64,000 nucleotides of DNA, taken from contig JAIXQS010000128.1 of NCBI GenBank assembly GCA_027485615.1, positions 1,846-65,845 on the forward strand, read 5' to 3'. How positions within the stretch are numbered: the first letter of the stretch is position 1; each line of letters opens with the position of its first letter. The notes under the pieces are model-generated. The model saw only the letters and a list, made by a program, of their open reading frames with translations, was not told the origin of the DNA and did no database searches. This document shows positions 1-64,000 of this stretch, in pieces. The translations under genes and the position numbers were made by a program. The stretch is from Verrucomicrobiaceae bacterium (GTDB lineage Bacteria > Verrucomicrobiota > Verrucomicrobiia > Verrucomicrobiales > Akkermansiaceae).

Positions 1-1
1 T

Positions 2-547
2 GCCGATCACGGAATGCTTCTCACCGGCACCACTCTAACAGTCGGCCTCGCGACGATCCACAACGCCCTCACCGATGTGCCGCGCCTGCTTACGGCGGAG
101 GGCATTTTCCGGATCGGAAAACTTACTGCGGAGTTCCTGCGGAAAAAAGGCATCGCCGCCCCGCGCATCGCCGTCTGCGGGCTGAATCCGCACGCAGGTG
201 AGAACGGGGCGTTTGGCATCGAGGAAAAGACCCTCATCGCGCCCGCCATTTCCACGTTGAACGAAACCGGCCTCGCCGCCTTCACCGGGCCGCATGTGCC
301 GGATGCGATTTTCCGGGACGCGGCGCAGGGGAAATACGATGCCGTGATTGCGATGTATCACGACCAAGGCCTGATCCCGCTGAAGCTGCTGGATTTCGAC
401 GAGGCGGTGAACGTCACGCTCGGCCTGCCGAAGCCGCGCACCAGCCCCGACCATGGCACAGCGTTTTCCATCGCGGGGAAAGGCGAGGCGAACCCCGCCT
501 CGATGATCGCGGCGATTCGATTGGCTTGTGAGTTGGCGAGGCGGTGA
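2..547 (+). CDS. pdxA: 4-hydroxythreonine-4-phosphate dehydrogenase PdxA, C-terminal ~180 aa (5' end upstream of window)
   Basis: Translation has GLNPHAGENG, AMYHDQGLIPLK and RTSPDHGTAFSIAGKG, conserved PdxA blocks. The frame is open back to base 2. Confidence 0.9.
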   Translation, partial: ADHGMLLTGTTLTVGLATIHNALTDVPRLLTAEGIFRIGKLTAEFLRKKGIAAPRIAVCGLNPHAGENGAFGIEEKTLIAPAISTLNETGLAAFTGPHVPDAIFRDAAQGKYDAVIAMYHDQGLIPLKLLDFDEAVNVTLGLPKPRTSPDHGTAFSIAGKGEANPASMIAAIRLACELARR

Positions 548-557
548 TGAGATCGCA

Positions 558-3410
558 TCACCGCGCCACCGCATCCAGCACCGGCGCGACATCGGCCCAG
601 TCCTTGATCTCGATGGCCGTCGCCTTGATGCCTTGGGCGGCGGTGATTTTCGGGGCGAGTTCCTTGCTGGGGATCGTGTGGAAAAAGGCGGGTTCGCCGC
701 CGAAGCGATCTTTCCAGGAGGTGGCCAGCGCGGTGAGTTGCTCACCGTAGAGAGCGCCTTGGTCGGCTTTGAACATGTCCTCACTGGCGATGAACACGAT
801 GCCCTTGAGCGCGGCGGGGGTGAAGGACACGGTCAGCACGTTGTAGGTTTGCGAGGCCGTGGTTTTCACCGAGCCGTTCATGGTCGGGTAGGTACCCCAT
901 GGCACTCCGTCGGGGACGCGCTTCGTGGTCATCATTTCGGTGACATATCCGCTCCACAGCGATTTCCAATCGGCGATGTGGCGGCGGACATTCGCGTCGT
1001 AAATCGCGTTGCCCGGGCGGATCGAGGCGAGTTCCTCGTAATCGGTCTTCAGGCTCGGCGCGAGGTTGAGGTGCTCGGGGGCGATCCATTCGCTGATGGA
1101 TGCGTCGGGTTTACCCTTTTCCAGAACGGTTTGCATAAAGATGATCCCGACGGGTCTTCCCGACTTCGCGGCGAGGCGGTTTCCGAGGGCGGCGGAGAAA
1201 CCGTTCGCGTCTTCCCAGAATGAGGCGAAACGGTTTTTCGGAGTCGTCGAGGTGGCCACGCTGAAGCGGCGCGGAGTGGGCGAGGTGGAGCCTTTCGCCG
1301 TGCGGAGCATCATCCGCAGGGGCTGGGCGGATTTTTCCGTGACCTCCATTTTCGGCAAGTTGGCCGGCGCGGCGACATACCACACGTCGCCGATGATCAT
1401 ATTCTTCGCGATGTGTTCGCGGGCGATCTCACCATTGATCTTGAGCGTTACCTTGAGTGTCTTTGGCTCGGCGTTGGCGGGCATGGCAGGCACGGTCACC
1501 TGCCACTCCTTCATATCTGGCGTGACGGGGATCGTCTTCTCGGTGCCGTTGAAGCTGAAATGGATCGTTTTTTCACCGGGAGCTTCGGGCATCCATTCGT
1601 TGTTTACGGCGGAGCCCCAGAAGATGACCGGCGCGTCCGCTTGCAGGACGGCGTTGTCATCGAACTGGGTGCTGAGGATGGGCATCTTGGCGTATTGCTG
1701 GAGCAGGCCGCCCGCGTTGGGATCGGGTTTTACGCCCTCGATCTTCATCGGCTTGTCGGGCCATGTTTCGCTGGTGACGGGTTTGTTGTTGAAATGGATG
1801 AACGGCGTCATCGGCAGCAGTGCCTTGTTGTAGAGGCCGGGGCGGAAGCCGACGCCGCCGGTGCCGTAGGAAACGCCGCGCGGGGACTTCACGGCGGGGG
1901 AGGTGACGACGGCTTTCGTGCCATCGATTTTCACCGAGGCGGGGTGCCAGACGCGGTCTTCGCCGGCCAGCCAGAAATGTTTCACCTGCGCCGCGCCGTC
2001 GGGGATCGGTTTCGGGGTGGCGATGCCGTCGCAGGTTTCCGAAACTTTGCTGGAGGAGTTGGTCAGCGTCTCCGCGACGACGAGGCCGCCCTCCGCGTGG
2101 TCGAACTCGACGGTGAGCTCAGCGCCTTTCACGGAGTAGGATTTGAACATCGGGCCGTCGGTGATGACGTCCTTGCCGTATTGGTTTTTCAGGGCGTGGA
2201 GCGCGAGGCGCTGGCCGGAGAGCGTTTTTTGGTAGTAGTGGATCGCGCCCTCGATATCGATCTGGATGGCCATGCCGGTGTTCGGGATGTCGCGCGCCAT
2301 GAAAGTGCCGAGGCGCATCTCGGCGGTGGAGCCGATGTCGGGGAAGGTGTCCTTCGAGGTGCTGAGGTTGCCCGGGCAGTAGAACTGGTTGAAATACACC
2401 GGCATTTCTTCGCGGTTCCATTTCAAGCGCCAGCCGCGGATCAGGCTGTGGAGGTTCACGTAATATTGGATGCCCGCTCCCATGTTGGCGTAGCCTTGGT
2501 TCCAGATCGCGCCGCGGATCGCGTAGGGCACGACCGGGCTGAGGCGGCCGTTGAACATCCACGAGGCATCACGATTGCCATTCAGGTTGCCGGGAGGCTT
2601 GGCGGAAATGGGTTGCGCGGGTTTTCCGGCCGCGACGAGTTCGGCGTTCGTCTTGATCGTGTTTTCCAGCTCCGCGTAAAACGCGTCCCACGCCGCCTTG
2701 TGCTCGGGGGTGGTGGGGTCTGTCTCGAGGATTTTTTTGTGGAGGGATTTCGTATATTTGTCGGTGCCTCCTGCGAAGCCTTCGCGTGGCACCCATGACT
2801 CGATGCTTGTTTGGCTGAAGGAGCAGTTGAGGATGCCGACGGGCACGCCGGTTTCCTGATGGATCTTGTGTGCGAACGCAAAAGCGATGGCGCTGTAGTT
2901 GCCGTAATCGTCCACTTTCCACTCACCGGTGGCTCGCCCGATGGGGTGCAGGGCGGCGTAAACGCTTTTCACCTCGAACTCCCGGATCGGCGGGGTCTCG
3001 CCCTTCGCCTTGAGCTGTTCGACAAGGGTGGAGACGGAGCTTTTCGAGGCGAGCCACTGCATGTTCGATTGGCCGGAAGCCATCCACACCTCGCCGACGA
3101 GGAGGTTTTTCAGGGTTCGCGTCTCGCCGCCGGATTCGGAAATCGTCATCTCGGCGGGTTCGGCGCTGGCTTTCAAGGGGGCGAGCTCCACCATCCATTT
3201 CCCGTTTTCACCGGCCTTCGCCTTTTTCTCCTGTCCGGAAAATTTCACGGTGACCTCCGCGCCCGGCTTGCCCCAGCCCCAGACGGGCACGGCCATTTCG
3301 CGCTGGAGGACGGCGTTGTCCGCGAAAGGGGCGCCGAGTTCGATTTCAGCCGCGAGGGCGGTGGCGGAGAGGAGCGCGAGTGCCGCGCCGAGGATACTTT
3401 TGATTTTCAT
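558..3410 (-). CDS. Secreted sialate O-acetylesterase-like (SASA/SGNH) protein with two tandem esterase-like halves
   Basis: Signal peptide MKIKSILGAALALLSATALA. First half has PFADNAVLQREMAVPVWGWG ... LLVGEVWMASGQSNMQW (GQSN catalytic block). Second half repeats the pattern (FDDNAVLQADAPVIFWG ... IIGDVWYVAAPANL) without GQSN. Confidence 0.85.
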   Translation of the reverse strand: MKIKSILGAALALLSATALAAEIELGAPFADNAVLQREMAVPVWGWGKPGAEVTVKFSGQEKKAKAGENGKWMVELAPLKASAEPAEMTISESGGETRTLKNLLVGEVWMASGQSNMQWLASKSSVSTLVEQLKAKGETPPIREFEVKSVYAALHPIGRATGEWKVDDYGNYSAIAFAFAHKIHQETGVPVGILNCSFSQTSIESWVPREGFAGGTDKYTKSLHKKILETDPTTPEHKAAWDAFYAELENTIKTNAELVAAGKPAQPISAKPPGNLNGNRDASWMFNGRLSPVVPYAIRGAIWNQGYANMGAGIQYYVNLHSLIRGWRLKWNREEMPVYFNQFYCPGNLSTSKDTFPDIGSTAEMRLGTFMARDIPNTGMAIQIDIEGAIHYYQKTLSGQRLALHALKNQYGKDVITDGPMFKSYSVKGAELTVEFDHAEGGLVVAETLTNSSSKVSETCDGIATPKPIPDGAAQVKHFWLAGEDRVWHPASVKIDGTKAVVTSPAVKSPRGVSYGTGGVGFRPGLYNKALLPMTPFIHFNNKPVTSETWPDKPMKIEGVKPDPNAGGLLQQYAKMPILSTQFDDNAVLQADAPVIFWGSAVNNEWMPEAPGEKTIHFSFNGTEKTIPVTPDMKEWQVTVPAMPANAEPKTLKVTLKINGEIAREHIAKNMIIGDVWYVAAPANLPKMEVTEKSAQPLRMMLRTAKGSTSPTPRRFSVATSTTPKNRFASFWEDANGFSAALGNRLAAKSGRPVGIIFMQTVLEKGKPDASISEWIAPEHLNLAPSLKTDYEELASIRPGNAIYDANVRRHIADWKSLWSGYVTEMMTTKRVPDGVPWGTYPTMNGSVKTTASQTYNVLTVSFTPAALKGIVFIASEDMFKADQGALYGEQLTALATSWKDRFGGEPAFFHTIPSKELAPKITAAQGIKATAIEIKDWADVAPVLDAVAR

Positions 3411-3482
3411 AATGGGATGGAGGTTACCGTTAAAGGGCAGGGGAAAACCCGGTTGGGATGGATGAGTATGCGCCTGTGGAGA

Positions 3483-6400
3483 TTAGTTCCTTTTCAGCAC
3501 CATCAGCGGGGAAGTCCAGCCGGCGGGGTTTTTCGGGCTGAAGCCGCCGGACTCGATGAAGAGGTAGTCGGTGCCGCCGATGGATTGCGGGGCGATCTTG
3601 AGGGCGGTGTCCTGCTCCAGATCGATCAGGGTGGCACCGGACCAGATCCAGCGGGCGGTGTCGGTGGTGCCGTCTTCCTTGAAGTTGATTTTCTGGAAAG
3701 GCGAGCGGCCGGGATTCGGTTTCGCCTGCGGGTCGAAATCGGCGGGCTTGGCGACCTGGGCGACGGCAGTCCATGAGCCTGCGACTTTCGGGTTGGCCGT
3801 GAACTTGCCGTCGAAGCGGAATTTCCCAGCGTTGGGATCTTCGGGGAGTGTATCGGGATGCTGTAGCGACTGCCAATCGGAGGAGAGCATGGGGACGAAG
3901 CTGGCGGCCTTGCGGAGCGTGGCCTCATCGAGCGGCGGGAGTTTCCTTTCCTCCAGCCACATGCTGAAAATGCCGCGTGGCACGGGCGGCATGGTGACGA
4001 TGGCGCGGTCTCCATACTTGAGGAAACTGGTGGCGGCGAGGGTGACGGGGCCTTTGCCGAACTCGGTCGTGAACTCATCGGTGACCCAGCCGCCGCGGAT
4101 CGTGTCGCCCGCGCGGCGGCCGAGGCCTTCCTTTGCTTCGACGAGTTGCTTGCCGTTGATGTAAACGCGGAATCCATCGCCCGCGCCAACGCCCTGGCCG
4201 GTCTGGACGCGGAGGCGGTAAATGTGGCCGGGCTTGGCGGGGGGGAGCTCGAAGGTGCCGTTGACCAGCAGGACTTCCTTTTCCCAAAACGTGCGCGGGC
4301 TTGCGTCCCACTGGTTGTAAGGGCTTTGGATGTCGCCGAGCTTGTTGTTGAACTGACCGATGGGGAACGGCCCTTTTTTCCAACCGGCCTTGGCGGGATC
4401 GAAATCCTTGGCGGACCAGTTTTCCATGCCCGCCGGGTAGGTGACGGTGCGGTAGCGCCATGGGGAGAGGTCATACTTCTGCGTTTCCTTCGGCTCGAAG
4501 GAGAAGTAATTCCACTCGGCGGTTTTCGGGTCGGGACCGAAGGGTTTCCAATCGTAGTCGTGGACGCCGACCTTGTTGTAGAGCGAGACGAGTCCGTCGA
4601 GCGAGTTCGTCACCGCGCCTCCCTGCCTCGGGTTCCTGAGGTCGTTGAAAAGGGTGCGGCGGGTCGTGCCGACGTATTTGAAAATGAGTTCCTCGCGGAT
4701 CAAGGGAACGATGGCTCCTTTCAGCTCGGAGCCGAATTTTTCCGGATCGGCGGCGAGGAAAATCTCGTCGTGCGGCAGCGGGTTGCCGGGGAACTGCTTT
4801 TTCGACACCTCGTAGAGGACATCGAAGCCGCCTGGCACATCGGCGAGGGCGGCGGCGAGGACTCCGAGGGTTTCCTTGCGATGGCCGGTGAGATCCTGGC
4901 CACCGACCCATTTGTCGCCGCCGCTGTAGTTCGCGTAGGCATCGCCGATGGCCTTGAGCGCGAGGTCGCGCACCTTGGGGGTGGCGTTGGGGAGCTGCTG
5001 GCGGATCGCATAAAGCGGGCCGTTGGTGGTGCTCTGGCGCGGGGTGGTTTGGATCAAGTCACCGACCGGTGGCAGGACTTTTCCGTAAACGCGCTCGTCG
5101 GTGATGACATTGGCGAGAACCATGAGCGCGCCGTTCTGGAGCCACTGTTCCTTGTGTTTCAGGAAAGGCAGGATGACATCGACGTGCGGGACGATCATGT
5201 CGGGACTGCCTTTCCGGATGAGAGCAAGGCAGGCGTCCTTCACGAACCAGGATTCCTCGCCGTCCTGTAGCCGCCCGATGGCGTAGGCGAAAAGGGACTT
5301 CGACCAATCATCGGCCGGATCGAAGATTTGGATGGAGGCGCGTATCCCGGCGTTGCGGACGCGGGGATCGGCGTGGCGGGCGAACTCGTCCAACAGCTCC
5401 TTGCGCAGCTTCTGGCCGGGTTTCGGGAACATGTAGTCGGCGGTCAGGCCGGCTGCCATGTTCGAGGCCATGTGGCGGATGAGGTACTCCGGATGGTAAA
5501 CGTAGCGACGGATCGTTTCGTCGTCCTGTTCCTTTGCCTGCAAGCGGAGGATGAGGGGCTTGGCGGAATCCTCGGTGAGAACCTCGCCGGAGAGGTCGCG
5601 GATTTTTCCGTCCTTGTCGGCCACGGACTCCATGGAAAGGAACACGTCATCCGCCGCCGTGCCCCAGGGGCGGGCGGGGAGTTGGTATTGCTTGGAAAAC
5701 TTCGAGGGCGGCGCACCGGTGAGCCGGAGGGTCTTGCGCGGCATGGTGTAGGTGAGGGCGTAAGCGGTGCCCCACTCCTCGTTGTCGTAGCCCGCTCCGC
5801 CTAGGATGGCGAAGGTGCTGTCGTACCTACGGGAAAGATCGTAGTTCCATTTCCGGTGATCCATGAACTCGCGGTATTGGAGCGGCTTCTTGTCTTTCAC
5901 CAAGGACATCGAGGCGCTGCGCCAGATCTCGCCGATGCCGCCGCCGGTGTGGCCGTGGAGCATGAAGGTGGTGGTGTAGAAGCTGGTCTTCGCGCAGTTG
6001 TCGCGGGCCTTCGCGTAGATGGATTCCTCGCCGTCCGGCGTGAGCGAGGCGGCGGCTGCCATCGCGAAGGCGAGCTTGCCGTGCTTGCCGTTGTCCACAA
6101 AGGAGGTCTCCGGGCGGTCGTCACCGTAAGGGTTGATCCCGCGGCCGGCGTAGCGGAAAAAGTGGACGAGCGTGCGGTTGAGCAGGCTCTCATCGACATT
6201 CACGCCGCACTGTTTCGCGAGAAGCAGGAACGTGACGACATGGGTGCCGCCCGCGTTGAGGTGGCCGTTGCCGTAACCGAGTTTCACCACCCCGCCCCGA
6301 CCCGCCCAGGCGTCGAGGTATTCGCCCTTTGCGGCGGCATCGACCCAGCTCTGGATGACGGGCAGCGCCTCGGCGTCGCCGGTGCGGAGATAGTATTCGC

Positions 6401-7061
6401 AGAGCGCGAGGCCGCCGTAGCCGATGTGCCAGGCGTAACCTGATGATTTCTTATCCTTGAGGCCGTGCACCCAGTCGCGGACGGCGGGGAGATCCGCGTC
6501 ATCGCCGGTGGAAAGCAGAAACAGCATCCCGATGTCCGCGAAGCCCTTAGGGGTGCCGGGCTTCTTCAGGTATTCTGCGAAATCCCGCACGATCTTCTCG
6601 GACTTCGGGCAATCGAGCGGCCACGTCTTGCCGTAAGCGCCGAGGACGGGGATTTTCACCTCAATCGGTGCCGCTTCACCCTTGATCGCAAATTGGATGA
6701 TTCCGTCAGTGCTTTCGGCTTTCTCCAGGATCTGCCCGAGCTGGATGCGCGGATCGATGTCCTTGAGCATCTGGCCGTTGATCGATTCGATGACCTGGCC
6801 TTTCTTGAATTTACCTGTCGCCTCGGCAGGTGAGCCGGGCTCGATCGCGCCGACCCACATCGTGAAGGCGGGCTGGTGCAGCTCGATGGCCATGCCCACC
6901 GGGCCAAAGCGCCCGATGGTGTTGACCGAGGTCTGCGGGTTCGGCGCGGTGGAGAAAAGGGTGGGCTCCTTGTAGAAAGAGGTGGGGGCGTTCTGGGCGT
7001 CCGCCATGTGGGTCCCGAAAATCGCGGAGGAGAGGATCAGGATTCGTTTCGGATTTCTCAT
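3483..7061 (-). CDS. Large secreted protein with an N-terminal PDZ domain, an alpha/alpha-toroid-like region and HEAT-like repeats; function unknown (resembles DUF6288-type proteins, from memory)
   Basis: 1192-aa ORF with a signal peptide. PDZ-like GAIEPGSPAEATGKFKKGQVIESINGQ. Long non-repetitive sequence with ordinary amino-acid composition, unlike the Arg/Gly/Pro-rich shadow ORFs overlapping it. Confidence 0.8.
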   Translation of the reverse strand: MRNPKRILILSSAIFGTHMADAQNAPTSFYKEPTLFSTAPNPQTSVNTIGRFGPVGMAIELHQPAFTMWVGAIEPGSPAEATGKFKKGQVIESINGQMLKDIDPRIQLGQILEKAESTDGIIQFAIKGEAAPIEVKIPVLGAYGKTWPLDCPKSEKIVRDFAEYLKKPGTPKGFADIGMLFLLSTGDDADLPAVRDWVHGLKDKKSSGYAWHIGYGGLALCEYYLRTGDAEALPVIQSWVDAAAKGEYLDAWAGRGGVVKLGYGNGHLNAGGTHVVTFLLLAKQCGVNVDESLLNRTLVHFFRYAGRGINPYGDDRPETSFVDNGKHGKLAFAMAAAASLTPDGEESIYAKARDNCAKTSFYTTTFMLHGHTGGGIGEIWRSASMSLVKDKKPLQYREFMDHRKWNYDLSRRYDSTFAILGGAGYDNEEWGTAYALTYTMPRKTLRLTGAPPSKFSKQYQLPARPWGTAADDVFLSMESVADKDGKIRDLSGEVLTEDSAKPLILRLQAKEQDDETIRRYVYHPEYLIRHMASNMAAGLTADYMFPKPGQKLRKELLDEFARHADPRVRNAGIRASIQIFDPADDWSKSLFAYAIGRLQDGEESWFVKDACLALIRKGSPDMIVPHVDVILPFLKHKEQWLQNGALMVLANVITDERVYGKVLPPVGDLIQTTPRQSTTNGPLYAIRQQLPNATPKVRDLALKAIGDAYANYSGGDKWVGGQDLTGHRKETLGVLAAALADVPGGFDVLYEVSKKQFPGNPLPHDEIFLAADPEKFGSELKGAIVPLIREELIFKYVGTTRRTLFNDLRNPRQGGAVTNSLDGLVSLYNKVGVHDYDWKPFGPDPKTAEWNYFSFEPKETQKYDLSPWRYRTVTYPAGMENWSAKDFDPAKAGWKKGPFPIGQFNNKLGDIQSPYNQWDASPRTFWEKEVLLVNGTFELPPAKPGHIYRLRVQTGQGVGAGDGFRVYINGKQLVEAKEGLGRRAGDTIRGGWVTDEFTTEFGKGPVTLAATSFLKYGDRAIVTMPPVPRGIFSMWLEERKLPPLDEATLRKAASFVPMLSSDWQSLQHPDTLPEDPNAGKFRFDGKFTANPKVAGSWTAVAQVAKPADFDPQAKPNPGRSPFQKINFKEDGTTDTARWIWSGATLIDLEQDTALKIAPQSIGGTDYLFIESGGFSPKNPAGWTSPLMVLKRN

Positions 7062-7173
7062 ATCGGCTTGGATACAAAGGGATTACACACCGGCCGCCCA
7101 GCGTTCTTTCCAAATTTTTGCGACAATGTCACGCGGTTATGCGGCAAGGATGTCGGCAAACAAATGGAAACTC

Positions 7174-8028
7174 CTACTCTTGCTTTTCCGGCGCCGCCTG
7201 AGGGCGCAGCCGCAGTGTCACTTTGGTGCCGATTTCCGGGACGGTGTCCGTGTTGATCTGCCAGGCGAGCGCATGGTTTTCCTGCGCGTGATGTCCGGTT
7301 AGGCAGAGCACCTCATCCCCAAAGGTGGAAATGGAGATCACGTTGCCGTTGACATCGGCGATGTAGGTTTTCGTATCGCCTTCCTGGTGCGTGTGGGAAC
7401 CTGCAAAAAGGAATGAATCCGGAAATTTCTCCTCAGCTTTGTCGACCTCGGGAAGACCTGATTCGTCCTTGGACGGGGAGAGGAAATCGCTGATCGGGCG
7501 CTCGGTCATCACGCCTTTTTCGTCGGGTATGAGCAGCGTCACCCTCACCGCCTGCCCCCTCGGCGGGATGTCCACCCAGCGCGTGCCCTCCTCGTTCACC
7601 GGCTTGCGCATGGCGGGATTTCCCGGGCGGGCGCCGATCAGCAGCAGGGCTGCATGGATGTGGCTCGGCTTCGCCTCCACCATTACGATGGACTCGTGCT
7701 CCCTGCTGTCTTTCGCGCAGGCGATCACCTCCAGATAGCCCTCGGCGAGACACACGACCGACTGAACGTCCGCGAAGCGCTCCTCCGAGTTGATCGTGAT
7801 TCCGGGGAAAATGGCGCGGATTTTCTCGGCAATATCCGCGGGCCGGACCTTACCGGTCTCTTCGACGGGCTCCGTTTGAGGCTCGGCCTTTTCCTCCGCC
7901 GCAAGCGGGGCGAGGCAGAATGCATGGATTGTCCCGAGCAGCAGCGATCTCCGGATGATTTTTGCGGCATCCCCGCAGGCTTTTATACCGTGGGTCCGTT
8001 CGGTGATGGGGCGGTTTGCGTTTCTCAT
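7174..8028 (-). CDS. Hypothetical secreted protein, YdjY-domain-like (recollection only)
   Basis: ORF 7174-8091. I prefer the internal ATG at 8028 (MRNANRP...), which gives a hydrophobic leader LLLGTIHAFCLAPLAA. Block GYLEVIACAKDSREHESIVMVEAKPSHIHAALLLIGARPG recalls YdjY-type proteins. Confidence 0.6.
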   Translation of the reverse strand: MRNANRPITERTHGIKACGDAAKIIRRSLLLGTIHAFCLAPLAAEEKAEPQTEPVEETGKVRPADIAEKIRAIFPGITINSEERFADVQSVVCLAEGYLEVIACAKDSREHESIVMVEAKPSHIHAALLLIGARPGNPAMRKPVNEEGTRWVDIPPRGQAVRVTLLIPDEKGVMTERPISDFLSPSKDESGLPEVDKAEEKFPDSFLFAGSHTHQEGDTKTYIADVNGNVISISTFGDEVLCLTGHHAQENHALAWQINTDTVPEIGTKVTLRLRPQAAPEKQE

Positions 8029-8246
8029 TGCGATGGTCGTTTTGTCGAGGAAAGCTTCACGATGCGGCCTTTGTGGAAGGATGCAAAACACAATTCACTA
8101 CGGCCACGATGATTCGAACAAAGGCCGAACTCGTCGCGGCCAGAAAGACTTTCCTGAAAAAAGGTATCCTCTGCGTGACGTGAATACACGATCTATTGAC
8201 GTAAATTGAGTTATTTTTGGATTTCCGAAACCGAGAGCTCTGTTAT

Positions 8247-8265
8247 CTTTACTAAGTAAATACCA
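8247..8265 (+). promoter_or_regulatory. Conserved leader motif CTTTACTAAGTAAATACCA ending 4 nt before the ATG of the first giant gene
   Basis: 15/19 identical, in the same register relative to the ATG, to 21667-21685 upstream of the paralogue. No GGAGG-type SD is present in either leader. Confidence 0.3.
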
Positions 8266-8269
8266 GATC

Positions 8270-11200
8270 ATGAATAATGCCCAAAGAAGCGATCTCACGC
8301 CTAACAGCACACGGTCGGTGCGAATTCCCCCCGGCTTCGCCTTGGTGGCTACGCTTTCGTTGATGGTGCTTCTGGTTATCCTCGCCGTGGGGCTGCTCAG
8401 CCTCTCGGCGGTGACACTGCGCAATACAGGCCAAAGTTCCGCTCAGGCGGAAGCCCGCGCCAACGCCCGAATGGCGCTGATGGTGGCGATAGGGGAATTG
8501 CAAAAGCAAATCGGGCCGGATCAGAGGATCACCGCAAACGGGGGTATCTTGGACGATCCGTCCACTTCTTCCAACGAAGCGCTGCACCCGCATTGGACGG
8601 GTGTTTGGAATTCGTGGAAAGCGGGCGATGGCACCAGCTTCCACCGCAGCGTGGAAGGGGAATCCTTGATGGGTATGGCTCCCACCTACCTGGCCGGGCG
8701 CAACGATTATTTCCGCTCATGGCTGCTCTCGCTCGATCCGGATGAAGCTTCGGACTGGGAATCTGCGAAGAGCCTCAGCCTAGCAGGAGTTCGCACGCCT
8801 TCTGCGGATGAGGATGCCATCCTTCTGGTGGGGGAAGGTTCCTTGGGCGAAGATGCTAAGCCCGTCGATTATGTCAGTGCGAGGCTGATCGATGTGAATC
8901 TCTCCGCCGCAAACAGCGGCTTCCGTGGTCGATACGCCTGGTGGGTGGGCGATCAAACCCAGAAAGCCCGTGTCATGGGTGATACATACGAGAAGGAATC
9001 GACCCTCACCCTCGCGCAGAATATCTCCCGAGCCCAGGCACCCGGTTCCACCGGTTCCAAGACCATCGAAGGCCTTGAGGCGATGACCGTTCTGCAGGAA
9101 GCCAAGCTCGAAGGATTGCCTTCCCTCAAGACGCTGGATGTCGTGATTGCAGACAACGCCAAGCGCCCGGCGCAGCTGAATTTCCACACCGTCACCCCGT
9201 TCTCCGAAGCGGTCATAGCCGATGTCCGCGAGGGCGGGCTGAAGCGCGATCTCTCCTTCCTGCTGGAGCGGAGGATCGACCCCGCCGAAGTGGATAATTA
9301 TCCAAATGAATTCAGCCTCTACAAATTCAATACAAAGGACAATTGGGCCAAGAATGCTCCTTTTTCAGCCATGGCGCCACAGGAATGCGTACCGCTCCAA
9401 GACCTCGCTGCCTTCTATCAGCTCTATGATGCCGTATCGCCGCATGCAGCGGCAAAGGATCCCCAAAGAACCAGCAGCAAACGTGGTGTTCTGTACACCT
9501 CTTCCTACATCGACGGCTTACATATGCTGTCCACGGATTTCGGAACCACATCGAACTCTCCCGTTTATCCCCGGGAATACAGCGCCATATACCGCCAGCC
9601 GAGGATCATCAAGGTACAGTTTCTGGCCAGCCTTTTCTCCAAACTCATTGATCCTCCGATTCCTGCAGACCGGACGAACCCCACCCCGAACACCCATGAA
9701 CTCCTGATTGGCATCACCCCGTCCATCACCTTCTGGAATCCGACGAATCTTCCGGTTGTGTTTCAGCTCAACAGCAATCCGGCTCTTGGAGCACAGATGA
9801 TGCGTTTCGGGGACTTGCCTCTGCAAATAAGGATCAACAAGAACAACGGCCAGAACATCACCGCCTATACTTCTATAGCGAACTTGGCCGGCGTTAACGA
9901 CGGCAACATATTTAATCTCTATTGGGCGGGTTTGCACCCGATCCGCATGGAGCCGGGCGAAATCAAAACCCTTTCCCTTCCCTTCAGCGGAGACCTATCG
10001 GCCCTCAAGGCGACCCACGGATACAACGGCCATTGGAACAAGGGATGGGCCATGAGCAGTTTCTTCATGAAGACCGACACATACTACGTCGGCCATGAGG
10101 TCAAGGTCGGCTGGGAACCTGAATCATTCATCCACTGCAATAATTCCGCCACGGCCGGCACCGGTAACGGCACGGCTCCAAGCGTCCCCACCGCGACCGA
10201 CCCGCGGCATGTGGTGAATAACCGCTTGCGTTTCAAAAGCGCTGACAGGCTCCGGGTGGACATTGGCAGCGGGGGGAATAGCAACGGCATTGGCTGGATG
10301 ACCAATTCATCCTCCTACCAGGACTACAATCCGGCTACATCCAACTGGGACCGCTACAATGGCCTGATGGGTATGCGCGAAGCAGCCGGCGTAGCCTACA
10401 CCCAACCGCTTTTCAGCAAAGGCATGACCGGCGGAGCAGCCACCTTAACCTCCGCGTCGCGCACCGGTGCGTCCATCATTGCCCGCTCGGCAACCAATGC
10501 AGGCTGGCCGTTCATGCATTTTTCCTATCAGGCCGGGGTGGAGACCAGCGAAGGCTCCAATAGCGGGATATCCGGAGGGCGCGAGTTTGCCAGCCGTCCT
10601 TTCCTTCATTCATCTCCCCTCAACTCCTACTCATTCCTCGATAACAACACAGGGAATGCACTCTACAATTTCGGCTGGAACTGGTCCGTAGACCTGATCA
10701 ACGACGTGTATGAGGCTCCTGTGCAGGTAACCAATACAGGCTCGGGCTACTGGGGTGGCGGCTACACCCCGGAATCCGGAACCACCCATGTCATCCAGCA
10801 GGAAATTCCGATCGTCCCGCCCTTGTCGATCGCCGCTCTCAGCCATGCCCGGCTTGGCGGCTGGAGCATCAGCGATCAGTTGGAATTGCCCTACGCAGAG
10901 ATGGTGGGAGTCCCTGGCCAAATAGCGGTCGCCAAACGCCAGCTCACCCGCGCAGTTGGCTTTGGGGGGCTTTATCCGAACACACTGCAAGCCATCGGCA
11001 ATTCCTACGCCCATCCCCAGATCCCGGCCAATCTAGCCTACACCACCGTTGCGCGCACGTTTACCACGGTTCCAAACGGCACACAGAATCAAACCTTCGC
11101 GGATCATTCTTACCTCGCCAACAAGGCGTTGTGGGATGAGTACTTCTTCTCCTCGATCACACCCCAGCGGTCGCAGGTGGAGGCGTTCGAAGCCTCGGAT

Positions 11201-12178
11201 CGCACGGTAGATGAGGTCGCGAATGATTTTTTCTTTGAAAACAACCCCCTCCCGAACCGCCGCATCACGCCTTACATGGCGAACATGAGCGACTCGAAGC
11301 TGGCGGACATCATGGCCAAGAAGAACGATTTCCAGAATGGCCTGGCCGATGAGATCGCCGCCCACCTCATGGTCTCGGGACCATTCAACATCAACTCCAC
11401 TTCCGTCGAAGCTTGGAAAATCTTCTTCTCCAGCCTCAAGAAAAAGCCGGTGGTTTACCTCGATGAAGATGATGCCATGAAAGGGCGCGATCCGATCCTT
11501 GCCAAGGGCCACGAGGGTGTGCCTATAGGCCAGACTGGTCTCGGAGGCGGCCCGCCGTACTCCGGCAGCCCCGATAGCCCTCGCGACGCCAACCAATGGA
11601 CCAGCGCGCGCTCACTGACCGACACTGAAATCGAGGAACTGGCAGAGGCCATGGTCAAGCAGGTCAAACTCCGCGGCCCCTTCCTCTCGCTCTCGGAATT
11701 CGTGAACCGCAGGCTCGACTCGGCCAAGCCCGAACTCGCCGTCAAGGGAGCCCTCCAATCCGCATTGGATGACCCGGAGGTGTCCATCAATTCGGCGTTC
11801 CGCACCAAGGACCGCAAGTTCTCCGCCTCCGAAGTCTCATCCATGAGCCCCGCCTTCCCCCTGGCTGCCCAAGGGCCGATCGCTTACGGCAGCTCGGCTT
11901 ATATCGATCAGGCGGATGTGCTCCGCGGTTTTGCCGAGCAAATCACTCCCCGCGGCGATACCTACGTGATCCGCACTTACGGCGATTCCATCGACGCCGG
12001 TGGCAAGGTCGCCGCCCGCGCGTGGTGTGAGGCCGTCGTGCAGCGCGTCCCCGAATACGTGGACGGGAAGGATGAGCCGTTTGTGAAAGCCGCGGCTCTC
12101 GCTTCTGACAGCAACAAATCCTTCGGACGGAAGATCCAGATCATCAGTTTCCGCTGGCTGAATTCGTCGGAGGTCTGA
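8270..12178 (+). CDS. Giant (1302 aa) GspK-like pseudopilin-type protein, paralogue 1
   Basis: N-terminus PPG|FALVATLSLMVLLVILAVGLLSLSAVTLR (prepilin-like helix, no Glu+5), then AEARANARMALMVAIGELQ. C-terminus has GPFNINSTSVEAW, LRGPFLSLSEFVNR and GDTYVIRTYGDSIDAGGKVAARAWCEAVVQRV...ISFRWL. Confidence 0.85.
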   Translation: MNNAQRSDLTPNSTRSVRIPPGFALVATLSLMVLLVILAVGLLSLSAVTLRNTGQSSAQAEARANARMALMVAIGELQKQIGPDQRITANGGILDDPSTSSNEALHPHWTGVWNSWKAGDGTSFHRSVEGESLMGMAPTYLAGRNDYFRSWLLSLDPDEASDWESAKSLSLAGVRTPSADEDAILLVGEGSLGEDAKPVDYVSARLIDVNLSAANSGFRGRYAWWVGDQTQKARVMGDTYEKESTLTLAQNISRAQAPGSTGSKTIEGLEAMTVLQEAKLEGLPSLKTLDVVIADNAKRPAQLNFHTVTPFSEAVIADVREGGLKRDLSFLLERRIDPAEVDNYPNEFSLYKFNTKDNWAKNAPFSAMAPQECVPLQDLAAFYQLYDAVSPHAAAKDPQRTSSKRGVLYTSSYIDGLHMLSTDFGTTSNSPVYPREYSAIYRQPRIIKVQFLASLFSKLIDPPIPADRTNPTPNTHELLIGITPSITFWNPTNLPVVFQLNSNPALGAQMMRFGDLPLQIRINKNNGQNITAYTSIANLAGVNDGNIFNLYWAGLHPIRMEPGEIKTLSLPFSGDLSALKATHGYNGHWNKGWAMSSFFMKTDTYYVGHEVKVGWEPESFIHCNNSATAGTGNGTAPSVPTATDPRHVVNNRLRFKSADRLRVDIGSGGNSNGIGWMTNSSSYQDYNPATSNWDRYNGLMGMREAAGVAYTQPLFSKGMTGGAATLTSASRTGASIIARSATNAGWPFMHFSYQAGVETSEGSNSGISGGREFASRPFLHSSPLNSYSFLDNNTGNALYNFGWNWSVDLINDVYEAPVQVTNTGSGYWGGGYTPESGTTHVIQQEIPIVPPLSIAALSHARLGGWSISDQLELPYAEMVGVPGQIAVAKRQLTRAVGFGGLYPNTLQAIGNSYAHPQIPANLAYTTVARTFTTVPNGTQNQTFADHSYLANKALWDEYFFSSITPQRSQVEAFEASDRTVDEVANDFFFENNPLPNRRITPYMANMSDSKLADIMAKKNDFQNGLADEIAAHLMVSGPFNINSTSVEAWKIFFSSLKKKPVVYLDEDDAMKGRDPILAKGHEGVPIGQTGLGGGPPYSGSPDSPRDANQWTSARSLTDTEIEELAEAMVKQVKLRGPFLSLSEFVNRRLDSAKPELAVKGALQSALDDPEVSINSAFRTKDRKFSASEVSSMSPAFPLAAQGPIAYGSSAYIDQADVLRGFAEQITPRGDTYVIRTYGDSIDAGGKVAARAWCEAVVQRVPEYVDGKDEPFVKAAALASDSNKSFGRKIQIISFRWLNSSEV

Positions 12179-12214
12179 ACCCCCCGAAGAGTCAGCCCCG
12201 TGCCGCCACCCACC

Positions 12215-12913
12215 ATGAAACTCCCATCCACCATTCTCGCGGCTGCGGTCGCATTCCTCTCAGCCGCCGCGCCCTCCAACGCCCAGCAAGCGGGAGTCAA
12301 GATGCAGTTCATGACCTTCCCCATGACCATGGAACCCTTGCGGGTGGAGCTTTTGGTGGGTGAGGGGAAAACCCTCGAACTCTTCGTGCCAAGCAATGAA
12401 TTGGGTCCCATCGTGAAAGTGCCTCCCATGGCTTCCCTGGTTTTCGGCGAAACCGTGATGGGCGCGGAGGAGAAGCCGGAGTTCAAGGTTTACGGCAAAG
12501 GCAAGCCCATCCAAGCGCCCAAACAGCTCATTCTTCTGCTGCGCAAGGGCAATGACATGGCCGGAGGCTTCGAGGTGCGCGCCGTCTCCAGCGATATCGG
12601 GCAATTCGGCGGAGGCAGGCTTCTATTCGTGAATGCCGCCAGTATCGACATCGCCGGCAAGATCGGAGGGCAGAACGCCTTTGCCCTCAAGCCGGGCGCC
12701 CAAACCATCCTGAAGCCCAAAATGGAAGCCAACGGGCGCCTCGCACACGTGGAGTTTTTCTACAATAAGGAGGGGAAAGCGGTGCCTTTCTTCAGCTCCA
12801 TGTGGCCCGTCGATAAACTCACCCGCGGCCTTGTTTTCTTCTACCACGATCCCAACAACGCCAACAAAATCCAACTCCATAGCTTCCGCGACTTCCTCGA
12901 TGCGGAGGGCTGA
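12215..12913 (+). CDS. Small secreted protein (~232 aa), distant member of the partner family seen at 25502 and 26232
   Basis: Signal peptide MKLPSTILAAAVAFLSAAAPSNAQ. Shares GKIGGQN...L.PG and the C-terminal ...FRDF block with the two downstream paralogues. Starts 37 nt after the giant gene stop. Confidence 0.8.
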   Translation: MKLPSTILAAAVAFLSAAAPSNAQQAGVKMQFMTFPMTMEPLRVELLVGEGKTLELFVPSNELGPIVKVPPMASLVFGETVMGAEEKPEFKVYGKGKPIQAPKQLILLLRKGNDMAGGFEVRAVSSDIGQFGGGRLLFVNAASIDIAGKIGGQNAFALKPGAQTILKPKMEANGRLAHVEFFYNKEGKAVPFFSSMWPVDKLTRGLVFFYHDPNNANKIQLHSFRDFLDAEG

Positions 12914-13025
12914 GGCGCTCCACCGCTCAGCCTTGTAGCCAGGTCTCTTCTTGCCAACTCCGGCACGCTCGCTCAAATTATACGTAATCATTTATCACCG
13001 GAATTTTTCGCCTCCTCCTCCGCCA

Positions 13026-16000
13026 ATGAAAACCTCCCTCAAACGCCTTCTTCGCGGCGCTGTCGCCGTGGGCTTTCCTGCTCGTCACGGCACCCCATCC
13101 CTCTGGATCAGCGCACCATGGAAGCTTGTTGCGGTGCTGCTGCTTTTCTCCGGGTCGGCGCAGGCGCAGTGGCTTGCGGGCTATGATCACAGGAAACCGC
13201 TCGCGATCAATGCGGGCGTCAATGCCGGAACCGGCTATCAGATCCAGGTGAGGGTGGGGGAGTCCAGCGGTGCGGCCGGCTTCGATCTCCATTTGGGAGG
13301 CAGGGCGCTGAACTTCCCGAACGATGTGCGCTTCACCGATAACGACGGAACCACGGGGCTCGGTCACTGGCTTGAATCGACCACAGGCAGCGCACCCAAC
13401 CGGACGGCCACGTTCTGGGTCAAGGTCAACGACGATCTGAACAGCTCCCAGTCCATATTCACCTACTATCGCAAGAGCGCCGACGCGTCCGGCAGCAACG
13501 GAGACGCGACATTCAGTTTCTTTGACGACTTTCCCGGCGCCTCCATCGATGGCGCCAAATGGATCACAGACAACGCCACGGGCTGGTCTGTCACCGGCGG
13601 CGAATTGCGCGGAACGAATACCAGCGGCCGCATCCGAAGCCAGACCGCTTTCAACAGCGGCGTGATCCTCGAAACGAAATACCGCTCCGTCACCCGGCCC
13701 ACCAACGGCAACATGGCGCTGGGATTCTGGGCTAGCACATCTGACAGCTTCGGCTGGCTGAACCACCCCGCTAGCGGCGGCGGTGACTATATGCGCATCA
13801 ATTCTGGTTGGACCGGCATCGCCAATGAGTGCAACGTGCCGGTCATCGCGCGCATGACCGTCCGCGCCACCCAGGTGGACTTTTTGGTGACTCGGCAAGA
13901 TACGGGGGCCGTCTGGCACGACCGGCCCAACAACAACAGCACGGTTTCCAATGAACGGATCGCGCTCGGACACCGCTATGACAATTCGAACCTGAATCAA
14001 ACCTACAACGCCTTCTGGGACTGGGTTCGTGTTCGCAAAAACGCCGACACCACCCCCGTTCTGGGAGCTGCCGGCGCGGAGCAAAACAATATTCCGACTG
14101 TGACGCTGACCGCCCCGGCAAACGGCTCGCAGGTCGTGTCCGGCTCCTCGGCGACGGCCACGGCCACGGTGACCTCCGGCACGCCGCCCTACTCGGTTCA
14201 ATTCTTCAGGACCTTCAACGGCGGAGCGGCCGTATCCGCCGGGACGGACAACACGGATCCCTACTCAGTCAACCTGGGTGTCCTGGCAGACGGAAGTTAC
14301 ACGATTTATGCGACCGTAACCGACAGCGCCTCACCCACTCCTGCCACAGCCACCTCCGCGACCCACACCTTCACGGTTGCGCCGGATGTAACGCCGCCAT
14401 CGCCCAGCCCGATGACCTTTGCCGTCAATCCGGTTTCGATAGGCGTAAGCTCGATTCGCATGGCGGCTACCACCGCTACGGATACGGCCAGCCCTGCGGT
14501 GCAGTATTATTTCGAGAACACGACAAGCGCTACAAACTCGGGATGGATATCCTCCCCAGCGTGGACCGAAAGCGGCCTAACCGTGGGCACATCCTACAGC
14601 TACCGCGTCAAGGCGCGCGACTCGGCCTCAATACCGAACGAGACCGCATTCTCGGGCGTCTCATCCGCTTCACCGGGACCGCTCACGCCCCGCCCCATCA
14701 CGCTGGTCAACCCCGGCTTTGAAAGTCCCATTCTTGCGGATGGATCTTCCACAGACTCCCTCCCCGGGTGGTTGCCCATCGGTAATGTGGTCTTGGCTGC
14801 CGCGTGGAACCCGAACGCGACTTTCTATGCAGCCGAAGCCCCGGAAGGGCAGAATATCGGGGACATTTTCCTGTCCCCCGCCTACTCCGGATTCTCACAA
14901 GTCCTGCAAGGCGCGGAAGGTCAGTTTCAGGCGGACACAGCCTATGCGCTGAAGGTCAGGGTAGGCAGAAACCTGCTGGATCCTTACGATGGATACATCA
15001 TCCAGCTCCTGGCCAATGGCGCCGTCATTGCCCAGGATGACAATTCGACCGTGCCTGCCGCCGGTTCCTTCGTCACCGCATCCTTCAATTACCTCTACAA
15101 TGCCTCGCTTCATTCGCACTTGGTGGGCTTCCCTCTGGAAATCCGCCTCCTCTCCAAGGGGCTCGCCGGGGGCGTGGGAGATGTCAATTTCGATGACGTC
15201 CAGCTCACCTACGCAACATCCAATCCGGTGGCCATTCATGGCGGCCCCTATCGCCTGAGCAAGGACGCCCCGCTGGCCCTCAATGGCAGCGGCTCCCTTC
15301 CTTCGACCGGAGCCACCATTACCGCCTACGAATGGGATCTCGACGGTCGCAACGACCATCTGGGTTTCATCGCCGATGTTACGGGAGCCACGCCCGCCAG
15401 TATCCCCTACGCCACGCTCACCGGCACCTACGGCATGGCAGCAGGGGCGAACACCATCCGCCTGCGCATCACCGACAATGCCGGCCTGTCCGTCATCGGC
15501 ACCACCGCGGTCAACATCTTTTCCCTTGTGAACTATGTTGGCCCCGATACCCCGCGTGGCCAGGACGAGCAATGGAACAAGACCACCAATTGGGACACCG
15601 CCACCGTGCCGTCCGGCCTTGTCGATGTCGTGATTCCGGCGAACAAATTCCTACCCTGCCTTTCCGCCACCACGCCGACTTACACCGGCAACCTGGCCAT
15701 CGGCGCGAATTCCCAGATCTCCATCGGATGGACGACCAGCAGCCTCTTGGCAGCAAATTCATTGGGCAAGCCGGGTTCGACTGTCATCACGATGAACTCG
15801 GGTTCATCCATAAATTTCCGCATCGGGGGCACACCCATCGTCCCAGCCATCGCGCTCGCTGGGGATGCTTCGGTCATCTTGGGTAGTTCGACCCAAACCG
15901 GAGCGCAAGCCAGTTTCAACCATCCCATCACAGGCAGCTACCGCCTCAGCTTCTTTGGCAACGGCCATGGAAGCTGCGTCGCCAATTTAAACGCCCCGAA

Positions 16001-19000
16001 CGCTTTCAACGAGATTTACACCGCCGGTGGGCCTTATGTCGATGGCGGTGTGACCATCCAGGGCAATGCCCCCGGATCGCTAGGCACCGGCAACCTCACC
16101 CTCACCGCGCTCGGGGGCGGGGGCAACTCCGGCTTGTTGATCATAAACGCGCCAAATTCAATGGCCGATGGCGCCACCCTCAGCATGGCTGGCAACACCG
16201 CCGTGAAAATCACGATGAATGCCAACGACACGATCTCACGGCTCGTGATCAACGGAGTGCAATTGCCGGCCGGCACCTACGGCAGCACCACCAGCTCGGC
16301 CAGCTTCAAGCAAACCTGGATGGCCGGCACTGGCATTCTGACTGTAACGGACGGACAAGGAAGCTACTGGGATCTCAATGGAGCCACCGCAGGGGCAGGC
16401 GGAGCAAGCCCGACGGGTACCTGGGATACTTCTACTTCCTGGAGCGCTTCGCCCGCTGGCACAGCGGCCACCTCCTCTTGGGTCGCAGGAGGGAAGGCCG
16501 TTTTTGCAGCCGGTTCCGACGCCACGGGCGCCTACACGGTGACCGTTGGGGGGCCGAATGACATCACGGTCACCAATACGTTCTCCGCCTCTTCCAATAC
16601 CGGCAGATCAAGTTTCAGTGCCACCAGGCCCGGCTGGGCTCTCAACAGCGGCAACTGCGTCGTGGTCTTGGTCTCGTCGCTCAACGCGACGGGCTTCACG
16701 GCTACGTATGCCGGACTGCCCATGACCGTGCAGGGTGTTTTCGAGAGCCGCAATGCCTACACAGGCATCGCCTACATCATCAGCGACTCCCTGCCCTCCT
16801 CGGGCGATGTCGTCATCAACGTGCCCCGCGTCTGGGCACCCGCCAACACGGGCGCCTATGAGAACCAAGGCACCACCTACTCCATCCTGTCGCTTTCCAA
16901 TGTCGCCACGCCCGGCACGGCCGCCACCCGGGTTGTTTCTGGAAACCCACCTTCAACCTCCACCCTGGCTTACTCCACAAGCATCAACGGCAGCTTCGTA
17001 GTCGGCGTATCAAGTGACAGCAATTGGCGAAATACTCCCAAGACGGTAACCGGCAGATGCAGTCAAATCATCATCCAGGCTCAACCTGCGTATGCCAATT
17101 TCGGACACTTCCAAGGCTCGGTCGCAGCCGCCGGATCCTACACCGACGTCTATAACGCAAGTCCCACTGCAATGATCACCCTGCCCTTGAATGCGAAAAC
17201 CATTCCCAATCCCTTGCTGTCAGGCGTGGGGCAGAAGATCAGTGGCTTGGAATTCGAAAGAGGTGCCGTTACGATCACCAGCAGCAAACTCGAAATGCAG
17301 GCTACGAGCCTGGTAACTAGCGCCTCCGGTGTGACCGCAACCATCGCGAGTCAGATCACAGGACTGGCCTCTTCGGGTCTTACCAAAAAAGGTGCAGGCA
17401 TTTTGGTCCTTTCCAATGCGACCAACAATTACACAGGCCCCACCTCCGTCCTAAACGGAACCCTTCGCCTAGGTGCCTCGAACGCGGTTCCGAATACCGC
17501 GGTCAGTCTTTCCGGCGACGCTCCCGGTGTGATTGCCTCACTCGACCTCAATGGCTTCAACAACACCGTGGCGGGTCTGACTTTCGGAGGTTCTTCCATG
17601 ACCAGCGGCTCGGCGGTAACGACGGGGGCGGGCACCCTCACGCTGGGAGGCAATGTTCTTTACTCCGGCCTGAACTCGCCCCTCGGCGCCAGCCTCGCTG
17701 GCAATCTTTCACTCGGTTCCGCCACACGTGACTTCCAAATTGCGGACAGCTCGTCAGCTGCCAACGACCTGACGGTTTCCGCAGTCATCAGCGGCACAGG
17801 CGGGCTCACCAAGACCGGCATCGGCACCCTTCTTCTGTCGGGCAACAACGCCTACACCGGCTTGACCACGGTCACAAGCGGCTTGCTCATTTTGTCCGGA
17901 TCCAACAATGCCGCCGCGACAGGCGGCATGGCCGTCAATGATGGTGCTGCGATCCGCTTCGACTCGCTGGGCTCCATTCCTGGTACAGGCTCGAACGTAA
18001 CCATCCAATCAGGCGGCTTGGCCTTCTTTGTCTCTTCGTTCGGCAGCGGCAATCTCCCTGCCGCCTTGGCCCGCATCAACCCCGCATCCGCAGGCGTGAT
18101 CGCAGTGGATAACTTCACTTCCGCCCCATTCAATTTGGCAACCAACGGCTTGAATGTCTCTCTCGGGTCGCTCAATGATGTCACCTACACGGGAACCATA
18201 ACGCCTTCCGGCGGAGCCTATCGTATCGGTGGCGGAACGGGAGCCATCACCCTCACGGGCGCGAACGCATTGACGGGCGGGAACAGCCTCATCGTGAATG
18301 GCCGTGTGGCCATCGCCAATTCGAACAACCTAAGCGGCGCCACCACGATCAACCCGACAGGCCGATTGCAAATCGGCACGGGCGGCACCTCGGGTTCGCT
18401 GGCTTCTACCACGATCCTGAACAACGGCATGCTGGCGTTCAATCGTTCGGATACCTTGACGCAAGGCACGCATTTCTGGGCAACGATCGGCGGCACGGGT
18501 GTTTTGGAGCAAGCGGGGTCGGGCACACTCATCCTGAATGGCAACAACGCATACAGCGGCGGCACCAATCTGCTGGCAGGGACTTTGCGCCTGGGACATG
18601 CGAACGCCATCGGCAGCGGCCCTCTTGCCATCTATTCCGGAGCGCTCGATGTGGCTAGCGCCCTCACTCTTACCTCAAACAACGCAATCACGCTCGGCGG
18701 CAGCTTCAGCTTCGGTGGCACCGCGAACCTCAATATGGGCACGGGTGGCGTTAGCATTACCGACGACCACATCATCACCCTCAACGGCACCAACAAGATG
18801 CTGACCTTTGGTGGCGCGATGACGAATGTTTCCGGCGGGGATCAAACCATAACCGTGAACGGCACCGGCAATACCCTCGTCAGCGGCGGGTTGAACATGA
18901 GTAGTGATCCTAATTCATTACTAATAGCCCTCACAATCGGTGGCACGGGCGATGTGTCCATCACAGGCACTGTGAACGATTTTTCGGGCGGGCCGGATCC

Positions 19001-21518
19001 CGTGTTCAACTATGATGGATCTGAAATGAGGCTTGGCTCCCTCACCAAAACCGGCACCGGAAAACTCACACTTTCAGGAGAAAATAACTACACCGGCAAC
19101 ACCCTGGTGTCGGGCGGTGTGCTTCACCTCGCCGGCGGAATCCAGAGATCCCCCATCATTGTGAACAGCGGAGGCACACTCGGATTCACACTCGGAAGCA
19201 CCATCACGTCCACCAAGAGGCTTACGCTCAATGAAGGGCACAAGATCAGGATTGTCGGAGACCCCACTTTGGACTCCTACACGCTGATGATTGCCGACTC
19301 CATTGTGGGCGGCGCGCCGACGCTCGAAACGCCGATCCCCCTCTACTTCCTAGAGATCGCTGACCAGGAACTCAGACTCACCAAGTCCGATATCACGCCT
19401 CCCGTCGTTGTTGACATCACGCATGACCAAGGCACTGGCCCCAACGTAGGCCCCATTTTTCAAAATACCGTTGTCACCTACACGGTGACTTTCAATGAGG
19501 ACATCGATCACAACACGGTGTCTGCATCCGATTTCGCAAACGCTGCTGTCAGCACCCCCTCCGCATTCACCATTGGGACGATCATGGAAGTCTCTCCAGG
19601 CGTTTTCACCGTACAAGTCACTCCAACCACGGCAGGAAATCTCCAGTTGAGCATTCCCACCACTGCGGACATCCGCGATGCCGCCATCAACCTATTGGAC
19701 AGTGATCCGGCCATTGAGGACGACAGCACCATCCGTGTGGTGGATCCCGCCACCAACTGGCTGGTCGGCACGGATATTGAGGATGATCAAGGTGGCGGCG
19801 ACGTCACCCAAGGGACGCTTGTCACCTACACCATATTTTTCGGAAGGGACATTAATCACACCACCCTGGAGCCCGCGGATTTCGGCAATGCCGGGACTTC
19901 TTCCGTCAACATCGGCGCGGTTGCCGAAATCTCGCCGGGGATTGTAACGGTGCAAGCCACACCAACCACCACAGGCACACTGCGGTTCCAGATCAATGCG
20001 GGCGCGACCCTCATCGATGCGGTTGGCAATAACCTGGATACCGCCTCGCCGATCGTCGATGATACGACGATTTCGGTCGTCGATCTCACTCCGCCGACAT
20101 TGGTGGGAACCTCCTTTGTCGATAACAAGGGTGGCGGTCCCGTCACCGTGAACACCCTGGTGACCTACACCGTGACTTTCAGCGAGGACATGAATACCAG
20201 CACTGTCACTGCTGATGTCTTCGGCAATCAGGGCACCTCCGCGGTCACCGTAGGAGCGGTCACGGAAACCTCGCCGGGAGTCTTCAGCTTGCAAGTCACA
20301 CCGACCACCGAAGGCACACTGCGAATCCAGATCAATGGGGACGCGGTGATCACGGACGTGGCTGGAAATATCCTGGATGTTTCCACCACAATCGCCGACG
20401 ACACCACGATCACCGTGGACGGAACCGCACCGACCCTGGCCGCCGCCAACATCGTCGACGACAAGTCCGGCGGCCCAGTCACCGTGAACACCCTGGTCAC
20501 CTACACCGTGACCTTCAGTGAGGACATGAACGCCAGCACCTTCACCACTGACGACTTCGGCAATGCCGGGACAAGTGCCGTGACCCTGGGCACGATTACG
20601 GAAACCGCGCCCGGTGTCTTCACCGTACAGGTCACCCCGACCACGGCAGGAACACTGATTTTCAGCATGAAACAAAACGCGGTGCTGAGCGATGTCGCAG
20701 GCAACAACCTCAACACGACAACAGCCATCACCGACGACACCACGATCACCGTGGACGGCACCGCACCGACCCTGGCCGCCGCCAACATCGTCGACGACAA
20801 GTCCGGCGGCCCAGTCACCGTGAACACCCTGGTCACCTACACCGTGACCTTCAGTGAGGACATGAACGCCAGCACCGTCACCGCCGACGACTTCGAGAAC
20901 GCGGGCACTGCGGCAACGACCATCGGCGCCGTCACCGAAACCACGCCGGGTGTCTTCACCGTCGCCGCCACCCCGACCGCCGCCGGAACCCTCATCCTTC
21001 GCGTCAAGGCCGGGGCGATCCTCGCCGACGCCGCAGGCAACAACCTCAACACCACCTCCGCCATCACCGACAACACCACGATCACCGTGAATGGAGCCAC
21101 CGGCTCCTACGAAACATGGTCTGCAGGCGCCCCATTCGCCGGTGATGCCAACGGAGACGGCGTTGCCAACGCCCTCGCATGGGTGCTCGGAGCCGCCGAC
21201 CCGAACGCCGCCGCCTACGCCTTGCTCCCGACATTCGACGCGAAGAGCGATCCGAACTTCGTCATTTTCACCTACCGCCGCACCGACGCGGCCAATAACG
21301 ATCCCAATACCGTCATCACCGTTCAACAAAGTACGGCCCTGACTTCCAATGGCTGGGGAACCGCCGTCCATGACGGCACGAACGTGATCGTCACGGTAAC
21401 CGACAACTTCCACTCCACCGTTCCCGGAATCGACCGCGTGGAGGTGAAACTCCGCAAATCGGTATTCTCTCCGGCCGGCAAGCTCTTCGTCCGTCTGAAC
21501 GTCGCACCCACCCCGTAG
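13026..21518 (+). CDS. Giant (2830 aa) multidomain surface adhesin: DUF2341/LamG-like, Ig/FN3/PKD, PATR beta-helix repeats, five Ig-like tandem repeats, and a Verrucomicrobia-type C-terminal domain
   Basis: Start taken at ATG 13026 (MKTSLKRLL...LLLFSGSAQAQ). WLAGYDHRKPLAINAG is a DUF2341-like opening. Repeated G.LTLSG.N.YTG.T.V..G.L.L units are autotransporter-associated beta-strand repeats. C-terminus has GDANGDGVANALAWVLGAADPN. Confidence 0.9.
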   Translation: MKTSLKRLLRGAVAVGFPARHGTPSLWISAPWKLVAVLLLFSGSAQAQWLAGYDHRKPLAINAGVNAGTGYQIQVRVGESSGAAGFDLHLGGRALNFPNDVRFTDNDGTTGLGHWLESTTGSAPNRTATFWVKVNDDLNSSQSIFTYYRKSADASGSNGDATFSFFDDFPGASIDGAKWITDNATGWSVTGGELRGTNTSGRIRSQTAFNSGVILETKYRSVTRPTNGNMALGFWASTSDSFGWLNHPASGGGDYMRINSGWTGIANECNVPVIARMTVRATQVDFLVTRQDTGAVWHDRPNNNSTVSNERIALGHRYDNSNLNQTYNAFWDWVRVRKNADTTPVLGAAGAEQNNIPTVTLTAPANGSQVVSGSSATATATVTSGTPPYSVQFFRTFNGGAAVSAGTDNTDPYSVNLGVLADGSYTIYATVTDSASPTPATATSATHTFTVAPDVTPPSPSPMTFAVNPVSIGVSSIRMAATTATDTASPAVQYYFENTTSATNSGWISSPAWTESGLTVGTSYSYRVKARDSASIPNETAFSGVSSASPGPLTPRPITLVNPGFESPILADGSSTDSLPGWLPIGNVVLAAAWNPNATFYAAEAPEGQNIGDIFLSPAYSGFSQVLQGAEGQFQADTAYALKVRVGRNLLDPYDGYIIQLLANGAVIAQDDNSTVPAAGSFVTASFNYLYNASLHSHLVGFPLEIRLLSKGLAGGVGDVNFDDVQLTYATSNPVAIHGGPYRLSKDAPLALNGSGSLPSTGATITAYEWDLDGRNDHLGFIADVTGATPASIPYATLTGTYGMAAGANTIRLRITDNAGLSVIGTTAVNIFSLVNYVGPDTPRGQDEQWNKTTNWDTATVPSGLVDVVIPANKFLPCLSATTPTYTGNLAIGANSQISIGWTTSSLLAANSLGKPGSTVITMNSGSSINFRIGGTPIVPAIALAGDASVILGSSTQTGAQASFNHPITGSYRLSFFGNGHGSCVANLNAPNAFNEIYTAGGPYVDGGVTIQGNAPGSLGTGNLTLTALGGGGNSGLLIINAPNSMADGATLSMAGNTAVKITMNANDTISRLVINGVQLPAGTYGSTTSSASFKQTWMAGTGILTVTDGQGSYWDLNGATAGAGGASPTGTWDTSTSWSASPAGTAATSSWVAGGKAVFAAGSDATGAYTVTVGGPNDITVTNTFSASSNTGRSSFSATRPGWALNSGNCVVVLVSSLNATGFTATYAGLPMTVQGVFESRNAYTGIAYIISDSLPSSGDVVINVPRVWAPANTGAYENQGTTYSILSLSNVATPGTAATRVVSGNPPSTSTLAYSTSINGSFVVGVSSDSNWRNTPKTVTGRCSQIIIQAQPAYANFGHFQGSVAAAGSYTDVYNASPTAMITLPLNAKTIPNPLLSGVGQKISGLEFERGAVTITSSKLEMQATSLVTSASGVTATIASQITGLASSGLTKKGAGILVLSNATNNYTGPTSVLNGTLRLGASNAVPNTAVSLSGDAPGVIASLDLNGFNNTVAGLTFGGSSMTSGSAVTTGAGTLTLGGNVLYSGLNSPLGASLAGNLSLGSATRDFQIADSSSAANDLTVSAVISGTGGLTKTGIGTLLLSGNNAYTGLTTVTSGLLILSGSNNAAATGGMAVNDGAAIRFDSLGSIPGTGSNVTIQSGGLAFFVSSFGSGNLPAALARINPASAGVIAVDNFTSAPFNLATNGLNVSLGSLNDVTYTGTITPSGGAYRIGGGTGAITLTGANALTGGNSLIVNGRVAIANSNNLSGATTINPTGRLQIGTGGTSGSLASTTILNNGMLAFNRSDTLTQGTHFWATIGGTGVLEQAGSGTLILNGNNAYSGGTNLLAGTLRLGHANAIGSGPLAIYSGALDVASALTLTSNNAITLGGSFSFGGTANLNMGTGGVSITDDHIITLNGTNKMLTFGGAMTNVSGGDQTITVNGTGNTLVSGGLNMSSDPNSLLIALTIGGTGDVSITGTVNDFSGGPDPVFNYDGSEMRLGSLTKTGTGKLTLSGENNYTGNTLVSGGVLHLAGGIQRSPIIVNSGGTLGFTLGSTITSTKRLTLNEGHKIRIVGDPTLDSYTLMIADSIVGGAPTLETPIPLYFLEIADQELRLTKSDITPPVVVDITHDQGTGPNVGPIFQNTVVTYTVTFNEDIDHNTVSASDFANAAVSTPSAFTIGTIMEVSPGVFTVQVTPTTAGNLQLSIPTTADIRDAAINLLDSDPAIEDDSTIRVVDPATNWLVGTDIEDDQGGGDVTQGTLVTYTIFFGRDINHTTLEPADFGNAGTSSVNIGAVAEISPGIVTVQATPTTTGTLRFQINAGATLIDAVGNNLDTASPIVDDTTISVVDLTPPTLVGTSFVDNKGGGPVTVNTLVTYTVTFSEDMNTSTVTADVFGNQGTSAVTVGAVTETSPGVFSLQVTPTTEGTLRIQINGDAVITDVAGNILDVSTTIADDTTITVDGTAPTLAAANIVDDKSGGPVTVNTLVTYTVTFSEDMNASTFTTDDFGNAGTSAVTLGTITETAPGVFTVQVTPTTAGTLIFSMKQNAVLSDVAGNNLNTTTAITDDTTITVDGTAPTLAAANIVDDKSGGPVTVNTLVTYTVTFSEDMNASTVTADDFENAGTAATTIGAVTETTPGVFTVAATPTAAGTLILRVKAGAILADAAGNNLNTTSAITDNTTITVNGATGSYETWSAGAPFAGDANGDGVANALAWVLGAADPNAAAYALLPTFDAKSDPNFVIFTYRRTDAANNDPNTVITVQQSTALTSNGWGTAVHDGTNVIVTVTDNFHSTVPGIDRVEVKLRKSVFSPAGKLFVRLNVAPTP
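19389..21095 (+). repeat. Five in-frame tandem repeats of ~336 bp (112-114 aa Ig-like units) inside the adhesin gene
   Basis: Units all contain ...GGGPVTVNTLVTYTVTFSEDMN.STVTADDFGN.GTSAV..G...E..PGVFTVQVTPTT.GTL...DDTTITVDG. Segments 20395-20540 and 20731-20876 are identical apart from one mismatch. Confidence 0.85.
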
Positions 21519-21592
21519 AACGACCACCTGTTATCCGCCTGAGAATTTTTCGCACAAGCCTACGAGGCGGGAAAAGAAGTCCGGCCTTAAAT

Positions 21593-21624
21593 GCAAACGG
21601 TCTCCAGAGAGGCAAACGGTCTAA
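21593..21624. repeat. Two direct copies of GCAAACGGTCT (19-nt spacing); the second matches the outer 14 nt of the IS630 right end
   Basis: 21593-21603 and 21612-21622 are identical. GGCAAACGGTCTAA at 21611-21624 equals 28468-28481 (IS terminus plus flanking TA). Confidence 0.6.
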
Positions 21625-21666
21625 CCTGCAAAAATGCTGCATTGTGAGGCTCTAAAACGTGAGTAA

Positions 21667-21685
21667 CTTTACCAGTTAAATACAC
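21667..21685 (+). promoter_or_regulatory. Conserved leader motif CTTTACCAGTTAAATACAC ending 4 nt before the ATG of the second giant gene
   Basis: Counterpart of 8247-8265, with the same distance to the start codon. Confidence 0.3.
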
Positions 21686-21689
21686 CGCC

Positions 21690-24600
21690 ATGAAACACGC
21701 CGCTAAAACCCAAAATCAGCGTTCTTTTTACCCAAAAAGGGAAAAATCCGGCTTCGCCCTGGTCGTGACGCTTTCGCTGATGATCCTTCTGGCGATCCTC
21801 GCGGTGGGTATGCTGAGCCTGTCTGCGGTGACCCTCCGCACATCCGGCCAGGGATCCGCCCACGCGGAGGCTCGGGCGAACGCCCGCATGGCGCTGACGA
21901 TTGCAATCGGCGAACTGCAAAGCAATACCGGCCCGGATACGCGGGTCACCGCCCCGGCCAATATCGTGAATGAGGACTACCCCCAGGTCTTGGGCGTATG
22001 GCGGAGCTGGGAGGGGACGGATCACGAAGCCAACGGTCGCCCCGTCGCCCCGGATTACGCTTCCAAGGACAAGTCCGAATCAAAGGGCGGCCGTTTCCTC
22101 GACTGGCTCGTTTCCAGCGCGGAGGCGGCTGCCATCGGTGATCCTGACGGGATACCCAGGATCGAGCACGCCCCTTCCCTGGTTCGCAACTCCGCAAGTG
22201 GTGCAACAATCCCCCTGCTCGCAGGCGGCTCGCTCGCATTGAATGACACCCGGCAAATCCACGTGGTTCCAAGTAAAATTGAGGACAGCGGGCGCTACGC
22301 ATGGTGGATCTCGGGGGAAAACCAGAAGGCCGCATTATCCCAGCCCTACAAACCAAGAACCGACGATGCCGCGGGCTTGGTCGAGTTGGGTCAATCGCAC
22401 ACGGTGGCCAATCCCGCCGTATTCGGGCTACCCTCCCTGCTCACCGACCCAGAACCCCATCTTTCAAGCACCGCGCCCGCGAAACCAAGCCGCAAGGTGG
22501 CGAGCCGCCAGACCATGGCCGTGGTCGAGGCCGGAAACGCCAAGGAGCCGCAGAAAAAATTCCATGACCTCTCGGCTTACTCCATCGGCCTTTTGACCAA
22601 CACCGCCACCGGCGGCTGGCGCAAGGACATGTCCATCCTCACGGAGAGGTGGGACAACATCTACAGCAGTTATCCGGGCGGGCGGCTGCCGCTTTTCCGT
22701 CTCACACCCACATCCGGGGCAACCACCTCCGTGCCCAAGCCGGTCAAGCCCGCACCGTCGGTTTTAGTTACCAACTCCGCAGCTCTGACGGCAGCGACCC
22801 CCGCCCAGTCGAATCTTTATCCGTGGAGCGGGTATTCGACAATCATAGGCTGGCCCCTGACCAACCCGCCCGTCACACCCAACACATACCATGCAGCGTC
22901 AGCTTCCTGGCAATCGTTGGTCAGTTACGCGACGTCGTATAGGAATTTTTCCAACTATTCCGGCAATGCGGTAAGCCCGTTTATCTGGGACAGGATCATG
23001 ACGCCGGCTTCCAATCTTGGGGTCGAAAAAATATACAACTACAAGCACCGGCAGTTGTTGTATCCCCAGATCGCACGGTTCCAGTTTCTTGTTTATGCGA
23101 GGGCGGTTGAAAGGATTCCAGAACAGAATCCAAAACGATATGAAATAAAGTTAATGTATGTGCCGTTTTTCACTTTGTGGAATCCTTACAATGTCTCCTT
23201 GGAGCACACGATCAGCGGAACGCTCAATGGAGGAGACGGCACAGGAACCCATCCAAATTTCCTTGGATTCGGATGGCGAAGATCTCCTCCGGGAGTCATG
23301 GCGATCGTGAACAAGGCAACTTATGCCAATCCCGATGCCGTCCCTGCAAATCAATACAAATTGTTCACACCCGGCAACTTTCAGGTTCTGGACAGGACAG
23401 GGAATAACGTAAATGCATATGACACATTCATTCCGGCCAATACTGTTAAGTTTGGCACGAACAATAAATGGGTTGATAAACGAACATTCGGATGCTGGCT
23501 CCCCGAAGGCACACTTTCTTTCAAGCCGGGCGAAGCCAAGATTTTCTCGCCGGGTCAACTCGATCCGGCCTACGGCTTTTCCGGTGTGATGAGGCTGAAA
23601 GAAGGCTACAAGCCAACAGAAATCATAGGGTCTGAATTCACCGCTTTGTCGAATCTTTTGGCCACCCAAAGCTTCTGGTTCCTGATGAGAACGGATAGGG
23701 TCACGCAGCCATATCTTAGCCGTGAGCCTGGAAGCGGCTTCTCGCTGTCTTTCGCAAATGGGAGTAGCCACTTTGGGGCGGGAGCCAAACTGCCATCTGG
23801 TCCGGGAGACGAGTATCACAACATTACTTCACTGGCTGCACAAAGTGTCGGTGAAAAGTACTGGCCGCCGGATGAGGTGGATGAGGTGGGTTACTCGGTG
23901 GGAGAGCTTGCCTCCGGGCCGTGGATTCCGCTTTTTTCGACCAGTTTCGGCCCCCGCATGACCATCGGCACCGGACCGGGGACGAAGCAGAACCGACCAA
24001 CCAAAGGCGCGGTTCAGAACAACGCGCTGGCCGCCATGGTTTTGAGCGATTCGAAATCACTCAATCCGGAGGCCAAAGACCACCCTGCGAACAACACCTT
24101 CGACTTCGCTTACCATTCCCTTAGCATCGGCTCCAACATCACTCCGAACCTGAGTAACTCGCAAGGTTTCATTGGAACGGGATACCAGAGCGGGGACGGC
24201 TTGTCGCGTTTGGTTATGTGTGACATCCCGATACGCCCGATGGCTTCCCTTGTGGAGTTGATGGGATGGAATCCGAGGGGGCAAAATCCCTACCCGCCAT
24301 TCCAGATGAATTTGATCGGAAACAGCGACGCGACGCCGCTGATTCCGATCGACAAGATTGTTCCAAATAGTCTGTCCCCGAATAGTGTGGATAAGAACCT
24401 CATGCACGACGACGCCTACTGCGCGAACCATCTGCTTTTCGATGATTGGTTCTTATCCTCCATCGCGACTGAGCCGGAAACCTCAAAAACCATCGATACG
24501 GTCTACACGGAGTTCCTCAAGGGTGAGAGGGAACTGGTGAACCGCAGTTATCGTCCGATCAGCGCCGACAGCAGGGTCACGGACTCGGTGGCCGCGACGC

Positions 24601-25475
24601 GGGTAGGGGAAATCATCACCAGCAATGACGGCTGGCTCAAGGTGGCATCCCGTTTCGAAGTGGAGGGAATGTTCAATGTGAATTCCACCTCTGTCGATGC
24701 CTGGACGGCACTCCTCGGGCACGCGAGAAGCCTCGACAAGATCGCGATGCACGGCGCGGACGGGCTTGCGGAAACCAACACCTCCAGCAAGCACGCCGTT
24801 ACGCGCGGTGCGGTCGCCACGGACGTGGAGGCGGGCACAGGCAAGGGTTTCGGCGGACGGTTTGACAAGGCATCCGAATACACCGGTTTCAGAGCCCTGA
24901 GCGATGACCAGATCAAGGATCTCGCCGAAAAAGTGGTTGAGCAGGTCCGCCTTCGCGGCCCGTTCCTCTCGTTGTCCGAGTTCGTCAATCGCCATCTGGT
25001 CGCCAACAAGGACGTGGCCCTGGCGGGCGCGATCCAGAGCGCGCTCGACAAGCTTGACGAAGACCCGATGGACGAGCTCCGCGATCCGAAGAATTCGTTG
25101 TCGGATAACACCATGTCGCCGGGAGATGCCAAACTCTCAGGTGTCGGCTACGAATTCAAGGAAGCATCCGAAGGTGGAAGCGCCTACGGCGCGCCGGGCT
25201 GGATCCGGCAGGCCGACATCCTCCGTCCCATCGCGCCCATAATCTCCGTGCGGGATGATACGTTCACGATCCGCGCTTATGGAGATTCCATGGATCAGAA
25301 CGGCAATGTCATCGCGAAAGCCTGGTGCGAGGCCGTCGTGAAAAGAACCCGGGAGTTTTCCGACAAATCGGATGCCGCGGACTCGGTCAACCCGCCTGTG
25401 AACGGCATGAATGCGACATACGGCAGACGTTATGAAGTCATCTCTTTCAGATGGTTGAGCGCCGACGAAGTGTGA
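21690..25475 (+). CDS. Giant (1261 aa) GspK-like pseudopilin-type protein, paralogue 2
   Basis: KSG|FALVVTLSLMILLAILAVGMLSLSAVTLR, AEARANARMALTIAIGELQ, GMFNVNSTSVDAW, LRGPFLSLSEFVNR, DDTFTIRAYGDSMDQNGNVIAKAWCEAVVKRT...ISFRWL. The terminal modules are collinear with the 8270 protein. Confidence 0.85.
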   Translation: MKHAAKTQNQRSFYPKREKSGFALVVTLSLMILLAILAVGMLSLSAVTLRTSGQGSAHAEARANARMALTIAIGELQSNTGPDTRVTAPANIVNEDYPQVLGVWRSWEGTDHEANGRPVAPDYASKDKSESKGGRFLDWLVSSAEAAAIGDPDGIPRIEHAPSLVRNSASGATIPLLAGGSLALNDTRQIHVVPSKIEDSGRYAWWISGENQKAALSQPYKPRTDDAAGLVELGQSHTVANPAVFGLPSLLTDPEPHLSSTAPAKPSRKVASRQTMAVVEAGNAKEPQKKFHDLSAYSIGLLTNTATGGWRKDMSILTERWDNIYSSYPGGRLPLFRLTPTSGATTSVPKPVKPAPSVLVTNSAALTAATPAQSNLYPWSGYSTIIGWPLTNPPVTPNTYHAASASWQSLVSYATSYRNFSNYSGNAVSPFIWDRIMTPASNLGVEKIYNYKHRQLLYPQIARFQFLVYARAVERIPEQNPKRYEIKLMYVPFFTLWNPYNVSLEHTISGTLNGGDGTGTHPNFLGFGWRRSPPGVMAIVNKATYANPDAVPANQYKLFTPGNFQVLDRTGNNVNAYDTFIPANTVKFGTNNKWVDKRTFGCWLPEGTLSFKPGEAKIFSPGQLDPAYGFSGVMRLKEGYKPTEIIGSEFTALSNLLATQSFWFLMRTDRVTQPYLSREPGSGFSLSFANGSSHFGAGAKLPSGPGDEYHNITSLAAQSVGEKYWPPDEVDEVGYSVGELASGPWIPLFSTSFGPRMTIGTGPGTKQNRPTKGAVQNNALAAMVLSDSKSLNPEAKDHPANNTFDFAYHSLSIGSNITPNLSNSQGFIGTGYQSGDGLSRLVMCDIPIRPMASLVELMGWNPRGQNPYPPFQMNLIGNSDATPLIPIDKIVPNSLSPNSVDKNLMHDDAYCANHLLFDDWFLSSIATEPETSKTIDTVYTEFLKGERELVNRSYRPISADSRVTDSVAATRVGEIITSNDGWLKVASRFEVEGMFNVNSTSVDAWTALLGHARSLDKIAMHGADGLAETNTSSKHAVTRGAVATDVEAGTGKGFGGRFDKASEYTGFRALSDDQIKDLAEKVVEQVRLRGPFLSLSEFVNRHLVANKDVALAGAIQSALDKLDEDPMDELRDPKNSLSDNTMSPGDAKLSGVGYEFKEASEGGSAYGAPGWIRQADILRPIAPIISVRDDTFTIRAYGDSMDQNGNVIAKAWCEAVVKRTREFSDKSDAADSVNPPVNGMNATYGRRYEVISFRWLSADEV

Positions 25476-25501
25476 GGTATGATCATCAAAAGTCCCCGAG
25501 C

Positions 25502-26218
25502 ATGAGTTTTTCCCCCGTAATAGCCATCCTTAGCGCCGCCTTCCTGATTTGCGCAAGCGCTCTCCATGCGAAACCGCGTACATGCCGCATCGTGTTTCCC
25601 GAGCGCCCCGAAGGCTCGCCGAAAATCGCCTACCTCTTTGATGGCTCGAAGAGCCAGGGCGTCTCGCTGCCCAGCATGAATTTGTCCGAGGTGATCGAGA
25701 TGCCCCGCGGCGAACTCGCCATCGCCATGCTGGCCAGCGCGATCAGCGATCCCGAACTGCTGCCTCCGCAAGCCCCCGTGCTGAAGATTCCTGAGGGGGT
25801 GAAGGACTTCTACATCATCATCACCCCGGATCCGGAGAACAAAACGCTCCCTATCAAAATGAACCTCGTTGACACGGGGGGCGGCAAACTCAAAGCGGGG
25901 GAAACCCTATGGTATAATTTCACCGGGCACCGGATCGCCGCGAAACTGGGAAGCGCCCAGATGACGGTCGATCCCCAAGGTCGGACCATTTCCAAAGACC
26001 CGATGCCGGCCAGCGGCTACTACGTCGCGCAGTTCGCCTTCCAGGCGAATGGCAAAGGCGCATACGCCCCGATCACGGAACAAAGCTGGTGGCACGATGC
26101 GAACAGCAAGCACCTCGGGTTCATATACAATACAGGAGGGAAATTGCCCAAGATCTACTTTTTCCGGGACTTCCGTGATCCGGAAGCTACAAAGGAAGAG
26201 ATCAAGGTTGTTGAGTAG
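25502..26218 (+). CDS. Small secreted partner-family protein (238 aa)
   Basis: Start at ATG 25502 (MSFSPVIAILSAAFLICASALHA). RTCRIVF...LPSMNLS...ASGYY...APITEQSWWHDANSKHLGFIYNTGGKLPKIYFFRDFRDP is closely paralogous to the next gene. Confidence 0.8.
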   Translation: MSFSPVIAILSAAFLICASALHAKPRTCRIVFPERPEGSPKIAYLFDGSKSQGVSLPSMNLSEVIEMPRGELAIAMLASAISDPELLPPQAPVLKIPEGVKDFYIIITPDPENKTLPIKMNLVDTGGGKLKAGETLWYNFTGHRIAAKLGSAQMTVDPQGRTISKDPMPASGYYVAQFAFQANGKGAYAPITEQSWWHDANSKHLGFIYNTGGKLPKIYFFRDFRDPEATKEEIKVVE

Positions 26219-26231
26219 CTCCTGCATTCCC

Positions 26232-26933
26232 ATGAAAAGCCCGCATTCCCTCCTCCTCGCTCTCCTCATATCCTTGCTGAGCCATTTCGCGCAAGCGGAC
26301 ACAGGGCGCACCTGCCGCATCGTGTTCCTTGATCGCCCTGCGGACGCGCCCAGAATCCTCCACCTTTTCGATGGCACCACTTCCCAGGAAGTCGAGCTGC
26401 CGAGCATGAACCTCTCGCCGGTGTACAAGTTCGCTCCGGACGCCACCCGGCTCAAACTCCTGACCGCCAAAGTCGAGAATCCCGAAGAAGTCCCTGCTGA
26501 CGCGCCTTCCGTCGAGATTCCAGCAGACCACACCGACATCCTCCTGCTCGTCTTCAGCGATCCGGATCACAAGATCGCACCCGTCAAACTGGAAGCGGTC
26601 AATCTGGCGGGCGAAAATTTCAAGATCGGCCAGACGCTTTGGATCAACCATACCGACCATACCATCGAAGGAAAGTTAGGCGGGCAAAACCTGTCACTCG
26701 GACCGGAAAGCTCACAAATCGCGGATGCCCCGGTCAGCGACAAAGGCGTCCCGGCTAGCGGCTACTACACTGCGAGTTTCACGTATCAAGTCGAAGAGAA
26801 GGGGATGTTTGCTCCGATCACGGAACAGAACTGGTGGCACGATGCCAAGAGTAGGCATCTGGGTTTCATAGTAAATTCAGGAAGGAAATTGCCAAAAATC
26901 TTCTTGTTCCGAGATTTCCGTAACCCGAGTTGA
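26232..26933 (+). CDS. Small secreted partner-family protein (233 aa), tandem duplicate
   Basis: Start at ATG 26232 (MKSPHSLLLALLISLLSHFAQA). RTCRIVF...LPSMNLS...ASGYY...APITEQNWWHDAKSRHLGFIVNSGRKLPKIFLFRDFRNP. Confidence 0.8.
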   Translation: MKSPHSLLLALLISLLSHFAQADTGRTCRIVFLDRPADAPRILHLFDGTTSQEVELPSMNLSPVYKFAPDATRLKLLTAKVENPEEVPADAPSVEIPADHTDILLLVFSDPDHKIAPVKLEAVNLAGENFKIGQTLWINHTDHTIEGKLGGQNLSLGPESSQIADAPVSDKGVPASGYYTASFTYQVEEKGMFAPITEQNWWHDAKSRHLGFIVNSGRKLPKIFLFRDFRNPS

Positions 26934-27046
26934 ACGGTTCGGAACCCGCAATGCCAGGCCACCCGCTGTCGAGGACATCCGTGATGCAGGCTCCCTTCAG
27001 AAGGGTTGGAATAAAGCTCCGAACGCCCTGCATCCTCTCTCAGTCC

Positions 27047-27333
27047 TCACCGCCCTCCCGCCACCGGCCCGATCGTCCCGCCGGGTACGAAAGCCGCATG
27101 GGTTTTGGTTTGGCTCACATCGACCTTTCCATGGCTCACGTGGGCTGCCCATTTGACCAGATGGCGGATCAGCGGGCGGCTGTCCCAGCGGATGTGGGAA
27201 ATGGCGGGCTGGCACCATTCGAAGTCCGGGCTGTGGTCGGTGCAGACCAAGGAAACGTCGCCGGGCGTAGCAAGCCGCCGCTGCGCCAGGAACTGGAGGG
27301 CGGCGAAGAAAAGCGGCGCTTCCTGGATGATTA
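27047..27333 (-). pseudogene. 3' fragment (~95 codons) of a LacI/GntR-type sugar-binding-domain regulator, truncated at the IS630 left end
   Basis: LATPGDVSLVCTDHSPDFEWCQPAISHIRWDSRPL resembles the (I/V)P.D(I/V)S(L/V)VGFDD... C-terminal part of periplasmic-binding-fold regulators. The first ~21 codons of ORF 27047-27397 are IS sequence. Confidence 0.5.
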
Positions 27334-28479
27334 GACTGATTGCCAAAAATAATTGCCGAAACTTCGCACAAAAGGCTGGTACGACCGTTTGATTCATCCC
27401 ATTATGGCGGATCTGCCGTCCGCGTCATCTGCCAGACCCTGAGAACTGCCCCATCGAAGAGATCGAGGCGGCCATGGATTGTTCTCCCGATGGCAAGTCC
27501 GTGAGGCGTCTCCACGCCATCCACCTTTTGCTCATCGGAGTCTCCTTCGCGCATGTCGTGCGCAACAGCCGACGCAGCGAGCGCACGGTCCGCCTCTGGG
27601 TGGAACGCTTCAACAGCATGGGGATCGACGGGCTGGTCTATCGTCCGCGGTCGGGCAGGCCCCGCAAACTGGGAGGCGAAGCCGTCGCCTCCACCATCCT
27701 GCCGGTTGTCGACGACCCGTCCCTTGCCAACCACACCCACTGGACTGTCACGAAACTCTGCGGGTGGCTGCGCGAGGAAAAGCAGCTCGACCTTTCCTAC
27801 CGCACCCTCGTGCGCTACCTCCACGAGCACGGCTACGCCAGGCGCATCCCGCGCCGCATGCCCGAGCCGCCCGACCGCGACGCATGGGAAGACCGTCGCG
27901 AAAGCTTCTGCGGAGAACTCCTCGGCATGCTCGAAGACCCCGCCTGCGAAGTCTTTTTCGGTGACGAGGCGGGCTTCGAGGGCGACCCGCGCCCGCGCCA
28001 GAAATGGGTGAAACGCGGCTCGCGGCCGACCCAGGGTTATTACGGCGGGCACGTCCGCCAGAATGTTGTCGGCGCGGTCAATCCCTCAAGCGGCCAGCTG
28101 GTGAGCCTCATCGTCCCGCACTGCGACACGGAAGTCTTCCAGGTGTTCCTCGACACCATGGCCGCCGAAGTTCCGGAAAGGGAAGGAAAGCGCGTCCTGC
28201 TGGTTCTCGACAACGCGAGCTGGCACAAGACCAAACGCCTCACCTGGCACCACATCGTCCCGGTTTTCCTGCCGCCCTACAGTCCCGACCTCAACCCCAT
28301 CGAGCGGCTCTGGCAGCATCTCAAGAGCCACTACATGGCCGGCTACATCACGAAGCGCGGGGAGGAACTCAACGACAAGCTCTTCGAATCCTTGCGAGCG
28401 TTGCTCGACCGTCCGGAAACCATCCGGTCGGCCTACCGGACTCATTCCCAGTAACGGCAACTATTTTTGGCAAACGGTC
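27334..28479 (+). mobile_element. IS630-family insertion sequence, 1146 bp, apparently intact
   Basis: 25-nt terminal inverted repeats GACTGATTGCCAAAAATAATTGCCG (27334-27358) and CGGCAACTATTTTTGGCAAACGGTC (28455-28479) match at 22/25. TA dinucleotides flank both ends (27332-27333, 28480-28481). One DDE transposase ORF. Confidence 0.85.
27474..28454 (+). CDS. IS630-family DDE transposase (326 aa)
   Basis: N-terminal HTH (RRSERTVRLWVERFNSMGIDGL), then DEAGFEGDPRPRQKWVKRG, LVLDNASWHK and LPPYSPDLNPIERLWQHLK (DDE_3 signature). A CTG at 27429 is a possible earlier start. Confidence 0.9.
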   Translation: MDCSPDGKSVRRLHAIHLLLIGVSFAHVVRNSRRSERTVRLWVERFNSMGIDGLVYRPRSGRPRKLGGEAVASTILPVVDDPSLANHTHWTVTKLCGWLREEKQLDLSYRTLVRYLHEHGYARRIPRRMPEPPDRDAWEDRRESFCGELLGMLEDPACEVFFGDEAGFEGDPRPRQKWVKRGSRPTQGYYGGHVRQNVVGAVNPSSGQLVSLIVPHCDTEVFQVFLDTMAAEVPEREGKRVLLVLDNASWHKTKRLTWHHIVPVFLPPYSPDLNPIERLWQHLKSHYMAGYITKRGEELNDKLFESLRALLDRPETIRSAYRTHSQ

Positions 28480-28527
28480 TAAATTGGATATTGGCGATTG
28501 GATATGCGGGTAAAAAAAGAATTGAGC

Positions 28528-28554
28528 CACGAAAGGCACGAACCACACGAAAAT
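28528..28554. repeat. Three CACGAA units at 9-nt period (CACGAAAGG CACGAACCA CACGAAAAT)
   Basis: Read directly from the sequence. Non-coding context between the IS end and the regulator gene stop. Confidence 0.5.
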
Positions 28555-28675
28555 GGAGGGACTAGGTTTTTCGCACGAAGCCGCGAAGCTTTCCCTCGAA
28601 GCGTATGGGGGAGCGGATCAGAATCCGCCGCTCGATGCCCCGACCCCCGGCCCCTGAGATTTGAATTTTGAATTT

Positions 28676-29869
28676 TCAAACCCTCTGCGGGAACGCCTGC
28701 TGCCTTTCCTCGCGGTATTGGGAAGGAGGCATGCCTTCGATGCGGGCGAATACCTTGTAGAAGTGGTCGGCGTTGCGGAATCCGGCGTCGATTGCGACGT
28801 CCTTCATGGGGGCGTCGGTCTCGACCATGCGGCGTTTTGCACGCTCGAGGCGAAGGCGGGTGATCTCATCGGCGATGGTGCGCCCGGCGAAGTCGCTGAA
28901 GCGTCTCTCCAAAGTGCGGCGGGTGGTGGCCACGGCGGTAGCGACGTGGTCCACCTGGATGCGGCGGTGGCTGTTTTCCGAAATGTAGCGGAGGGCGCGG
29001 GCGACGATCAGATCCTCCGAGGCGTAGACGTCGGTTGTGTGGCGGGGGACGAGTTCGGCGGGGGCGATGAGTTCAGGGGTGTCCGGCGGCTTCCCGCCTG
29101 ACAATAGGTGGTCGAGGAGGGCGGCGGCGCGGTAACCGACTTTGCCGAACCCCATGTCGATGCTGGTGAGGCCGGGTTCCGGGGAATTACAGAGTTCCGG
29201 CTCGTTGCCTGTTCCGATGATGGCGATGTCCTGGGAAATATGCAGTCCTCTCGCACGGCAGACATCGATCAGGTAGCGGCTGAAAAGGTCGCCGCAGACA
29301 AAAATGCCGATCGGCGGCTCCCAGGTGTCGATCCACGCTTCCAGTCCGACGACAAAGGCTTCCCAGCCGTGTGCGCGGCCTTCGAGCTGGATGGCGGTAA
29401 GGTGGTGGGTGGTGCAGGGGAATCCGGCGGCTTGCGTGATCCGGCGGAATCCGGCGAGCTGCTGCGCTGAATCGATGTGGCGGCGGTGGCCGAGGTATCC
29501 GAACTGGCGGAAGCCGCGCCCGATGAGGTGCTCGGCCGCCATGACGCCGGACAACTCGAAGTCCGGAAAAACGGCGGGCAAATTGCGGGCGGGCGAGTTG
29601 AGCCAGACGTTGACAAGAGGCACCCCGGCGGCACTCGCGGCGGCTGCGAGGACCGGGGTTACGCGGGCGATGATGCCGTCGTAGCCGGGCCGGCCGTCCG
29701 CACCGACCCCGAGCATGCGGTCGACGGCGGGGTTCACGCTGCTTTGCCAGCCCGCCTCGTCGGCGTATTGCTGGCAGCCCGCATACATCTGGAGGTGGCG
29801 TTTGTATGCCCACTCGAGTTCCAGCGAGATCGCGACCCGGGGTTTTGAGGCGGATGCTGGTCGTTTCAT
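28676..29869 (-). CDS. XylR-type transcriptional regulator (periplasmic-binding-like sensor domain plus AraC-family HTH)
   Basis: Start chosen at ATG 29869 (MKRPASASKPRVAISLELEW). C-terminus IVARALRYISENSHRRIQVDHVATAVATTRRTLERRF...DAGFRNADHFYKVFARIEGMPPSQYR is a typical AraC HTH. Confidence 0.85.
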   Translation of the reverse strand: MKRPASASKPRVAISLELEWAYKRHLQMYAGCQQYADEAGWQSSVNPAVDRMLGVGADGRPGYDGIIARVTPVLAAAASAAGVPLVNVWLNSPARNLPAVFPDFELSGVMAAEHLIGRGFRQFGYLGHRRHIDSAQQLAGFRRITQAAGFPCTTHHLTAIQLEGRAHGWEAFVVGLEAWIDTWEPPIGIFVCGDLFSRYLIDVCRARGLHISQDIAIIGTGNEPELCNSPEPGLTSIDMGFGKVGYRAAALLDHLLSGGKPPDTPELIAPAELVPRHTTDVYASEDLIVARALRYISENSHRRIQVDHVATAVATTRRTLERRFSDFAGRTIADEITRLRLERAKRRMVETDAPMKDVAIDAGFRNADHFYKVFARIEGMPPSQYREERQQAFPQRV

Positions 29870-30125
29870 ATGTCGGCGGAAAAGTCGGATAAGGCCGGTT
29901 CGGGTGCAAGATATTTGTCGCGTAAACGCGTAAATGATTGTGTTTTTCGGTGGGAACCTGGGCTTGGGGCTTGGGCGGCATTGGTACGGCGGGGCTTGAT
30001 CCTTCGCAGTGCCCCTCCATGGACAGCAGTCCGTAGCATTCAAAGGTCATGGATTCCGACATGGACAGACGGACTTCCGGCGAAATACCCTGCATTCGCC
30101 GCATGCAGGAATTTCAAGAACAGCA

Positions 30126-31553
30126 ATGACAACCAACGTACTGAAACGTCCCGATACACCCAAAGCCGAGTCAGCCCAAGGCGTGCTGACGCCGGAGTTT
30201 CTGGGAGAGCTACGCGGTGGATATTCGATGGGGCGCGAGGATAGGGCTTTGCACAATGCGGTGACGAACAACGCGATCGATTCGATGGCGCTGAACCGTA
30301 ATGCGGTGCGGGGCGAGGACGGGCACTTCAGCCACCGTATCAAACTTGATGGTGTGACAGATCAGAAGCAGTCGGGTCGTTGCTGGATGTTCGCAGGGCT
30401 CAACGCGCTGCGCCCGCAGGTGATCCGCGAGCACCGGATGGAATCGTTCGAGTTTTCCACGGCGTATCTGCAGTTCTGGGACAAGATCGAGAAATCGAAC
30501 CTTTACCTGGAGTCGGTCATCGAACTGCGGGATGCGGACTTCCTGGATCGCAACTGGGAGCAGGTGAACAGGAACGGCATTGAGGAGGGCGGCTGGTGGA
30601 ATTTCCTGGTGGCGCTCGTAGGGAAGTACGGCGTGGTGCCGCTTTCGGCGATGCCGGAGACAAAATCGAGTTCCGAGACCAGGACGCTCAACGAGATCCT
30701 CGGCCGCCTGCTGCGCCGTTGCGCTGCGCGGATCATGGAGCTCCACGCGGACGGCGCGGAGATGGACAGGCTGCGCGATGAGAAGGCAGCGGCATTGAAG
30801 GAGGTTTATCGGTTCCTCGCGATCAATCTCGGCGAGCCGCCGGTGGAGTTCGAGTGGCGTTTCCGGATCCGCAAGGGCGCGGACAAAACGGCGGAGGCAG
30901 AGGATTCCCCGAACGTGGAGGATGTCGGGCTGAGCGCACCGGAGACGCACACGCCACTCTCTTTCTATGGGAAATACGTCGGCTCGGCTTTGGGTGATTA
31001 CGTCTGCCTTTACAACGATCCGCACAACGAGCTGGGCAAGCATTACTGCTTTGATCGCGCCCGCAACATGGTTGGCGAGAAATGCATGGATTTCGTGAAC
31101 GTGGGCACGGACACGATGAAGGAGATCGTGAAGTCCTCCATCCTCGCCAATGAGCCGCTTTGGTTCGCAGCGAACATGAGCTTCGACCAATCCACCGAGC
31201 ACGGCTTGATGGCGGTCGATCTGTTCGATTACGCCAGCCTGTTCGGGATCGAACTAAACATCACGAAGGCGCAGCGCACACGCTTCTACTCCGGTGCCTC
31301 CAATCACGCGATGGCGTTCATCGGAGTGGATATCTCGGCAGAAGGGTCGCCGCAAAAGTGGCTGGTCGAAAACAGCTGGGGTGACACAAAAGGGAAGAAA
31401 GGCCTTTGGTCCCTGCAAGACAGTTGGTTTTCGGAGCACGTTTACACGGTCATCGCCCACAAGCGCCATGTCCCGGCGGAGATCCTCAAATGCTTCGAGG
31501 GTGAGGCGAAGGTCTTGCCGGCGTGGTATCCGGGCGCGTGTGCGGTTCTTTAA
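30126..31553 (+). CDS. pepC: Aminopeptidase C / bleomycin-hydrolase-type cysteine peptidase (C1B)
   Basis: QKQSGRCWMFAGLNALR (catalytic Cys), NHAMAFIGVD (His) and LVENSWG. Start at ATG 30126 gives 475 aa. Its TAA overlaps the stop of the convergent gene (shared TTAA). Confidence 0.9.
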   Translation: MTTNVLKRPDTPKAESAQGVLTPEFLGELRGGYSMGREDRALHNAVTNNAIDSMALNRNAVRGEDGHFSHRIKLDGVTDQKQSGRCWMFAGLNALRPQVIREHRMESFEFSTAYLQFWDKIEKSNLYLESVIELRDADFLDRNWEQVNRNGIEEGGWWNFLVALVGKYGVVPLSAMPETKSSSETRTLNEILGRLLRRCAARIMELHADGAEMDRLRDEKAAALKEVYRFLAINLGEPPVEFEWRFRIRKGADKTAEAEDSPNVEDVGLSAPETHTPLSFYGKYVGSALGDYVCLYNDPHNELGKHYCFDRARNMVGEKCMDFVNVGTDTMKEIVKSSILANEPLWFAANMSFDQSTEHGLMAVDLFDYASLFGIELNITKAQRTRFYSGASNHAMAFIGVDISAEGSPQKWLVENSWGDTKGKKGLWSLQDSWFSEHVYTVIAHKRHVPAEILKCFEGEAKVLPAWYPGACAVL

Positions 31554-33757
31554 AACGCGCCGTTCAGTTTCCGACCGACCCAGAACGTCCCAAGCAATAG
31601 GATCAGGAGCACGATGGTGGCCCAGTGGGACCAGAGGGGGATGCGGTTCTCGAGGGGGCGCGGCTCAGGGAGGGCGTCGATCTCGTCGATGAGTTCCGCG
31701 AGTTGCTCGGGGAGGATGCTGCGGGCGCGTGAGACCTTGGAGATTTCCCCGAGGGCATCCGGGCGGGCGGGTTGGCCGGTTTTCTCGATGTCCACGCCCT
31801 GGGCGAGGATGGTTGTTTCGGTCGGCAGCTCAGAGGCTCCGAAGACGGTGGCGCGGAGTTTCCATGCGCCCGGCAGATCGACCTTGAAGCGGCCGGCGTA
31901 GGAACCCCATTCGGATTCGTTTTTCTGGAGCTCGACGCGCTGGGTCTTGCCTTCCGGGGAAGTGATGTCCACGGAGACACCGCCTTCCTTGAGCGGCGCG
32001 CCGTTCGCATCGAAGGCGTTGGCGTTGAGGGTGACGGATGCGCCGGGTTCGGGGCGCTCAGGGGTGTAGAAAAGGCGCACGCGCTGGCCTGCGGCCATGT
32101 TGCGCTGGTAGGACATCCAGCGCGCTACCTGTCCCCAGAAGCGATAGTGATAAAGGTCTTCCACGCCGCGCCGCCAGCGCCATGCGGAATCGATGCCCAT
32201 AAAGAGGACTTTGCCGCTGCCCGCCGCCTTGGTTACCATGAGTGGCACCGGGCCGAAGGGGCCGCGGCGGTTTGCGTGGACGGCGAGGACTTCCGTGCCG
32301 CCCTTCGCGCGGATGACCGGGGCGTGCCAGAAAAAGCCCGGCAAGCGCCGCCAGATCTCGGGGTTTTCCTCCTCGGAATCGCCAAGCATGGTGAGCAGCG
32401 AGGCGCGGCCTTCGGTGGTGAGGTTCAGCGGGGTGGCGAGGGTTTCGGGGAAACCTTCCTTGTGTTTGTCGTCGAGCGTGACGGGGATGAGATCGGAAAG
32501 CTCGGTGTCGAGAAGCGTGAACTGGTTGCCTTGCCGACCGGGTAGGAACACGACGCCGGATGCCTGGTTTTCCACGAGTCCGCGGATCAGTGCGCATTGC
32601 TCATTCGTGAGCTGGTTTTCCCCGACACCGACATCGCCGAGCACAACGACATCGAATTTCGACAGCTCTTCCAAGGTTTCGGGAAATTGATCGATGTAAT
32701 CCGCGCCGCCGCCGGGGCCGAGCTCGGGGCGGAGCAGGAGGCAGGAAAGCTCGACGCCGGGATCGCGCGAGAGGGCGTTGCGGAGGAAGCGGTATTCCCA
32801 ACGCGGCAGGGTCTCGACGATGAGCACGCGGATGCGCTCGGGGCGGCCGGAGATGGTGAAAGCGCGGGAGTTGTTCGCCGAGACCAGCTCGCCGTCCTCG
32901 ACCGGGATGGAAAGTGTCAGCGTGGAGGAGCCTTCCTTTTCCAGGCGCCAGAGGATGGAGTCGTAGGTCTCGGCGTTGGGCGGCAGGACGATGTTTTTCG
33001 TGCGCTCGCGGCCGGACTCGTCGCGGAGGCGGACGATGGTGCGCACCTGCCGGTCGAGCGAGGAGCGGATCGTGAAAGGGATCTGCACGTTCTCACCGAC
33101 GATGCCGTAGGTCGGTGCGGTGACTGTGAGCAGGTCGAGGTCCGGAAGACGCGTCTCGCTTCCGACGGGGATGGTGAAAATGGGCACCCCGCGCAGACGG
33201 TATTTCTGCGCCGCTCCGACGGGCGGCTGGCCGAGGTTGAAATCGCCGTCGCTGAGGAGGACGACGGCGCGGAGGTTGTTTTCCTCCTGAAGGAGGTTTT
33301 CCAGCGGCTCGCCGAGGTCGGTGCCGTTGAGGCCGGATTCGGCGGGGGTGGCGAAAGGACGGGTGATCACGTCGTTCGCGCCGCCGGAGCGCAGGGGCGT
33401 CCAGAGATCGGAGGCGAGGGCTTTCTCCACCCACTCCGCGCGGGCGACGATGGAATCGGCCTGCCCGTCACCGGCAAGCGCGGCAGGCAGGCGGGCATCG
33501 AGGGTTTTCATGGAACCCGAATCATCCCATAGGATCGCAATCTGGGGTTTCGTGGTGGGATTGATGATGGTGCGCCACTCCGGCTGCCAGAGCAGCATAA
33601 CCACGATGGCGGCGATGAAAAACCGCAGGATTTCCAAGGCGGCGGTGCGGCGCGGGTGCGGGCTGCGCTTCCAGGAAACGACGCAAAGCCAAGCCACCCC
33701 GAGCAAAGCGGCGATGCCAAGCCAAAGGGTAAGGGGGGTGGGATTGAGATGAAGCAA
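31550..33757 (-). CDS. Membrane protein with a VWA-like (DxSxS) domain and a GATase1-like domain, BatA/BatB-type
   Basis: IAILWDDSGSM MIDAS-like motif, PRWEYRFLRNALSRDPGVE block, N-terminal and C-terminal TM helices. Start set at TTG 33757 (LLHLNPTPLTLWLGIAAL) because the 71 upstream codons are encoded by a palindromic repeat. Confidence 0.7.
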   Translation of the reverse strand: MLHLNPTPLTLWLGIAALLGVAWLCVVSWKRSPHPRRTAALEILRFFIAAIVVMLLWQPEWRTIINPTTKPQIAILWDDSGSMKTLDARLPAALAGDGQADSIVARAEWVEKALASDLWTPLRSGGANDVITRPFATPAESGLNGTDLGEPLENLLQEENNLRAVVLLSDGDFNLGQPPVGAAQKYRLRGVPIFTIPVGSETRLPDLDLLTVTAPTYGIVGENVQIPFTIRSSLDRQVRTIVRLRDESGRERTKNIVLPPNAETYDSILWRLEKEGSSTLTLSIPVEDGELVSANNSRAFTISGRPERIRVLIVETLPRWEYRFLRNALSRDPGVELSCLLLRPELGPGGGADYIDQFPETLEELSKFDVVVLGDVGVGENQLTNEQCALIRGLVENQASGVVFLPGRQGNQFTLLDTELSDLIPVTLDDKHKEGFPETLATPLNLTTEGRASLLTMLGDSEEENPEIWRRLPGFFWHAPVIRAKGGTEVLAVHANRRGPFGPVPLMVTKAAGSGKVLFMGIDSAWRWRRGVEDLYHYRFWGQVARWMSYQRNMAAGQRVRLFYTPERPEPGASVTLNANAFDANGAPLKEGGVSVDITSPEGKTQRVELQKNESEWGSYAGRFKVDLPGAWKLRATVFGASELPTETTILAQGVDIEKTGQPARPDALGEISKVSRARSILPEQLAELIDEIDALPEPRPLENRIPLWSHWATIVLLILLLGTFWVGRKLNGAF

Positions 33758-33831
33758 AGGCGTTCGCGGGAAGGTGCGCCCATTCCCTAGCCGATGCGCG
33801 CGGCGAGAGCAAGGGGGGATGATGGGTCTTC

Positions 33832-33991
33832 GGGGAGCACACGCGCCCCCGCGTCTCGCGGAGTGCGCCCTCGCTCTCCGTCGGTCGGAAAGACCATTCG
33901 CGCCGCATAGCCGAATCAACGCCCGCCCTATCTCAAGCCAAGTTTCCGGCGGGGGCGCCGGAAACAACACGCGAGGGCGCGTGTGCTCCCC
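33832..33991. repeat. Palindromic intergenic element: 23-nt inverted repeats (22/23) enclosing ~114 nt with an internal 9-bp hairpin
   Basis: GGGGAGCACACGCGCCCCCGCGT (33832-33854) pairs with ACGCGAGGGCGCGTGTGCTCCCC (33969-33991). Inner hairpin TTTCCGGCG-GGGG-CGCCGGAAA lies at 33943-33964. Confidence 0.7.
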
Positions 33992-35261
33992 TCAATCGCC
34001 CGCGCAGTTTCCCGACGGCGAAATCGATTTCGTCACGGGAAACACAGAACGGCGGAGTGAAAGCCACCACGTCACCCACCGGGCCGTCGGGAAGGGCGAG
34101 GATGCCGTCCTGGAGTAGGCCTTTCACGGCATCAAGTGCGCGGACGGGGCTGTCTGTTTCCACGCCCATCATCAAGCCTTCGCCGCGTATGTTTTTCACG
34201 GCGGGGAGATCGGCGAGAGAATGCAGGGCGGCGGCGAGGTGTCCGGATGCGGCGGCGACCATGGCTTGCGTTTCCGGCTCGCGGTAACGGCGTATCGCCT
34301 CGATGGCCATCGCGCAGCCCATCGGGTTTCCCAGGAAAGTGCTGGTGTGCAGCGCCTCGCCGTGGCTCGCGGGCCACGCGTCCATGGCCTCCGCCTTGCC
34401 GACGCAGACGGAGATGGGAAAGCCGCCGGCCAGCGCCTTGCCGAGGCAGATCAGATCCGGGACAACGCCCTCCCGCTCGCAGGCGAACATTTTCCCCGTC
34501 CGCAGGAAGCCGGTGTAGATCTCGTCGAAAATCAGCAACGCCCCGTTCGCATCGCACCATTTCCGCAGCTCTGTTAGAAAGCCGATCGGCGGCACGACGA
34601 TTCCGCCCCGGCCCTGGATCGGCTCCACCAGCACCGCGCCGATTTCCACGCCGTCGGTTTTCCAAAGCTCCTCCCTGAAAATTTCCAGCTCCTCCTCCGT
34701 CCGGGGGAAGCGCAGCCGCCGGGTCACCTTCGCGAGCTGGCCTTCGAAAGGTTCGCGAAACCAGTTTATGCCTTGCCCGAGCAGCGCCCCGTATCCGAGG
34801 CCATGGTATCCACCCTCGAAGGAAAGGATGCCGCCGCGCCCGGTCGCCAACACGGCGGTTTTCATCGCCGCCTCCACCGCCTCGAAGCCGCTGTTGCCGA
34901 ACAGGCACTTGCCCTTGCCCGCGCCCCAGCTTTCGAAGGTGATTTCCGAAAGCGCCTCGCAAAGCTCCACCTTCACCCGCGCCGGATGGACATCGCCCAT
35001 CGCGTGCATCAGGGAAACGCTCTGTTTCCGCAACGCCTCGCCGGTGAAGCCATAGCCGATCCCCGCCACCCCGAATCCGCTGGTCATGTCGAGGAAGCGG
35101 TTGCCATCCGCGTCCCACACGTTCGCGCCCTCCGCCCGCTCCCAGAAGATTGGCCAGTCATCTACCAGGAACGTGGTATTCCGGCATTCGGCCTCCGCCA
35201 AACGCTTCGCTAGCCCTATGGATATTGGCCCGGGGATGTTCGTAAGGATTTCAGGAAGCAC
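33933..35261 (-). CDS. Class-III pyridoxal-phosphate aminotransferase (acetylornithine/GABA aminotransferase family)
   Basis: LIFDEIYTGFLRTGKMFACE, CLGKALAGGFPIS (PLP lysine) and HTSTFLGNP. The last ~19 codons (RGAHAPSRVVSGAPAGNLA) are encoded by the palindromic element. Confidence 0.9.
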   Translation of the reverse strand: MLPEILTNIPGPISIGLAKRLAEAECRNTTFLVDDWPIFWERAEGANVWDADGNRFLDMTSGFGVAGIGYGFTGEALRKQSVSLMHAMGDVHPARVKVELCEALSEITFESWGAGKGKCLFGNSGFEAVEAAMKTAVLATGRGGILSFEGGYHGLGYGALLGQGINWFREPFEGQLAKVTRRLRFPRTEEELEIFREELWKTDGVEIGAVLVEPIQGRGGIVVPPIGFLTELRKWCDANGALLIFDEIYTGFLRTGKMFACEREGVVPDLICLGKALAGGFPISVCVGKAEAMDAWPASHGEALHTSTFLGNPMGCAMAIEAIRRYREPETQAMVAAASGHLAAALHSLADLPAVKNIRGEGLMMGVETDSPVRALDAVKGLLQDGILALPDGPVGDVVAFTPPFCVSRDEIDFAVGKLRGRLRGAHAPSRVVSGAPAGNLA

Positions 35262-35291
35262 GTGGTAAGTTTGTCACAGGAGGCTATTCCT

Positions 35292-35333
35292 TGAAGTTTG
35301 AAGTTTAAAGTTTAGAGTTTGAGATTTCTGATT
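35292..35333. repeat. Degenerate heptamer tandem repeat (TGAAGTT TGAAGTT TAAAGTT TAGAGTT TGAGATT TCTGATT)
   Basis: Read directly in the divergent aminotransferase/priA intergenic region. Confidence 0.6.
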
Positions 35334-35346
35334 CTAGACTCCCCCT

Positions 35347-37569
35347 GTGATCGCCCGCGTTCTCATCGACGGCCCTTCGGAGCTTGTTTTCGACTATGCC
35401 ATCCCCGAGGGGCTGGCTGTCGTGGCTGGCTGCCGGGTGCGCGTGCCGATCCGGCAGAAGACAACCTCCGGCACGGTGCTTTCCGTGACGCCGCCGCCGG
35501 AGCAGAGCGAATTCGCCATGCGCGAGGTGAAATCGCTGATCGATCCCGAGCCGCTGATCACGCCCGTGCTGCTCAAGACCGCGCGCTGGATCGCGGACTA
35601 CTATGGATCCAGTATCGAGGGGGTGATCCGCTCCATCCTGCCGGAGGCGGTGCGCACGGAGGACAACTCAGCGAAGACCCGCCGCATCGCCACCGCCGTG
35701 GCGGATCCCGATCCTGAGGCGGTCGCAAAACTGGAGAAACGCGCGGCCAAACAACACGCCATCCTCACCATTTTGCTCCACGCACCGGAGCGGACGATGG
35801 CCGTGGCCGATCTCGGGGAAAGCACCGCCCCTTCCCTGAAAAGCCTCGCGGAGAAGGGTTTCATCACCATTTCCACCGAGGAAGTCCGCCGCGATCCCGA
35901 GGCGGACGAAACCATCGTCCCCTCCGGGCCGCTCGCCCTCAACGACCAGCAGCAGGAAGCCTTCGAAGCCATCAAATCTTCCCTCTCTCCCACTCCCCCC
36001 ATCCCTCCCTCTCCCTATCTTCTTCTCGGCGTCACCGGCTCCGGCAAAACCGAGGTCTATCTCCAGGCCGCGCAATCCGCCCTCGATCTCGGCAAAACCG
36101 TCCTCGTCCTCGTTCCGGAAATCGCCCTTACGCCGCAGACCGTGCGGCGCTTCAAGGCGCGTTTTTCGCAGCTCAACGACCAGGTCGCCGTCCTCCACTC
36201 GCACCTCTCGCAGGGCGAGCGATTCGACGAGTGGCACCGCATCCGCAAAGGTACGGCACGCATCGTAATTGGCGCGCGCTCCGCCGTGTTCGCGCCGCTG
36301 CCCAATCTTGGCCTGATCATCGTCGATGAGGAGCACGAGTCCTCCTACAAGCAGGAGAGCCCGCCGCGCTACCACGCCCGCGATGTCGCCGTGCTCCGGG
36401 CCGCTTTTGAACCATGCGTCATCGTCCTAGGCTCCGCTACCCCGTCACTGGAGAGCTGGCAGAACTGCCTTTCGGGGAAATACCATCTCCTCCGCCTGGA
36501 CAAGCGCGCCGACGCCCACTCCATGCCGCTCGTTCGCGTGATCGACATGCGTTTGGAAAAGCAAAAGCAGAAAGGCCAGGTCGCGATCCTCTCCGACCGC
36601 CTCCGTACCGCCCTCGAGCAGCGCCTCGCGAAGGGCGAACAATCCATCCTTTTCCTCAATCGCCGCGGCTTCGCCCGCTCGCTGCAATGCCACTCCTGCG
36701 GCCATGCCTGCACCTGCCCGCACTGCGCCGTCGCACTCACCTACCACCGCACCGATGAGCGCCTCGTCTGCCATGTCTGTGGCCACCAGTCCATCGTTCC
36801 GAAAAAATGCCCGGAGTGCAAAGATCCCGGCATCGCGCTCCAGGGTTACGGCACCCAGAAGGTCGAGGAGGTGTTGCAAAAGGTGCTGCCGGAAGCCCGC
36901 TTCGCCCGCATCGATGCCGATGCCATGCGCCGCAAGAACGCCCTGCGCGACATCCTGCGGAAATTCAAATCGAACAAGATCGACGTCCTCATCGGCACCC
37001 AGATGATCGCCAAGGGCTTGCATTTCCCCAACGTCACCTTGGTGGGAATCCTCAACGCCGACCTCGGCCTGCATGTCCCGGATTTCCGGGCAGGGGAAAG
37101 GACGTTCCAGCTCATCACCCAGGTCGCCGGCCGCGCCGGCCGCGGGGAACTTGAGGGTGAGGTCATCGTCCAAACCTTCACCCCGCACTCGCCGAGCATC
37201 CAGTTCGCGCGGAAGCATGATTTCGACGGCTACGCCGAGCAGGAGATGGAAATGCGCCGCCAGTTCCGTTTCCCTCCGTTCGCCCACTGCGCCGTCCTGA
37301 CCGCAAGATCCACCCACGAGCGCCGCGCCGAGTTCACCCTCCAGACCCTGCACCTCCGCCTCAAGGAAGACCTGCCGGACGGAATCACACTGGGCGAAGT
37401 CCTCCCCAGCCCCCTCATCCGCTCCCACGACCAGTTCCGGTTCCAGATCACCCTCCGCTCTAACAAAGCCCGCCCTCTCACCAACCACGTGCAGTCCGTG
37501 CTCCGTAGAACCACCCTGCCGGAGGACGTGACCGTGGTTTTCGATATGGATGCGTATAATTTTTCGTAG
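35347..37569 (+). CDS. priA: Primosomal protein N' (replication restart helicase PriA)
   Basis: GVTGSGKTEVYLQ (Walker A), IVDEEHESSYKQ (DEEH) and Zn-binding CHSCGHACTCPHC...CHVCGH...CPEC. GTG start. Confidence 0.95.
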   Translation: MIARVLIDGPSELVFDYAIPEGLAVVAGCRVRVPIRQKTTSGTVLSVTPPPEQSEFAMREVKSLIDPEPLITPVLLKTARWIADYYGSSIEGVIRSILPEAVRTEDNSAKTRRIATAVADPDPEAVAKLEKRAAKQHAILTILLHAPERTMAVADLGESTAPSLKSLAEKGFITISTEEVRRDPEADETIVPSGPLALNDQQQEAFEAIKSSLSPTPPIPPSPYLLLGVTGSGKTEVYLQAAQSALDLGKTVLVLVPEIALTPQTVRRFKARFSQLNDQVAVLHSHLSQGERFDEWHRIRKGTARIVIGARSAVFAPLPNLGLIIVDEEHESSYKQESPPRYHARDVAVLRAAFEPCVIVLGSATPSLESWQNCLSGKYHLLRLDKRADAHSMPLVRVIDMRLEKQKQKGQVAILSDRLRTALEQRLAKGEQSILFLNRRGFARSLQCHSCGHACTCPHCAVALTYHRTDERLVCHVCGHQSIVPKKCPECKDPGIALQGYGTQKVEEVLQKVLPEARFARIDADAMRRKNALRDILRKFKSNKIDVLIGTQMIAKGLHFPNVTLVGILNADLGLHVPDFRAGERTFQLITQVAGRAGRGELEGEVIVQTFTPHSPSIQFARKHDFDGYAEQEMEMRRQFRFPPFAHCAVLTARSTHERRAEFTLQTLHLRLKEDLPDGITLGEVLPSPLIRSHDQFRFQITLRSNKARPLTNHVQSVLRRTTLPEDVTVVFDMDAYNFS

Positions 37570-37618
37570 TGGCGATCTTCGGTAGCCGGCGAATTTGAAA
37601 ACTATCCATCTATCATTC

Positions 37619-39322
37619 TCAATCGTTCCTTATTCTTCGGCGTCCAAGTACCAGCGCTGCCATGGCAAGAAGTATGGCAGCCGACGGCTCCGGAACCGCA
37701 ACCGCACGCCACGCGATGCCAAAATTTTCGCTATTCACGACACCACTGGTGTCATAGACATTACTGTGATATAACACCCGCAGTCCGTAACGCCCGGGAT
37801 CAAGGGCGTCGATTCGCAGGAACTCGGAATTATTATAGGTCGTCATCGACTCACCCACTTTAGCGAGGAATTGTCCGCTGCCATCAATCGACCAGACCTG
37901 TAGATCCAGATTGGCGAATGCGATATCGCTTCCGTTTCCTGTCAGGTCGTCGAAATCCCGCACGGAAAACCAATTTAGCGCTGCGGTTAGGGCCATGGAT
38001 TGGGTGAATGTGGCGGTGAATTCATACTCGAAGATATCACCCAGATCGATCGTGGCGGAGTCCCATCCGGTATTGGCAATGGTTTCTCCTGCGGTCGCGA
38101 CATCGGTGGTTCCAAAGTAGTAAACATCGGCAGCGGCAACCAAATCAAGTGTGCCGGCACCCGTGACGGCATCGAGACCTTGTGTCGTTACATTCATGGC
38201 GTTCTGGCCGTTGTTCCAACCGGTGGTTTCACGCGCAGCGGCCATGATCACCGACTTGATGACCCGCGTATCCATCGCATTGGCCTCGCCGGCCAGAATC
38301 GTGTTGGCGGCATCCTTGAGAAGCGCGATGCCACCGGCGACCATCGGTGATGAGAAACTGGTTCCGTCCTGTTCCAGAAAGTACAGATTCGTGGGTGATG
38401 GTTCTTGGACGAGATTCGGGATGCCAGCGCCTATCGAGCCGCTGTCGCCGAGATAGGCGGCTAGGAACATCCGCTCGCCCGGGGCGGCAATATCCACCGC
38501 AGAACGCACACCCGTCAGGGTCACGCCGGTTTGGGGATTGTAGAAATCCGATGCGCCGCGGGAGGAAAACGAGGATGGCACCAGGAAGGTTGAGCCTCCG
38601 ACGGATCCGACCGAGATGTTATTGAAGCCGGAGGCAGGGGCGACCACTGCAGCGCTGCCACCATTCCCGGCAGAGACCACCAGGGCGACGGTGGAATTTT
38701 CCCTAGCGAGCCCATCGAGAGCCACCGTGAGGGTTCCCGCACCAGCCGGATCCCCTCCACCCCAACTGCTGTTGATGACGTCGGCTTGCGCCGCCCCGCT
38801 CCCCTGAAAGAATGCCCTGTAAACATTCACCGCCGATTCCTGGCTTATCGAAAACGATCCAAAATCTGTTGAAGAGAAGCCCGTGGCGATCGCTCCGGAA
38901 ACAACCGTCGCCTCGGGTGCCATACCCACACCTACCAACGAATAGTCCTCTCCGTTCAGCGTGGGAAGATGACCGCTGCCGGCAAGGACATGGCCCACCG
39001 CAGTGGCATGGTAGTCGATCTCATTGATGGCTCCCACCGCGGTATTGCTGAAGTTGCTTACGGAATTGGTGACACCTGTAAGGCGATCAAATGCCTCATG
39101 CCCCGTCCAGATATGGCCCGCCTCGACATTGCCAATCACCGTGCTGGCCCCAAGAAATCCCGAATTGAAGAACAGATCCCACCCGACCACCGAGTTCACA
39201 AACGTGCGGTCATTTGGATTCTGGATATCCCCGGAAAAAACCAGGCTGCGTGGCGAATCGCCGGCGCAAGTTGCGGGGATGCTCACACCTAGCGCAGCCA
39301 AGATGAGGGTTTTGGTTTTCAT
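37619..39322 (-). CDS. Subtilase (S8) family serine peptidase with a PEP-CTERM sorting signal
   Basis: Signal peptide, YHATAVGHVLAG (His block), VINSSWGG, DGTSFSSPMVAGGIALL (Ser block), C-terminal VPEPSAAILLAMAALVLGRRRIRND. Confidence 0.85.
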   Translation of the reverse strand: MKTKTLILAALGVSIPATCAGDSPRSLVFSGDIQNPNDRTFVNSVVGWDLFFNSGFLGASTVIGNVEAGHIWTGHEAFDRLTGVTNSVSNFSNTAVGAINEIDYHATAVGHVLAGSGHLPTLNGEDYSLVGVGMAPEATVVSGAIATGFSSTDFGSFSISQESAVNVYRAFFQGSGAAQADVINSSWGGGDPAGAGTLTVALDGLARENSTVALVVSAGNGGSAAVVAPASGFNNISVGSVGGSTFLVPSSFSSRGASDFYNPQTGVTLTGVRSAVDIAAPGERMFLAAYLGDSGSIGAGIPNLVQEPSPTNLYFLEQDGTSFSSPMVAGGIALLKDAANTILAGEANAMDTRVIKSVIMAAARETTGWNNGQNAMNVTTQGLDAVTGAGTLDLVAAADVYYFGTTDVATAGETIANTGWDSATIDLGDIFEYEFTATFTQSMALTAALNWFSVRDFDDLTGNGSDIAFANLDLQVWSIDGSGQFLAKVGESMTTYNNSEFLRIDALDPGRYGLRVLYHSNVYDTSGVVNSENFGIAWRAVAVPEPSAAILLAMAALVLGRRRIRND

Positions 39323-39364
39323 CTGGGCAACTCCTAATCACGTGCAGGGAACTTTTCAACCACC

Positions 39365-39722
39365 ATGGAGACTCCCCTGAAAAACGGGTTGCTTGCGGCG
39401 GCGAGCAAAAGCGGGCAGTGAGGCACCAAGGCCGGAAGCTCAAGGATGCGGTCGCCGATCTCCTCAAGCGCGGGTTGAAGGCCGGAGACAACATGCCCGA
39501 ACTCGATACGCGACAGGACTTCCTCCCTTCGGTTCCTTCCAACGCACCTGAGATGAGTCCTGAGCGAGTGCGTCAAATCCTTGAGGAGACCGCATGAGCT
39601 ACCTTCTCCATGTGAAGGCTCTGCTCGCCACTTTGGTATCACTTGCCGATTTGGAAGCTTTGAGCCGCCGGTTTCCCAAAACCTCATGGGACCCATGTCA
39701 CAGGTTGCGCGCCTTGATGTGA
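39365..39722 (+). pseudogene. Decayed VapB/VapC-like toxin-antitoxin remnant
   Basis: METPLKNGLLAAASKSGQ* is followed out of frame by ...GRKLKDAVADLLKRGLKAG...SPERVRQILEETA*. An ATGA overlap at 39594 leads into a 42-codon ORF MSYLLHVKALLATL..., a PIN-toxin-like N-terminus with His where the catalytic Asp is expected. Confidence 0.35.
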
Positions 39723-39776
39723 TGAGTATCATCTCGCGGGCGGAGCGGAAGAAACCTCGCCCTCAATTTTCCTACG

Positions 39777-40979
39777 ATGATCGGTCTCGCTCTCAAAATG
39801 CTTTTCGGTGACACGGCCAAATACCTGATGTTGGTGGCGGGGCTGTTTTTCGCGACCTTTCTCATCGTCCAGCAGGCTTCGGTCTTCTGCGGCCTGATGC
39901 GCTGGACGACGGCCACGCTGAAAAATGTCGCCGCGCCGATCTACGTCGTCGAAGAACGCGTGGTGCAGGTCAACGAAACAAACCCGATGCGCGATACCGA
40001 TGTCGCCCGCGTTCGTTCCGTATCCGCCGTGCGTTGGGCGATGCCGCTTTATTCGGGCATCCAGAGGGTTCGCCTGGAGGATGGCAGCTTTAAGACCGTG
40101 CAGCTCCTTGGCATTGATGCGGCCTCGCTCGCCGGCGGGCCCGGGCGGTTGATCGAGGGGAATCTGGAAGACCTCCGGCTTCCCAACACCGTGGTCATCG
40201 ACGAGCTCGCCACCGTGCGTCTTTCCGACAATCCCGGAGATCCGACGAAAAAAATCAGGATCGGGGACCATTTCGAGATCAACGACGTCGAGGCGCGTGT
40301 CGTTGGGATCTGCGAAGCGATGCAATCGTTCACCGGAGGCCCATACATCTGGACCACGTATGAGCGCGCTTTGCAATACACGCCCCAGTCCCGGAAAATG
40401 CTCTCCGCTGTGATCGCCGCGCCTATCGAAGGGATGAGCAGCGAAGAGGCCGCCGCCGAGATCGAAAGGACGACCGGTTTGCGCGCTTACGCAAATCGTG
40501 ACTTCGGCAGCAACCCGCGGGACACCGTCACCGAAAAAGGCAAGAAATATGGGGACTTCAACACCTCCACCGTCTGGTGGTATGTGAAAAACACCGGCAT
40601 TCCCGTTTCCTTCGGCACCACGGTGGTGATCGGCTTTATCGTCGGTGTGGCGATCGCCTGCCAAACGTTTTACGGGTTCGTGTTGGATAACCTCAAACAC
40701 CTCGGCGCGCTCAAAGCGATGGGCATGTCGAATTTCCGCCTGAGCATCATGCTCATCGTGCAGGCGATGACAGTCGGCATGATCGGCTTCGGGCTTGGCT
40801 TGTTGGCGACGTCCGGTTTCGCCCTCAGTGCCATCGAAAACGGCCAGCCTCCGTTTTACATGCCGTGGCAGATTCCCGTTGTCGCCTTCGTGGCCGTGCA
40901 AATCATTTGCATGCTCGCCGCGCTGATGGGAATCATCCGCCTGAGTCTCTACGAACCCGCAATGGTATTCCGTGCCTGA
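39777..40979 (+). CDS. ABC exporter permease, FtsX-like (DevC/MacB type)
   Basis: N-terminal TM AKYLMLVAGLFFATFLIVQQASVF, a large periplasmic loop and a C-terminal 3-TM FtsX-like bundle. Followed by an ATPase (8-nt overlap). Confidence 0.9.
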   Translation: MIGLALKMLFGDTAKYLMLVAGLFFATFLIVQQASVFCGLMRWTTATLKNVAAPIYVVEERVVQVNETNPMRDTDVARVRSVSAVRWAMPLYSGIQRVRLEDGSFKTVQLLGIDAASLAGGPGRLIEGNLEDLRLPNTVVIDELATVRLSDNPGDPTKKIRIGDHFEINDVEARVVGICEAMQSFTGGPYIWTTYERALQYTPQSRKMLSAVIAAPIEGMSSEEAAAEIERTTGLRAYANRDFGSNPRDTVTEKGKKYGDFNTSTVWWYVKNTGIPVSFGTTVVIGFIVGVAIACQTFYGFVLDNLKHLGALKAMGMSNFRLSIMLIVQAMTVGMIGFGLGLLATSGFALSAIENGQPPFYMPWQIPVVAFVAVQIICMLAALMGIIRLSLYEPAMVFRA

Positions 40980-41724
40980 TTCCCCCACATCTCATCAACT
41001 GGTCGTCGATGTCCGCGCCGTCGAAAAAAGTTTCGGCGATGGAGCGAACCGCATCCACGTGCTCAAGCATGTCGATCTGCAGGCCAAGACCGGTGAGATC
41101 ATGATGTTGGTCGGGCCGTCCGGTTGCGGGAAAACGACGCTGCTCAGCGCCATCGCGGGCACCATGCGCGTGGAGAGCGGCAGTGTCCGGGTGTTCGGAA
41201 ATGAGCTGGAGAACATGTCAGGCGGCGCGCTCACCCGTTTCCGCGCGAAGAACATCGGCTTTATCTTCCAGCAGTTCAATCTCATCCCCACCCTTACCAT
41301 TGCGGAAAATGTGAGCGTCCCTTTGCTCATCCAAGGGCTTTCCAGCGGCAAGGCACTGAAACGCTCGCGCGAAATCCTGGAGAAAGTCGGCTTGGGCACC
41401 CGCTGGAAAGATCGCCCCAACAAGCTCTCCGGCGGCCAGCAGCAACGTGTCGCCATCGCCCGCGCCCTCGTCCATGAGCCGCCGCTTGTCATTTGCGATG
41501 AACCCACCGCCGCGCTCGATGCGCAGAACGGTGAGATCGTCATGGATCTTTTCCGCGAAGTCGCCCGGGCTTCGGATCGCGCGGTCATCATCGTCACCCA
41601 TGACAACCGGATTTTTTCCTACGCCGACCGCATCGCCCGCATGGACGATGGCGAGATCGTCGAGGTCAAGGATCAGCAACATCAAACCGCCCATTTCGAA
41701 CACGAACACGCCATCGAATCATGA
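40972..41724 (+). CDS. ABC transporter ATP-binding protein (DevA/MacB-NBD type)
   Basis: GPSGCGKTTLL (Walker A), LSGGQQQRVAIARAL (signature), LVICDEPTAALD (Walker B). GTG start. Confidence 0.9.
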   Translation: MPDSPTSHQLVVDVRAVEKSFGDGANRIHVLKHVDLQAKTGEIMMLVGPSGCGKTTLLSAIAGTMRVESGSVRVFGNELENMSGGALTRFRAKNIGFIFQQFNLIPTLTIAENVSVPLLIQGLSSGKALKRSREILEKVGLGTRWKDRPNKLSGGQQQRVAIARALVHEPPLVICDEPTAALDAQNGEIVMDLFREVARASDRAVIIVTHDNRIFSYADRIARMDDGEIVEVKDQQHQTAHFEHEHAIES

Positions 41725-42689
41725 ACCTATTCTCGAAACTCATCCGCTTCGGATCGATCGCTGCCGCCTGTTTGGGTGTCTTCATGATCGTCAATGTCTC
41801 CCGCACCCAGGCCGAGCGCCAGATGCCGCCTGCCGGTGACCCGCCCGTTCCGCCGCCGCACAAGCCGTTTCCCGAAGCCGTCGCTGCCACGGGGATTCTT
41901 GAAGCGCTGAGCGAAAACGTGGCCATCGGCGTGCCTCTGCCGGGTCTCGTCACGGAGGTCATGGTGAAGGTCAACGATCGCGTCGAGAAAGACCAGCCGA
42001 TGATGAAATTGGACGACCGGGATCTCCTCGCCGAGCAACTCTCGAACAAAGCCCAACAGGAAATCTCACGCGCCCAGATCGCCGTGAGCGAAGCGCAGCT
42101 TGCCAAGCTTGAGTCCCAGCTCAAGCGCCTGAGTGCCGTCACCGACACCCGTGCCGTCAGCCAGGATGAGTTGGAAAACCGCAGGCAGGACGTCGCCGTT
42201 TCCCAAGCGCAGCTCGCCGCCGCCAAGGCACAGCTTGCCGCTTCGGAAACCGCAATGGCGCGCATCGATCTGCTCATCGAGCGGCTCACCATCCGCGCAC
42301 CCCGCGAAGGCACGATCATCCAGGTCAACGTCCGCGCCGGAGAATACGCCGCCACCGCACCAAAAAGCCCGGCCATCATTTTAGGAGATACCGACAAGCT
42401 GCAAGTCCGTGCCGACATCGATGAACAGAACGCCACCCGCATCCGCGCAGGACAGGCGGCGTTCGGTTACCTCAAGGGCGATCCCACCATCACCTTCCCG
42501 CTCGAATTCATCCGCATCGAGCCCTATGTGATCCCGAAAGTTTCCCTCACCGGCTCCAGCACCGAGCGAGTGGACACCCGCGTGCTGCAAATCATCTACT
42601 CGCTGGATCGACCGAAAAATCCACCGCTCTACGTTGGCCAGCAGGTCGATGTGTTTATCGAAGCCCCCGATCTCCACAAAAAGCAATGA
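41721..42689 (+). CDS. HlyD-family periplasmic adaptor (membrane fusion protein)
   Basis: N-terminal TM, coiled-coil AQIAVSEAQLAKLESQLKRL...AQLAAAKAQLAASETAMARIDL, beta-barrel C-terminal part. ATGA overlaps on both sides. Confidence 0.9.
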   Translation: MNLFSKLIRFGSIAAACLGVFMIVNVSRTQAERQMPPAGDPPVPPPHKPFPEAVAATGILEALSENVAIGVPLPGLVTEVMVKVNDRVEKDQPMMKLDDRDLLAEQLSNKAQQEISRAQIAVSEAQLAKLESQLKRLSAVTDTRAVSQDELENRRQDVAVSQAQLAAAKAQLAASETAMARIDLLIERLTIRAPREGTIIQVNVRAGEYAATAPKSPAIILGDTDKLQVRADIDEQNATRIRAGQAAFGYLKGDPTITFPLEFIRIEPYVIPKVSLTGSSTERVDTRVLQIIYSLDRPKNPPLYVGQQVDVFIEAPDLHKKQ

Positions 42690-44086
42690 ACCCGCGTCTC
42701 CTCGTTTTTCCCGGATTCCTGTTGCTGGCCTCCTGCATGGTGGGCCCGGATTTCCAGCTTCCCGGAGTCTCCGGCGGCACGAAATGGAAGCAGTCCGCGT
42801 CCACCGCCGCCACGCCCTTGCCGGACAACTGGTGGCGGCTCTTCAACGACCGCGAACTGACCCGCCTTGTTGATCGCGCCCTCGCCGCGAACAACGACCT
42901 CGCCGCCGCCAAGGCACGGGTTGAAACTTCGCGCGCCCTGGTGGGCTTGGATCGCGCCAAGCTTTTCCCCACCCTCGATCTAACAGGATCGGCCGGAATC
43001 AACCGATCATCCACCGATGCATTGGAAGCGAATCTCCCGCCGGGAGTGAACGTTCCTCTGGAGCAACAACGCTACCGCAGCACCTTCGACCTCGCCTATG
43101 ATCCCGATCTCTGGGGTCGGAACAAACGCGCCATCGAAGCCTCATCCGCCCAAGCCGCCGCCGCAGAGGCTTTGCTCGACTCGCAGCGTCTCGGCATCGC
43201 CACGGAGGTTGCCCGGCAGTATTTCCTCCTGCGTGGTCTCGATGCGCAGGCGGCCGTGCTCCAGGACACCATCAAGAGCCGCCAGGATGCGCTCGACATC
43301 CAGAAATCCCGCACCGAAGCGGGCTTGGACGATGGCATCGCCACCAGCCGTGCACGCACGGAAGTCGAGCTCGCCGACAACGACCTCAGCCTCGTCCAGC
43401 GCCAGCGCGGCTCGGCGGAACACGCCCTTGCCGTGCTTTGCGGGACGGCTCCCTCCGGATTTTCCATCGGTCGGAGCAGCCCGGTAAGCACCCTTCCCGC
43501 CATCCGCCCCGGTCTTCCCGCCCAAGTCCTCCACCGCCGCCCCGACGTGCGCGCCGCCGAGCAGAATCTCCGCGCCGCTTGTGCCGAAATCGGAATCGCG
43601 GAAGCGGCGTTTTACCCGAATTTCAGCCTCACCGCGGGAGGCGGATTCGAGTCCATCGAGGTCGCACGGTTTCTCGATTGGGAAAACAGGGTGCTCTCTC
43701 TCGGTGCCGGAGTCGCGGCGCCGATTTTGAGAGGCGGTGCCAACAAGGCGAACTATCAGGCCGCCCTCAGCCGCTACGACGAGGCTCTCGCCGCCTACCG
43801 CCAATCCTTGCTCATCGCCTTGCGGGAAGTGGAGGATGCCCTCGTCGATCTCAAGGGTCTCGCCAAATCGCGGGCTTCGTTGGAAAGCGCGCTCAAAAGT
43901 TCTCAGGATACGAAAAGCCTCTCCCAGGAGCGCTACGACAAAGGGATCACCAGCTATTTCGAAGTGGTCGATGCCGAGCGCGGCGTGCTGCAGATCCAGC
44001 TTTCACTGAGCCAACTCCATGCCGACCAGCGCATCACTCTCGCTGCCCTCGCCAAAGCTCTCGGTGGTGGCTGGAGCGGAAAGTGA
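42686..44086 (+). CDS. Outer-membrane efflux lipoprotein, NodT family
   Basis: Lipobox LLASC. Duplicated TolC-type halves (LFPTLDLTGSAG / FYPNFSLTAGGG). Ends ALGGGW. Confidence 0.9.
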   Translation: MNPRLLVFPGFLLLASCMVGPDFQLPGVSGGTKWKQSASTAATPLPDNWWRLFNDRELTRLVDRALAANNDLAAAKARVETSRALVGLDRAKLFPTLDLTGSAGINRSSTDALEANLPPGVNVPLEQQRYRSTFDLAYDPDLWGRNKRAIEASSAQAAAAEALLDSQRLGIATEVARQYFLLRGLDAQAAVLQDTIKSRQDALDIQKSRTEAGLDDGIATSRARTEVELADNDLSLVQRQRGSAEHALAVLCGTAPSGFSIGRSSPVSTLPAIRPGLPAQVLHRRPDVRAAEQNLRAACAEIGIAEAAFYPNFSLTAGGGFESIEVARFLDWENRVLSLGAGVAAPILRGGANKANYQAALSRYDEALAAYRQSLLIALREVEDALVDLKGLAKSRASLESALKSSQDTKSLSQERYDKGITSYFEVVDAERGVLQIQLSLSQLHADQRITLAALAKALGGGWSGK

Positions 44087-44219
44087 AGTTGAGAGGCTGA
44101 CATGACCGGGAGGTCGAGGAGGTCATCACCGGATTGTTCGGGTGAGAGGATAGGGGTTGAAAGCCCGCCCGCCGTGCCCCATCGTCACACGTCCCTCGAA
44201 TCGGGGGGTTCTGAACATT

Positions 44220-46898
44220 ATGAAAAAGGCGATTACGATGATGACGATCCCCATGCTTGCGGCGGGAGCCGCATCGGGGCAGGGGGAATTCGATGCCGTC
44301 AAGCGCGGCGGGGAGTTGTTCGAGACGATGGGCTGCATCGTCTGCCACTCCGTCGCCAAGGACGACCTCGCCACCAAGACCGGCCCTAGCCTCCACGGCC
44401 TTTTCGTGACAAATCCACGCGACCGCGAGGTGCTTGGAAAAAAGAAGAGGCAGTCGGTGAAAGCGGACCGGGCTTATTTCCAGCGTTCCATGAGAAACTC
44501 ATGGGACGAACTCGCCATCGCGGAGAGCGGCCCGACGAAAGGCACGCCTTACGGGGCGGTGATGCCTTCCTTCGCGCCCGAGGTGATTTCCGACGAGGAT
44601 CTTGAGGCGGTGTGGCATTACGTCCGCACGCTGGCCGATGGCGACAACGCCGGACCCGCCCAGGTGATGCTTACGAAAAAGGACGCACCTGCGGCGGCCT
44701 CGCCGTTGGAAATCCCCGGTGAGGAGCCGGTGGCGGATCGCACCCGCGTTTTCCGTGCGCCGGTTCCGGGCACCAGCGGTCGCGCTGTGGTGGTGGGTCA
44801 GCCCAACGGCGCGAGCTACGCCTTCGATCCGCGTTTCCTCTCGCTCCGTGAGATCTGGACGGGAGCTTTCCTCAACCTCAAGGAAGAGCGCAACGGCCGC
44901 GGCGGCAAGCCCTCCAACCCGGGCAAGGGCGCGAAGATGCTGCGTTACGGCAAACCGGTGCTCGCGCCGCTGACCTCCGGCGGCGAGGTGGTGGACTTCG
45001 AGTTCAAGGAACCCGACGTGAACGACTCCGAAGCGCAGATCAAATATCTCAACGACAAGGTCGACCAACTCGACCGCCTCGCGGCGCTGGACGCGGAATA
45101 TCTGGGTCATAGCCTTGGGCCGAAGATTGGATATCCGGTGTTCATGTTCCGCGTTGGGAAAAACAACCTCATGCAGGATATCCTGATCTCCGATGACGGG
45201 GAACTCAGCATCGTGGTGCGCGGCGAAATCAAGGAAGCGCAAAGCTTCCAAGTGGGCGCAGAAGGTCTCGCGGATGTGCGCGTCGAGGGCGGCGAGTTGA
45301 AGGGCAATATCTGGACTCTTCCGGTTTCCGCCGATGGCAAACTCCACACCTTGAAAGCCCGCTTCGACGGTAGACTTGTCGCACGCCCCGCTCTCCCGCG
45401 CGGCGAGGACTGGACGCCGCAGCCTCTGGTCATCAAGCCTTCCGAACCCGGCAAGAAACCGCTGGAACTGCCCGCCGGTTACTCCGCGATGACCTGGGAG
45501 TCCCCGCTCGATCTCTTCGGGCGCGCCCAGCTTTTCGAGCCGACCGGCATCGCGATCGCGAAGGACGGCACCATCGTCGTCTCCACCCGCACCGCCGGCG
45601 TGTGGCGCATCCGGGACGGGAAATGGTCGCTGTTCGCGGAGAACGCCTACGAGTCGCTCGGTGTGGTGATCGAGGATGACAAGGGCGATTGCATCGTGAT
45701 TTCCCAGAAACCGGAAATCACCCGCCTGATCGACATGGATGGCGACGGGCGCGCGGACATGTTCAAGACGGTCTGCGACGATTTCGGTTTCCACGGAAAC
45801 TACCACGAATACACCCACGGCCCAGTCCGTGACGAGGCGGGGAACTATTATTTCCTGCTCAATCTCTCCCATGACCATCATAACGAGAAAACCTCCTGGC
45901 GCGCGGGCGGCCCGTTCATGGGGTCGATGGAAGGATTCCGCGGCTGGGCTTGCCGGGTGACACCGGAGGGGAAATTTGAACCCTACGCGAACGGCCTCCG
46001 CAGCCCGGCGGGCATCGGTTTCGCGCCGGACGGCCGTCTCTGGTATGCCGAGAACCAGGGCGAATACGTTGGCTCCTCCAAGTGGGTGCCGCTTGAGCAA
46101 GGCAAGTTCTACGGCCACATCTCCGGCCTCGTCAGCCTGCCCGGCATGACCCCGGAATCCGCCGAAATCCAATACCCGCTCTGGAAAGACAAGCTCCGCA
46201 AGGGCGCGGTCTGGCTCCCGCACGGCAAGCTTTCCAACTCCCCCGGCAACCCGGCGTGGGACACCACCGGCGGAAAATTCGGCGTCCACCAAGGCCAGGT
46301 TTTCATCGGCGACCAGACGCTCTCGACCATCTTTCGCATCGTCACCGAGAAGGTGGACGGCGAGGATCAGGGCTGCGTGGTTCCCTTCGCGCGGGGCATG
46401 TCCTCGGGCGTGATGCGTCCCGTTTTCCTTCCGGACGGCAGCCTGCTTGTCGGCCAGACAGGCCGTGGCTGGATCTCGAACGGCGGCAGCCAGGACAAGC
46501 TCCAGCAGATCGTGTGGGACGGCAAAACCGTGGCGGCGGATATCCAGGGCGCTTCCGCAGCGAAGGACGGCTTCACCCTCCGTTTCACGAAACCGCTCGC
46601 GGCGGATGTCAACAACGAGGCGCTGGCCGCGAAGTTCAAGATGTCTTCCTGGTTCTACACGAACGACGGGAAATACGGATCTCCGCAGCACGACAAGCGC
46701 GACGAAACGATCTCCGGAGCGGAGATTTCCGCCGACCGCCTTTCCGTAACGCTCAAGCCCAACGGTTTCGGCCAGGGGGACAACTGGCTCGTCCGCATTT
46801 ACCACATACACCTCACCGACACCGCCGGCCTGTTCGGCGACGCGCCGGTTTGGAAAGCGCTGGAAACCTACTACACCCTGAACGCAATCCCGAAATAA
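44220..46898 (+). CDS. Secreted c-type cytochrome domain fused to a beta-propeller (sugar-dehydrogenase-like) protein
   Basis: Start at ATG 44220 (MKKAITMMTIPMLAAGAASG). Heme motif GCIVCHS. FEPTGIAIAKDGTIVVSTRTAGVWRI...DMDGDGRADMF propeller-blade-like blocks. Confidence 0.8.
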   Translation: MKKAITMMTIPMLAAGAASGQGEFDAVKRGGELFETMGCIVCHSVAKDDLATKTGPSLHGLFVTNPRDREVLGKKKRQSVKADRAYFQRSMRNSWDELAIAESGPTKGTPYGAVMPSFAPEVISDEDLEAVWHYVRTLADGDNAGPAQVMLTKKDAPAAASPLEIPGEEPVADRTRVFRAPVPGTSGRAVVVGQPNGASYAFDPRFLSLREIWTGAFLNLKEERNGRGGKPSNPGKGAKMLRYGKPVLAPLTSGGEVVDFEFKEPDVNDSEAQIKYLNDKVDQLDRLAALDAEYLGHSLGPKIGYPVFMFRVGKNNLMQDILISDDGELSIVVRGEIKEAQSFQVGAEGLADVRVEGGELKGNIWTLPVSADGKLHTLKARFDGRLVARPALPRGEDWTPQPLVIKPSEPGKKPLELPAGYSAMTWESPLDLFGRAQLFEPTGIAIAKDGTIVVSTRTAGVWRIRDGKWSLFAENAYESLGVVIEDDKGDCIVISQKPEITRLIDMDGDGRADMFKTVCDDFGFHGNYHEYTHGPVRDEAGNYYFLLNLSHDHHNEKTSWRAGGPFMGSMEGFRGWACRVTPEGKFEPYANGLRSPAGIGFAPDGRLWYAENQGEYVGSSKWVPLEQGKFYGHISGLVSLPGMTPESAEIQYPLWKDKLRKGAVWLPHGKLSNSPGNPAWDTTGGKFGVHQGQVFIGDQTLSTIFRIVTEKVDGEDQGCVVPFARGMSSGVMRPVFLPDGSLLVGQTGRGWISNGGSQDKLQQIVWDGKTVAADIQGASAAKDGFTLRFTKPLAADVNNEALAAKFKMSSWFYTNDGKYGSPQHDKRDETISGAEISADRLSVTLKPNGFGQGDNWLVRIYHIHLTDTAGLFGDAPVWKALETYYTLNAIPK

Positions 46899-46899
46899 C

Positions 46900-49647
46900 A
46901 TGATCCTACGCTGCGCCCTCGCCTTGGCCGTTTCACTGCAAGCATCCGCCGTCGTGACTCCTCTCGATCTCAAGGCGGATGGCAAATCGGATCCGCTCGC
47001 CGCTGCCGCAGCGCCCCGACTCTCATGGCGCATCGAGTCGGACGCGCGGGGCGTCCGCCAGACCGCGTGGCAGATTCTCGCCGCCAGCAAGCCGGAGCTT
47101 TTGGCGGAGGGCAAAGCGGATCTCTGGGACTCGGGGAAAACCGCCACCGAGCGCTCGCCTTTCGTGAAATACGCGGGCAAGGCGCCGCAACCCGGCAAGC
47201 CCTGCCACTGGAAAATCCGCGTCTGGACGGACGGTGAAAAGCCCTCGGAATGGAGCGCGCCCGCCTTCTGGGAGCGTGCGCCCGATTGGGGTTCCGCGAA
47301 ATGGATCGATGACGGGAAATCCAACCCCGAAAAAGACGAGGACTTCTACAAACCCGATCCCGCCCCGCTGCTCCGCAAGGAATTCGTCCTGGAAAAACCC
47401 GTCGTCCGCGCCCGCCTCCACATCGCCGGACTCGGCATCGGCATCCCGAGCCTCAACGGCTCCCGCGTCGGCGATGAGCCGCTCGGCCCGCCGTGGACGA
47501 ATTTCGACAAGCGCGTCCTCTACAGTACCTTCGATGTGACCAAACAGCTTTCCGAAGGCGAAAACTGCCTCGGCATCGCGCTCGGCAACGGCTGGTACAA
47601 TCCCCTGCCTCTGCGCTTCTGGGGCAGCCGCAACATACGCGACAGCCTTCCCGTCGGGCGCCCCCGCGCCATCGCCATGCTGGTGGCCGAGCACGCCGAT
47701 GGTACTACAACCACAGTAGCAACCGGCGAAGGTTGGAAAACGGGCACGGGAGCCACGCTTTTCAACAACCTCTACCTCGGCGAAGTCCGCGACGCCCGCC
47801 TCGCCGTGTCGGGCTGGGACAAGGCCAGGTTCGATGCCTCCGCGTGGAAACCCGCGCGGGTCACGGCAGACACGCTCGATGTCCTGCAACCCATCGAAAC
47901 TCCCCCCGTGCGCTCGCTTGAACCGATCCCCGCCGTGGCCGTGACGACGCCGAAACCCGGCATGCACGTCGTGGATTTCGGGAAAAATTTCACCGGAGTG
48001 CCCGAGATCAAAATCAACGCCCCGGCGGGCACCAAGGTCACGCTCCGCTTCGGCGAGCTGCTTCACGCCGACGGCACGCTCAACGTGATGACCAGCGTCG
48101 CGGGGCAGATCAAACGCAAGAAAAAGGACTCCGACGAATCGGTCGGCGGCCCCGGCGCACCGGAGATCGCCTGGCAGCAGGACGTGTTCATCTCCGCCGG
48201 AAACGGGGAAACGTACCGCCCGGATTTCACGTTCCACGCCTTCCGCTACATGGAGGTCACCGGCCTTCCCGAAGCGCCCGCGGCCGCCGATGTCCGCGCC
48301 TTCCACACCCATTCCGCACTCCCCTCCGCGAGCAAATTCTCGTCCTCAAACCCGCTCCTGAACGAGATCCAGGAAATTTGCCTCCACACCTTTCTCGCCA
48401 ACGTCGTCAGCGTCCAGTCCGACTGCCCGCACCGCGAGCGCTTCGGCTATGGCGGCGACATCGCCGTCACCAGCGAGACCTACCTGATGAATTTCGACAT
48501 GCAGGGCTTCTATGCGAAAACCGCCCGCGACTGGGCCGACGCCGCGCGCCCTGACGGTCGTCTCACCGACACCGCGCCCTTCGTCGGGATCGACTATTGC
48601 GGGGTCGGCTGGGCGATGGCGCATCCGCTCCTCCTTGAGCAGCTCTACATCCACTACGGGGACCGTAGTTTGCTGGAGGAGCAGGTTCCGGTGGCGCTGA
48701 AATGGCTGGAAACGGAAGCAGCCGCGCGCAAGGACGGCCTTGTCGTCAAAGGCCTCGGCGACCACGAGGCGCTCACGCAATCCAAAGGCCCGGAGATGCT
48801 CACGCCGATGTTCGTGGATGCCGCCAGCCGCTGCGCCCGCCTCGCGGAGATCATCGGAAACAAGGAAGCCGCTGCCCGCTGCCATGCCATGGCCAAGGAA
48901 TCGGCGGTTGCCTGGGGCGAGGCTTTCTACGATCCCGAAACCGGCAAGGCGGCGACCGGATCACAGACCGAACAGCTTTTCGCCCTCGGCTTCGGGGCGG
49001 TGTCGCCTGAGGAAAGGTGGAAGGCGTTCGAGCGCCTCGTCGATGCCGTGAACGGAGCGGAAAACGGCCCCGCCCTGACCACCGGCATTTACGGCACCCG
49101 TTTCCTGATGGAGGAGCTGTCCAAAGGCGGGCGCAGCGACCTCGCATACCAACTCGCGGTGAAGAAAACGTTCCCCTCATGGGGCTGGATGCTGGAAAAC
49201 GGCGCGACGACCCTCTGGGAGGATTGGCAGGGAACCGACAACGTGAAATCCCACAATCACCCGATGTTTGGCTCCATCTCCGGCTGGTTCCACCGCTGGC
49301 TCGGCGGCATCCAGGTGGCGGAGGACGCGGTGGGCGCGGATCGCATCGTGATTCGCCCGCAGCTTGTCGATGGCATCACCCAGGTGATGTGCTCGCACCG
49401 CACGATCCGCGGCTCCGTCATTTCAAACTGGACGAAAGGGGAGGGGAAAACCGAATTCGAAATCACCATCCCGCCCGACTCCGAAGCCCTCGTTTGGCTG
49501 CCCGGTGCGAAAGGAAGTTCCCTTATGGAAGGCGGAAAGCCCATTCAGGACGCCGATGGTGTTGATGGCATGGATTTTAATCCCGGCGTGAATTGCCACA
49601 GGTTTCACCTCGGCTCCGGCACCTACCGCTTCACCGTCATCCCATAA
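46900..49647 (+). CDS. alpha-L-rhamnosidase (GH78)
   Basis: PRLSWRIESDARGVRQTAWQILAAS, LHIAGLGIGIPSLNGSRVGDEPLGPPWTNFDKRVLYSTFDVT, SDCPHRERFGYGGD and TLWEDW. Starts 1 nt after the upstream stop. Confidence 0.9.
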   Translation: MILRCALALAVSLQASAVVTPLDLKADGKSDPLAAAAAPRLSWRIESDARGVRQTAWQILAASKPELLAEGKADLWDSGKTATERSPFVKYAGKAPQPGKPCHWKIRVWTDGEKPSEWSAPAFWERAPDWGSAKWIDDGKSNPEKDEDFYKPDPAPLLRKEFVLEKPVVRARLHIAGLGIGIPSLNGSRVGDEPLGPPWTNFDKRVLYSTFDVTKQLSEGENCLGIALGNGWYNPLPLRFWGSRNIRDSLPVGRPRAIAMLVAEHADGTTTTVATGEGWKTGTGATLFNNLYLGEVRDARLAVSGWDKARFDASAWKPARVTADTLDVLQPIETPPVRSLEPIPAVAVTTPKPGMHVVDFGKNFTGVPEIKINAPAGTKVTLRFGELLHADGTLNVMTSVAGQIKRKKKDSDESVGGPGAPEIAWQQDVFISAGNGETYRPDFTFHAFRYMEVTGLPEAPAAADVRAFHTHSALPSASKFSSSNPLLNEIQEICLHTFLANVVSVQSDCPHRERFGYGGDIAVTSETYLMNFDMQGFYAKTARDWADAARPDGRLTDTAPFVGIDYCGVGWAMAHPLLLEQLYIHYGDRSLLEEQVPVALKWLETEAAARKDGLVVKGLGDHEALTQSKGPEMLTPMFVDAASRCARLAEIIGNKEAAARCHAMAKESAVAWGEAFYDPETGKAATGSQTEQLFALGFGAVSPEERWKAFERLVDAVNGAENGPALTTGIYGTRFLMEELSKGGRSDLAYQLAVKKTFPSWGWMLENGATTLWEDWQGTDNVKSHNHPMFGSISGWFHRWLGGIQVAEDAVGADRIVIRPQLVDGITQVMCSHRTIRGSVISNWTKGEGKTEFEITIPPDSEALVWLPGAKGSSLMEGGKPIQDADGVDGMDFNPGVNCHRFHLGSGTYRFTVIP

Positions 49648-49650
49648 CTC

Positions 49651-52038
49651 ATGCACATCATCCCCTTACCCGCCCTCGCCGCCGCAATCTCCGGTCTCCT
49701 CATAACCACGCCGATTTCATCCGCCGAGGTGATCCCGGGTGCGACCGAGAGCACGCCCTCGCTGTCCCAGTATTTCTCTTGGATCAACAACACGAACGAA
49801 GGCTCCACCGAGGCGCAGACGCTCGCGAACCTCGCCTTTTTCAAATGGCTCCACGACGAGTATGGGATGAAACTGGACATCTACGCGTTCGACGCGGGAG
49901 CCATCGACGGCCCGGAATATTACGGCAGCACCGAGACGGAGAAGTTCAAGGCGCAGTTCCCGCGCGGCTTCAAGCCGATCTACGAATACGCGAAAAGCTT
50001 CGATTGCCGCCTCGGCGTCTGGCTTGGGCCGGACGGTTTCGGCGATACGCCGGAGGAGGAGAAAAAGCGCATCGACATGCTCGTCGGGTTCTGCCGGGAC
50101 TATGAGTTCGCCCTTTTCAAAATGGACGCCGTCTGCACCCAGCTCCGCCCGGAGAAGCGGGATGCCTTCGCCCGCCTGATGACCGAGTGCCGCAAGCACA
50201 GCCCCGACCTCATCCTCCTCAACCACCGCCTCGACCTCGGCGATGCGAAGGAGCACGCCACCACTTTCCTCTGGGGCGGCGCGGAGACCTACATCGACGT
50301 CCACATGGTGAACAAGGACAGCACCGGCACCCACAACCGCGTCCAGGCCATCTCGCGCGGCATGGTGCCGGATCTGAAACGCCTCACCGAAGACCACGGC
50401 GTCTGCATTTCCTCCTGCCTCGATTTCTGGGAGGACGATCTCATCCTCCAGGCCTTCAACCGCAGCCTCATCCTCGCCCCGGAAATCTACGCGAACCCAT
50501 GGTTCCTCCGCGACGACGAGTTCCCCAGGCTCGCCCGCATCTACAACCTCCACCGCCGTTACCGCGACATCATGGTAAAAGGCATGGTGCTCGATGAAAA
50601 ACGCTACGGCCCGCTCTCCGCCTCGCGCGGCGATGGCAAGACCCGCCTCATCACCCTCCGCAACCTCACCTGGGAGCCGGTCACGTACAAGGTGAAGCTC
50701 GATGCCTCCATCGGCCTCGATTCGAAAGCGCCCGTCAGCCTCCGCCGCCATCATCCCGGCGAGGAGATTCTCGGCACCTTCGAATACGGCGAGGAGGTCT
50801 CCGTGGAGGTCGCGCCGTTCCGCAGTTGCCTGCTGCTGGCGAGTGCCGGGAAAATCGAAGAGGTCGGACTCAAGGGAAGCGATTACGAACTCGTCCGCGA
50901 TGTTCCCGGAAAGGACGTCATCATCAACATCCTCGGCGGGGCAGGGGAGAAGTCTTCCGTTTCCCTCGCAGGCGGCCGGAAATTTTCAAAAGCCACCCTC
51001 GACGGCAAGCCCGTCCCCGACCTGATCGCCGGAAAAACGGCGGAGCTTTCCTTTCCCGGAACGCCCGACCGCGACGCGTGGCACCGCAAGGTCGGCTCAC
51101 CGAAAGTGGTGGAGACACCCGCCGACGCGGAGGAGATCTACGAAACCGGCTGCTTCGCCGCCGACAACGATCCGCTCGAGCACCGCTCCCTCCGCCGCTC
51201 CGGCGCGACCGAAATCCCGCAGGTGCAGACCGCCCGCGATTTCTTCGTGAACCAACCCATCATCGCCGAGCGCGGCATCCTCCAGGGATACCTCTTCGAT
51301 GGCAAGGCGGAGACTGTTTACGACTTCCTCCGCATGCGCGAAAAGGAACCCGAGAGCCGCTACCTGCGCATCGATCTCGGCAGGGCGCAGCCGCTCGACC
51401 ACATCCTTCTCGAAGCCCCCGCCGCAGGCGAAATCCTCCACTCGGAAATCACCGAAGCCCGCCGCGCCGAGGTTTCCGCCGATCTCAAAACCTGGTCGCC
51501 CGCCAAACTCGTGCAGGATGGCCGCAACATCCGCATCGAATGCCCAGGGCAATTTCGCTACATCCGCACGAACCTCGTCCCCTCCAAGCTCGCCGAGATC
51601 CGCGGCGTGACCGGCGGCAAGGAACTCGACCGCACCGGCTGGCGCATGTCCTACCTCTTCCCCGCCTTCCGCGAGGTGCAAAAGGCATGGTCGCTGCCCT
51701 TCGTCCTGGAGAAAACCCCGAAAACCGGCTACCTCGCCGTCGCCTGCAACGGCGAACACGGCCGCGAGGGCGTATGGGCGTCCCTGAAAGTGGACGGGAA
51801 AATCATCGGCCCCGCCGACCGCGCGCCTTCCTTCCCCGTGAACCCCTGGGAATACCCCGTCCGCAAGACCGATGGCAATTACACCTTCTTCTTCCCCCTC
51901 ACCCCCGACATGGCCGGGAAAAAATGCGAGGTCGTCGTCCTCGCCTTCGATCCCGCGAAGACCGCCTTCACCCCGGAGGTCTGGCAAACCGTCTCCGCCA
52001 CCCCGTGGGAGACCAAGACGCTGATCCTCAGCGAGTGA
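49651..52038 (+). CDS. Secreted hypothetical glycoside-hydrolase-like protein with a discoidin (F5/8 type C)-like domain
   Basis: 795-aa ORF with a signal peptide. TIM-barrel-like YFSWINNTNEGS...DIYAFDAGAIDG...LFKMDAVC. RYLRIDLGRAQPLDHILLEAP resembles discoidin domains. Function not assignable by eye. Confidence 0.7.
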   Translation: MHIIPLPALAAAISGLLITTPISSAEVIPGATESTPSLSQYFSWINNTNEGSTEAQTLANLAFFKWLHDEYGMKLDIYAFDAGAIDGPEYYGSTETEKFKAQFPRGFKPIYEYAKSFDCRLGVWLGPDGFGDTPEEEKKRIDMLVGFCRDYEFALFKMDAVCTQLRPEKRDAFARLMTECRKHSPDLILLNHRLDLGDAKEHATTFLWGGAETYIDVHMVNKDSTGTHNRVQAISRGMVPDLKRLTEDHGVCISSCLDFWEDDLILQAFNRSLILAPEIYANPWFLRDDEFPRLARIYNLHRRYRDIMVKGMVLDEKRYGPLSASRGDGKTRLITLRNLTWEPVTYKVKLDASIGLDSKAPVSLRRHHPGEEILGTFEYGEEVSVEVAPFRSCLLLASAGKIEEVGLKGSDYELVRDVPGKDVIINILGGAGEKSSVSLAGGRKFSKATLDGKPVPDLIAGKTAELSFPGTPDRDAWHRKVGSPKVVETPADAEEIYETGCFAADNDPLEHRSLRRSGATEIPQVQTARDFFVNQPIIAERGILQGYLFDGKAETVYDFLRMREKEPESRYLRIDLGRAQPLDHILLEAPAAGEILHSEITEARRAEVSADLKTWSPAKLVQDGRNIRIECPGQFRYIRTNLVPSKLAEIRGVTGGKELDRTGWRMSYLFPAFREVQKAWSLPFVLEKTPKTGYLAVACNGEHGREGVWASLKVDGKIIGPADRAPSFPVNPWEYPVRKTDGNYTFFFPLTPDMAGKKCEVVVLAFDPAKTAFTPEVWQTVSATPWETKTLILSE

Positions 52039-52065
52039 ATGCGGAAACGCCCATCCCGCCCGTGG

Positions 52066-52112
52066 CTGGGACTTGCAGTCCCAGTCCGTCGGAGGGACTT
52101 GAAGTCCCCTCC
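52066..52112. repeat. Twin REP-like hairpins sharing the core GGGACTTG(C/A)AGTCCC
   Basis: CTGGGACTTGCAGTCCCAG (52066-52084) and GGAGGGACTTGAAGTCCCCTCC (52091-52112), just after the hydrolase stop. Confidence 0.6.
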
Positions 52113-52349
52113 TCTCCCTACCCTTTCCACACGGTTGCACAAAGCAATGCGATGCCAAAACGTGCGGGTCGTCCCGCCGGGGCGACCGCGGCTCTCCCAA
52201 CATGCCCGGACTTTTCATCCTTCCTGAACACATCCCCGCAAACCAAGACCCTGTTTGACACCCGCACCCCATTTCCCCACCTTCCTAACTGAAATGACCG
52301 TCCCGCATATCGGCGGTCGGTGATACTAATACCCATGTTATGCAAGAAT

Positions 52350-52790
52350 ATGAAAAATTTAGCCTTAGCCATTACTCTACTTGTTTCCCAGAGCACATAC
52401 GCGGATATCGCCGTAGAGTTCCTTAAGCCCGGAACGCTAACAGATCACAATGTAACGGTAGGAATTTATCCGATAGAAAACTCGGAGAAGAAGACGCTCG
52501 TTGTCTGCTTCCTTCCTGAGAATAAACATTACCTACTCGATTTACGTTGCCACGTCATTCTGGATGATTTCCAGGCGTCGATTCAGCAATCGCCATCGAA
52601 GGAGAAAAAGATGTTTCATTTTACGGGCGAGATCGAAACATTAAAACGGCTTGTGATTGGCTTCAGCACCGGAACAAGCTCAAAGAATGGATTTTCGTAT
52701 ATGATCATGATGAAGGACTTTATCGATGGTAATAATTCAAAAGAGCATAACAAGCCGGACATGGCGACGCCGAGGAAGCTGTCTGATTAA
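52350..52790 (+). CDS. Hypothetical small secreted protein (146 aa), low-GC
   Basis: ATG 52350, signal peptide MKNLALAITLLVSQSTYA. No recognisable motif. A sample line counted by hand has ~32% G+C. Confidence 0.6.
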   Translation: MKNLALAITLLVSQSTYADIAVEFLKPGTLTDHNVTVGIYPIENSEKKTLVVCFLPENKHYLLDLRCHVILDDFQASIQQSPSKEKKMFHFTGEIETLKRLVIGFSTGTSSKNGFSYMIMMKDFIDGNNSKEHNKPDMATPRKLSD

Positions 52791-53099
52791 ATTCGAGCTT
52801 CACCCCGGCGCGCCATTCCTTTACGTTAAAGAAATCCATTCTTCCGTGGAAACACCTCGTGTAGAAAACATCTGCTTACGCAAGACAAGGAAATGCACAT
52901 GGCCAAAAAGGAAAATAGCCTTCGCTGATTAGAAATCCATCGCGCCTACTAGTGGTCACTTTGGCTCTTTCAGCAGGTCGGTTACCCTTTCCAATGAATC
53001 AGGTTGCCTTCCAAGGAAACCGGAGAGCCCAATACGGCGCCCAAAGCCCCGAGTTCCTCCAGATCAAGGGGATACGCGTCTGATGTCGGCAAGCCGCGC

Positions 53100-53444
53100 T
53101 CAGGCTTCGATGCCTTCGATTTGCTCCAGCTCGTGGATGAATCCCGGGATTTTTTCCGAGATGATGCCCCAGATAACGGTTTCCTCAACGTGATCGTAGG
53201 TGTGGGCCAGGATGTTTCTGAAGCCGATGATGGCCGCCGTATCGGATAGCAGGGAGAGATCGTCCGGGTGCTTGCGCCTGATGCGGACGAGGGCTTCTCC
53301 GATGATTTCGAATTTCCGCTCCACCGCGGAGGCGAGCATGTCGTCCTTTTGGTAGTCTGCGAAGGTTTTGCCGGCGCAGAAGGAGGCGATGGCCCTTGCA
53401 GCCGTCAGCGCATCATAGAAACAGGTGAGGGAAAACTCATTCAT
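53100..53444 (-). CDS. hepT: HepT-like HEPN (DUF86) toxin of a type VII TA pair
   Basis: GFRNILAHTYD carries the Rx4H HEPN motif. 114 aa. Overlaps the upstream nucleotidyltransferase gene by 8 nt. Confidence 0.85.
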   Translation of the reverse strand: MNEFSLTCFYDALTAARAIASFCAGKTFADYQKDDMLASAVERKFEIIGEALVRIRRKHPDDLSLLSDTAAIIGFRNILAHTYDHVEETVIWGIISEKIPGFIHELEQIEGIEA

Positions 53445-53736
53445 GGATGACGGTGAGGTCCCGGGAAATGGATTTTCTGAAATGGGGGTTGCGGATCATG
53501 CCGGGAGTCAGGAGCTGGATCTGCCTGTTGAAACGTTTCCCCGCCTCCTCGATGAAGCCGAAATAGCGGTCTGGCATGGTGGCCGGGGTGGGGGTATCGA
53601 ACTCCGCGAGGAAGTCGATATCGCTGTCCTCACGTTCCTCTCCACGGGAAACGGACCCGAAGACGGAAAGCCGTTTGATGCCGAAGCGCGTGCAAAGGGA
53701 TTTCGCATCGGCCCGGAATTTTTCATCAATGACCAT
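53437..53736 (-). CDS. mntA: MntA-like minimal nucleotidyltransferase antitoxin
   Basis: LSVFGSVSRGEEREDSDIDFLAEF (GSxxRG...DxD NTase motif). 99 aa. Confidence 0.85.
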   Translation of the reverse strand: MVIDEKFRADAKSLCTRFGIKRLSVFGSVSRGEEREDSDIDFLAEFDTPTPATMPDRYFGFIEEAGKRFNRQIQLLTPGMIRNPHFRKSISRDLTVIHE

Positions 53737-53821
53737 ATCCGGATACTAGGGATAGCCGGGAATGCCCGCAACCTGATAGTTTGGAGCCGGAGGGGGCCGG
53801 ATGCCGATCAATCTCCACTGC

Positions 53822-53856
53822 AAACCGCAAGCGGGTGCGTATCCTGCTTGCGGTTT
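53822..53856. other. Perfect 11-bp stem / 13-nt loop hairpin in a divergent intergenic region
   Basis: AAACCGCAAGC-GGGTGCGTATCCT-GCTTGCGGTTT, followed by T. Confidence 0.5.
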
Positions 53857-54035
53857 TCGCATCCCCGGCGGTTGCCGGCGGGTTTCCCCAACCCCCCCCG
53901 CTTAAGAACGCATGCCTCGCAGCCCTCCGGACGCAAGCTTGACACCCCGGTTATCTTCCGAACTCAGAAAGGAAAAAATCTTGGATTCGATTCAACCCTT
54001 CTGGGGTGAATCAATACCAAGTGTTGGGCAATAAA

Positions 54036-54611
54036 ATGAAGATACCTCGAATCGCCGCTAAGTGGATTATTTGGCTATTGGGGATTTCTCTCTGGGGCAT
54101 TCATCCCTTAATCATGATTAGCTACTATGAGGTAACCCAGCGGCTAGGATGGTATCCACCAGAGGCAGATTCGATAGGCATACCAATTATCGGAGAGTTT
54201 GTCGTGGCTGTAGTGGGACTCCCATTTTTCATTATGATGTGCCTACGGGCTGTGAAAAGAATTACGGACAGATTGAATGTTTTAGAGTGGGATACTGAGA
54301 GAGTATGGCGGTCTACCATAGTGACGTTACTTTTTGGATTTTTCGCATTTTTGAGCATGCAGTCGATTTATTTCAGCTTTCGACTCTTGCAGGAGATCAA
54401 GGAGTCTCCGTTTGCAGAGCACCAACTCCCCACTTTTATTCGCATGGCATTATCGGTAGGTTGGATCACATTTTGGCTCTTGATCAGGAGTTGCTTTGCT
54501 ACACCAAAACAAGCCGAACAAAGCGGCACTGGACAACCCGCTACCCGCTCCGAGTCGGATTCGGAGGGTGGCGACAACCCTCAACCTGAATCGGAGGCGC
54601 GCTCTCGGTAG
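54036..54611 (+). CDS. Hypothetical 4-TM membrane protein with an acidic/Ser-rich tail, low-GC
   Basis: ATG 54036 (MKIPRIAAKWIIWLLGISLWG). Four hydrophobic segments. Tail ATRSESDSEGGDNPQPESEARSR. A sample line has ~40% G+C. Confidence 0.6.
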   Translation: MKIPRIAAKWIIWLLGISLWGIHPLIMISYYEVTQRLGWYPPEADSIGIPIIGEFVVAVVGLPFFIMMCLRAVKRITDRLNVLEWDTERVWRSTIVTLLFGFFAFLSMQSIYFSFRLLQEIKESPFAEHQLPTFIRMALSVGWITFWLLIRSCFATPKQAEQSGTGQPATRSESDSEGGDNPQPESEARSR

Positions 54612-54734
54612 CGGGTGCCAGGCCTTTGACGTTACTCTCACAAGCCGCCTAAGTTTCCTGACCTCCTCATGGGAAATGCGGCGGGCCGTCTTGCTCCTTT
54701 ACTTCCCCCGCCCGCTTCCGTTGACTTTGCGGCG

Positions 54735-57206
54735 ATGTCCCACGCCCGTTTTCTCGCACCGCTTTGGGTCGCGCCGTTGCTTATGTTTTCCCTGCACGCG
54801 CAGGAGGAGGGGGGAGGGCAGCTTCTCCCCGAGGGAGCGGTGCCGCCGCCCGTGGACCTGATCCAGCCGGTGCCCGCGCCGGACATCCCCTTCGGCGGCG
54901 TGCCCCTCGGGCCTGCGCTGCCGGAAAACCTGAAGATCACCAACCTGGGCGGCAAGATCGAGGGCAACCTTGAGGAAGGCATCCGCCTCGGCGGCCCGGT
55001 GAAGGTGCAGGGCGACAACGGCCTGGAGGTTTTCGCCGACCGGGCGGACATCGATCTCAAGGGCAAATCCGTCACTTTCCACGGCAATGTCTCCGTTTAC
55101 CAAGGCAACGTGCTCCAGCGCGGCGACCGTGCCGTCTATTTCTACGAAACCGGGACGCTGGATGCCTCCGGCCTGCGGATTTCGATGGATCCCATCCTGC
55201 TGGAGGCGGGGAAATTCAGCGCGGTATCCACCGGCGACAGGACGGTCTTTGTGGGCGAGAACGCGGGCGTAACCGGGCATGATGTGGAGCATCCGAACTA
55301 TTGGGTGCGCTCCGACCGCACCACGGTTTATCCCGGGGATAAGGTCACTTTCAAGAACCTGAAGCTCTACGCGGGCGATACCCCTGTTTTCTGGCTGCCC
55401 TACCTGAGCCAGCCGCTCGATTCGGAGCTCGGCTACCATTTCGTGCCCGGCGCACGGTCAAACTGGGGGCCTTTCCTGCTCAACACTTACGGCATCATGC
55501 TCGGCGGCGAGCGTAACCCGGACACCGGCGAGAACGAGGACGCGTGGCTGCTTTCCCGGTGGCGCTTCGACCTGCGCGCGAGCCGCGGGGTGGCGGTCGG
55601 CCTCGACCTGGTGGACACCCGCGAGGAACACGGTGAGGAGATCTCCGGCCTGAGCCTTTACTACCTGAACGACTTGGACCCGGGGGAAACCCGGACCGGA
55701 ATCCCGCGCTTCGGGGTCACTGAGAACCGCTTCCAGATCCAGCTCAAGGACCGCCAGATACTTGACTTCGAGGACGATGCGGACTGGCGGCTGGACACGA
55801 ACCTCACCTACCTTTCCGACCAATACTACCTGGAGGATTTCGCGCCGGAGATCTACCGCACGAACCCCTCCCCCGACAACACCATCGGGCTCTACCGCCG
55901 CGACGATGAATCGCTGCTGTCGATTTTCGGGCGTTTCCGCGTGAACGATTTCTACCGTGCGGACACGCAGAGTCCCGAGATTGCCTTCGACCAGGCAAGG
56001 CGTCCGTTCTTCGGCCTGCCCCTGCAGCATGAGGGGCAGACTTCCTTTTCCGTCCGTGGTGTCGAAGCGGGCGATTTGATCCGCTCCAGCATCATCACCC
56101 CCCTGCTCGCCCTTCCTGTTGGGGATCCGCAGGTGCCCGGCCTGCTCGCCCAGCTCAACGGATACGAGCGCTCGCTGGTGCAGAACATCCGTGCGCTGCC
56201 GCCCGGCGATCCCCGCATCCCGGCGCTCCGCTCGCAGCTCCTGGACACGGGATTCAACCGTTTCCACAGCAATCATTCCTTCTCCCTGCCATACTCATAT
56301 GGTGATTGGTTCAGCTTCACTCCCCACCTCGGTGCGGCATACGCCCACTATTCCGGCGTCCAAAGCCCGGCGGACTCGGATGCCCGCTTCATGCTCCACG
56401 GCGGCGCGGAGGCGGCGGTGAAATTTTCCAGCGATTACGGCTCGGCGAACGACTCCCTGCCGGGCGTTCGCGGCCTGTTGCACGTCATACAGCCCTACAC
56501 CGCCTGGTCGGTCGTCGCCGTCGATGAACTCGACCGCGATTACCCGAAGATCGACCGGCTCACCTTCACCACCCGCCCGCGGCCGATGCAGACCACGAGT
56601 TTCACCGCCATCGATGAGGTCGAGAGCTGGAACATCCTGCGCTTCGGTGCGCGGAACCACCTCATCACCCGCCGCGACGGACAATCCCATGAGTGGCTGT
56701 TCATGGACACTTACATGGACAAATACATCGATGACCCCGAGGGCGACCGCGAATGGTCCAACCTTTACAACGACATCCGCTGGCAGCCGCTGCCATGGCT
56801 CGGCATCGATCTGGAGACACAGTTCCCGCTCTTAGACAGCGGCTCGGGTTTCTCGGAAATCAATTCCCGCCTCCGTTTCATGCCATGGCAGGACATGGAG
56901 CTCTTCTTCGCCTACCGCCAGCTCAACAACCACCCCGTCCTCCTCGATTCCAACCGCATCGCCCTCGGCACCTACCTCCGCCTCGCGGAAAACTGGGGCA
57001 TCGGCACCCAGCATACATTCGAAATGGACGACGGAACCCTGGAAGTCCAGCAATACACCTTGCACCGCGACTTCGGGAACTGGGTCGCCGGAATGGGCAT
57101 CACCCACCGCGACAACCGCTTCGAGGACGAGTTCGGCGTGATTTTCAGCCTCACGCTGAAAGATTTTCCCTCCGCCTCCTTGCCTTTCAAGCTTGATGCG
57201 GAATAG
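54735..57206 (+). CDS. lptD: LPS-assembly outer-membrane protein LptD (OstA family)
   Basis: Start at ATG 54735 (MSHARFLAPLWVAPLLMFSLHAQ). OstA-like N-domain (VQGDNGLEVFADRADIDLKGKSVTFHGNVSVYQGN), PVFWLPYLSQPL, long beta-barrel C-terminal part. Confidence 0.75.
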   Translation: MSHARFLAPLWVAPLLMFSLHAQEEGGGQLLPEGAVPPPVDLIQPVPAPDIPFGGVPLGPALPENLKITNLGGKIEGNLEEGIRLGGPVKVQGDNGLEVFADRADIDLKGKSVTFHGNVSVYQGNVLQRGDRAVYFYETGTLDASGLRISMDPILLEAGKFSAVSTGDRTVFVGENAGVTGHDVEHPNYWVRSDRTTVYPGDKVTFKNLKLYAGDTPVFWLPYLSQPLDSELGYHFVPGARSNWGPFLLNTYGIMLGGERNPDTGENEDAWLLSRWRFDLRASRGVAVGLDLVDTREEHGEEISGLSLYYLNDLDPGETRTGIPRFGVTENRFQIQLKDRQILDFEDDADWRLDTNLTYLSDQYYLEDFAPEIYRTNPSPDNTIGLYRRDDESLLSIFGRFRVNDFYRADTQSPEIAFDQARRPFFGLPLQHEGQTSFSVRGVEAGDLIRSSIITPLLALPVGDPQVPGLLAQLNGYERSLVQNIRALPPGDPRIPALRSQLLDTGFNRFHSNHSFSLPYSYGDWFSFTPHLGAAYAHYSGVQSPADSDARFMLHGGAEAAVKFSSDYGSANDSLPGVRGLLHVIQPYTAWSVVAVDELDRDYPKIDRLTFTTRPRPMQTTSFTAIDEVESWNILRFGARNHLITRRDGQSHEWLFMDTYMDKYIDDPEGDREWSNLYNDIRWQPLPWLGIDLETQFPLLDSGSGFSEINSRLRFMPWQDMELFFAYRQLNNHPVLLDSNRIALGTYLRLAENWGIGTQHTFEMDDGTLEVQQYTLHRDFGNWVAGMGITHRDNRFEDEFGVIFSLTLKDFPSASLPFKLDAE

Positions 57207-57215
57207 TCCTGCGCC

Positions 57216-57860
57216 ATGACCATGCAGCCGTCCGAACTCCTCGCCGCCCTCCGCTTCCGCTACGCCACCAAGGCCTTCGATGCCGCGCGTAAAATCCCCG
57301 CCGAAATCTGGGACGCCTTTGAGCAATCCCTCGTCCTCACGCCGTCTTCCTTCGGCCTCCAGCCGTGGAAATTCCTGGTGATCGATCATCCGGAAATCCG
57401 CGAAAAACTCAAGGCCGCCTCGTGGGGGCAGGGCCAGGTCACCGATGCCTCCCACCTCGTCGTCCTCACCGCCCGCACCGATCTCGCCCAGGCCGATATC
57501 GACTCATGGATCGCCCGCCTTTCCGAAGTGCAGGGCACGCCGGCCGAGGCGCTGGCGGGACTTTCCGGGATGATCTCCTCCTTCTCCTCCGCCATGACCC
57601 CTGCGGAAAAGCAGGCATGGAACACCCGCCAGGTTTACATCGCGCTCGGCCAGCTCATGACCTCCGCTGCCGTCCTCGGCATCGATTCCTGCCCGCTCGA
57701 AGGCATTTCCCCCGCCGATTACGACACCATCCTCGGACTCCCCGGCACCGGCTACGCCACCGCCGTCGCCTGCGCCCTCGGCTACCGCTCTGCGGAGGAC
57801 AAATACGCCGTGGCTCCGAAGGCGCGTTTCGAAGCGGAAAAGGTCATCGCGCGTATCTGA
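57216..57860 (+). CDS. NAD(P)H nitroreductase family protein
   Basis: LRFRYATKAFD...LVLTPSSFGLQPWKFLVI...GIDSCPLEG. Confidence 0.9.
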   Translation: MTMQPSELLAALRFRYATKAFDAARKIPAEIWDAFEQSLVLTPSSFGLQPWKFLVIDHPEIREKLKAASWGQGQVTDASHLVVLTARTDLAQADIDSWIARLSEVQGTPAEALAGLSGMISSFSSAMTPAEKQAWNTRQVYIALGQLMTSAAVLGIDSCPLEGISPADYDTILGLPGTGYATAVACALGYRSAEDKYAVAPKARFEAEKVIARI

Positions 57861-57866
57861 GGCCGT

Positions 57867-58457
57867 TCACTTCCCGAACACCGCCACCCAGCGATCCACG
57901 CTTTTCCCCTCCGCGTCCTGCAGCGGGCGTGATTTGGCGTGGCGGACGTTCGCCAGCAGTTTCGCGCCGCGCGCCCTCATGCTTGCGAGCATGAGCTCGT
58001 GCTCGAGATCGAAGTACGACGTGCATACGAGATGGCCGCCGTCCTTCAGCGCGGCCAGCGCCTCCTCCAGGATGCCCTCCCACACCAGCGGCTCGTGCCA
58101 GTAGTTCTGGTGGCGGATGAAGACCATGTCGAACTCCGGCAAGCCCTCCATCCGGCCTATCACTGCGGCGTTGCCCGCGCGGAAATGGATTTCCCCGTCC
58201 GGCAGTTCCCAGCGTTTCGCCGCCTCCTCGATCGCATCGGCCCGAAGATCCATGCCGAGGTAAAATCCGATCTCGGCCGGTGCCAGCGCTGCAGCCAGCG
58301 CGCCCGTCTCATCCGCCCGCCCGCAAGCAAGGTTCAGCACCGCGTGTTTCCCTGAAAACCGCAGCCCGGCGAGCGAGAACACCTCTCCCAGCAACACCCG
58401 CAGCCGCTTGATGTCGCCGTCGGTGCCTTGGTGGGAAAAGGGCAGTCGCTGGATCAT
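57867..58457 (-). CDS. Class I SAM-dependent methyltransferase
   Basis: Motif I-like VLNLACGRADETG. Start chosen at ATG 58457 (MIQRLPF); ATG 58496 is an alternative. The longer ORF to 58691 would overlap the cco leader. Confidence 0.7.
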   Translation of the reverse strand: MIQRLPFSHQGTDGDIKRLRVLLGEVFSLAGLRFSGKHAVLNLACGRADETGALAAALAPAEIGFYLGMDLRADAIEEAAKRWELPDGEIHFRAGNAAVIGRMEGLPEFDMVFIRHQNYWHEPLVWEGILEEALAALKDGGHLVCTSYFDLEHELMLASMRARGAKLLANVRHAKSRPLQDAEGKSVDRWVAVFGK

Positions 58458-58583
58458 TCGGTGCCAAAACTCTCCGCCTTCCCCCCCGCGCGCCATCCGA
58501 AAATACGCCCTTTGCGCGGAATACGCGCAGTCAAACGCAAGCCGTGCGATGCGCGATTCGCGGCGGCCTGCTCCAATGATGCC

Positions 58584-58742
58584 GTGAACGTGCTCGCCGT
58601 GACCATCCTCGTCAGCTCCTGCCTCGCGGCGATTTTCGTCGTGTGCTTCGCCGTCGAATCGCGCCGCGCCCGCCGCTCCTCGCTGGAGCACGACTCCCTC
58701 ATCCCCTTCGACCCGCCTTCGCCGAAACTTCCCAAACCATGA
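58584..58742 (+). CDS. CcoS-like micro-protein (52 aa), candidate cbb3 oxidase maturation factor
   Basis: GTG start. Single TM VLAVTILVSSCLAAIFVVCFAV followed by a charged tail. Its TGA overlaps the ccoNO ATG (ATGA). The canonical GQ(F/Y)DD motif is not evident. Confidence 0.4.
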   Translation: MNVLAVTILVSSCLAAIFVVCFAVESRRARRSSLEHDSLIPFDPPSPKLPKP

Positions 58743-61234
58743 CCTCGCAAATTACCTACGACGACAAGACCGTCCGCCGCTTCATGTCCGCCTCCATCAT
58801 CTGGGGGATCGTCGGCATGATTGTCGGCGTGCTCGCCGCCACCCAGCTCTCGTGGTGGCAGATGAACGGGAAATTTCTCGAAGCGATCACCTTCGGCCTC
58901 TTCAAGGGCGAGGGGCTTTCCTACATCACCTTCGGCCGCATCCGCCCGCTCCACACGAACGCGGTGATCTTCGCCTTCGTCGGGAACATGGTTTTCGCGG
59001 GCGTCTATTATTCCACCCAGCGGCTGTGCAAATGCCGCACGGCATCGGATCTGCTCTCCGCGATCCATTTCTGGGGCTGGCAGCTCATCATCGTATCCGC
59101 CGCCATCACCCTTCCCATCGGCCTCACCCGCAGCAAGGAATACGCCGAGCTCATCTGGCCCATCAACATCGCCGTCGTCGTCATCTGGATCGTCTTCGGA
59201 GCCAACTTTTTCTGGACCCTCGCGAAACGAAACGAGAAATCCCTCTACGTCTCCCTGTGGTTCTACATCGCGACGATCGTCACCATCGCGCTCCTCTACG
59301 TAGTTAACCACCTCTCCATCCCCACCTCGCTCACCCATTCCTACCCGCTCTTCGGCGGTGTGCAGGATGCGCTGGTGCAGTGGTGGTACGGCCACAACGC
59401 CGTCGCGTTCTTCCTGACCACCCCGATCCTCGGGATCATGTATTATTTCATCCCGAAAGCGGCGGAGCGCCCGGTGTATTCCTACCGCCTCTCGATCATC
59501 CACTTCTGGGCGCTGGTCTTCATCTACATCTGGGCCGGCCCCCACCACCTTCTCAACACCGCCCTGCCGCACTGGCTTCAGATCCTCGGCATGCTGTTCT
59601 CGCTGATGCTCTGGGCGCCATCCTGGGCCGGCATGCTCAACGGCCTGCTCACCCTCCGCGGCGCATGGGACAAGCTCCGCACCGACCCCGTCATCAAGTT
59701 CTTCGCCGTCGCCGTCACCTTCTACGGCATGGCCACCTTCGAGGGGCCGCTGCTTTCCATCCGCGCGGTGAATTCGCTTTCCCACTACACCGACTGGACG
59801 GTCGGCCACGTCCACTCCGGCGCCCTCGGCTGGAACGGTTTCATGGCCGCCGGCATGTTCTACTGGCTCGCCCCGCGCCTTTGGAAAACCAAGCTCTGGT
59901 CCACCTCGTTGGCAAACTTTCACTTCTGGATCGGCCTCGTCGGCATCCTGCTTTACGTCGCCTCCATGTGGGTCGCTGGCGTCACCCAAGGACTCATGCT
60001 CGCGGAAACGAACACCGGCGGAGCCACCCTGAAATACGAGTTCGTCGAGACCCTGCGCCAGATCAACGCCCTCTACATCATCCGCTCGATCGGCGGCACC
60101 TTCTACCTCGTCGGCTTCCTGCTCTGCGCCTTCAACATCTTCATGACCGCACGCAGCGGCAAGGCGGTCGATGACACCTGCGAGGTCACGCTTCTTGAGA
60201 AAACGAAAAAGGACACCATGTCCCTCGGCGAGTCCCTGCGCCAGGATCCCGTGATCTACGCCGTGCTCGCCGTGGCTTTCATGATCCTCTGGTTCCTCCT
60301 GCCGCACCATGCGGACAAGGCCGCGCTCGCCGTCACGCTCATCCTCATCGCCAAGGCCGTCTCCCTTTTCAAAAAGGACAGCCGGACGTGGTCGCAGTAT
60401 TTCGACAGGCTTTTGGAAAACTACCTGCCCTTCACCGTCCTGATCTTCTTCGCCGTCGCGATCGGTGGGGTGGTGCAGATCATCCCCTCGCTGCTTGTCA
60501 ACAAGTCCGCGAACATGGAGGAGCGCCTCCAGATCCCCTACACCCCGCTGGAGCTGGAGGGACGCGACATATTTGTTTCCGAAGGTTGCTACAACTGCCA
60601 CTCGCAGATGATCCGCACCCTCGTCCCCGATGTGATGCGCTACGGCCCGACCCCGGAGCAGGGTTACAGCCGCATGGGCGAGTCGCTCTATGATTTCCCC
60701 CACCAATGGGGTTCCAAACGCACCGGCCCGGATCTCGCCCGCGAGGGCGGCGCGCTCGTAGCCGGATCGCAAACCATGCGATCCGGGCGTCGCGACAACC
60801 TCTGGCACTTCAACCACTTCTGGGATCCGCGCCAGACCTCGCCCGGCTCGAACATGCCGCCCTATCCCTTCCTTTACGACACCAAGGCCGATTTCAAAAC
60901 CCTGCCCAAGCGCATCGCCACCATGACTTTCCTCGGCGTGCCGTATCCGAAAATGAGCAAGGACGCCATCGAGCAGAGCGCCCGCGACCAGGCCATGGAA
61001 ATCTCCGCCGCCCTTGTGAAAGCCGGTGCCTTCATCCCCAATAAAACCGAGCTCACGGAAACGGAACTCATGCGCCAACTCGCCGAGTCCAAGGTCGTCG
61101 CCCTCATCGCCTACATGCAGAAGGTCGGCTCCTACGAAGCCCTCGATCACGAGCGCAAACCCTCCGCCCTCGACCCCGATACCATCCGCGATGCGGGCAC
61201 GAAACCCGCCCCGGCAACAACGTCTAACAAATAA
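58739..61234 (+). CDS. ccoNO: cbb3-type cytochrome c oxidase, fused subunits I and II (CcoN-CcoO)
   Basis: CcoN blocks HNAVAFFLTTPILGIMYYFIPK, WAGPHHL and HYTDWTVGHVHSGALGW. C-terminal CcoO part has LELEGRDIFVSEGCYNCHSQMIR in the same frame. Confidence 0.92.
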   Translation: MTSQITYDDKTVRRFMSASIIWGIVGMIVGVLAATQLSWWQMNGKFLEAITFGLFKGEGLSYITFGRIRPLHTNAVIFAFVGNMVFAGVYYSTQRLCKCRTASDLLSAIHFWGWQLIIVSAAITLPIGLTRSKEYAELIWPINIAVVVIWIVFGANFFWTLAKRNEKSLYVSLWFYIATIVTIALLYVVNHLSIPTSLTHSYPLFGGVQDALVQWWYGHNAVAFFLTTPILGIMYYFIPKAAERPVYSYRLSIIHFWALVFIYIWAGPHHLLNTALPHWLQILGMLFSLMLWAPSWAGMLNGLLTLRGAWDKLRTDPVIKFFAVAVTFYGMATFEGPLLSIRAVNSLSHYTDWTVGHVHSGALGWNGFMAAGMFYWLAPRLWKTKLWSTSLANFHFWIGLVGILLYVASMWVAGVTQGLMLAETNTGGATLKYEFVETLRQINALYIIRSIGGTFYLVGFLLCAFNIFMTARSGKAVDDTCEVTLLEKTKKDTMSLGESLRQDPVIYAVLAVAFMILWFLLPHHADKAALAVTLILIAKAVSLFKKDSRTWSQYFDRLLENYLPFTVLIFFAVAIGGVVQIIPSLLVNKSANMEERLQIPYTPLELEGRDIFVSEGCYNCHSQMIRTLVPDVMRYGPTPEQGYSRMGESLYDFPHQWGSKRTGPDLAREGGALVAGSQTMRSGRRDNLWHFNHFWDPRQTSPGSNMPPYPFLYDTKADFKTLPKRIATMTFLGVPYPKMSKDAIEQSARDQAMEISAALVKAGAFIPNKTELTETELMRQLAESKVVALIAYMQKVGSYEALDHERKPSALDPDTIRDAGTKPAPATTSNK

Positions 61235-61253
61235 CCCCTGGCTTTTTCCCGCC

Positions 61254-61421
61254 ATGCTCAAAAGAATCATCATGGAAGACTGGGCGCTCATCGTTCCCAT
61301 CGTTTCCTTCGCCGTCACCGCCACCGTGTTCCTCACCGCCACGATCCGCGCACTCACCCTTTCCAAGGCACGCCGCGAAGAGCTCGCCGACATACCCTTC
61401 GGGGAAAATTCCAAACCCTAA
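61254..61421 (+). CDS. Small single-TM protein in the CcoQ position
   Basis: MLKRIIMEDWALIVPIVSFAVTATVFLTATIRAL... (55 aa) between ccoNO and ccoP. Confidence 0.55.
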   Translation: MLKRIIMEDWALIVPIVSFAVTATVFLTATIRALTLSKARREELADIPFGENSKP

Positions 61422-61512
61422 ATCTTAAACTCTAACAAAAGCGCAACCTAAGCTTCGCGTGTCCTCTGTGCACTTTGCGGCTCTGCGTTGAAATCCCTCA
61501 CATTATCCAGTT

Positions 61513-62148
61513 ATGTCAGAAGAACCAGAAATCCGCCCAGGCCAGTATGCCCAGAAGAAAGGCGAAGTCGTCCTCCGAGAGCACGTCTACGACGGCATCC
61601 AGGAATACGACCAGACCCTGCCCAACTGGTGGCTGTTCATCTTCTTTGGCGCACTGCTGTTCTTCTTCGGTTATTGGATCGCCTACTACCAGTTCGGATG
61701 GACCAAGACCGACGCACACCGCATCGATCAGGCGATGGCCGTCATCGCCGAGGCCAAATCCAAGGCGCTGGAGGAAATGCTCGCCAAGCTCAACGATGAA
61801 GCCCTCGTCAACGAGTGGGCCGCCGATCCAGCCATCGTCGCCAACGGCGAAACGACCTACATGGCGAACTGCGTCGCCTGCCACGGCCAGGATCTCGCCG
61901 CGAAGTTCGATATCGGCGGAGGCCAGTCCGTCCCGCTCCCCGGCCGCTCCCTGACCGATGGCCAGTGGGAATACGGCTCCAAGCCCATGGATATCTTCCG
62001 CATCATCAACGAGGGCACGCCCGCTGGCATGCCCGGCCACAACGGCGCGAAAATGGAGGCATGGGGCCAGAAAATCCCGCCCATCCAGGTCGCCGAACTC
62101 ACCGCTTTCCTCATCTCCCGCAATTTCGCGGAATTCAACAAACTATAG
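61513..62148 (+). CDS. ccoP: cbb3-type cytochrome c oxidase subunit III (CcoP), single heme motif
   Basis: N-terminal HVYDGIQEYDQTLPNWWLFIFFGALLFF (CcoP N-domain). Only one CxxCH (NCVACHG) in 211 aa. Confidence 0.85.
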   Translation: MSEEPEIRPGQYAQKKGEVVLREHVYDGIQEYDQTLPNWWLFIFFGALLFFFGYWIAYYQFGWTKTDAHRIDQAMAVIAEAKSKALEEMLAKLNDEALVNEWAADPAIVANGETTYMANCVACHGQDLAAKFDIGGGQSVPLPGRSLTDGQWEYGSKPMDIFRIINEGTPAGMPGHNGAKMEAWGQKIPPIQVAELTAFLISRNFAEFNKL

Positions 62149-62158
62149 CAACACGAAC

Positions 62159-62808
62159 ATGAAAACCACCACCACCGCAACCCTCGGCCTCATCAGCCTC
62201 GCCACCACGCTGGCCACCGCCGGCACCGTCATCACGGAAACGGCCCCCACCTCGGAGCCGGCCTGAAATACGCCTTCATCCTCGGGCCCATCTCCCAAAC
62301 CGCCCTCAGCGGCACCATGACCTTCGAGCTCCCCACCGGAAATTCCGACGTCCTCCAGCGCGAGGGCAATGGCCTGGTCAATCTCATCCTCTCCGGCGTC
62401 AAGCTCGTGGACGACTGGCAGTTTGCCGCCGCCTCCGGTGCGCAGATCCCGTTCTCCAGCGGGCAATCCACCAACGGCTGGATGAGCGCCCACGCCAGCT
62501 ACGAGGTCTGCTCGTGGTTCATCCCGCTCGTGGAGTTGAACTGGTTCCACGTCATCGACCCCGGCAATTACCCCAACCACGTCGGCGGAGCCGTCCCCGC
62601 CGTCATCCCGTTCGAAGGGGGAGACCCCTTCAACCTCGGCGCCGTGAACTCCGGCAACAACCGCGACTTCGTCTCCGCCGCCATCGGTTTCCGCTCACGC
62701 CTCACCGAAGCCGCCACCTGCGGCGTTGCCTACGATATCCCCCTCACCGATGACAGGGACAGCCTCATGAAAGACCGCGTCACGGTCGACCTCGTCTGGA
62801 CGTTCTGA
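62159..62808 (+). pseudogene. Small outer-membrane beta-barrel-like protein interrupted by a frameshift (or sequencing error)
   Basis: Signal peptide MKTTTTATLGLISLATTLATAG is in one frame and stops at 62266. The body (...GLKYAFILGPISQT...VTVDLVWTF, aromatic C-terminus) is in another frame, open from 62149. The two frames must join between 62159 and 62266. My guess at the exact site is the run GGCCCCCA (62242-62249). Confidence 0.55.
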
Positions 62809-62941
62809 AACATGGATTCCCAAGGCTTCACCACATGGTGACAATCCTGCGGAAGCCCTCTTTCGGCGTGCGCAGATCACGGGTGGCGCGGGCGGGGACT
62901 CCCCGGAGTGCTTGTCGTTGCCGCCAAACGGCGAAAGTGGC

Positions 62942-62962
62942 GGTCGCCCCGGCGCGGCGACC
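62942..62962. terminator. GC-rich hairpin between convergent genes (possible bidirectional terminator)
   Basis: GGTCGCC-CCGGCGC-GGCGACC abuts the amidase stop codon. No clear U-tract. Confidence 0.3.
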
Positions 62963-64000
62963 CTACCGCGCGTAGTGCTTCGCGAGGCCTTGGGCGAGGG
63001 CTTCGGCGTATTCGCGGAAGATGGAGGGGAGGGGTTTGCCGTTGATTTCGCGGAGGCCATCGTAGTCGCCGGCCTGGATGCGGGCGTAGTCTTGGGTGGA
63101 GTTCATGACGTAGGGTTCCATGAAAACGACGGGGCAATCGTAGAGGCGGTTGGCGAGGAGGTTGCGGGCGTAGAGGAGCGGGCTGGAGGGGACGGGGCGG
63201 ACGTTGTTGCCGCCGGGCGGGTAGATGTAGGCGGGGAGGCCGGAGATTTCCACGAAGGTATCGGCGACGGTTTTGCCGACGAGCGCCTCCTCCTCGTGGG
63301 TGCGCTGGAGCAGCTTTTTCAGGAGGGCGAAGCGTTGGTCGGCGAGGCGGACTTCATCGGGGGTGTAGGCTCCGTTGAGGAGGATGTGGAAATGGGTGCG
63401 CGGAATGAGGGTGGGGTTGTTGGGGTCGCCCCATGCCTCGGCGTTGAAGTGGAGGCAGAGGACGAGGTCGGGCTTGATGGTTTGGTTGACGAGGTCGGCG
63501 CGGGCGCGGATCTCGGCGGTGCGGTAGAAGAGGCGCTCGGCGAGTTTGCGGAGGGAGTTGGGGTCTTCGGTGGCGCTCCCGGCGGCGAGGGAGGCGAGGT
63601 TTTCCGGGCGCAGCGGGGTGACGGGTTCGGGCTTGTCGCGGACGAGGGTGACGGTGGCTCCGAGTTCTTCGAGCAGGGGTTTCAGCATCTTGGCGACATC
63701 AAGGGTCATATCGCCTTCGGTGACGGGCTTTTCGTTTCCGATCTGGAACCAGCGTTCCTCGATCTTCGCCCACTCGCCGCCGATGTGGCCGGGATCGATG
63801 GCGATGTGGAGGTTGGAGAGGGGTTTCCCCTCGGGCGGGATGGGGAGTGTGGCGGTGTCCTTCCACCCGCGCGGGGTGGGGAGGGTGTTTTCCGGGGTGG
63901 CGAAGCTGAGGACGAAGGGTGGCTTGGCGGGATCGGAGGAGGTGATGATCTCGGCGTGTTCGTCGCGGATCAGGATGAACTCGCGCCAGGTGTCGTCGGT
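62963..64000 (-). CDS. N-acetylmuramoyl-L-alanine amidase (Amidase_3 type), 5' end beyond the window
   Basis: Frame is open to base 64000. LHIAIDPGHIGGEW...VLCLHFNAEAW...; the ORF track lists only the part from the internal Met at 63709. Confidence 0.85.
   Translation of the reverse strand, partial: TDDTWREFILIRDEHAEIITSSDPAKPPFVLSFATPENTLPTPRGWKDTATLPIPPEGKPLSNLHIAIDPGHIGGEWAKIEERWFQIGNEKPVTEGDMTLDVAKMLKPLLEELGATVTLVRDKPEPVTPLRPENLASLAAGSATEDPNSLRKLAERLFYRTAEIRARADLVNQTIKPDLVLCLHFNAEAWGDPNNPTLIPRTHFHILLNGAYTPDEVRLADQRFALLKKLLQRTHEEEALVGKTVADTFVEISGLPAYIYPPGGNNVRPVPSSPLLYARNLLANRLYDCPVVFMEPYVMNSTQDYARIQAGDYDGLREINGKPLPSIFREYAEALAQGLAKHYAR

Follow-up and report, generated by a model that had tools for sequence, protein, structure and literature searches.

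Absence of Glu5 is a hallmark of the tip subunit of the T2SS pseudopilus, as in GspK. In type IVa pili, the tip is formed by the minor pilins FimU and PilVWX together with the large non-pilin adhesin PilY1. The known substrates of the T2SS carry cleavable Sec or Tat signals and no class-III-type anchors. Recalcitrant sulfated algal and mucin glycans are broken down by Verrucomicrobiota, which build them up inside the cell with no importers of the SusC/D type, and the genomes of Verrucomicrobiales contain abundant sulfatases and carbohydrate enzymes. A pilus-linked route of glycan uptake is suspected in this phylum, and a type IV-like pilus locus of Akkermansiaceae has been tied to such uptake (PMC13174399). 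Moreover, the alginate locus of a Verrucomicrobiote encodes a PulG-like pseudopilin with 67 homologs in that genome (PMC13274419). In Sulfolobus, class III signals occur on sugar-binding proteins, which depend on a pilus-like system for their assembly (PMC3047682). The family TIGR02600, "Verru_Chthon cassette protein A", comprises uncharacterised proteins of ~1300 aa with prepilin-type B/C/D partners; a literature search on the "Verru_Chthon cassette" found no paper.

Two paralogous cassettes and their proteins

The window, that is, the whole 64-kb stretch of DNA analysed here (contig JAIXQS010000128.1 of a Verrucomicrobiaceae bacterium), contains a pair of cassettes, A1-S1 and A2-S2-S3, which are ancient paralogs of each other, belong to a large uncharacterised Verrucomicrobiales family and enclose a gene for a large secreted protein (Table 1). 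A first-pass annotation had described a duplicated module of giant proteins with small partners, and the sequence features that it listed for the giants, the S proteins, and the large protein were all found at their coordinates, including a length of 2830 aa for the latter, which matches a start at ATG 13026. The duplication was borne out by BLASTP, in which A1 and A2 are 38% identical over residues 22-334 (3e-44) and 33% identical over residues 826-1302 (3e-59), with no alignment across the middle ~490 residues. The start of S2 is probably 25502 rather than the ORF start at 25451, and the ORF of S3, opening at 26049, is longer than the gene by an upstream extension. A scan for promoter and terminator consensus sites returned fewer sites than in shuffled sequences and was uninformative on the limits of operons.

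Table 1. Genes and features of the two cassettes in window coordinates.
Feature	Position	Strand	Description
Giant A1	8270-12178	+	1302 aa; prepilin-like N-terminus without Glu5, ~1,250-residue head without recognised domain
A1 class-III-type signal and alpha-1 helix	8270-8509	+	basic leader, G22/F23 junction, hydrophobic helix, AEARANARMAL..AIGELQ
S1	12215-12913	+	232 aa; signal peptide and two predicted beta-sandwich (Ig-like) domains; partner of A1
Large secreted protein	13026-21518	+	2830 aa; DUF2341, Big_7, HpiC1-like, 4 PATR repeats
Giant A2	21690-25475	+	1261 aa; ancient A1 paralog, A2-type subfamily
S2	25502-26218	+	238 aa; S-family partner of A2
S3	26232-26933	+	233 aa; second S-family partner of A2

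In the translation of A1, the leader ends in RIPPG, immediately followed by FALVATLSLMVLLVILAVGLLSLSAVTLR and, further on, by AEARANARMALMVAIGELQ, while the C-terminal part contains the motifs GPFNINSTSVEAW, LRGPFLSLSEFVNR, and YVIRTYGDSIDAGGKVAARAWCEAVVQR...IISFRWL; A2 carries the same motif set. Among the aligned relatives, G-1, F+1, and L+3 are each invariant (104/104), a basic residue is common at position -2, and position +5 is occupied by V, A, I, S, or T in all aligned sequences, never by Glu. Profile comparison of the giant family with 42 GspK sequences (hhalign) gave 87.6% probability and an E-value of 3.5e-6 over 66 columns, a similarity that reaches past the membrane segment to take in the amphipathic portion of this helix. 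Judged by its sequence, the N-terminus is thus pseudopilin-like and of the GspK class, in agreement with the first-pass annotation, and the invariant G-F pair is compatible with cleavage by a prepilin peptidase. The N-terminal methylation models TIGR02532 and PF07963 (GFxxxE) matched neither A1 nor A2 at E<=0.1, a null result that is expected because Glu5 is absent.

No significant similarity to GspK was detected in the remainder of the chain. An AF2 model of P0110, a shorter homolog 50% identical to A1 (pLDDT 89.2, pTM 0.91), indicates that the head is one compact body of ~1,150-1,250 residues, with an N-terminal helix at residues 2-53 of the model and three long terminal strands closing the chain. 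Foldseek found no match to this model at E<=0.001 in the PDB or among viral models; with the whole 1200-residue model as query, the GspK structure 3ci0_K ranked 11th (E 0.75, probability 0.03, TM 0.14). Sequence profile searches of the PDB with the whole giant family and with its C-terminal domain returned noise only, and no Pfam family at all, PilY1/PilC-type models included, was detected in A1 or A2. A GspK-like C-terminus had been proposed at first, and this part of the annotation was not sustained: the T2SSK models (PF21687 / PF03934) matched neither A1 nor A2 at E<=0.1, nor any of 59 C-terminal fragments at E<=10, and hhalign of the giant C-terminus with the 42 GspKs gave 2% probability; true GspKs all carry these domains. 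Further hhalign comparisons, one with an individual GspK from E. coli and one with an individual Verrucomicrobial GspK, were uninformative past the N-terminus and, overall, no significant pilin or pseudopilin similarity was obtained beyond the first ~66 residues by HMM, profile-profile, or Foldseek searches.

The S proteins are of a different kind. S1, S2, and S3 each have a Sec-type signal peptide, and the AF2 model of S1 (pLDDT 89.4) predicts a soluble protein of two Ig-like domains in tandem; its best Foldseek match is the extracellular tandem Ig-like domain of PepT1/2 (E 1e-6). No Pfam or NCBIfam family was found in S1, and its 76 homologs are all hypothetical proteins. An S gene lies beside the giant gene in 136 of 143 testable cases (91/94 and 45/49), which supports the pairing noted at first, and giants of the A2 type typically have two S genes after them.

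The 2830-aa protein also carries a Sec signal peptide, together with the PATR repeats (82 bits) and TIGR02601; no autotransporter barrel family was detected in it by Pfam or NCBIfam, and its C-terminus shows no known sorting signal. Homologs are found directly downstream of an A1-type giant and its S gene in 16 of 80 genome loci, and in the same position in L088, L100, and L107, while the other 64 genome loci have a cassette without the large protein. It is, therefore, a recurrent third partner of A1-type cassettes and not a mere bracketed gene, so that the "adhesin" of the first-pass annotation keeps its position between the two modules but acquires a closer relation to the first.

Distribution of the family and continuity with gsp operons

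The giants form a large, unnamed, and uncharacterised family: A1 has 819 homologs, all in Verrucomicrobiota, the C-terminal domain amounts to 3,555 clusters at 50% identity, and species-representative genomes yielded about 470 giant loci, metagenomes about 490. Orthologs of A2 are 80% identical in L087 and 68% identical in L088 and L100. Neither Pfam nor NCBIfam has a model for the family, no structure of a member has been solved and none that is recognisably similar was found, and no experimental study of any member was found in the literature.

As stated in the first-pass annotation, the window lacks all pilus and T2SS machinery. Six-frame scanning of its 64 kb for G[FM][AST]L[IVL] retrieved no prepilin-like N-terminus besides those of the giants, which also agrees with the reported absence of small B/C/D pseudopilin partners. 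Moreover, Pfam detected no T2SS or T4P family among the large ORFs of the window, and neither phmmer with E. coli GspD-O nor tblastn with a Verrucomicrobial gsp operon produced any match in it. Displacement of gsp genes from the window by an IS630 element was considered and rejected, as the most similar contig sampled (L087, one stretch of which is 78% identical to the cassette-end flank of the window) likewise has no gsp match in the ~3.6 kb downstream of its cassettes.

Some relatives provide a different picture. In the metagenome contig L100, the genes follow the order of the window, namely A1, S, large protein, A2, S, S, and then lead directly into a complete operon from gspG to the secretin gene gspD. 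Between these two lie a gspH-like gene, genes for pseudopilins of the I and J type, the gene for a canonical GspK of 313 aa (52 bits with PF21687), and L/M-like genes. In L034, L055, and L070, too, a gspG and a gspH-like gene are situated downstream of the cassettes in the same orientation; gspG follows the last S gene in L034, L055, and L100 and the large protein in L070, where that protein is 40% identical to the one in the window. The gspG genes of L034, L055, and L070 reach 103-122 bits, the cut-off being 88.85. In addition, L156 has two copies of gspE and one of gspF at 5 kb downstream, and L072 has gspF. Such continuity is infrequent, since a T2SS or pilus gene occurs within 10 kb in only 6 of 158 related loci. 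Thus, the assembly route that the first-pass annotation had called unknown is still without machinery in the window itself, but the same gene order in relatives is followed by gspGHIJK...D or by gspG and gspH.

The comparison with GspK (NF037980; PF21687 and PF03934; 3CI0 chain K) can now be made more precise. The giants share with it Gly-1, the hydrophobic helix, the lack of Glu5, and the profile similarity of the first ~66 residues, and in some relatives their genes are co-directional with gspG-H-I-J. However, they are four times larger and show no T2SSK domain by Pfam, hhalign, or Foldseek, they have a ~21-residue leader, several paralogs per genome, and an Ig-like Sec-secreted partner, and they coexist with a canonical GspK in the L100 operon. 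They do not hold the K position of a gspGHIJK operon, as the window has no gsp genes and L100 has a separate GspK at that position. As regards TIGR02600, the giants resemble this family in size, phylum, and the first ~60 residues, and one homolog (P0025) is named "Verru_Chthon cassette protein A" in UniRef. Furthermore, the relative L056 has three prepilin-type ORFs right after S, with weak B/C/D matches confined to their N-termini, the only such case among the 158 genome and metagenome loci. Nevertheless, the partners of the giants are Sec-signal S proteins instead of prepilin-type B/C/D proteins, and in most members no similarity to TIGR02600 was detected past the N-terminus.

The scores agree with these differences. 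TIGR02600 and GspK are the only NCBIfam matches of A1 and A2 and their best curated matches, but both are weak and restricted to the first ~60 residues. For TIGR02600, A1 and A2 reach 19.3 and 24.9 bits, over model positions 1-61 only, and relatives at most 40 bits, against a cut-off of 332.3, so the membership suggested at first is not upheld; for GspK NF037980, the values are 19.7 and 23.8 bits (residues ~20-88 only) and 15-28 bits in relatives, against a cut-off of 130. Some C-terminal resemblances point in the opposite direction, as the motifs FN[IV]NSTS and RGPF.S.SEF recall helix-hairpin-helix signatures, HHH_6/HHH_3 matched weakly in 7 of 59 C-terminal fragments, and low-stringency hhalign places these motifs and the terminal strands collinear with GspK. 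Given N-terminal scores of 12-40 bits, the null results with T2SSK, the lack of B/C/D partners in the window, and a canonical GspK within the L100 operon, it is highly improbable that the giants are enlarged true GspK orthologs or TIGR02600 members; because that operon has its own GspK, they are to be regarded as additions to it.

Candidate roles of the giants

Since the gene order of the window runs into a T2SS operon in relatives, the giants are probably exchangeable pseudopilus heads. In its specific form, our preferred explanation is held tentatively and with considerable doubt, and proposes that they act as exchangeable caps, devoid of Glu5, of a T2SS pseudopilus whose genes lie outside the window, possibly serving glycan capture. 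The giants would be inserted in the inner membrane, cut by the prepilin peptidase, and loaded as alternative caps, replacing or beside the canonical GspK, on a pseudopilus of GspG that other parts of the genome would encode. The growing pseudopilus would then expose the head at the outer membrane, or through it, accompanied by the two-Ig-domain partner S and, in the case of A1, also by the giant beta-strand-repeat protein. A cap role is nonetheless not required of the giants, because the operon of L100 encodes a canonical GspK of its own.

The leading alternative, which we judge somewhat unlikely, is that the giants are signal-anchored periplasmic proteins whose N-terminus remains as an uncleaved anchor and which work with S in the periplasm, independently of any pseudopilus, e.g., in the binding or processing of imported glycans. 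The absence of nearby T2SS or pilus genes in the window and in 152 of the 158 loci would be accommodated by this arrangement, as would the lack of matches to prepilin-methylation models, the head devoid of pilin-like similarity, and the ordinary Sec signal and predicted soluble Ig-like tandem of S. However, a plain anchor needs neither an invariant G-F-A-L after a basic residue nor a Glu-free position +5, the GspK similarity covers the amphipathic part of the helix, and in four relatives a co-directional gspG lies after the cassettes.

It appears quite unlikely that the giants, the 2830-aa protein, or both are cargo or cargo-adaptors that the neighbouring T2SS delivers to the cell surface. In that case, S would be a chaperone or a targeting factor in the periplasm, and the pilin-like N-terminus would serve only to tether the giant until export. 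The continuity of a cassette with a complete gsp operon having its own GspK is consistent with such a role, and the 2830-aa protein, a conserved cassette neighbour, combines a Sec signal with two features that are typical of surface proteins, PATR beta-strand repeats and CBM-like HpiC1 domains, and has no autotransporter barrel. Conversely, the class-III-type anchor of the giants is unlike the Sec and Tat signals of T2SS substrates, the lack of Glu5 fits tip pseudopilins specifically, and the large protein is missing from 64 of 80 genome loci.

Returning to exchangeable caps, the genomic context suggests what their heads might handle. The commonest cassette neighbours are Peripla_BP_3/GntR regulators, sulfatases, pectate lyase, 3-keto-disaccharide hydrolase, and SASA, and genomes contain several diverged cassettes, with a cassette content that varies among close relatives. 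Because the cassettes are diverged, adjoin sugar regulators, sulfatases, and carbohydrate enzymes, and differ in content among close relatives, the heads are probably, by a weaker line of reasoning, substrate-specific devices to capture or handle polysaccharides. The neighbour census is to be read as suggestive only, since such enzymes are abundant in Verrucomicrobiales and some of the sampled loci (the Roseibacillus set) are orthologous.

Published precedents are relevant to this possibility. The bindosome of Sulfolobus, assembled by the pilus-like Bas system, also involves large functional proteins with a pilin-type signal, which a type IV filament-like machine puts at the cell surface for sugar acquisition (PMC3047682); it differs in being archaeal and composed of binding proteins of ABC-transporter families without sequence relationship to the giants, whose glycan role is deduced from context only. 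Closer in phylogeny, the Akkermansia MUL loci and the PUL-linked PulG-like pseudopilins share with the giants the phylum, the expansion of pseudopilin paralogs, and the location of pilus or pseudopilin genes within carbohydrate-utilisation loci, tied to polysaccharide uptake; in contrast, these are small pilins (Amuc_1102-like, PulG-like), and the two sources mention neither Glu5-less giants nor S (PMC13174399; PMC13274419).

A broader proposal, which we consider unlikely as it stands, is that the Verrucomicrobiales T2SS pseudopilus is a carrier of interchangeable substrate-specific 130-kDa heads, each made of a novel-fold giant together with an Ig-like co-subunit and, in some cases, a beta-helical lectin-like protein of 2,800 residues, acting as a bacterial counterpart of the archaeal bindosome that captures or imports polysaccharides without SusC/D. 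If true, it would account for the "selfish" glycan uptake of Verrucomicrobiota. More generally, if the giants are pseudopilus caps, the tip can carry very large exchangeable modules alongside canonical GspK, and the scope of T2SS function would be wider than assumed. Cassettes beside sugar regulators or sulfatases are concrete, deletable candidates for pilus-linked glycan uptake.

The type IVa tip offers a further parallel, as PilY1 is a head of more than 1000 aa at the end of a fibre, together with accessory proteins, much as proposed for the giants. In the giants, however, the head is fused to the pilin-like helix, and the cassette-neighbouring major subunit, where present, is GspG-type and not PilA-type. 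By analogy, the 2830-aa protein could act in a PilY1-like adhesin role.

Gene cluster in the window

The region 8270-26933 is occupied by co-directional forward-strand genes in the six-gene order shown in the table, comprising two giant pseudopilin-like proteins (A1 and A2), their signal-peptide partners of about 235 aa (S1-S3, the S family) and a large HpiC1-like/PATR protein; a giant with its S gene or genes is termed a cassette. As the first-pass annotation had claimed, this module stands in the window without pilus or type II secretion system (T2SS) machinery: Pfam detected no T2SS or type IV pilus genes among the remaining large ORFs, a six-frame motif scan found no further prepilin-like N-terminus elsewhere in the window, and neither E. 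coli GspD-O as phmmer queries nor a verrucomicrobial gsp operon as tblastn query matched within it. No autotransporter barrel was found in the large protein by Pfam/NCBIfam domain search and inspection of its C-terminus.

The divergent ORF upstream of A1 is a real gene, whose true length is probably below the 305 aa of the ORF. Between the cluster and the AraC-PBP regulator gene lies an IS630-family element, whose 33-nt terminal inverted repeats (85% complementary) surround a DDE_3/HTH transposase ORF.

Features of the window discussed in the text
Feature	Position	Strand	Remarks
Divergent ORF	7174-8091	-	no Pfam family; 89% identical over 222 residues in contig L087
A1	8270-12178	+	1302 aa
S1	12215-12913	+	S family
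Large protein	13026-21518	+	2830 aa; DUF2341, Big_7, HpiC1-like (CBM-like) domain, four PATR repeats
A2	21690-25475	+	1261 aa
S2	25502-26218	+	S family
S3	26232-26933	+	S family
IS630-family element	27331-28482		transposase ORF 27474-28454
ORF	31550-33970	-	806 aa; no significant Pfam family
ORF	49651-52038	+	795 aa; no significant Pfam family
Low-G+C stretch	52001-54611		G+C 0.535 (surroundings ~0.62)
Adjacent ORFs	53425-54009, 54006-54611		no Pfam family
COX1-FixO ORF	58643-61234		863 aa
FixP-like cytochrome c	61513-62148		

N-terminus, head and fold of the giants

In type IV filaments, Gly-1 is the prepilin-peptidase determinant; Glu5, which is lacking in the tip pseudopilin GspK, pairs with the adjacent subunit's N-terminus. 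Among 104 aligned relatives of the giants, Gly-1, Phe+1 and Leu+3 are invariant, Ala+2 and Thr+6 are nearly so, and the residue before Gly is usually basic; position +5 is occupied by Val, Ala, Ile, Ser or Thr and never by Glu. This conservation far exceeds the needs of a simple membrane anchor, which speaks against the giants being plain signal-anchored periplasmic proteins. The only NCBIfam matches of A1 and A2 are to TIGR02600 (19.3 and 24.9 bits; cut-off 332) and to GspK NF037980 (19.7 and 23.8 bits; cut-off 130), both within residues ~20-88, and the prepilin-methylation models match neither protein. Moreover, profile-profile comparison of the family with 42 aligned, diverse GspK sequences, all containing PF21687 and most also PF03934, gave 87.6% probability (E 3.5e-6) over the first 66 columns only.

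At E<=0.1, Pfam assigned no family to A1, A2 or S1-S3. When 59 C-terminal 380-residue fragments of the family were each scanned at E<=10, T2SSK was not matched, and seven showed weak helix-hairpin-helix matches (HHH_6 or HHH_3, best E 0.014). The C-terminal domain reached 2% probability against the GspK alignment; a low-stringency alignment is collinear, placing FNVNST against GspK CFNLNAL and the TFVIR...AWCEAVVQR strands against the last GspK strands. Such a correspondence is what the first-pass annotation had proposed, but neither pairing is statistically distinguishable from chance. A structure model of P0110, a 1200-residue homolog 50% identical to A1, was built from 113 sequences (pLDDT 89.2, pTM 0.91) and contains an N-terminal helix of 52 residues, a middle part rich in beta structure, a helical region and three long terminal strands. 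Foldseek of this model against 350,542 PDB chains returned no match at E<=0.001, with GspK (3ci0_K) at rank 11 (E 0.75, probability 0.03), and a viral structure library gave no match either. On these HMM, profile and structure tests, the GspK-class N-terminus proposed in the first-pass annotation holds, whereas neither the homology to GspK at the C-terminus nor the membership of TIGR02600 that it also suggested is supported.

The AWCEA motif (window 12020-12028, A1 W1252-C1253-E1254; same in A2) lies in the penultimate beta-strand, and its Cys, beside an invariant Glu, is the sole invariant cysteine of the family.

Family, gene order and link to type II secretion

A word-indexed search yielded 819 giant homologs, and those bearing an organism name belong to Verrucomicrobiota (Akkermansiaceae, Luteolibacter, Haloferula), save one MAG that is probably mis-binned. 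An exhaustive search with a C-terminal profile retrieved 3,555 cluster representatives at E<=0.001 (2,324 at E<=1e-30); each of the best 150 is either a giant (1,100-1,370 aa) or part of one. Where sampled representatives bear a name, it is that of a hypothetical protein, and the tested ones match models only in the same weak way at the N-terminus. Species-representative genomes contain 467 related loci, and metagenomes 493. The giants form a real, conserved and uncharacterised family, a variant of the pseudopilin kind that is neither GspK nor a TIGR02600 member.

The proposed co-location with the S family was borne out by giant and S HMMs over 158 fetched loci, as 136 of the 143 giants having enough flank are paired, with S directly downstream in 83 + 45 cases and divergently upstream in eight (Roseibacillus). 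Two subtypes recur, often side by side, namely A1-type with one S (sometimes two) and A2-type with two. In its model (pLDDT 89.4), S1 consists of two beta-sandwiches in tandem; the best structural match, to the Ig-like tandem on the extracellular side of PepT1/2, has E 1e-6 and reflects a generic fold.

The divergent S gene was seen in Roseibacillus loci L042, L045, L047-L049, L053, L054, L057 and L076. P0046 (ENA contig, 168,666 bases) is a 1476-aa protein in which a giant continues via a short unrelated linker into S-family sequence, reflecting either a frameshift/assembly error or a natural giant-S fusion. A 1130-aa giant subfamily (L086 10001-13393, on a 1.35-Mb Verrucomicrobiales contig) has no S gene downstream; it is preceded by a 187-aa gene of no known family and lies near a TetR regulator, a rhamnosidase, GH39 and a pectate-lyase-like protein.

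In 16 of 80 genome loci, and also in L088, L100 and L107, a large-protein homolog begins just past the S gene of an A1-type cassette. The L070 copy is 40% identical to that of the window over long stretches. The whole order A1-S-large protein-A2-S(-S) recurs in L088, L100 and L107 and is therefore a conserved super-module rather than a local duplication. In L087, a close relative, the genes flanking the cassettes are 74-89% identical to those in window 558-26933 and the A2-S-S cassette 80%, yet the A1-type giant is only 43% identical to A1 and the large protein is absent. Cassettes have therefore been exchanged between close lineages, and cassette content turns over between related genomes.

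In the metagenome contig L100, the six-gene order of the window leads, without a change of strand, into gspG, a gspH-like gene, 138-aa I-like and 283-aa J-like pseudopilins, a canonical 313-aa GspK (PF21687, 52 bits), L/M-like genes and the secretin GspD. Moreover, gspG (103-122 bits; cut-off 88.85) and a gspH-like gene come after the cassettes in L034, L055 and L070, in the last immediately after the large protein; in L156, gspF and a pair of gspE genes are located 5 kb downstream, L072 has gspF, and L056 has three prepilin-type ORFs directly past S. T2SS-linked loci are a small fraction (6/158). Genomes are expected to hold only a handful of such genes, and the shared strand favours a functional connection between cassettes and T2SS.

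The complete verrucomicrobial T2SS operon of L100 spans 14857-23160, directly downstream of the cassettes; three of its genes, of 412, 178 and 205 aa and located between gspK and gspD, match no Pfam family clearly.

The most likely of the readings considered, held tentatively, is that the giants undergo cleavage at Gly|Phe and then serve as alternative caps, devoid of Glu5, on a GspG pseudopilus encoded elsewhere in the genome. After the predicted cleavage, each cap would display a 130-kDa head with its Ig-like partner S and, for A1, also the giant repeat protein. Plain anchoring is less probable, and a role as T2SS cargo or cargo adaptor seems more doubtful still. That the giants are true GspK or TIGR02600 members is very improbable. 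The separate canonical GspK in L100 shows the giants to be additional to GspK rather than oversized versions of it.

Glycan context and remaining ORFs

The commonest immediate cassette neighbours are Peripla_BP_3/GntR or AraC-type sugar-sensing regulators, sulfatases, ThuA, pectate lyase, 3-keto-disaccharide hydrolase, SASA esterases and HpiC1-like/LTD/CotH surface proteins. In the window, a SASA esterase and a DUF6288 protein are encoded upstream, and the AraC-PBP regulator, a C1 peptidase and a rhamnosidase downstream. This context suggests, less strongly than the cap assignment is supported, that the heads may capture glycans. Precedents exist in the literature. The alginate-utilisation cluster of a Verrucomicrobiote includes a PulG-like pseudopilin that has 67 homologs in the same genome, and the genes over-expressed on alginate included a pseudopilin (PMC13274419). 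Glycan uptake across Akkermansiaceae has been tied to a type IV-like pilus locus (PMC13174399). A pilus-like system assembles the sugar-binding proteins of Sulfolobus that bear class III signals (PMC3047682).

Of the 130 neighbour genes surveyed, 8 belong to the ThuA family. Elsewhere in the window, the 795-aa ORF comes after the rhamnosidase gene and a cytochrome-c/DUF7133 gene. Finally, a single ORF joins cbb3-oxidase subunit I (COX1) to the mono-haem subunit FixO, is overlapped by a 986-aa antisense ORF of no family, and is followed by the FixP-like cytochrome c.
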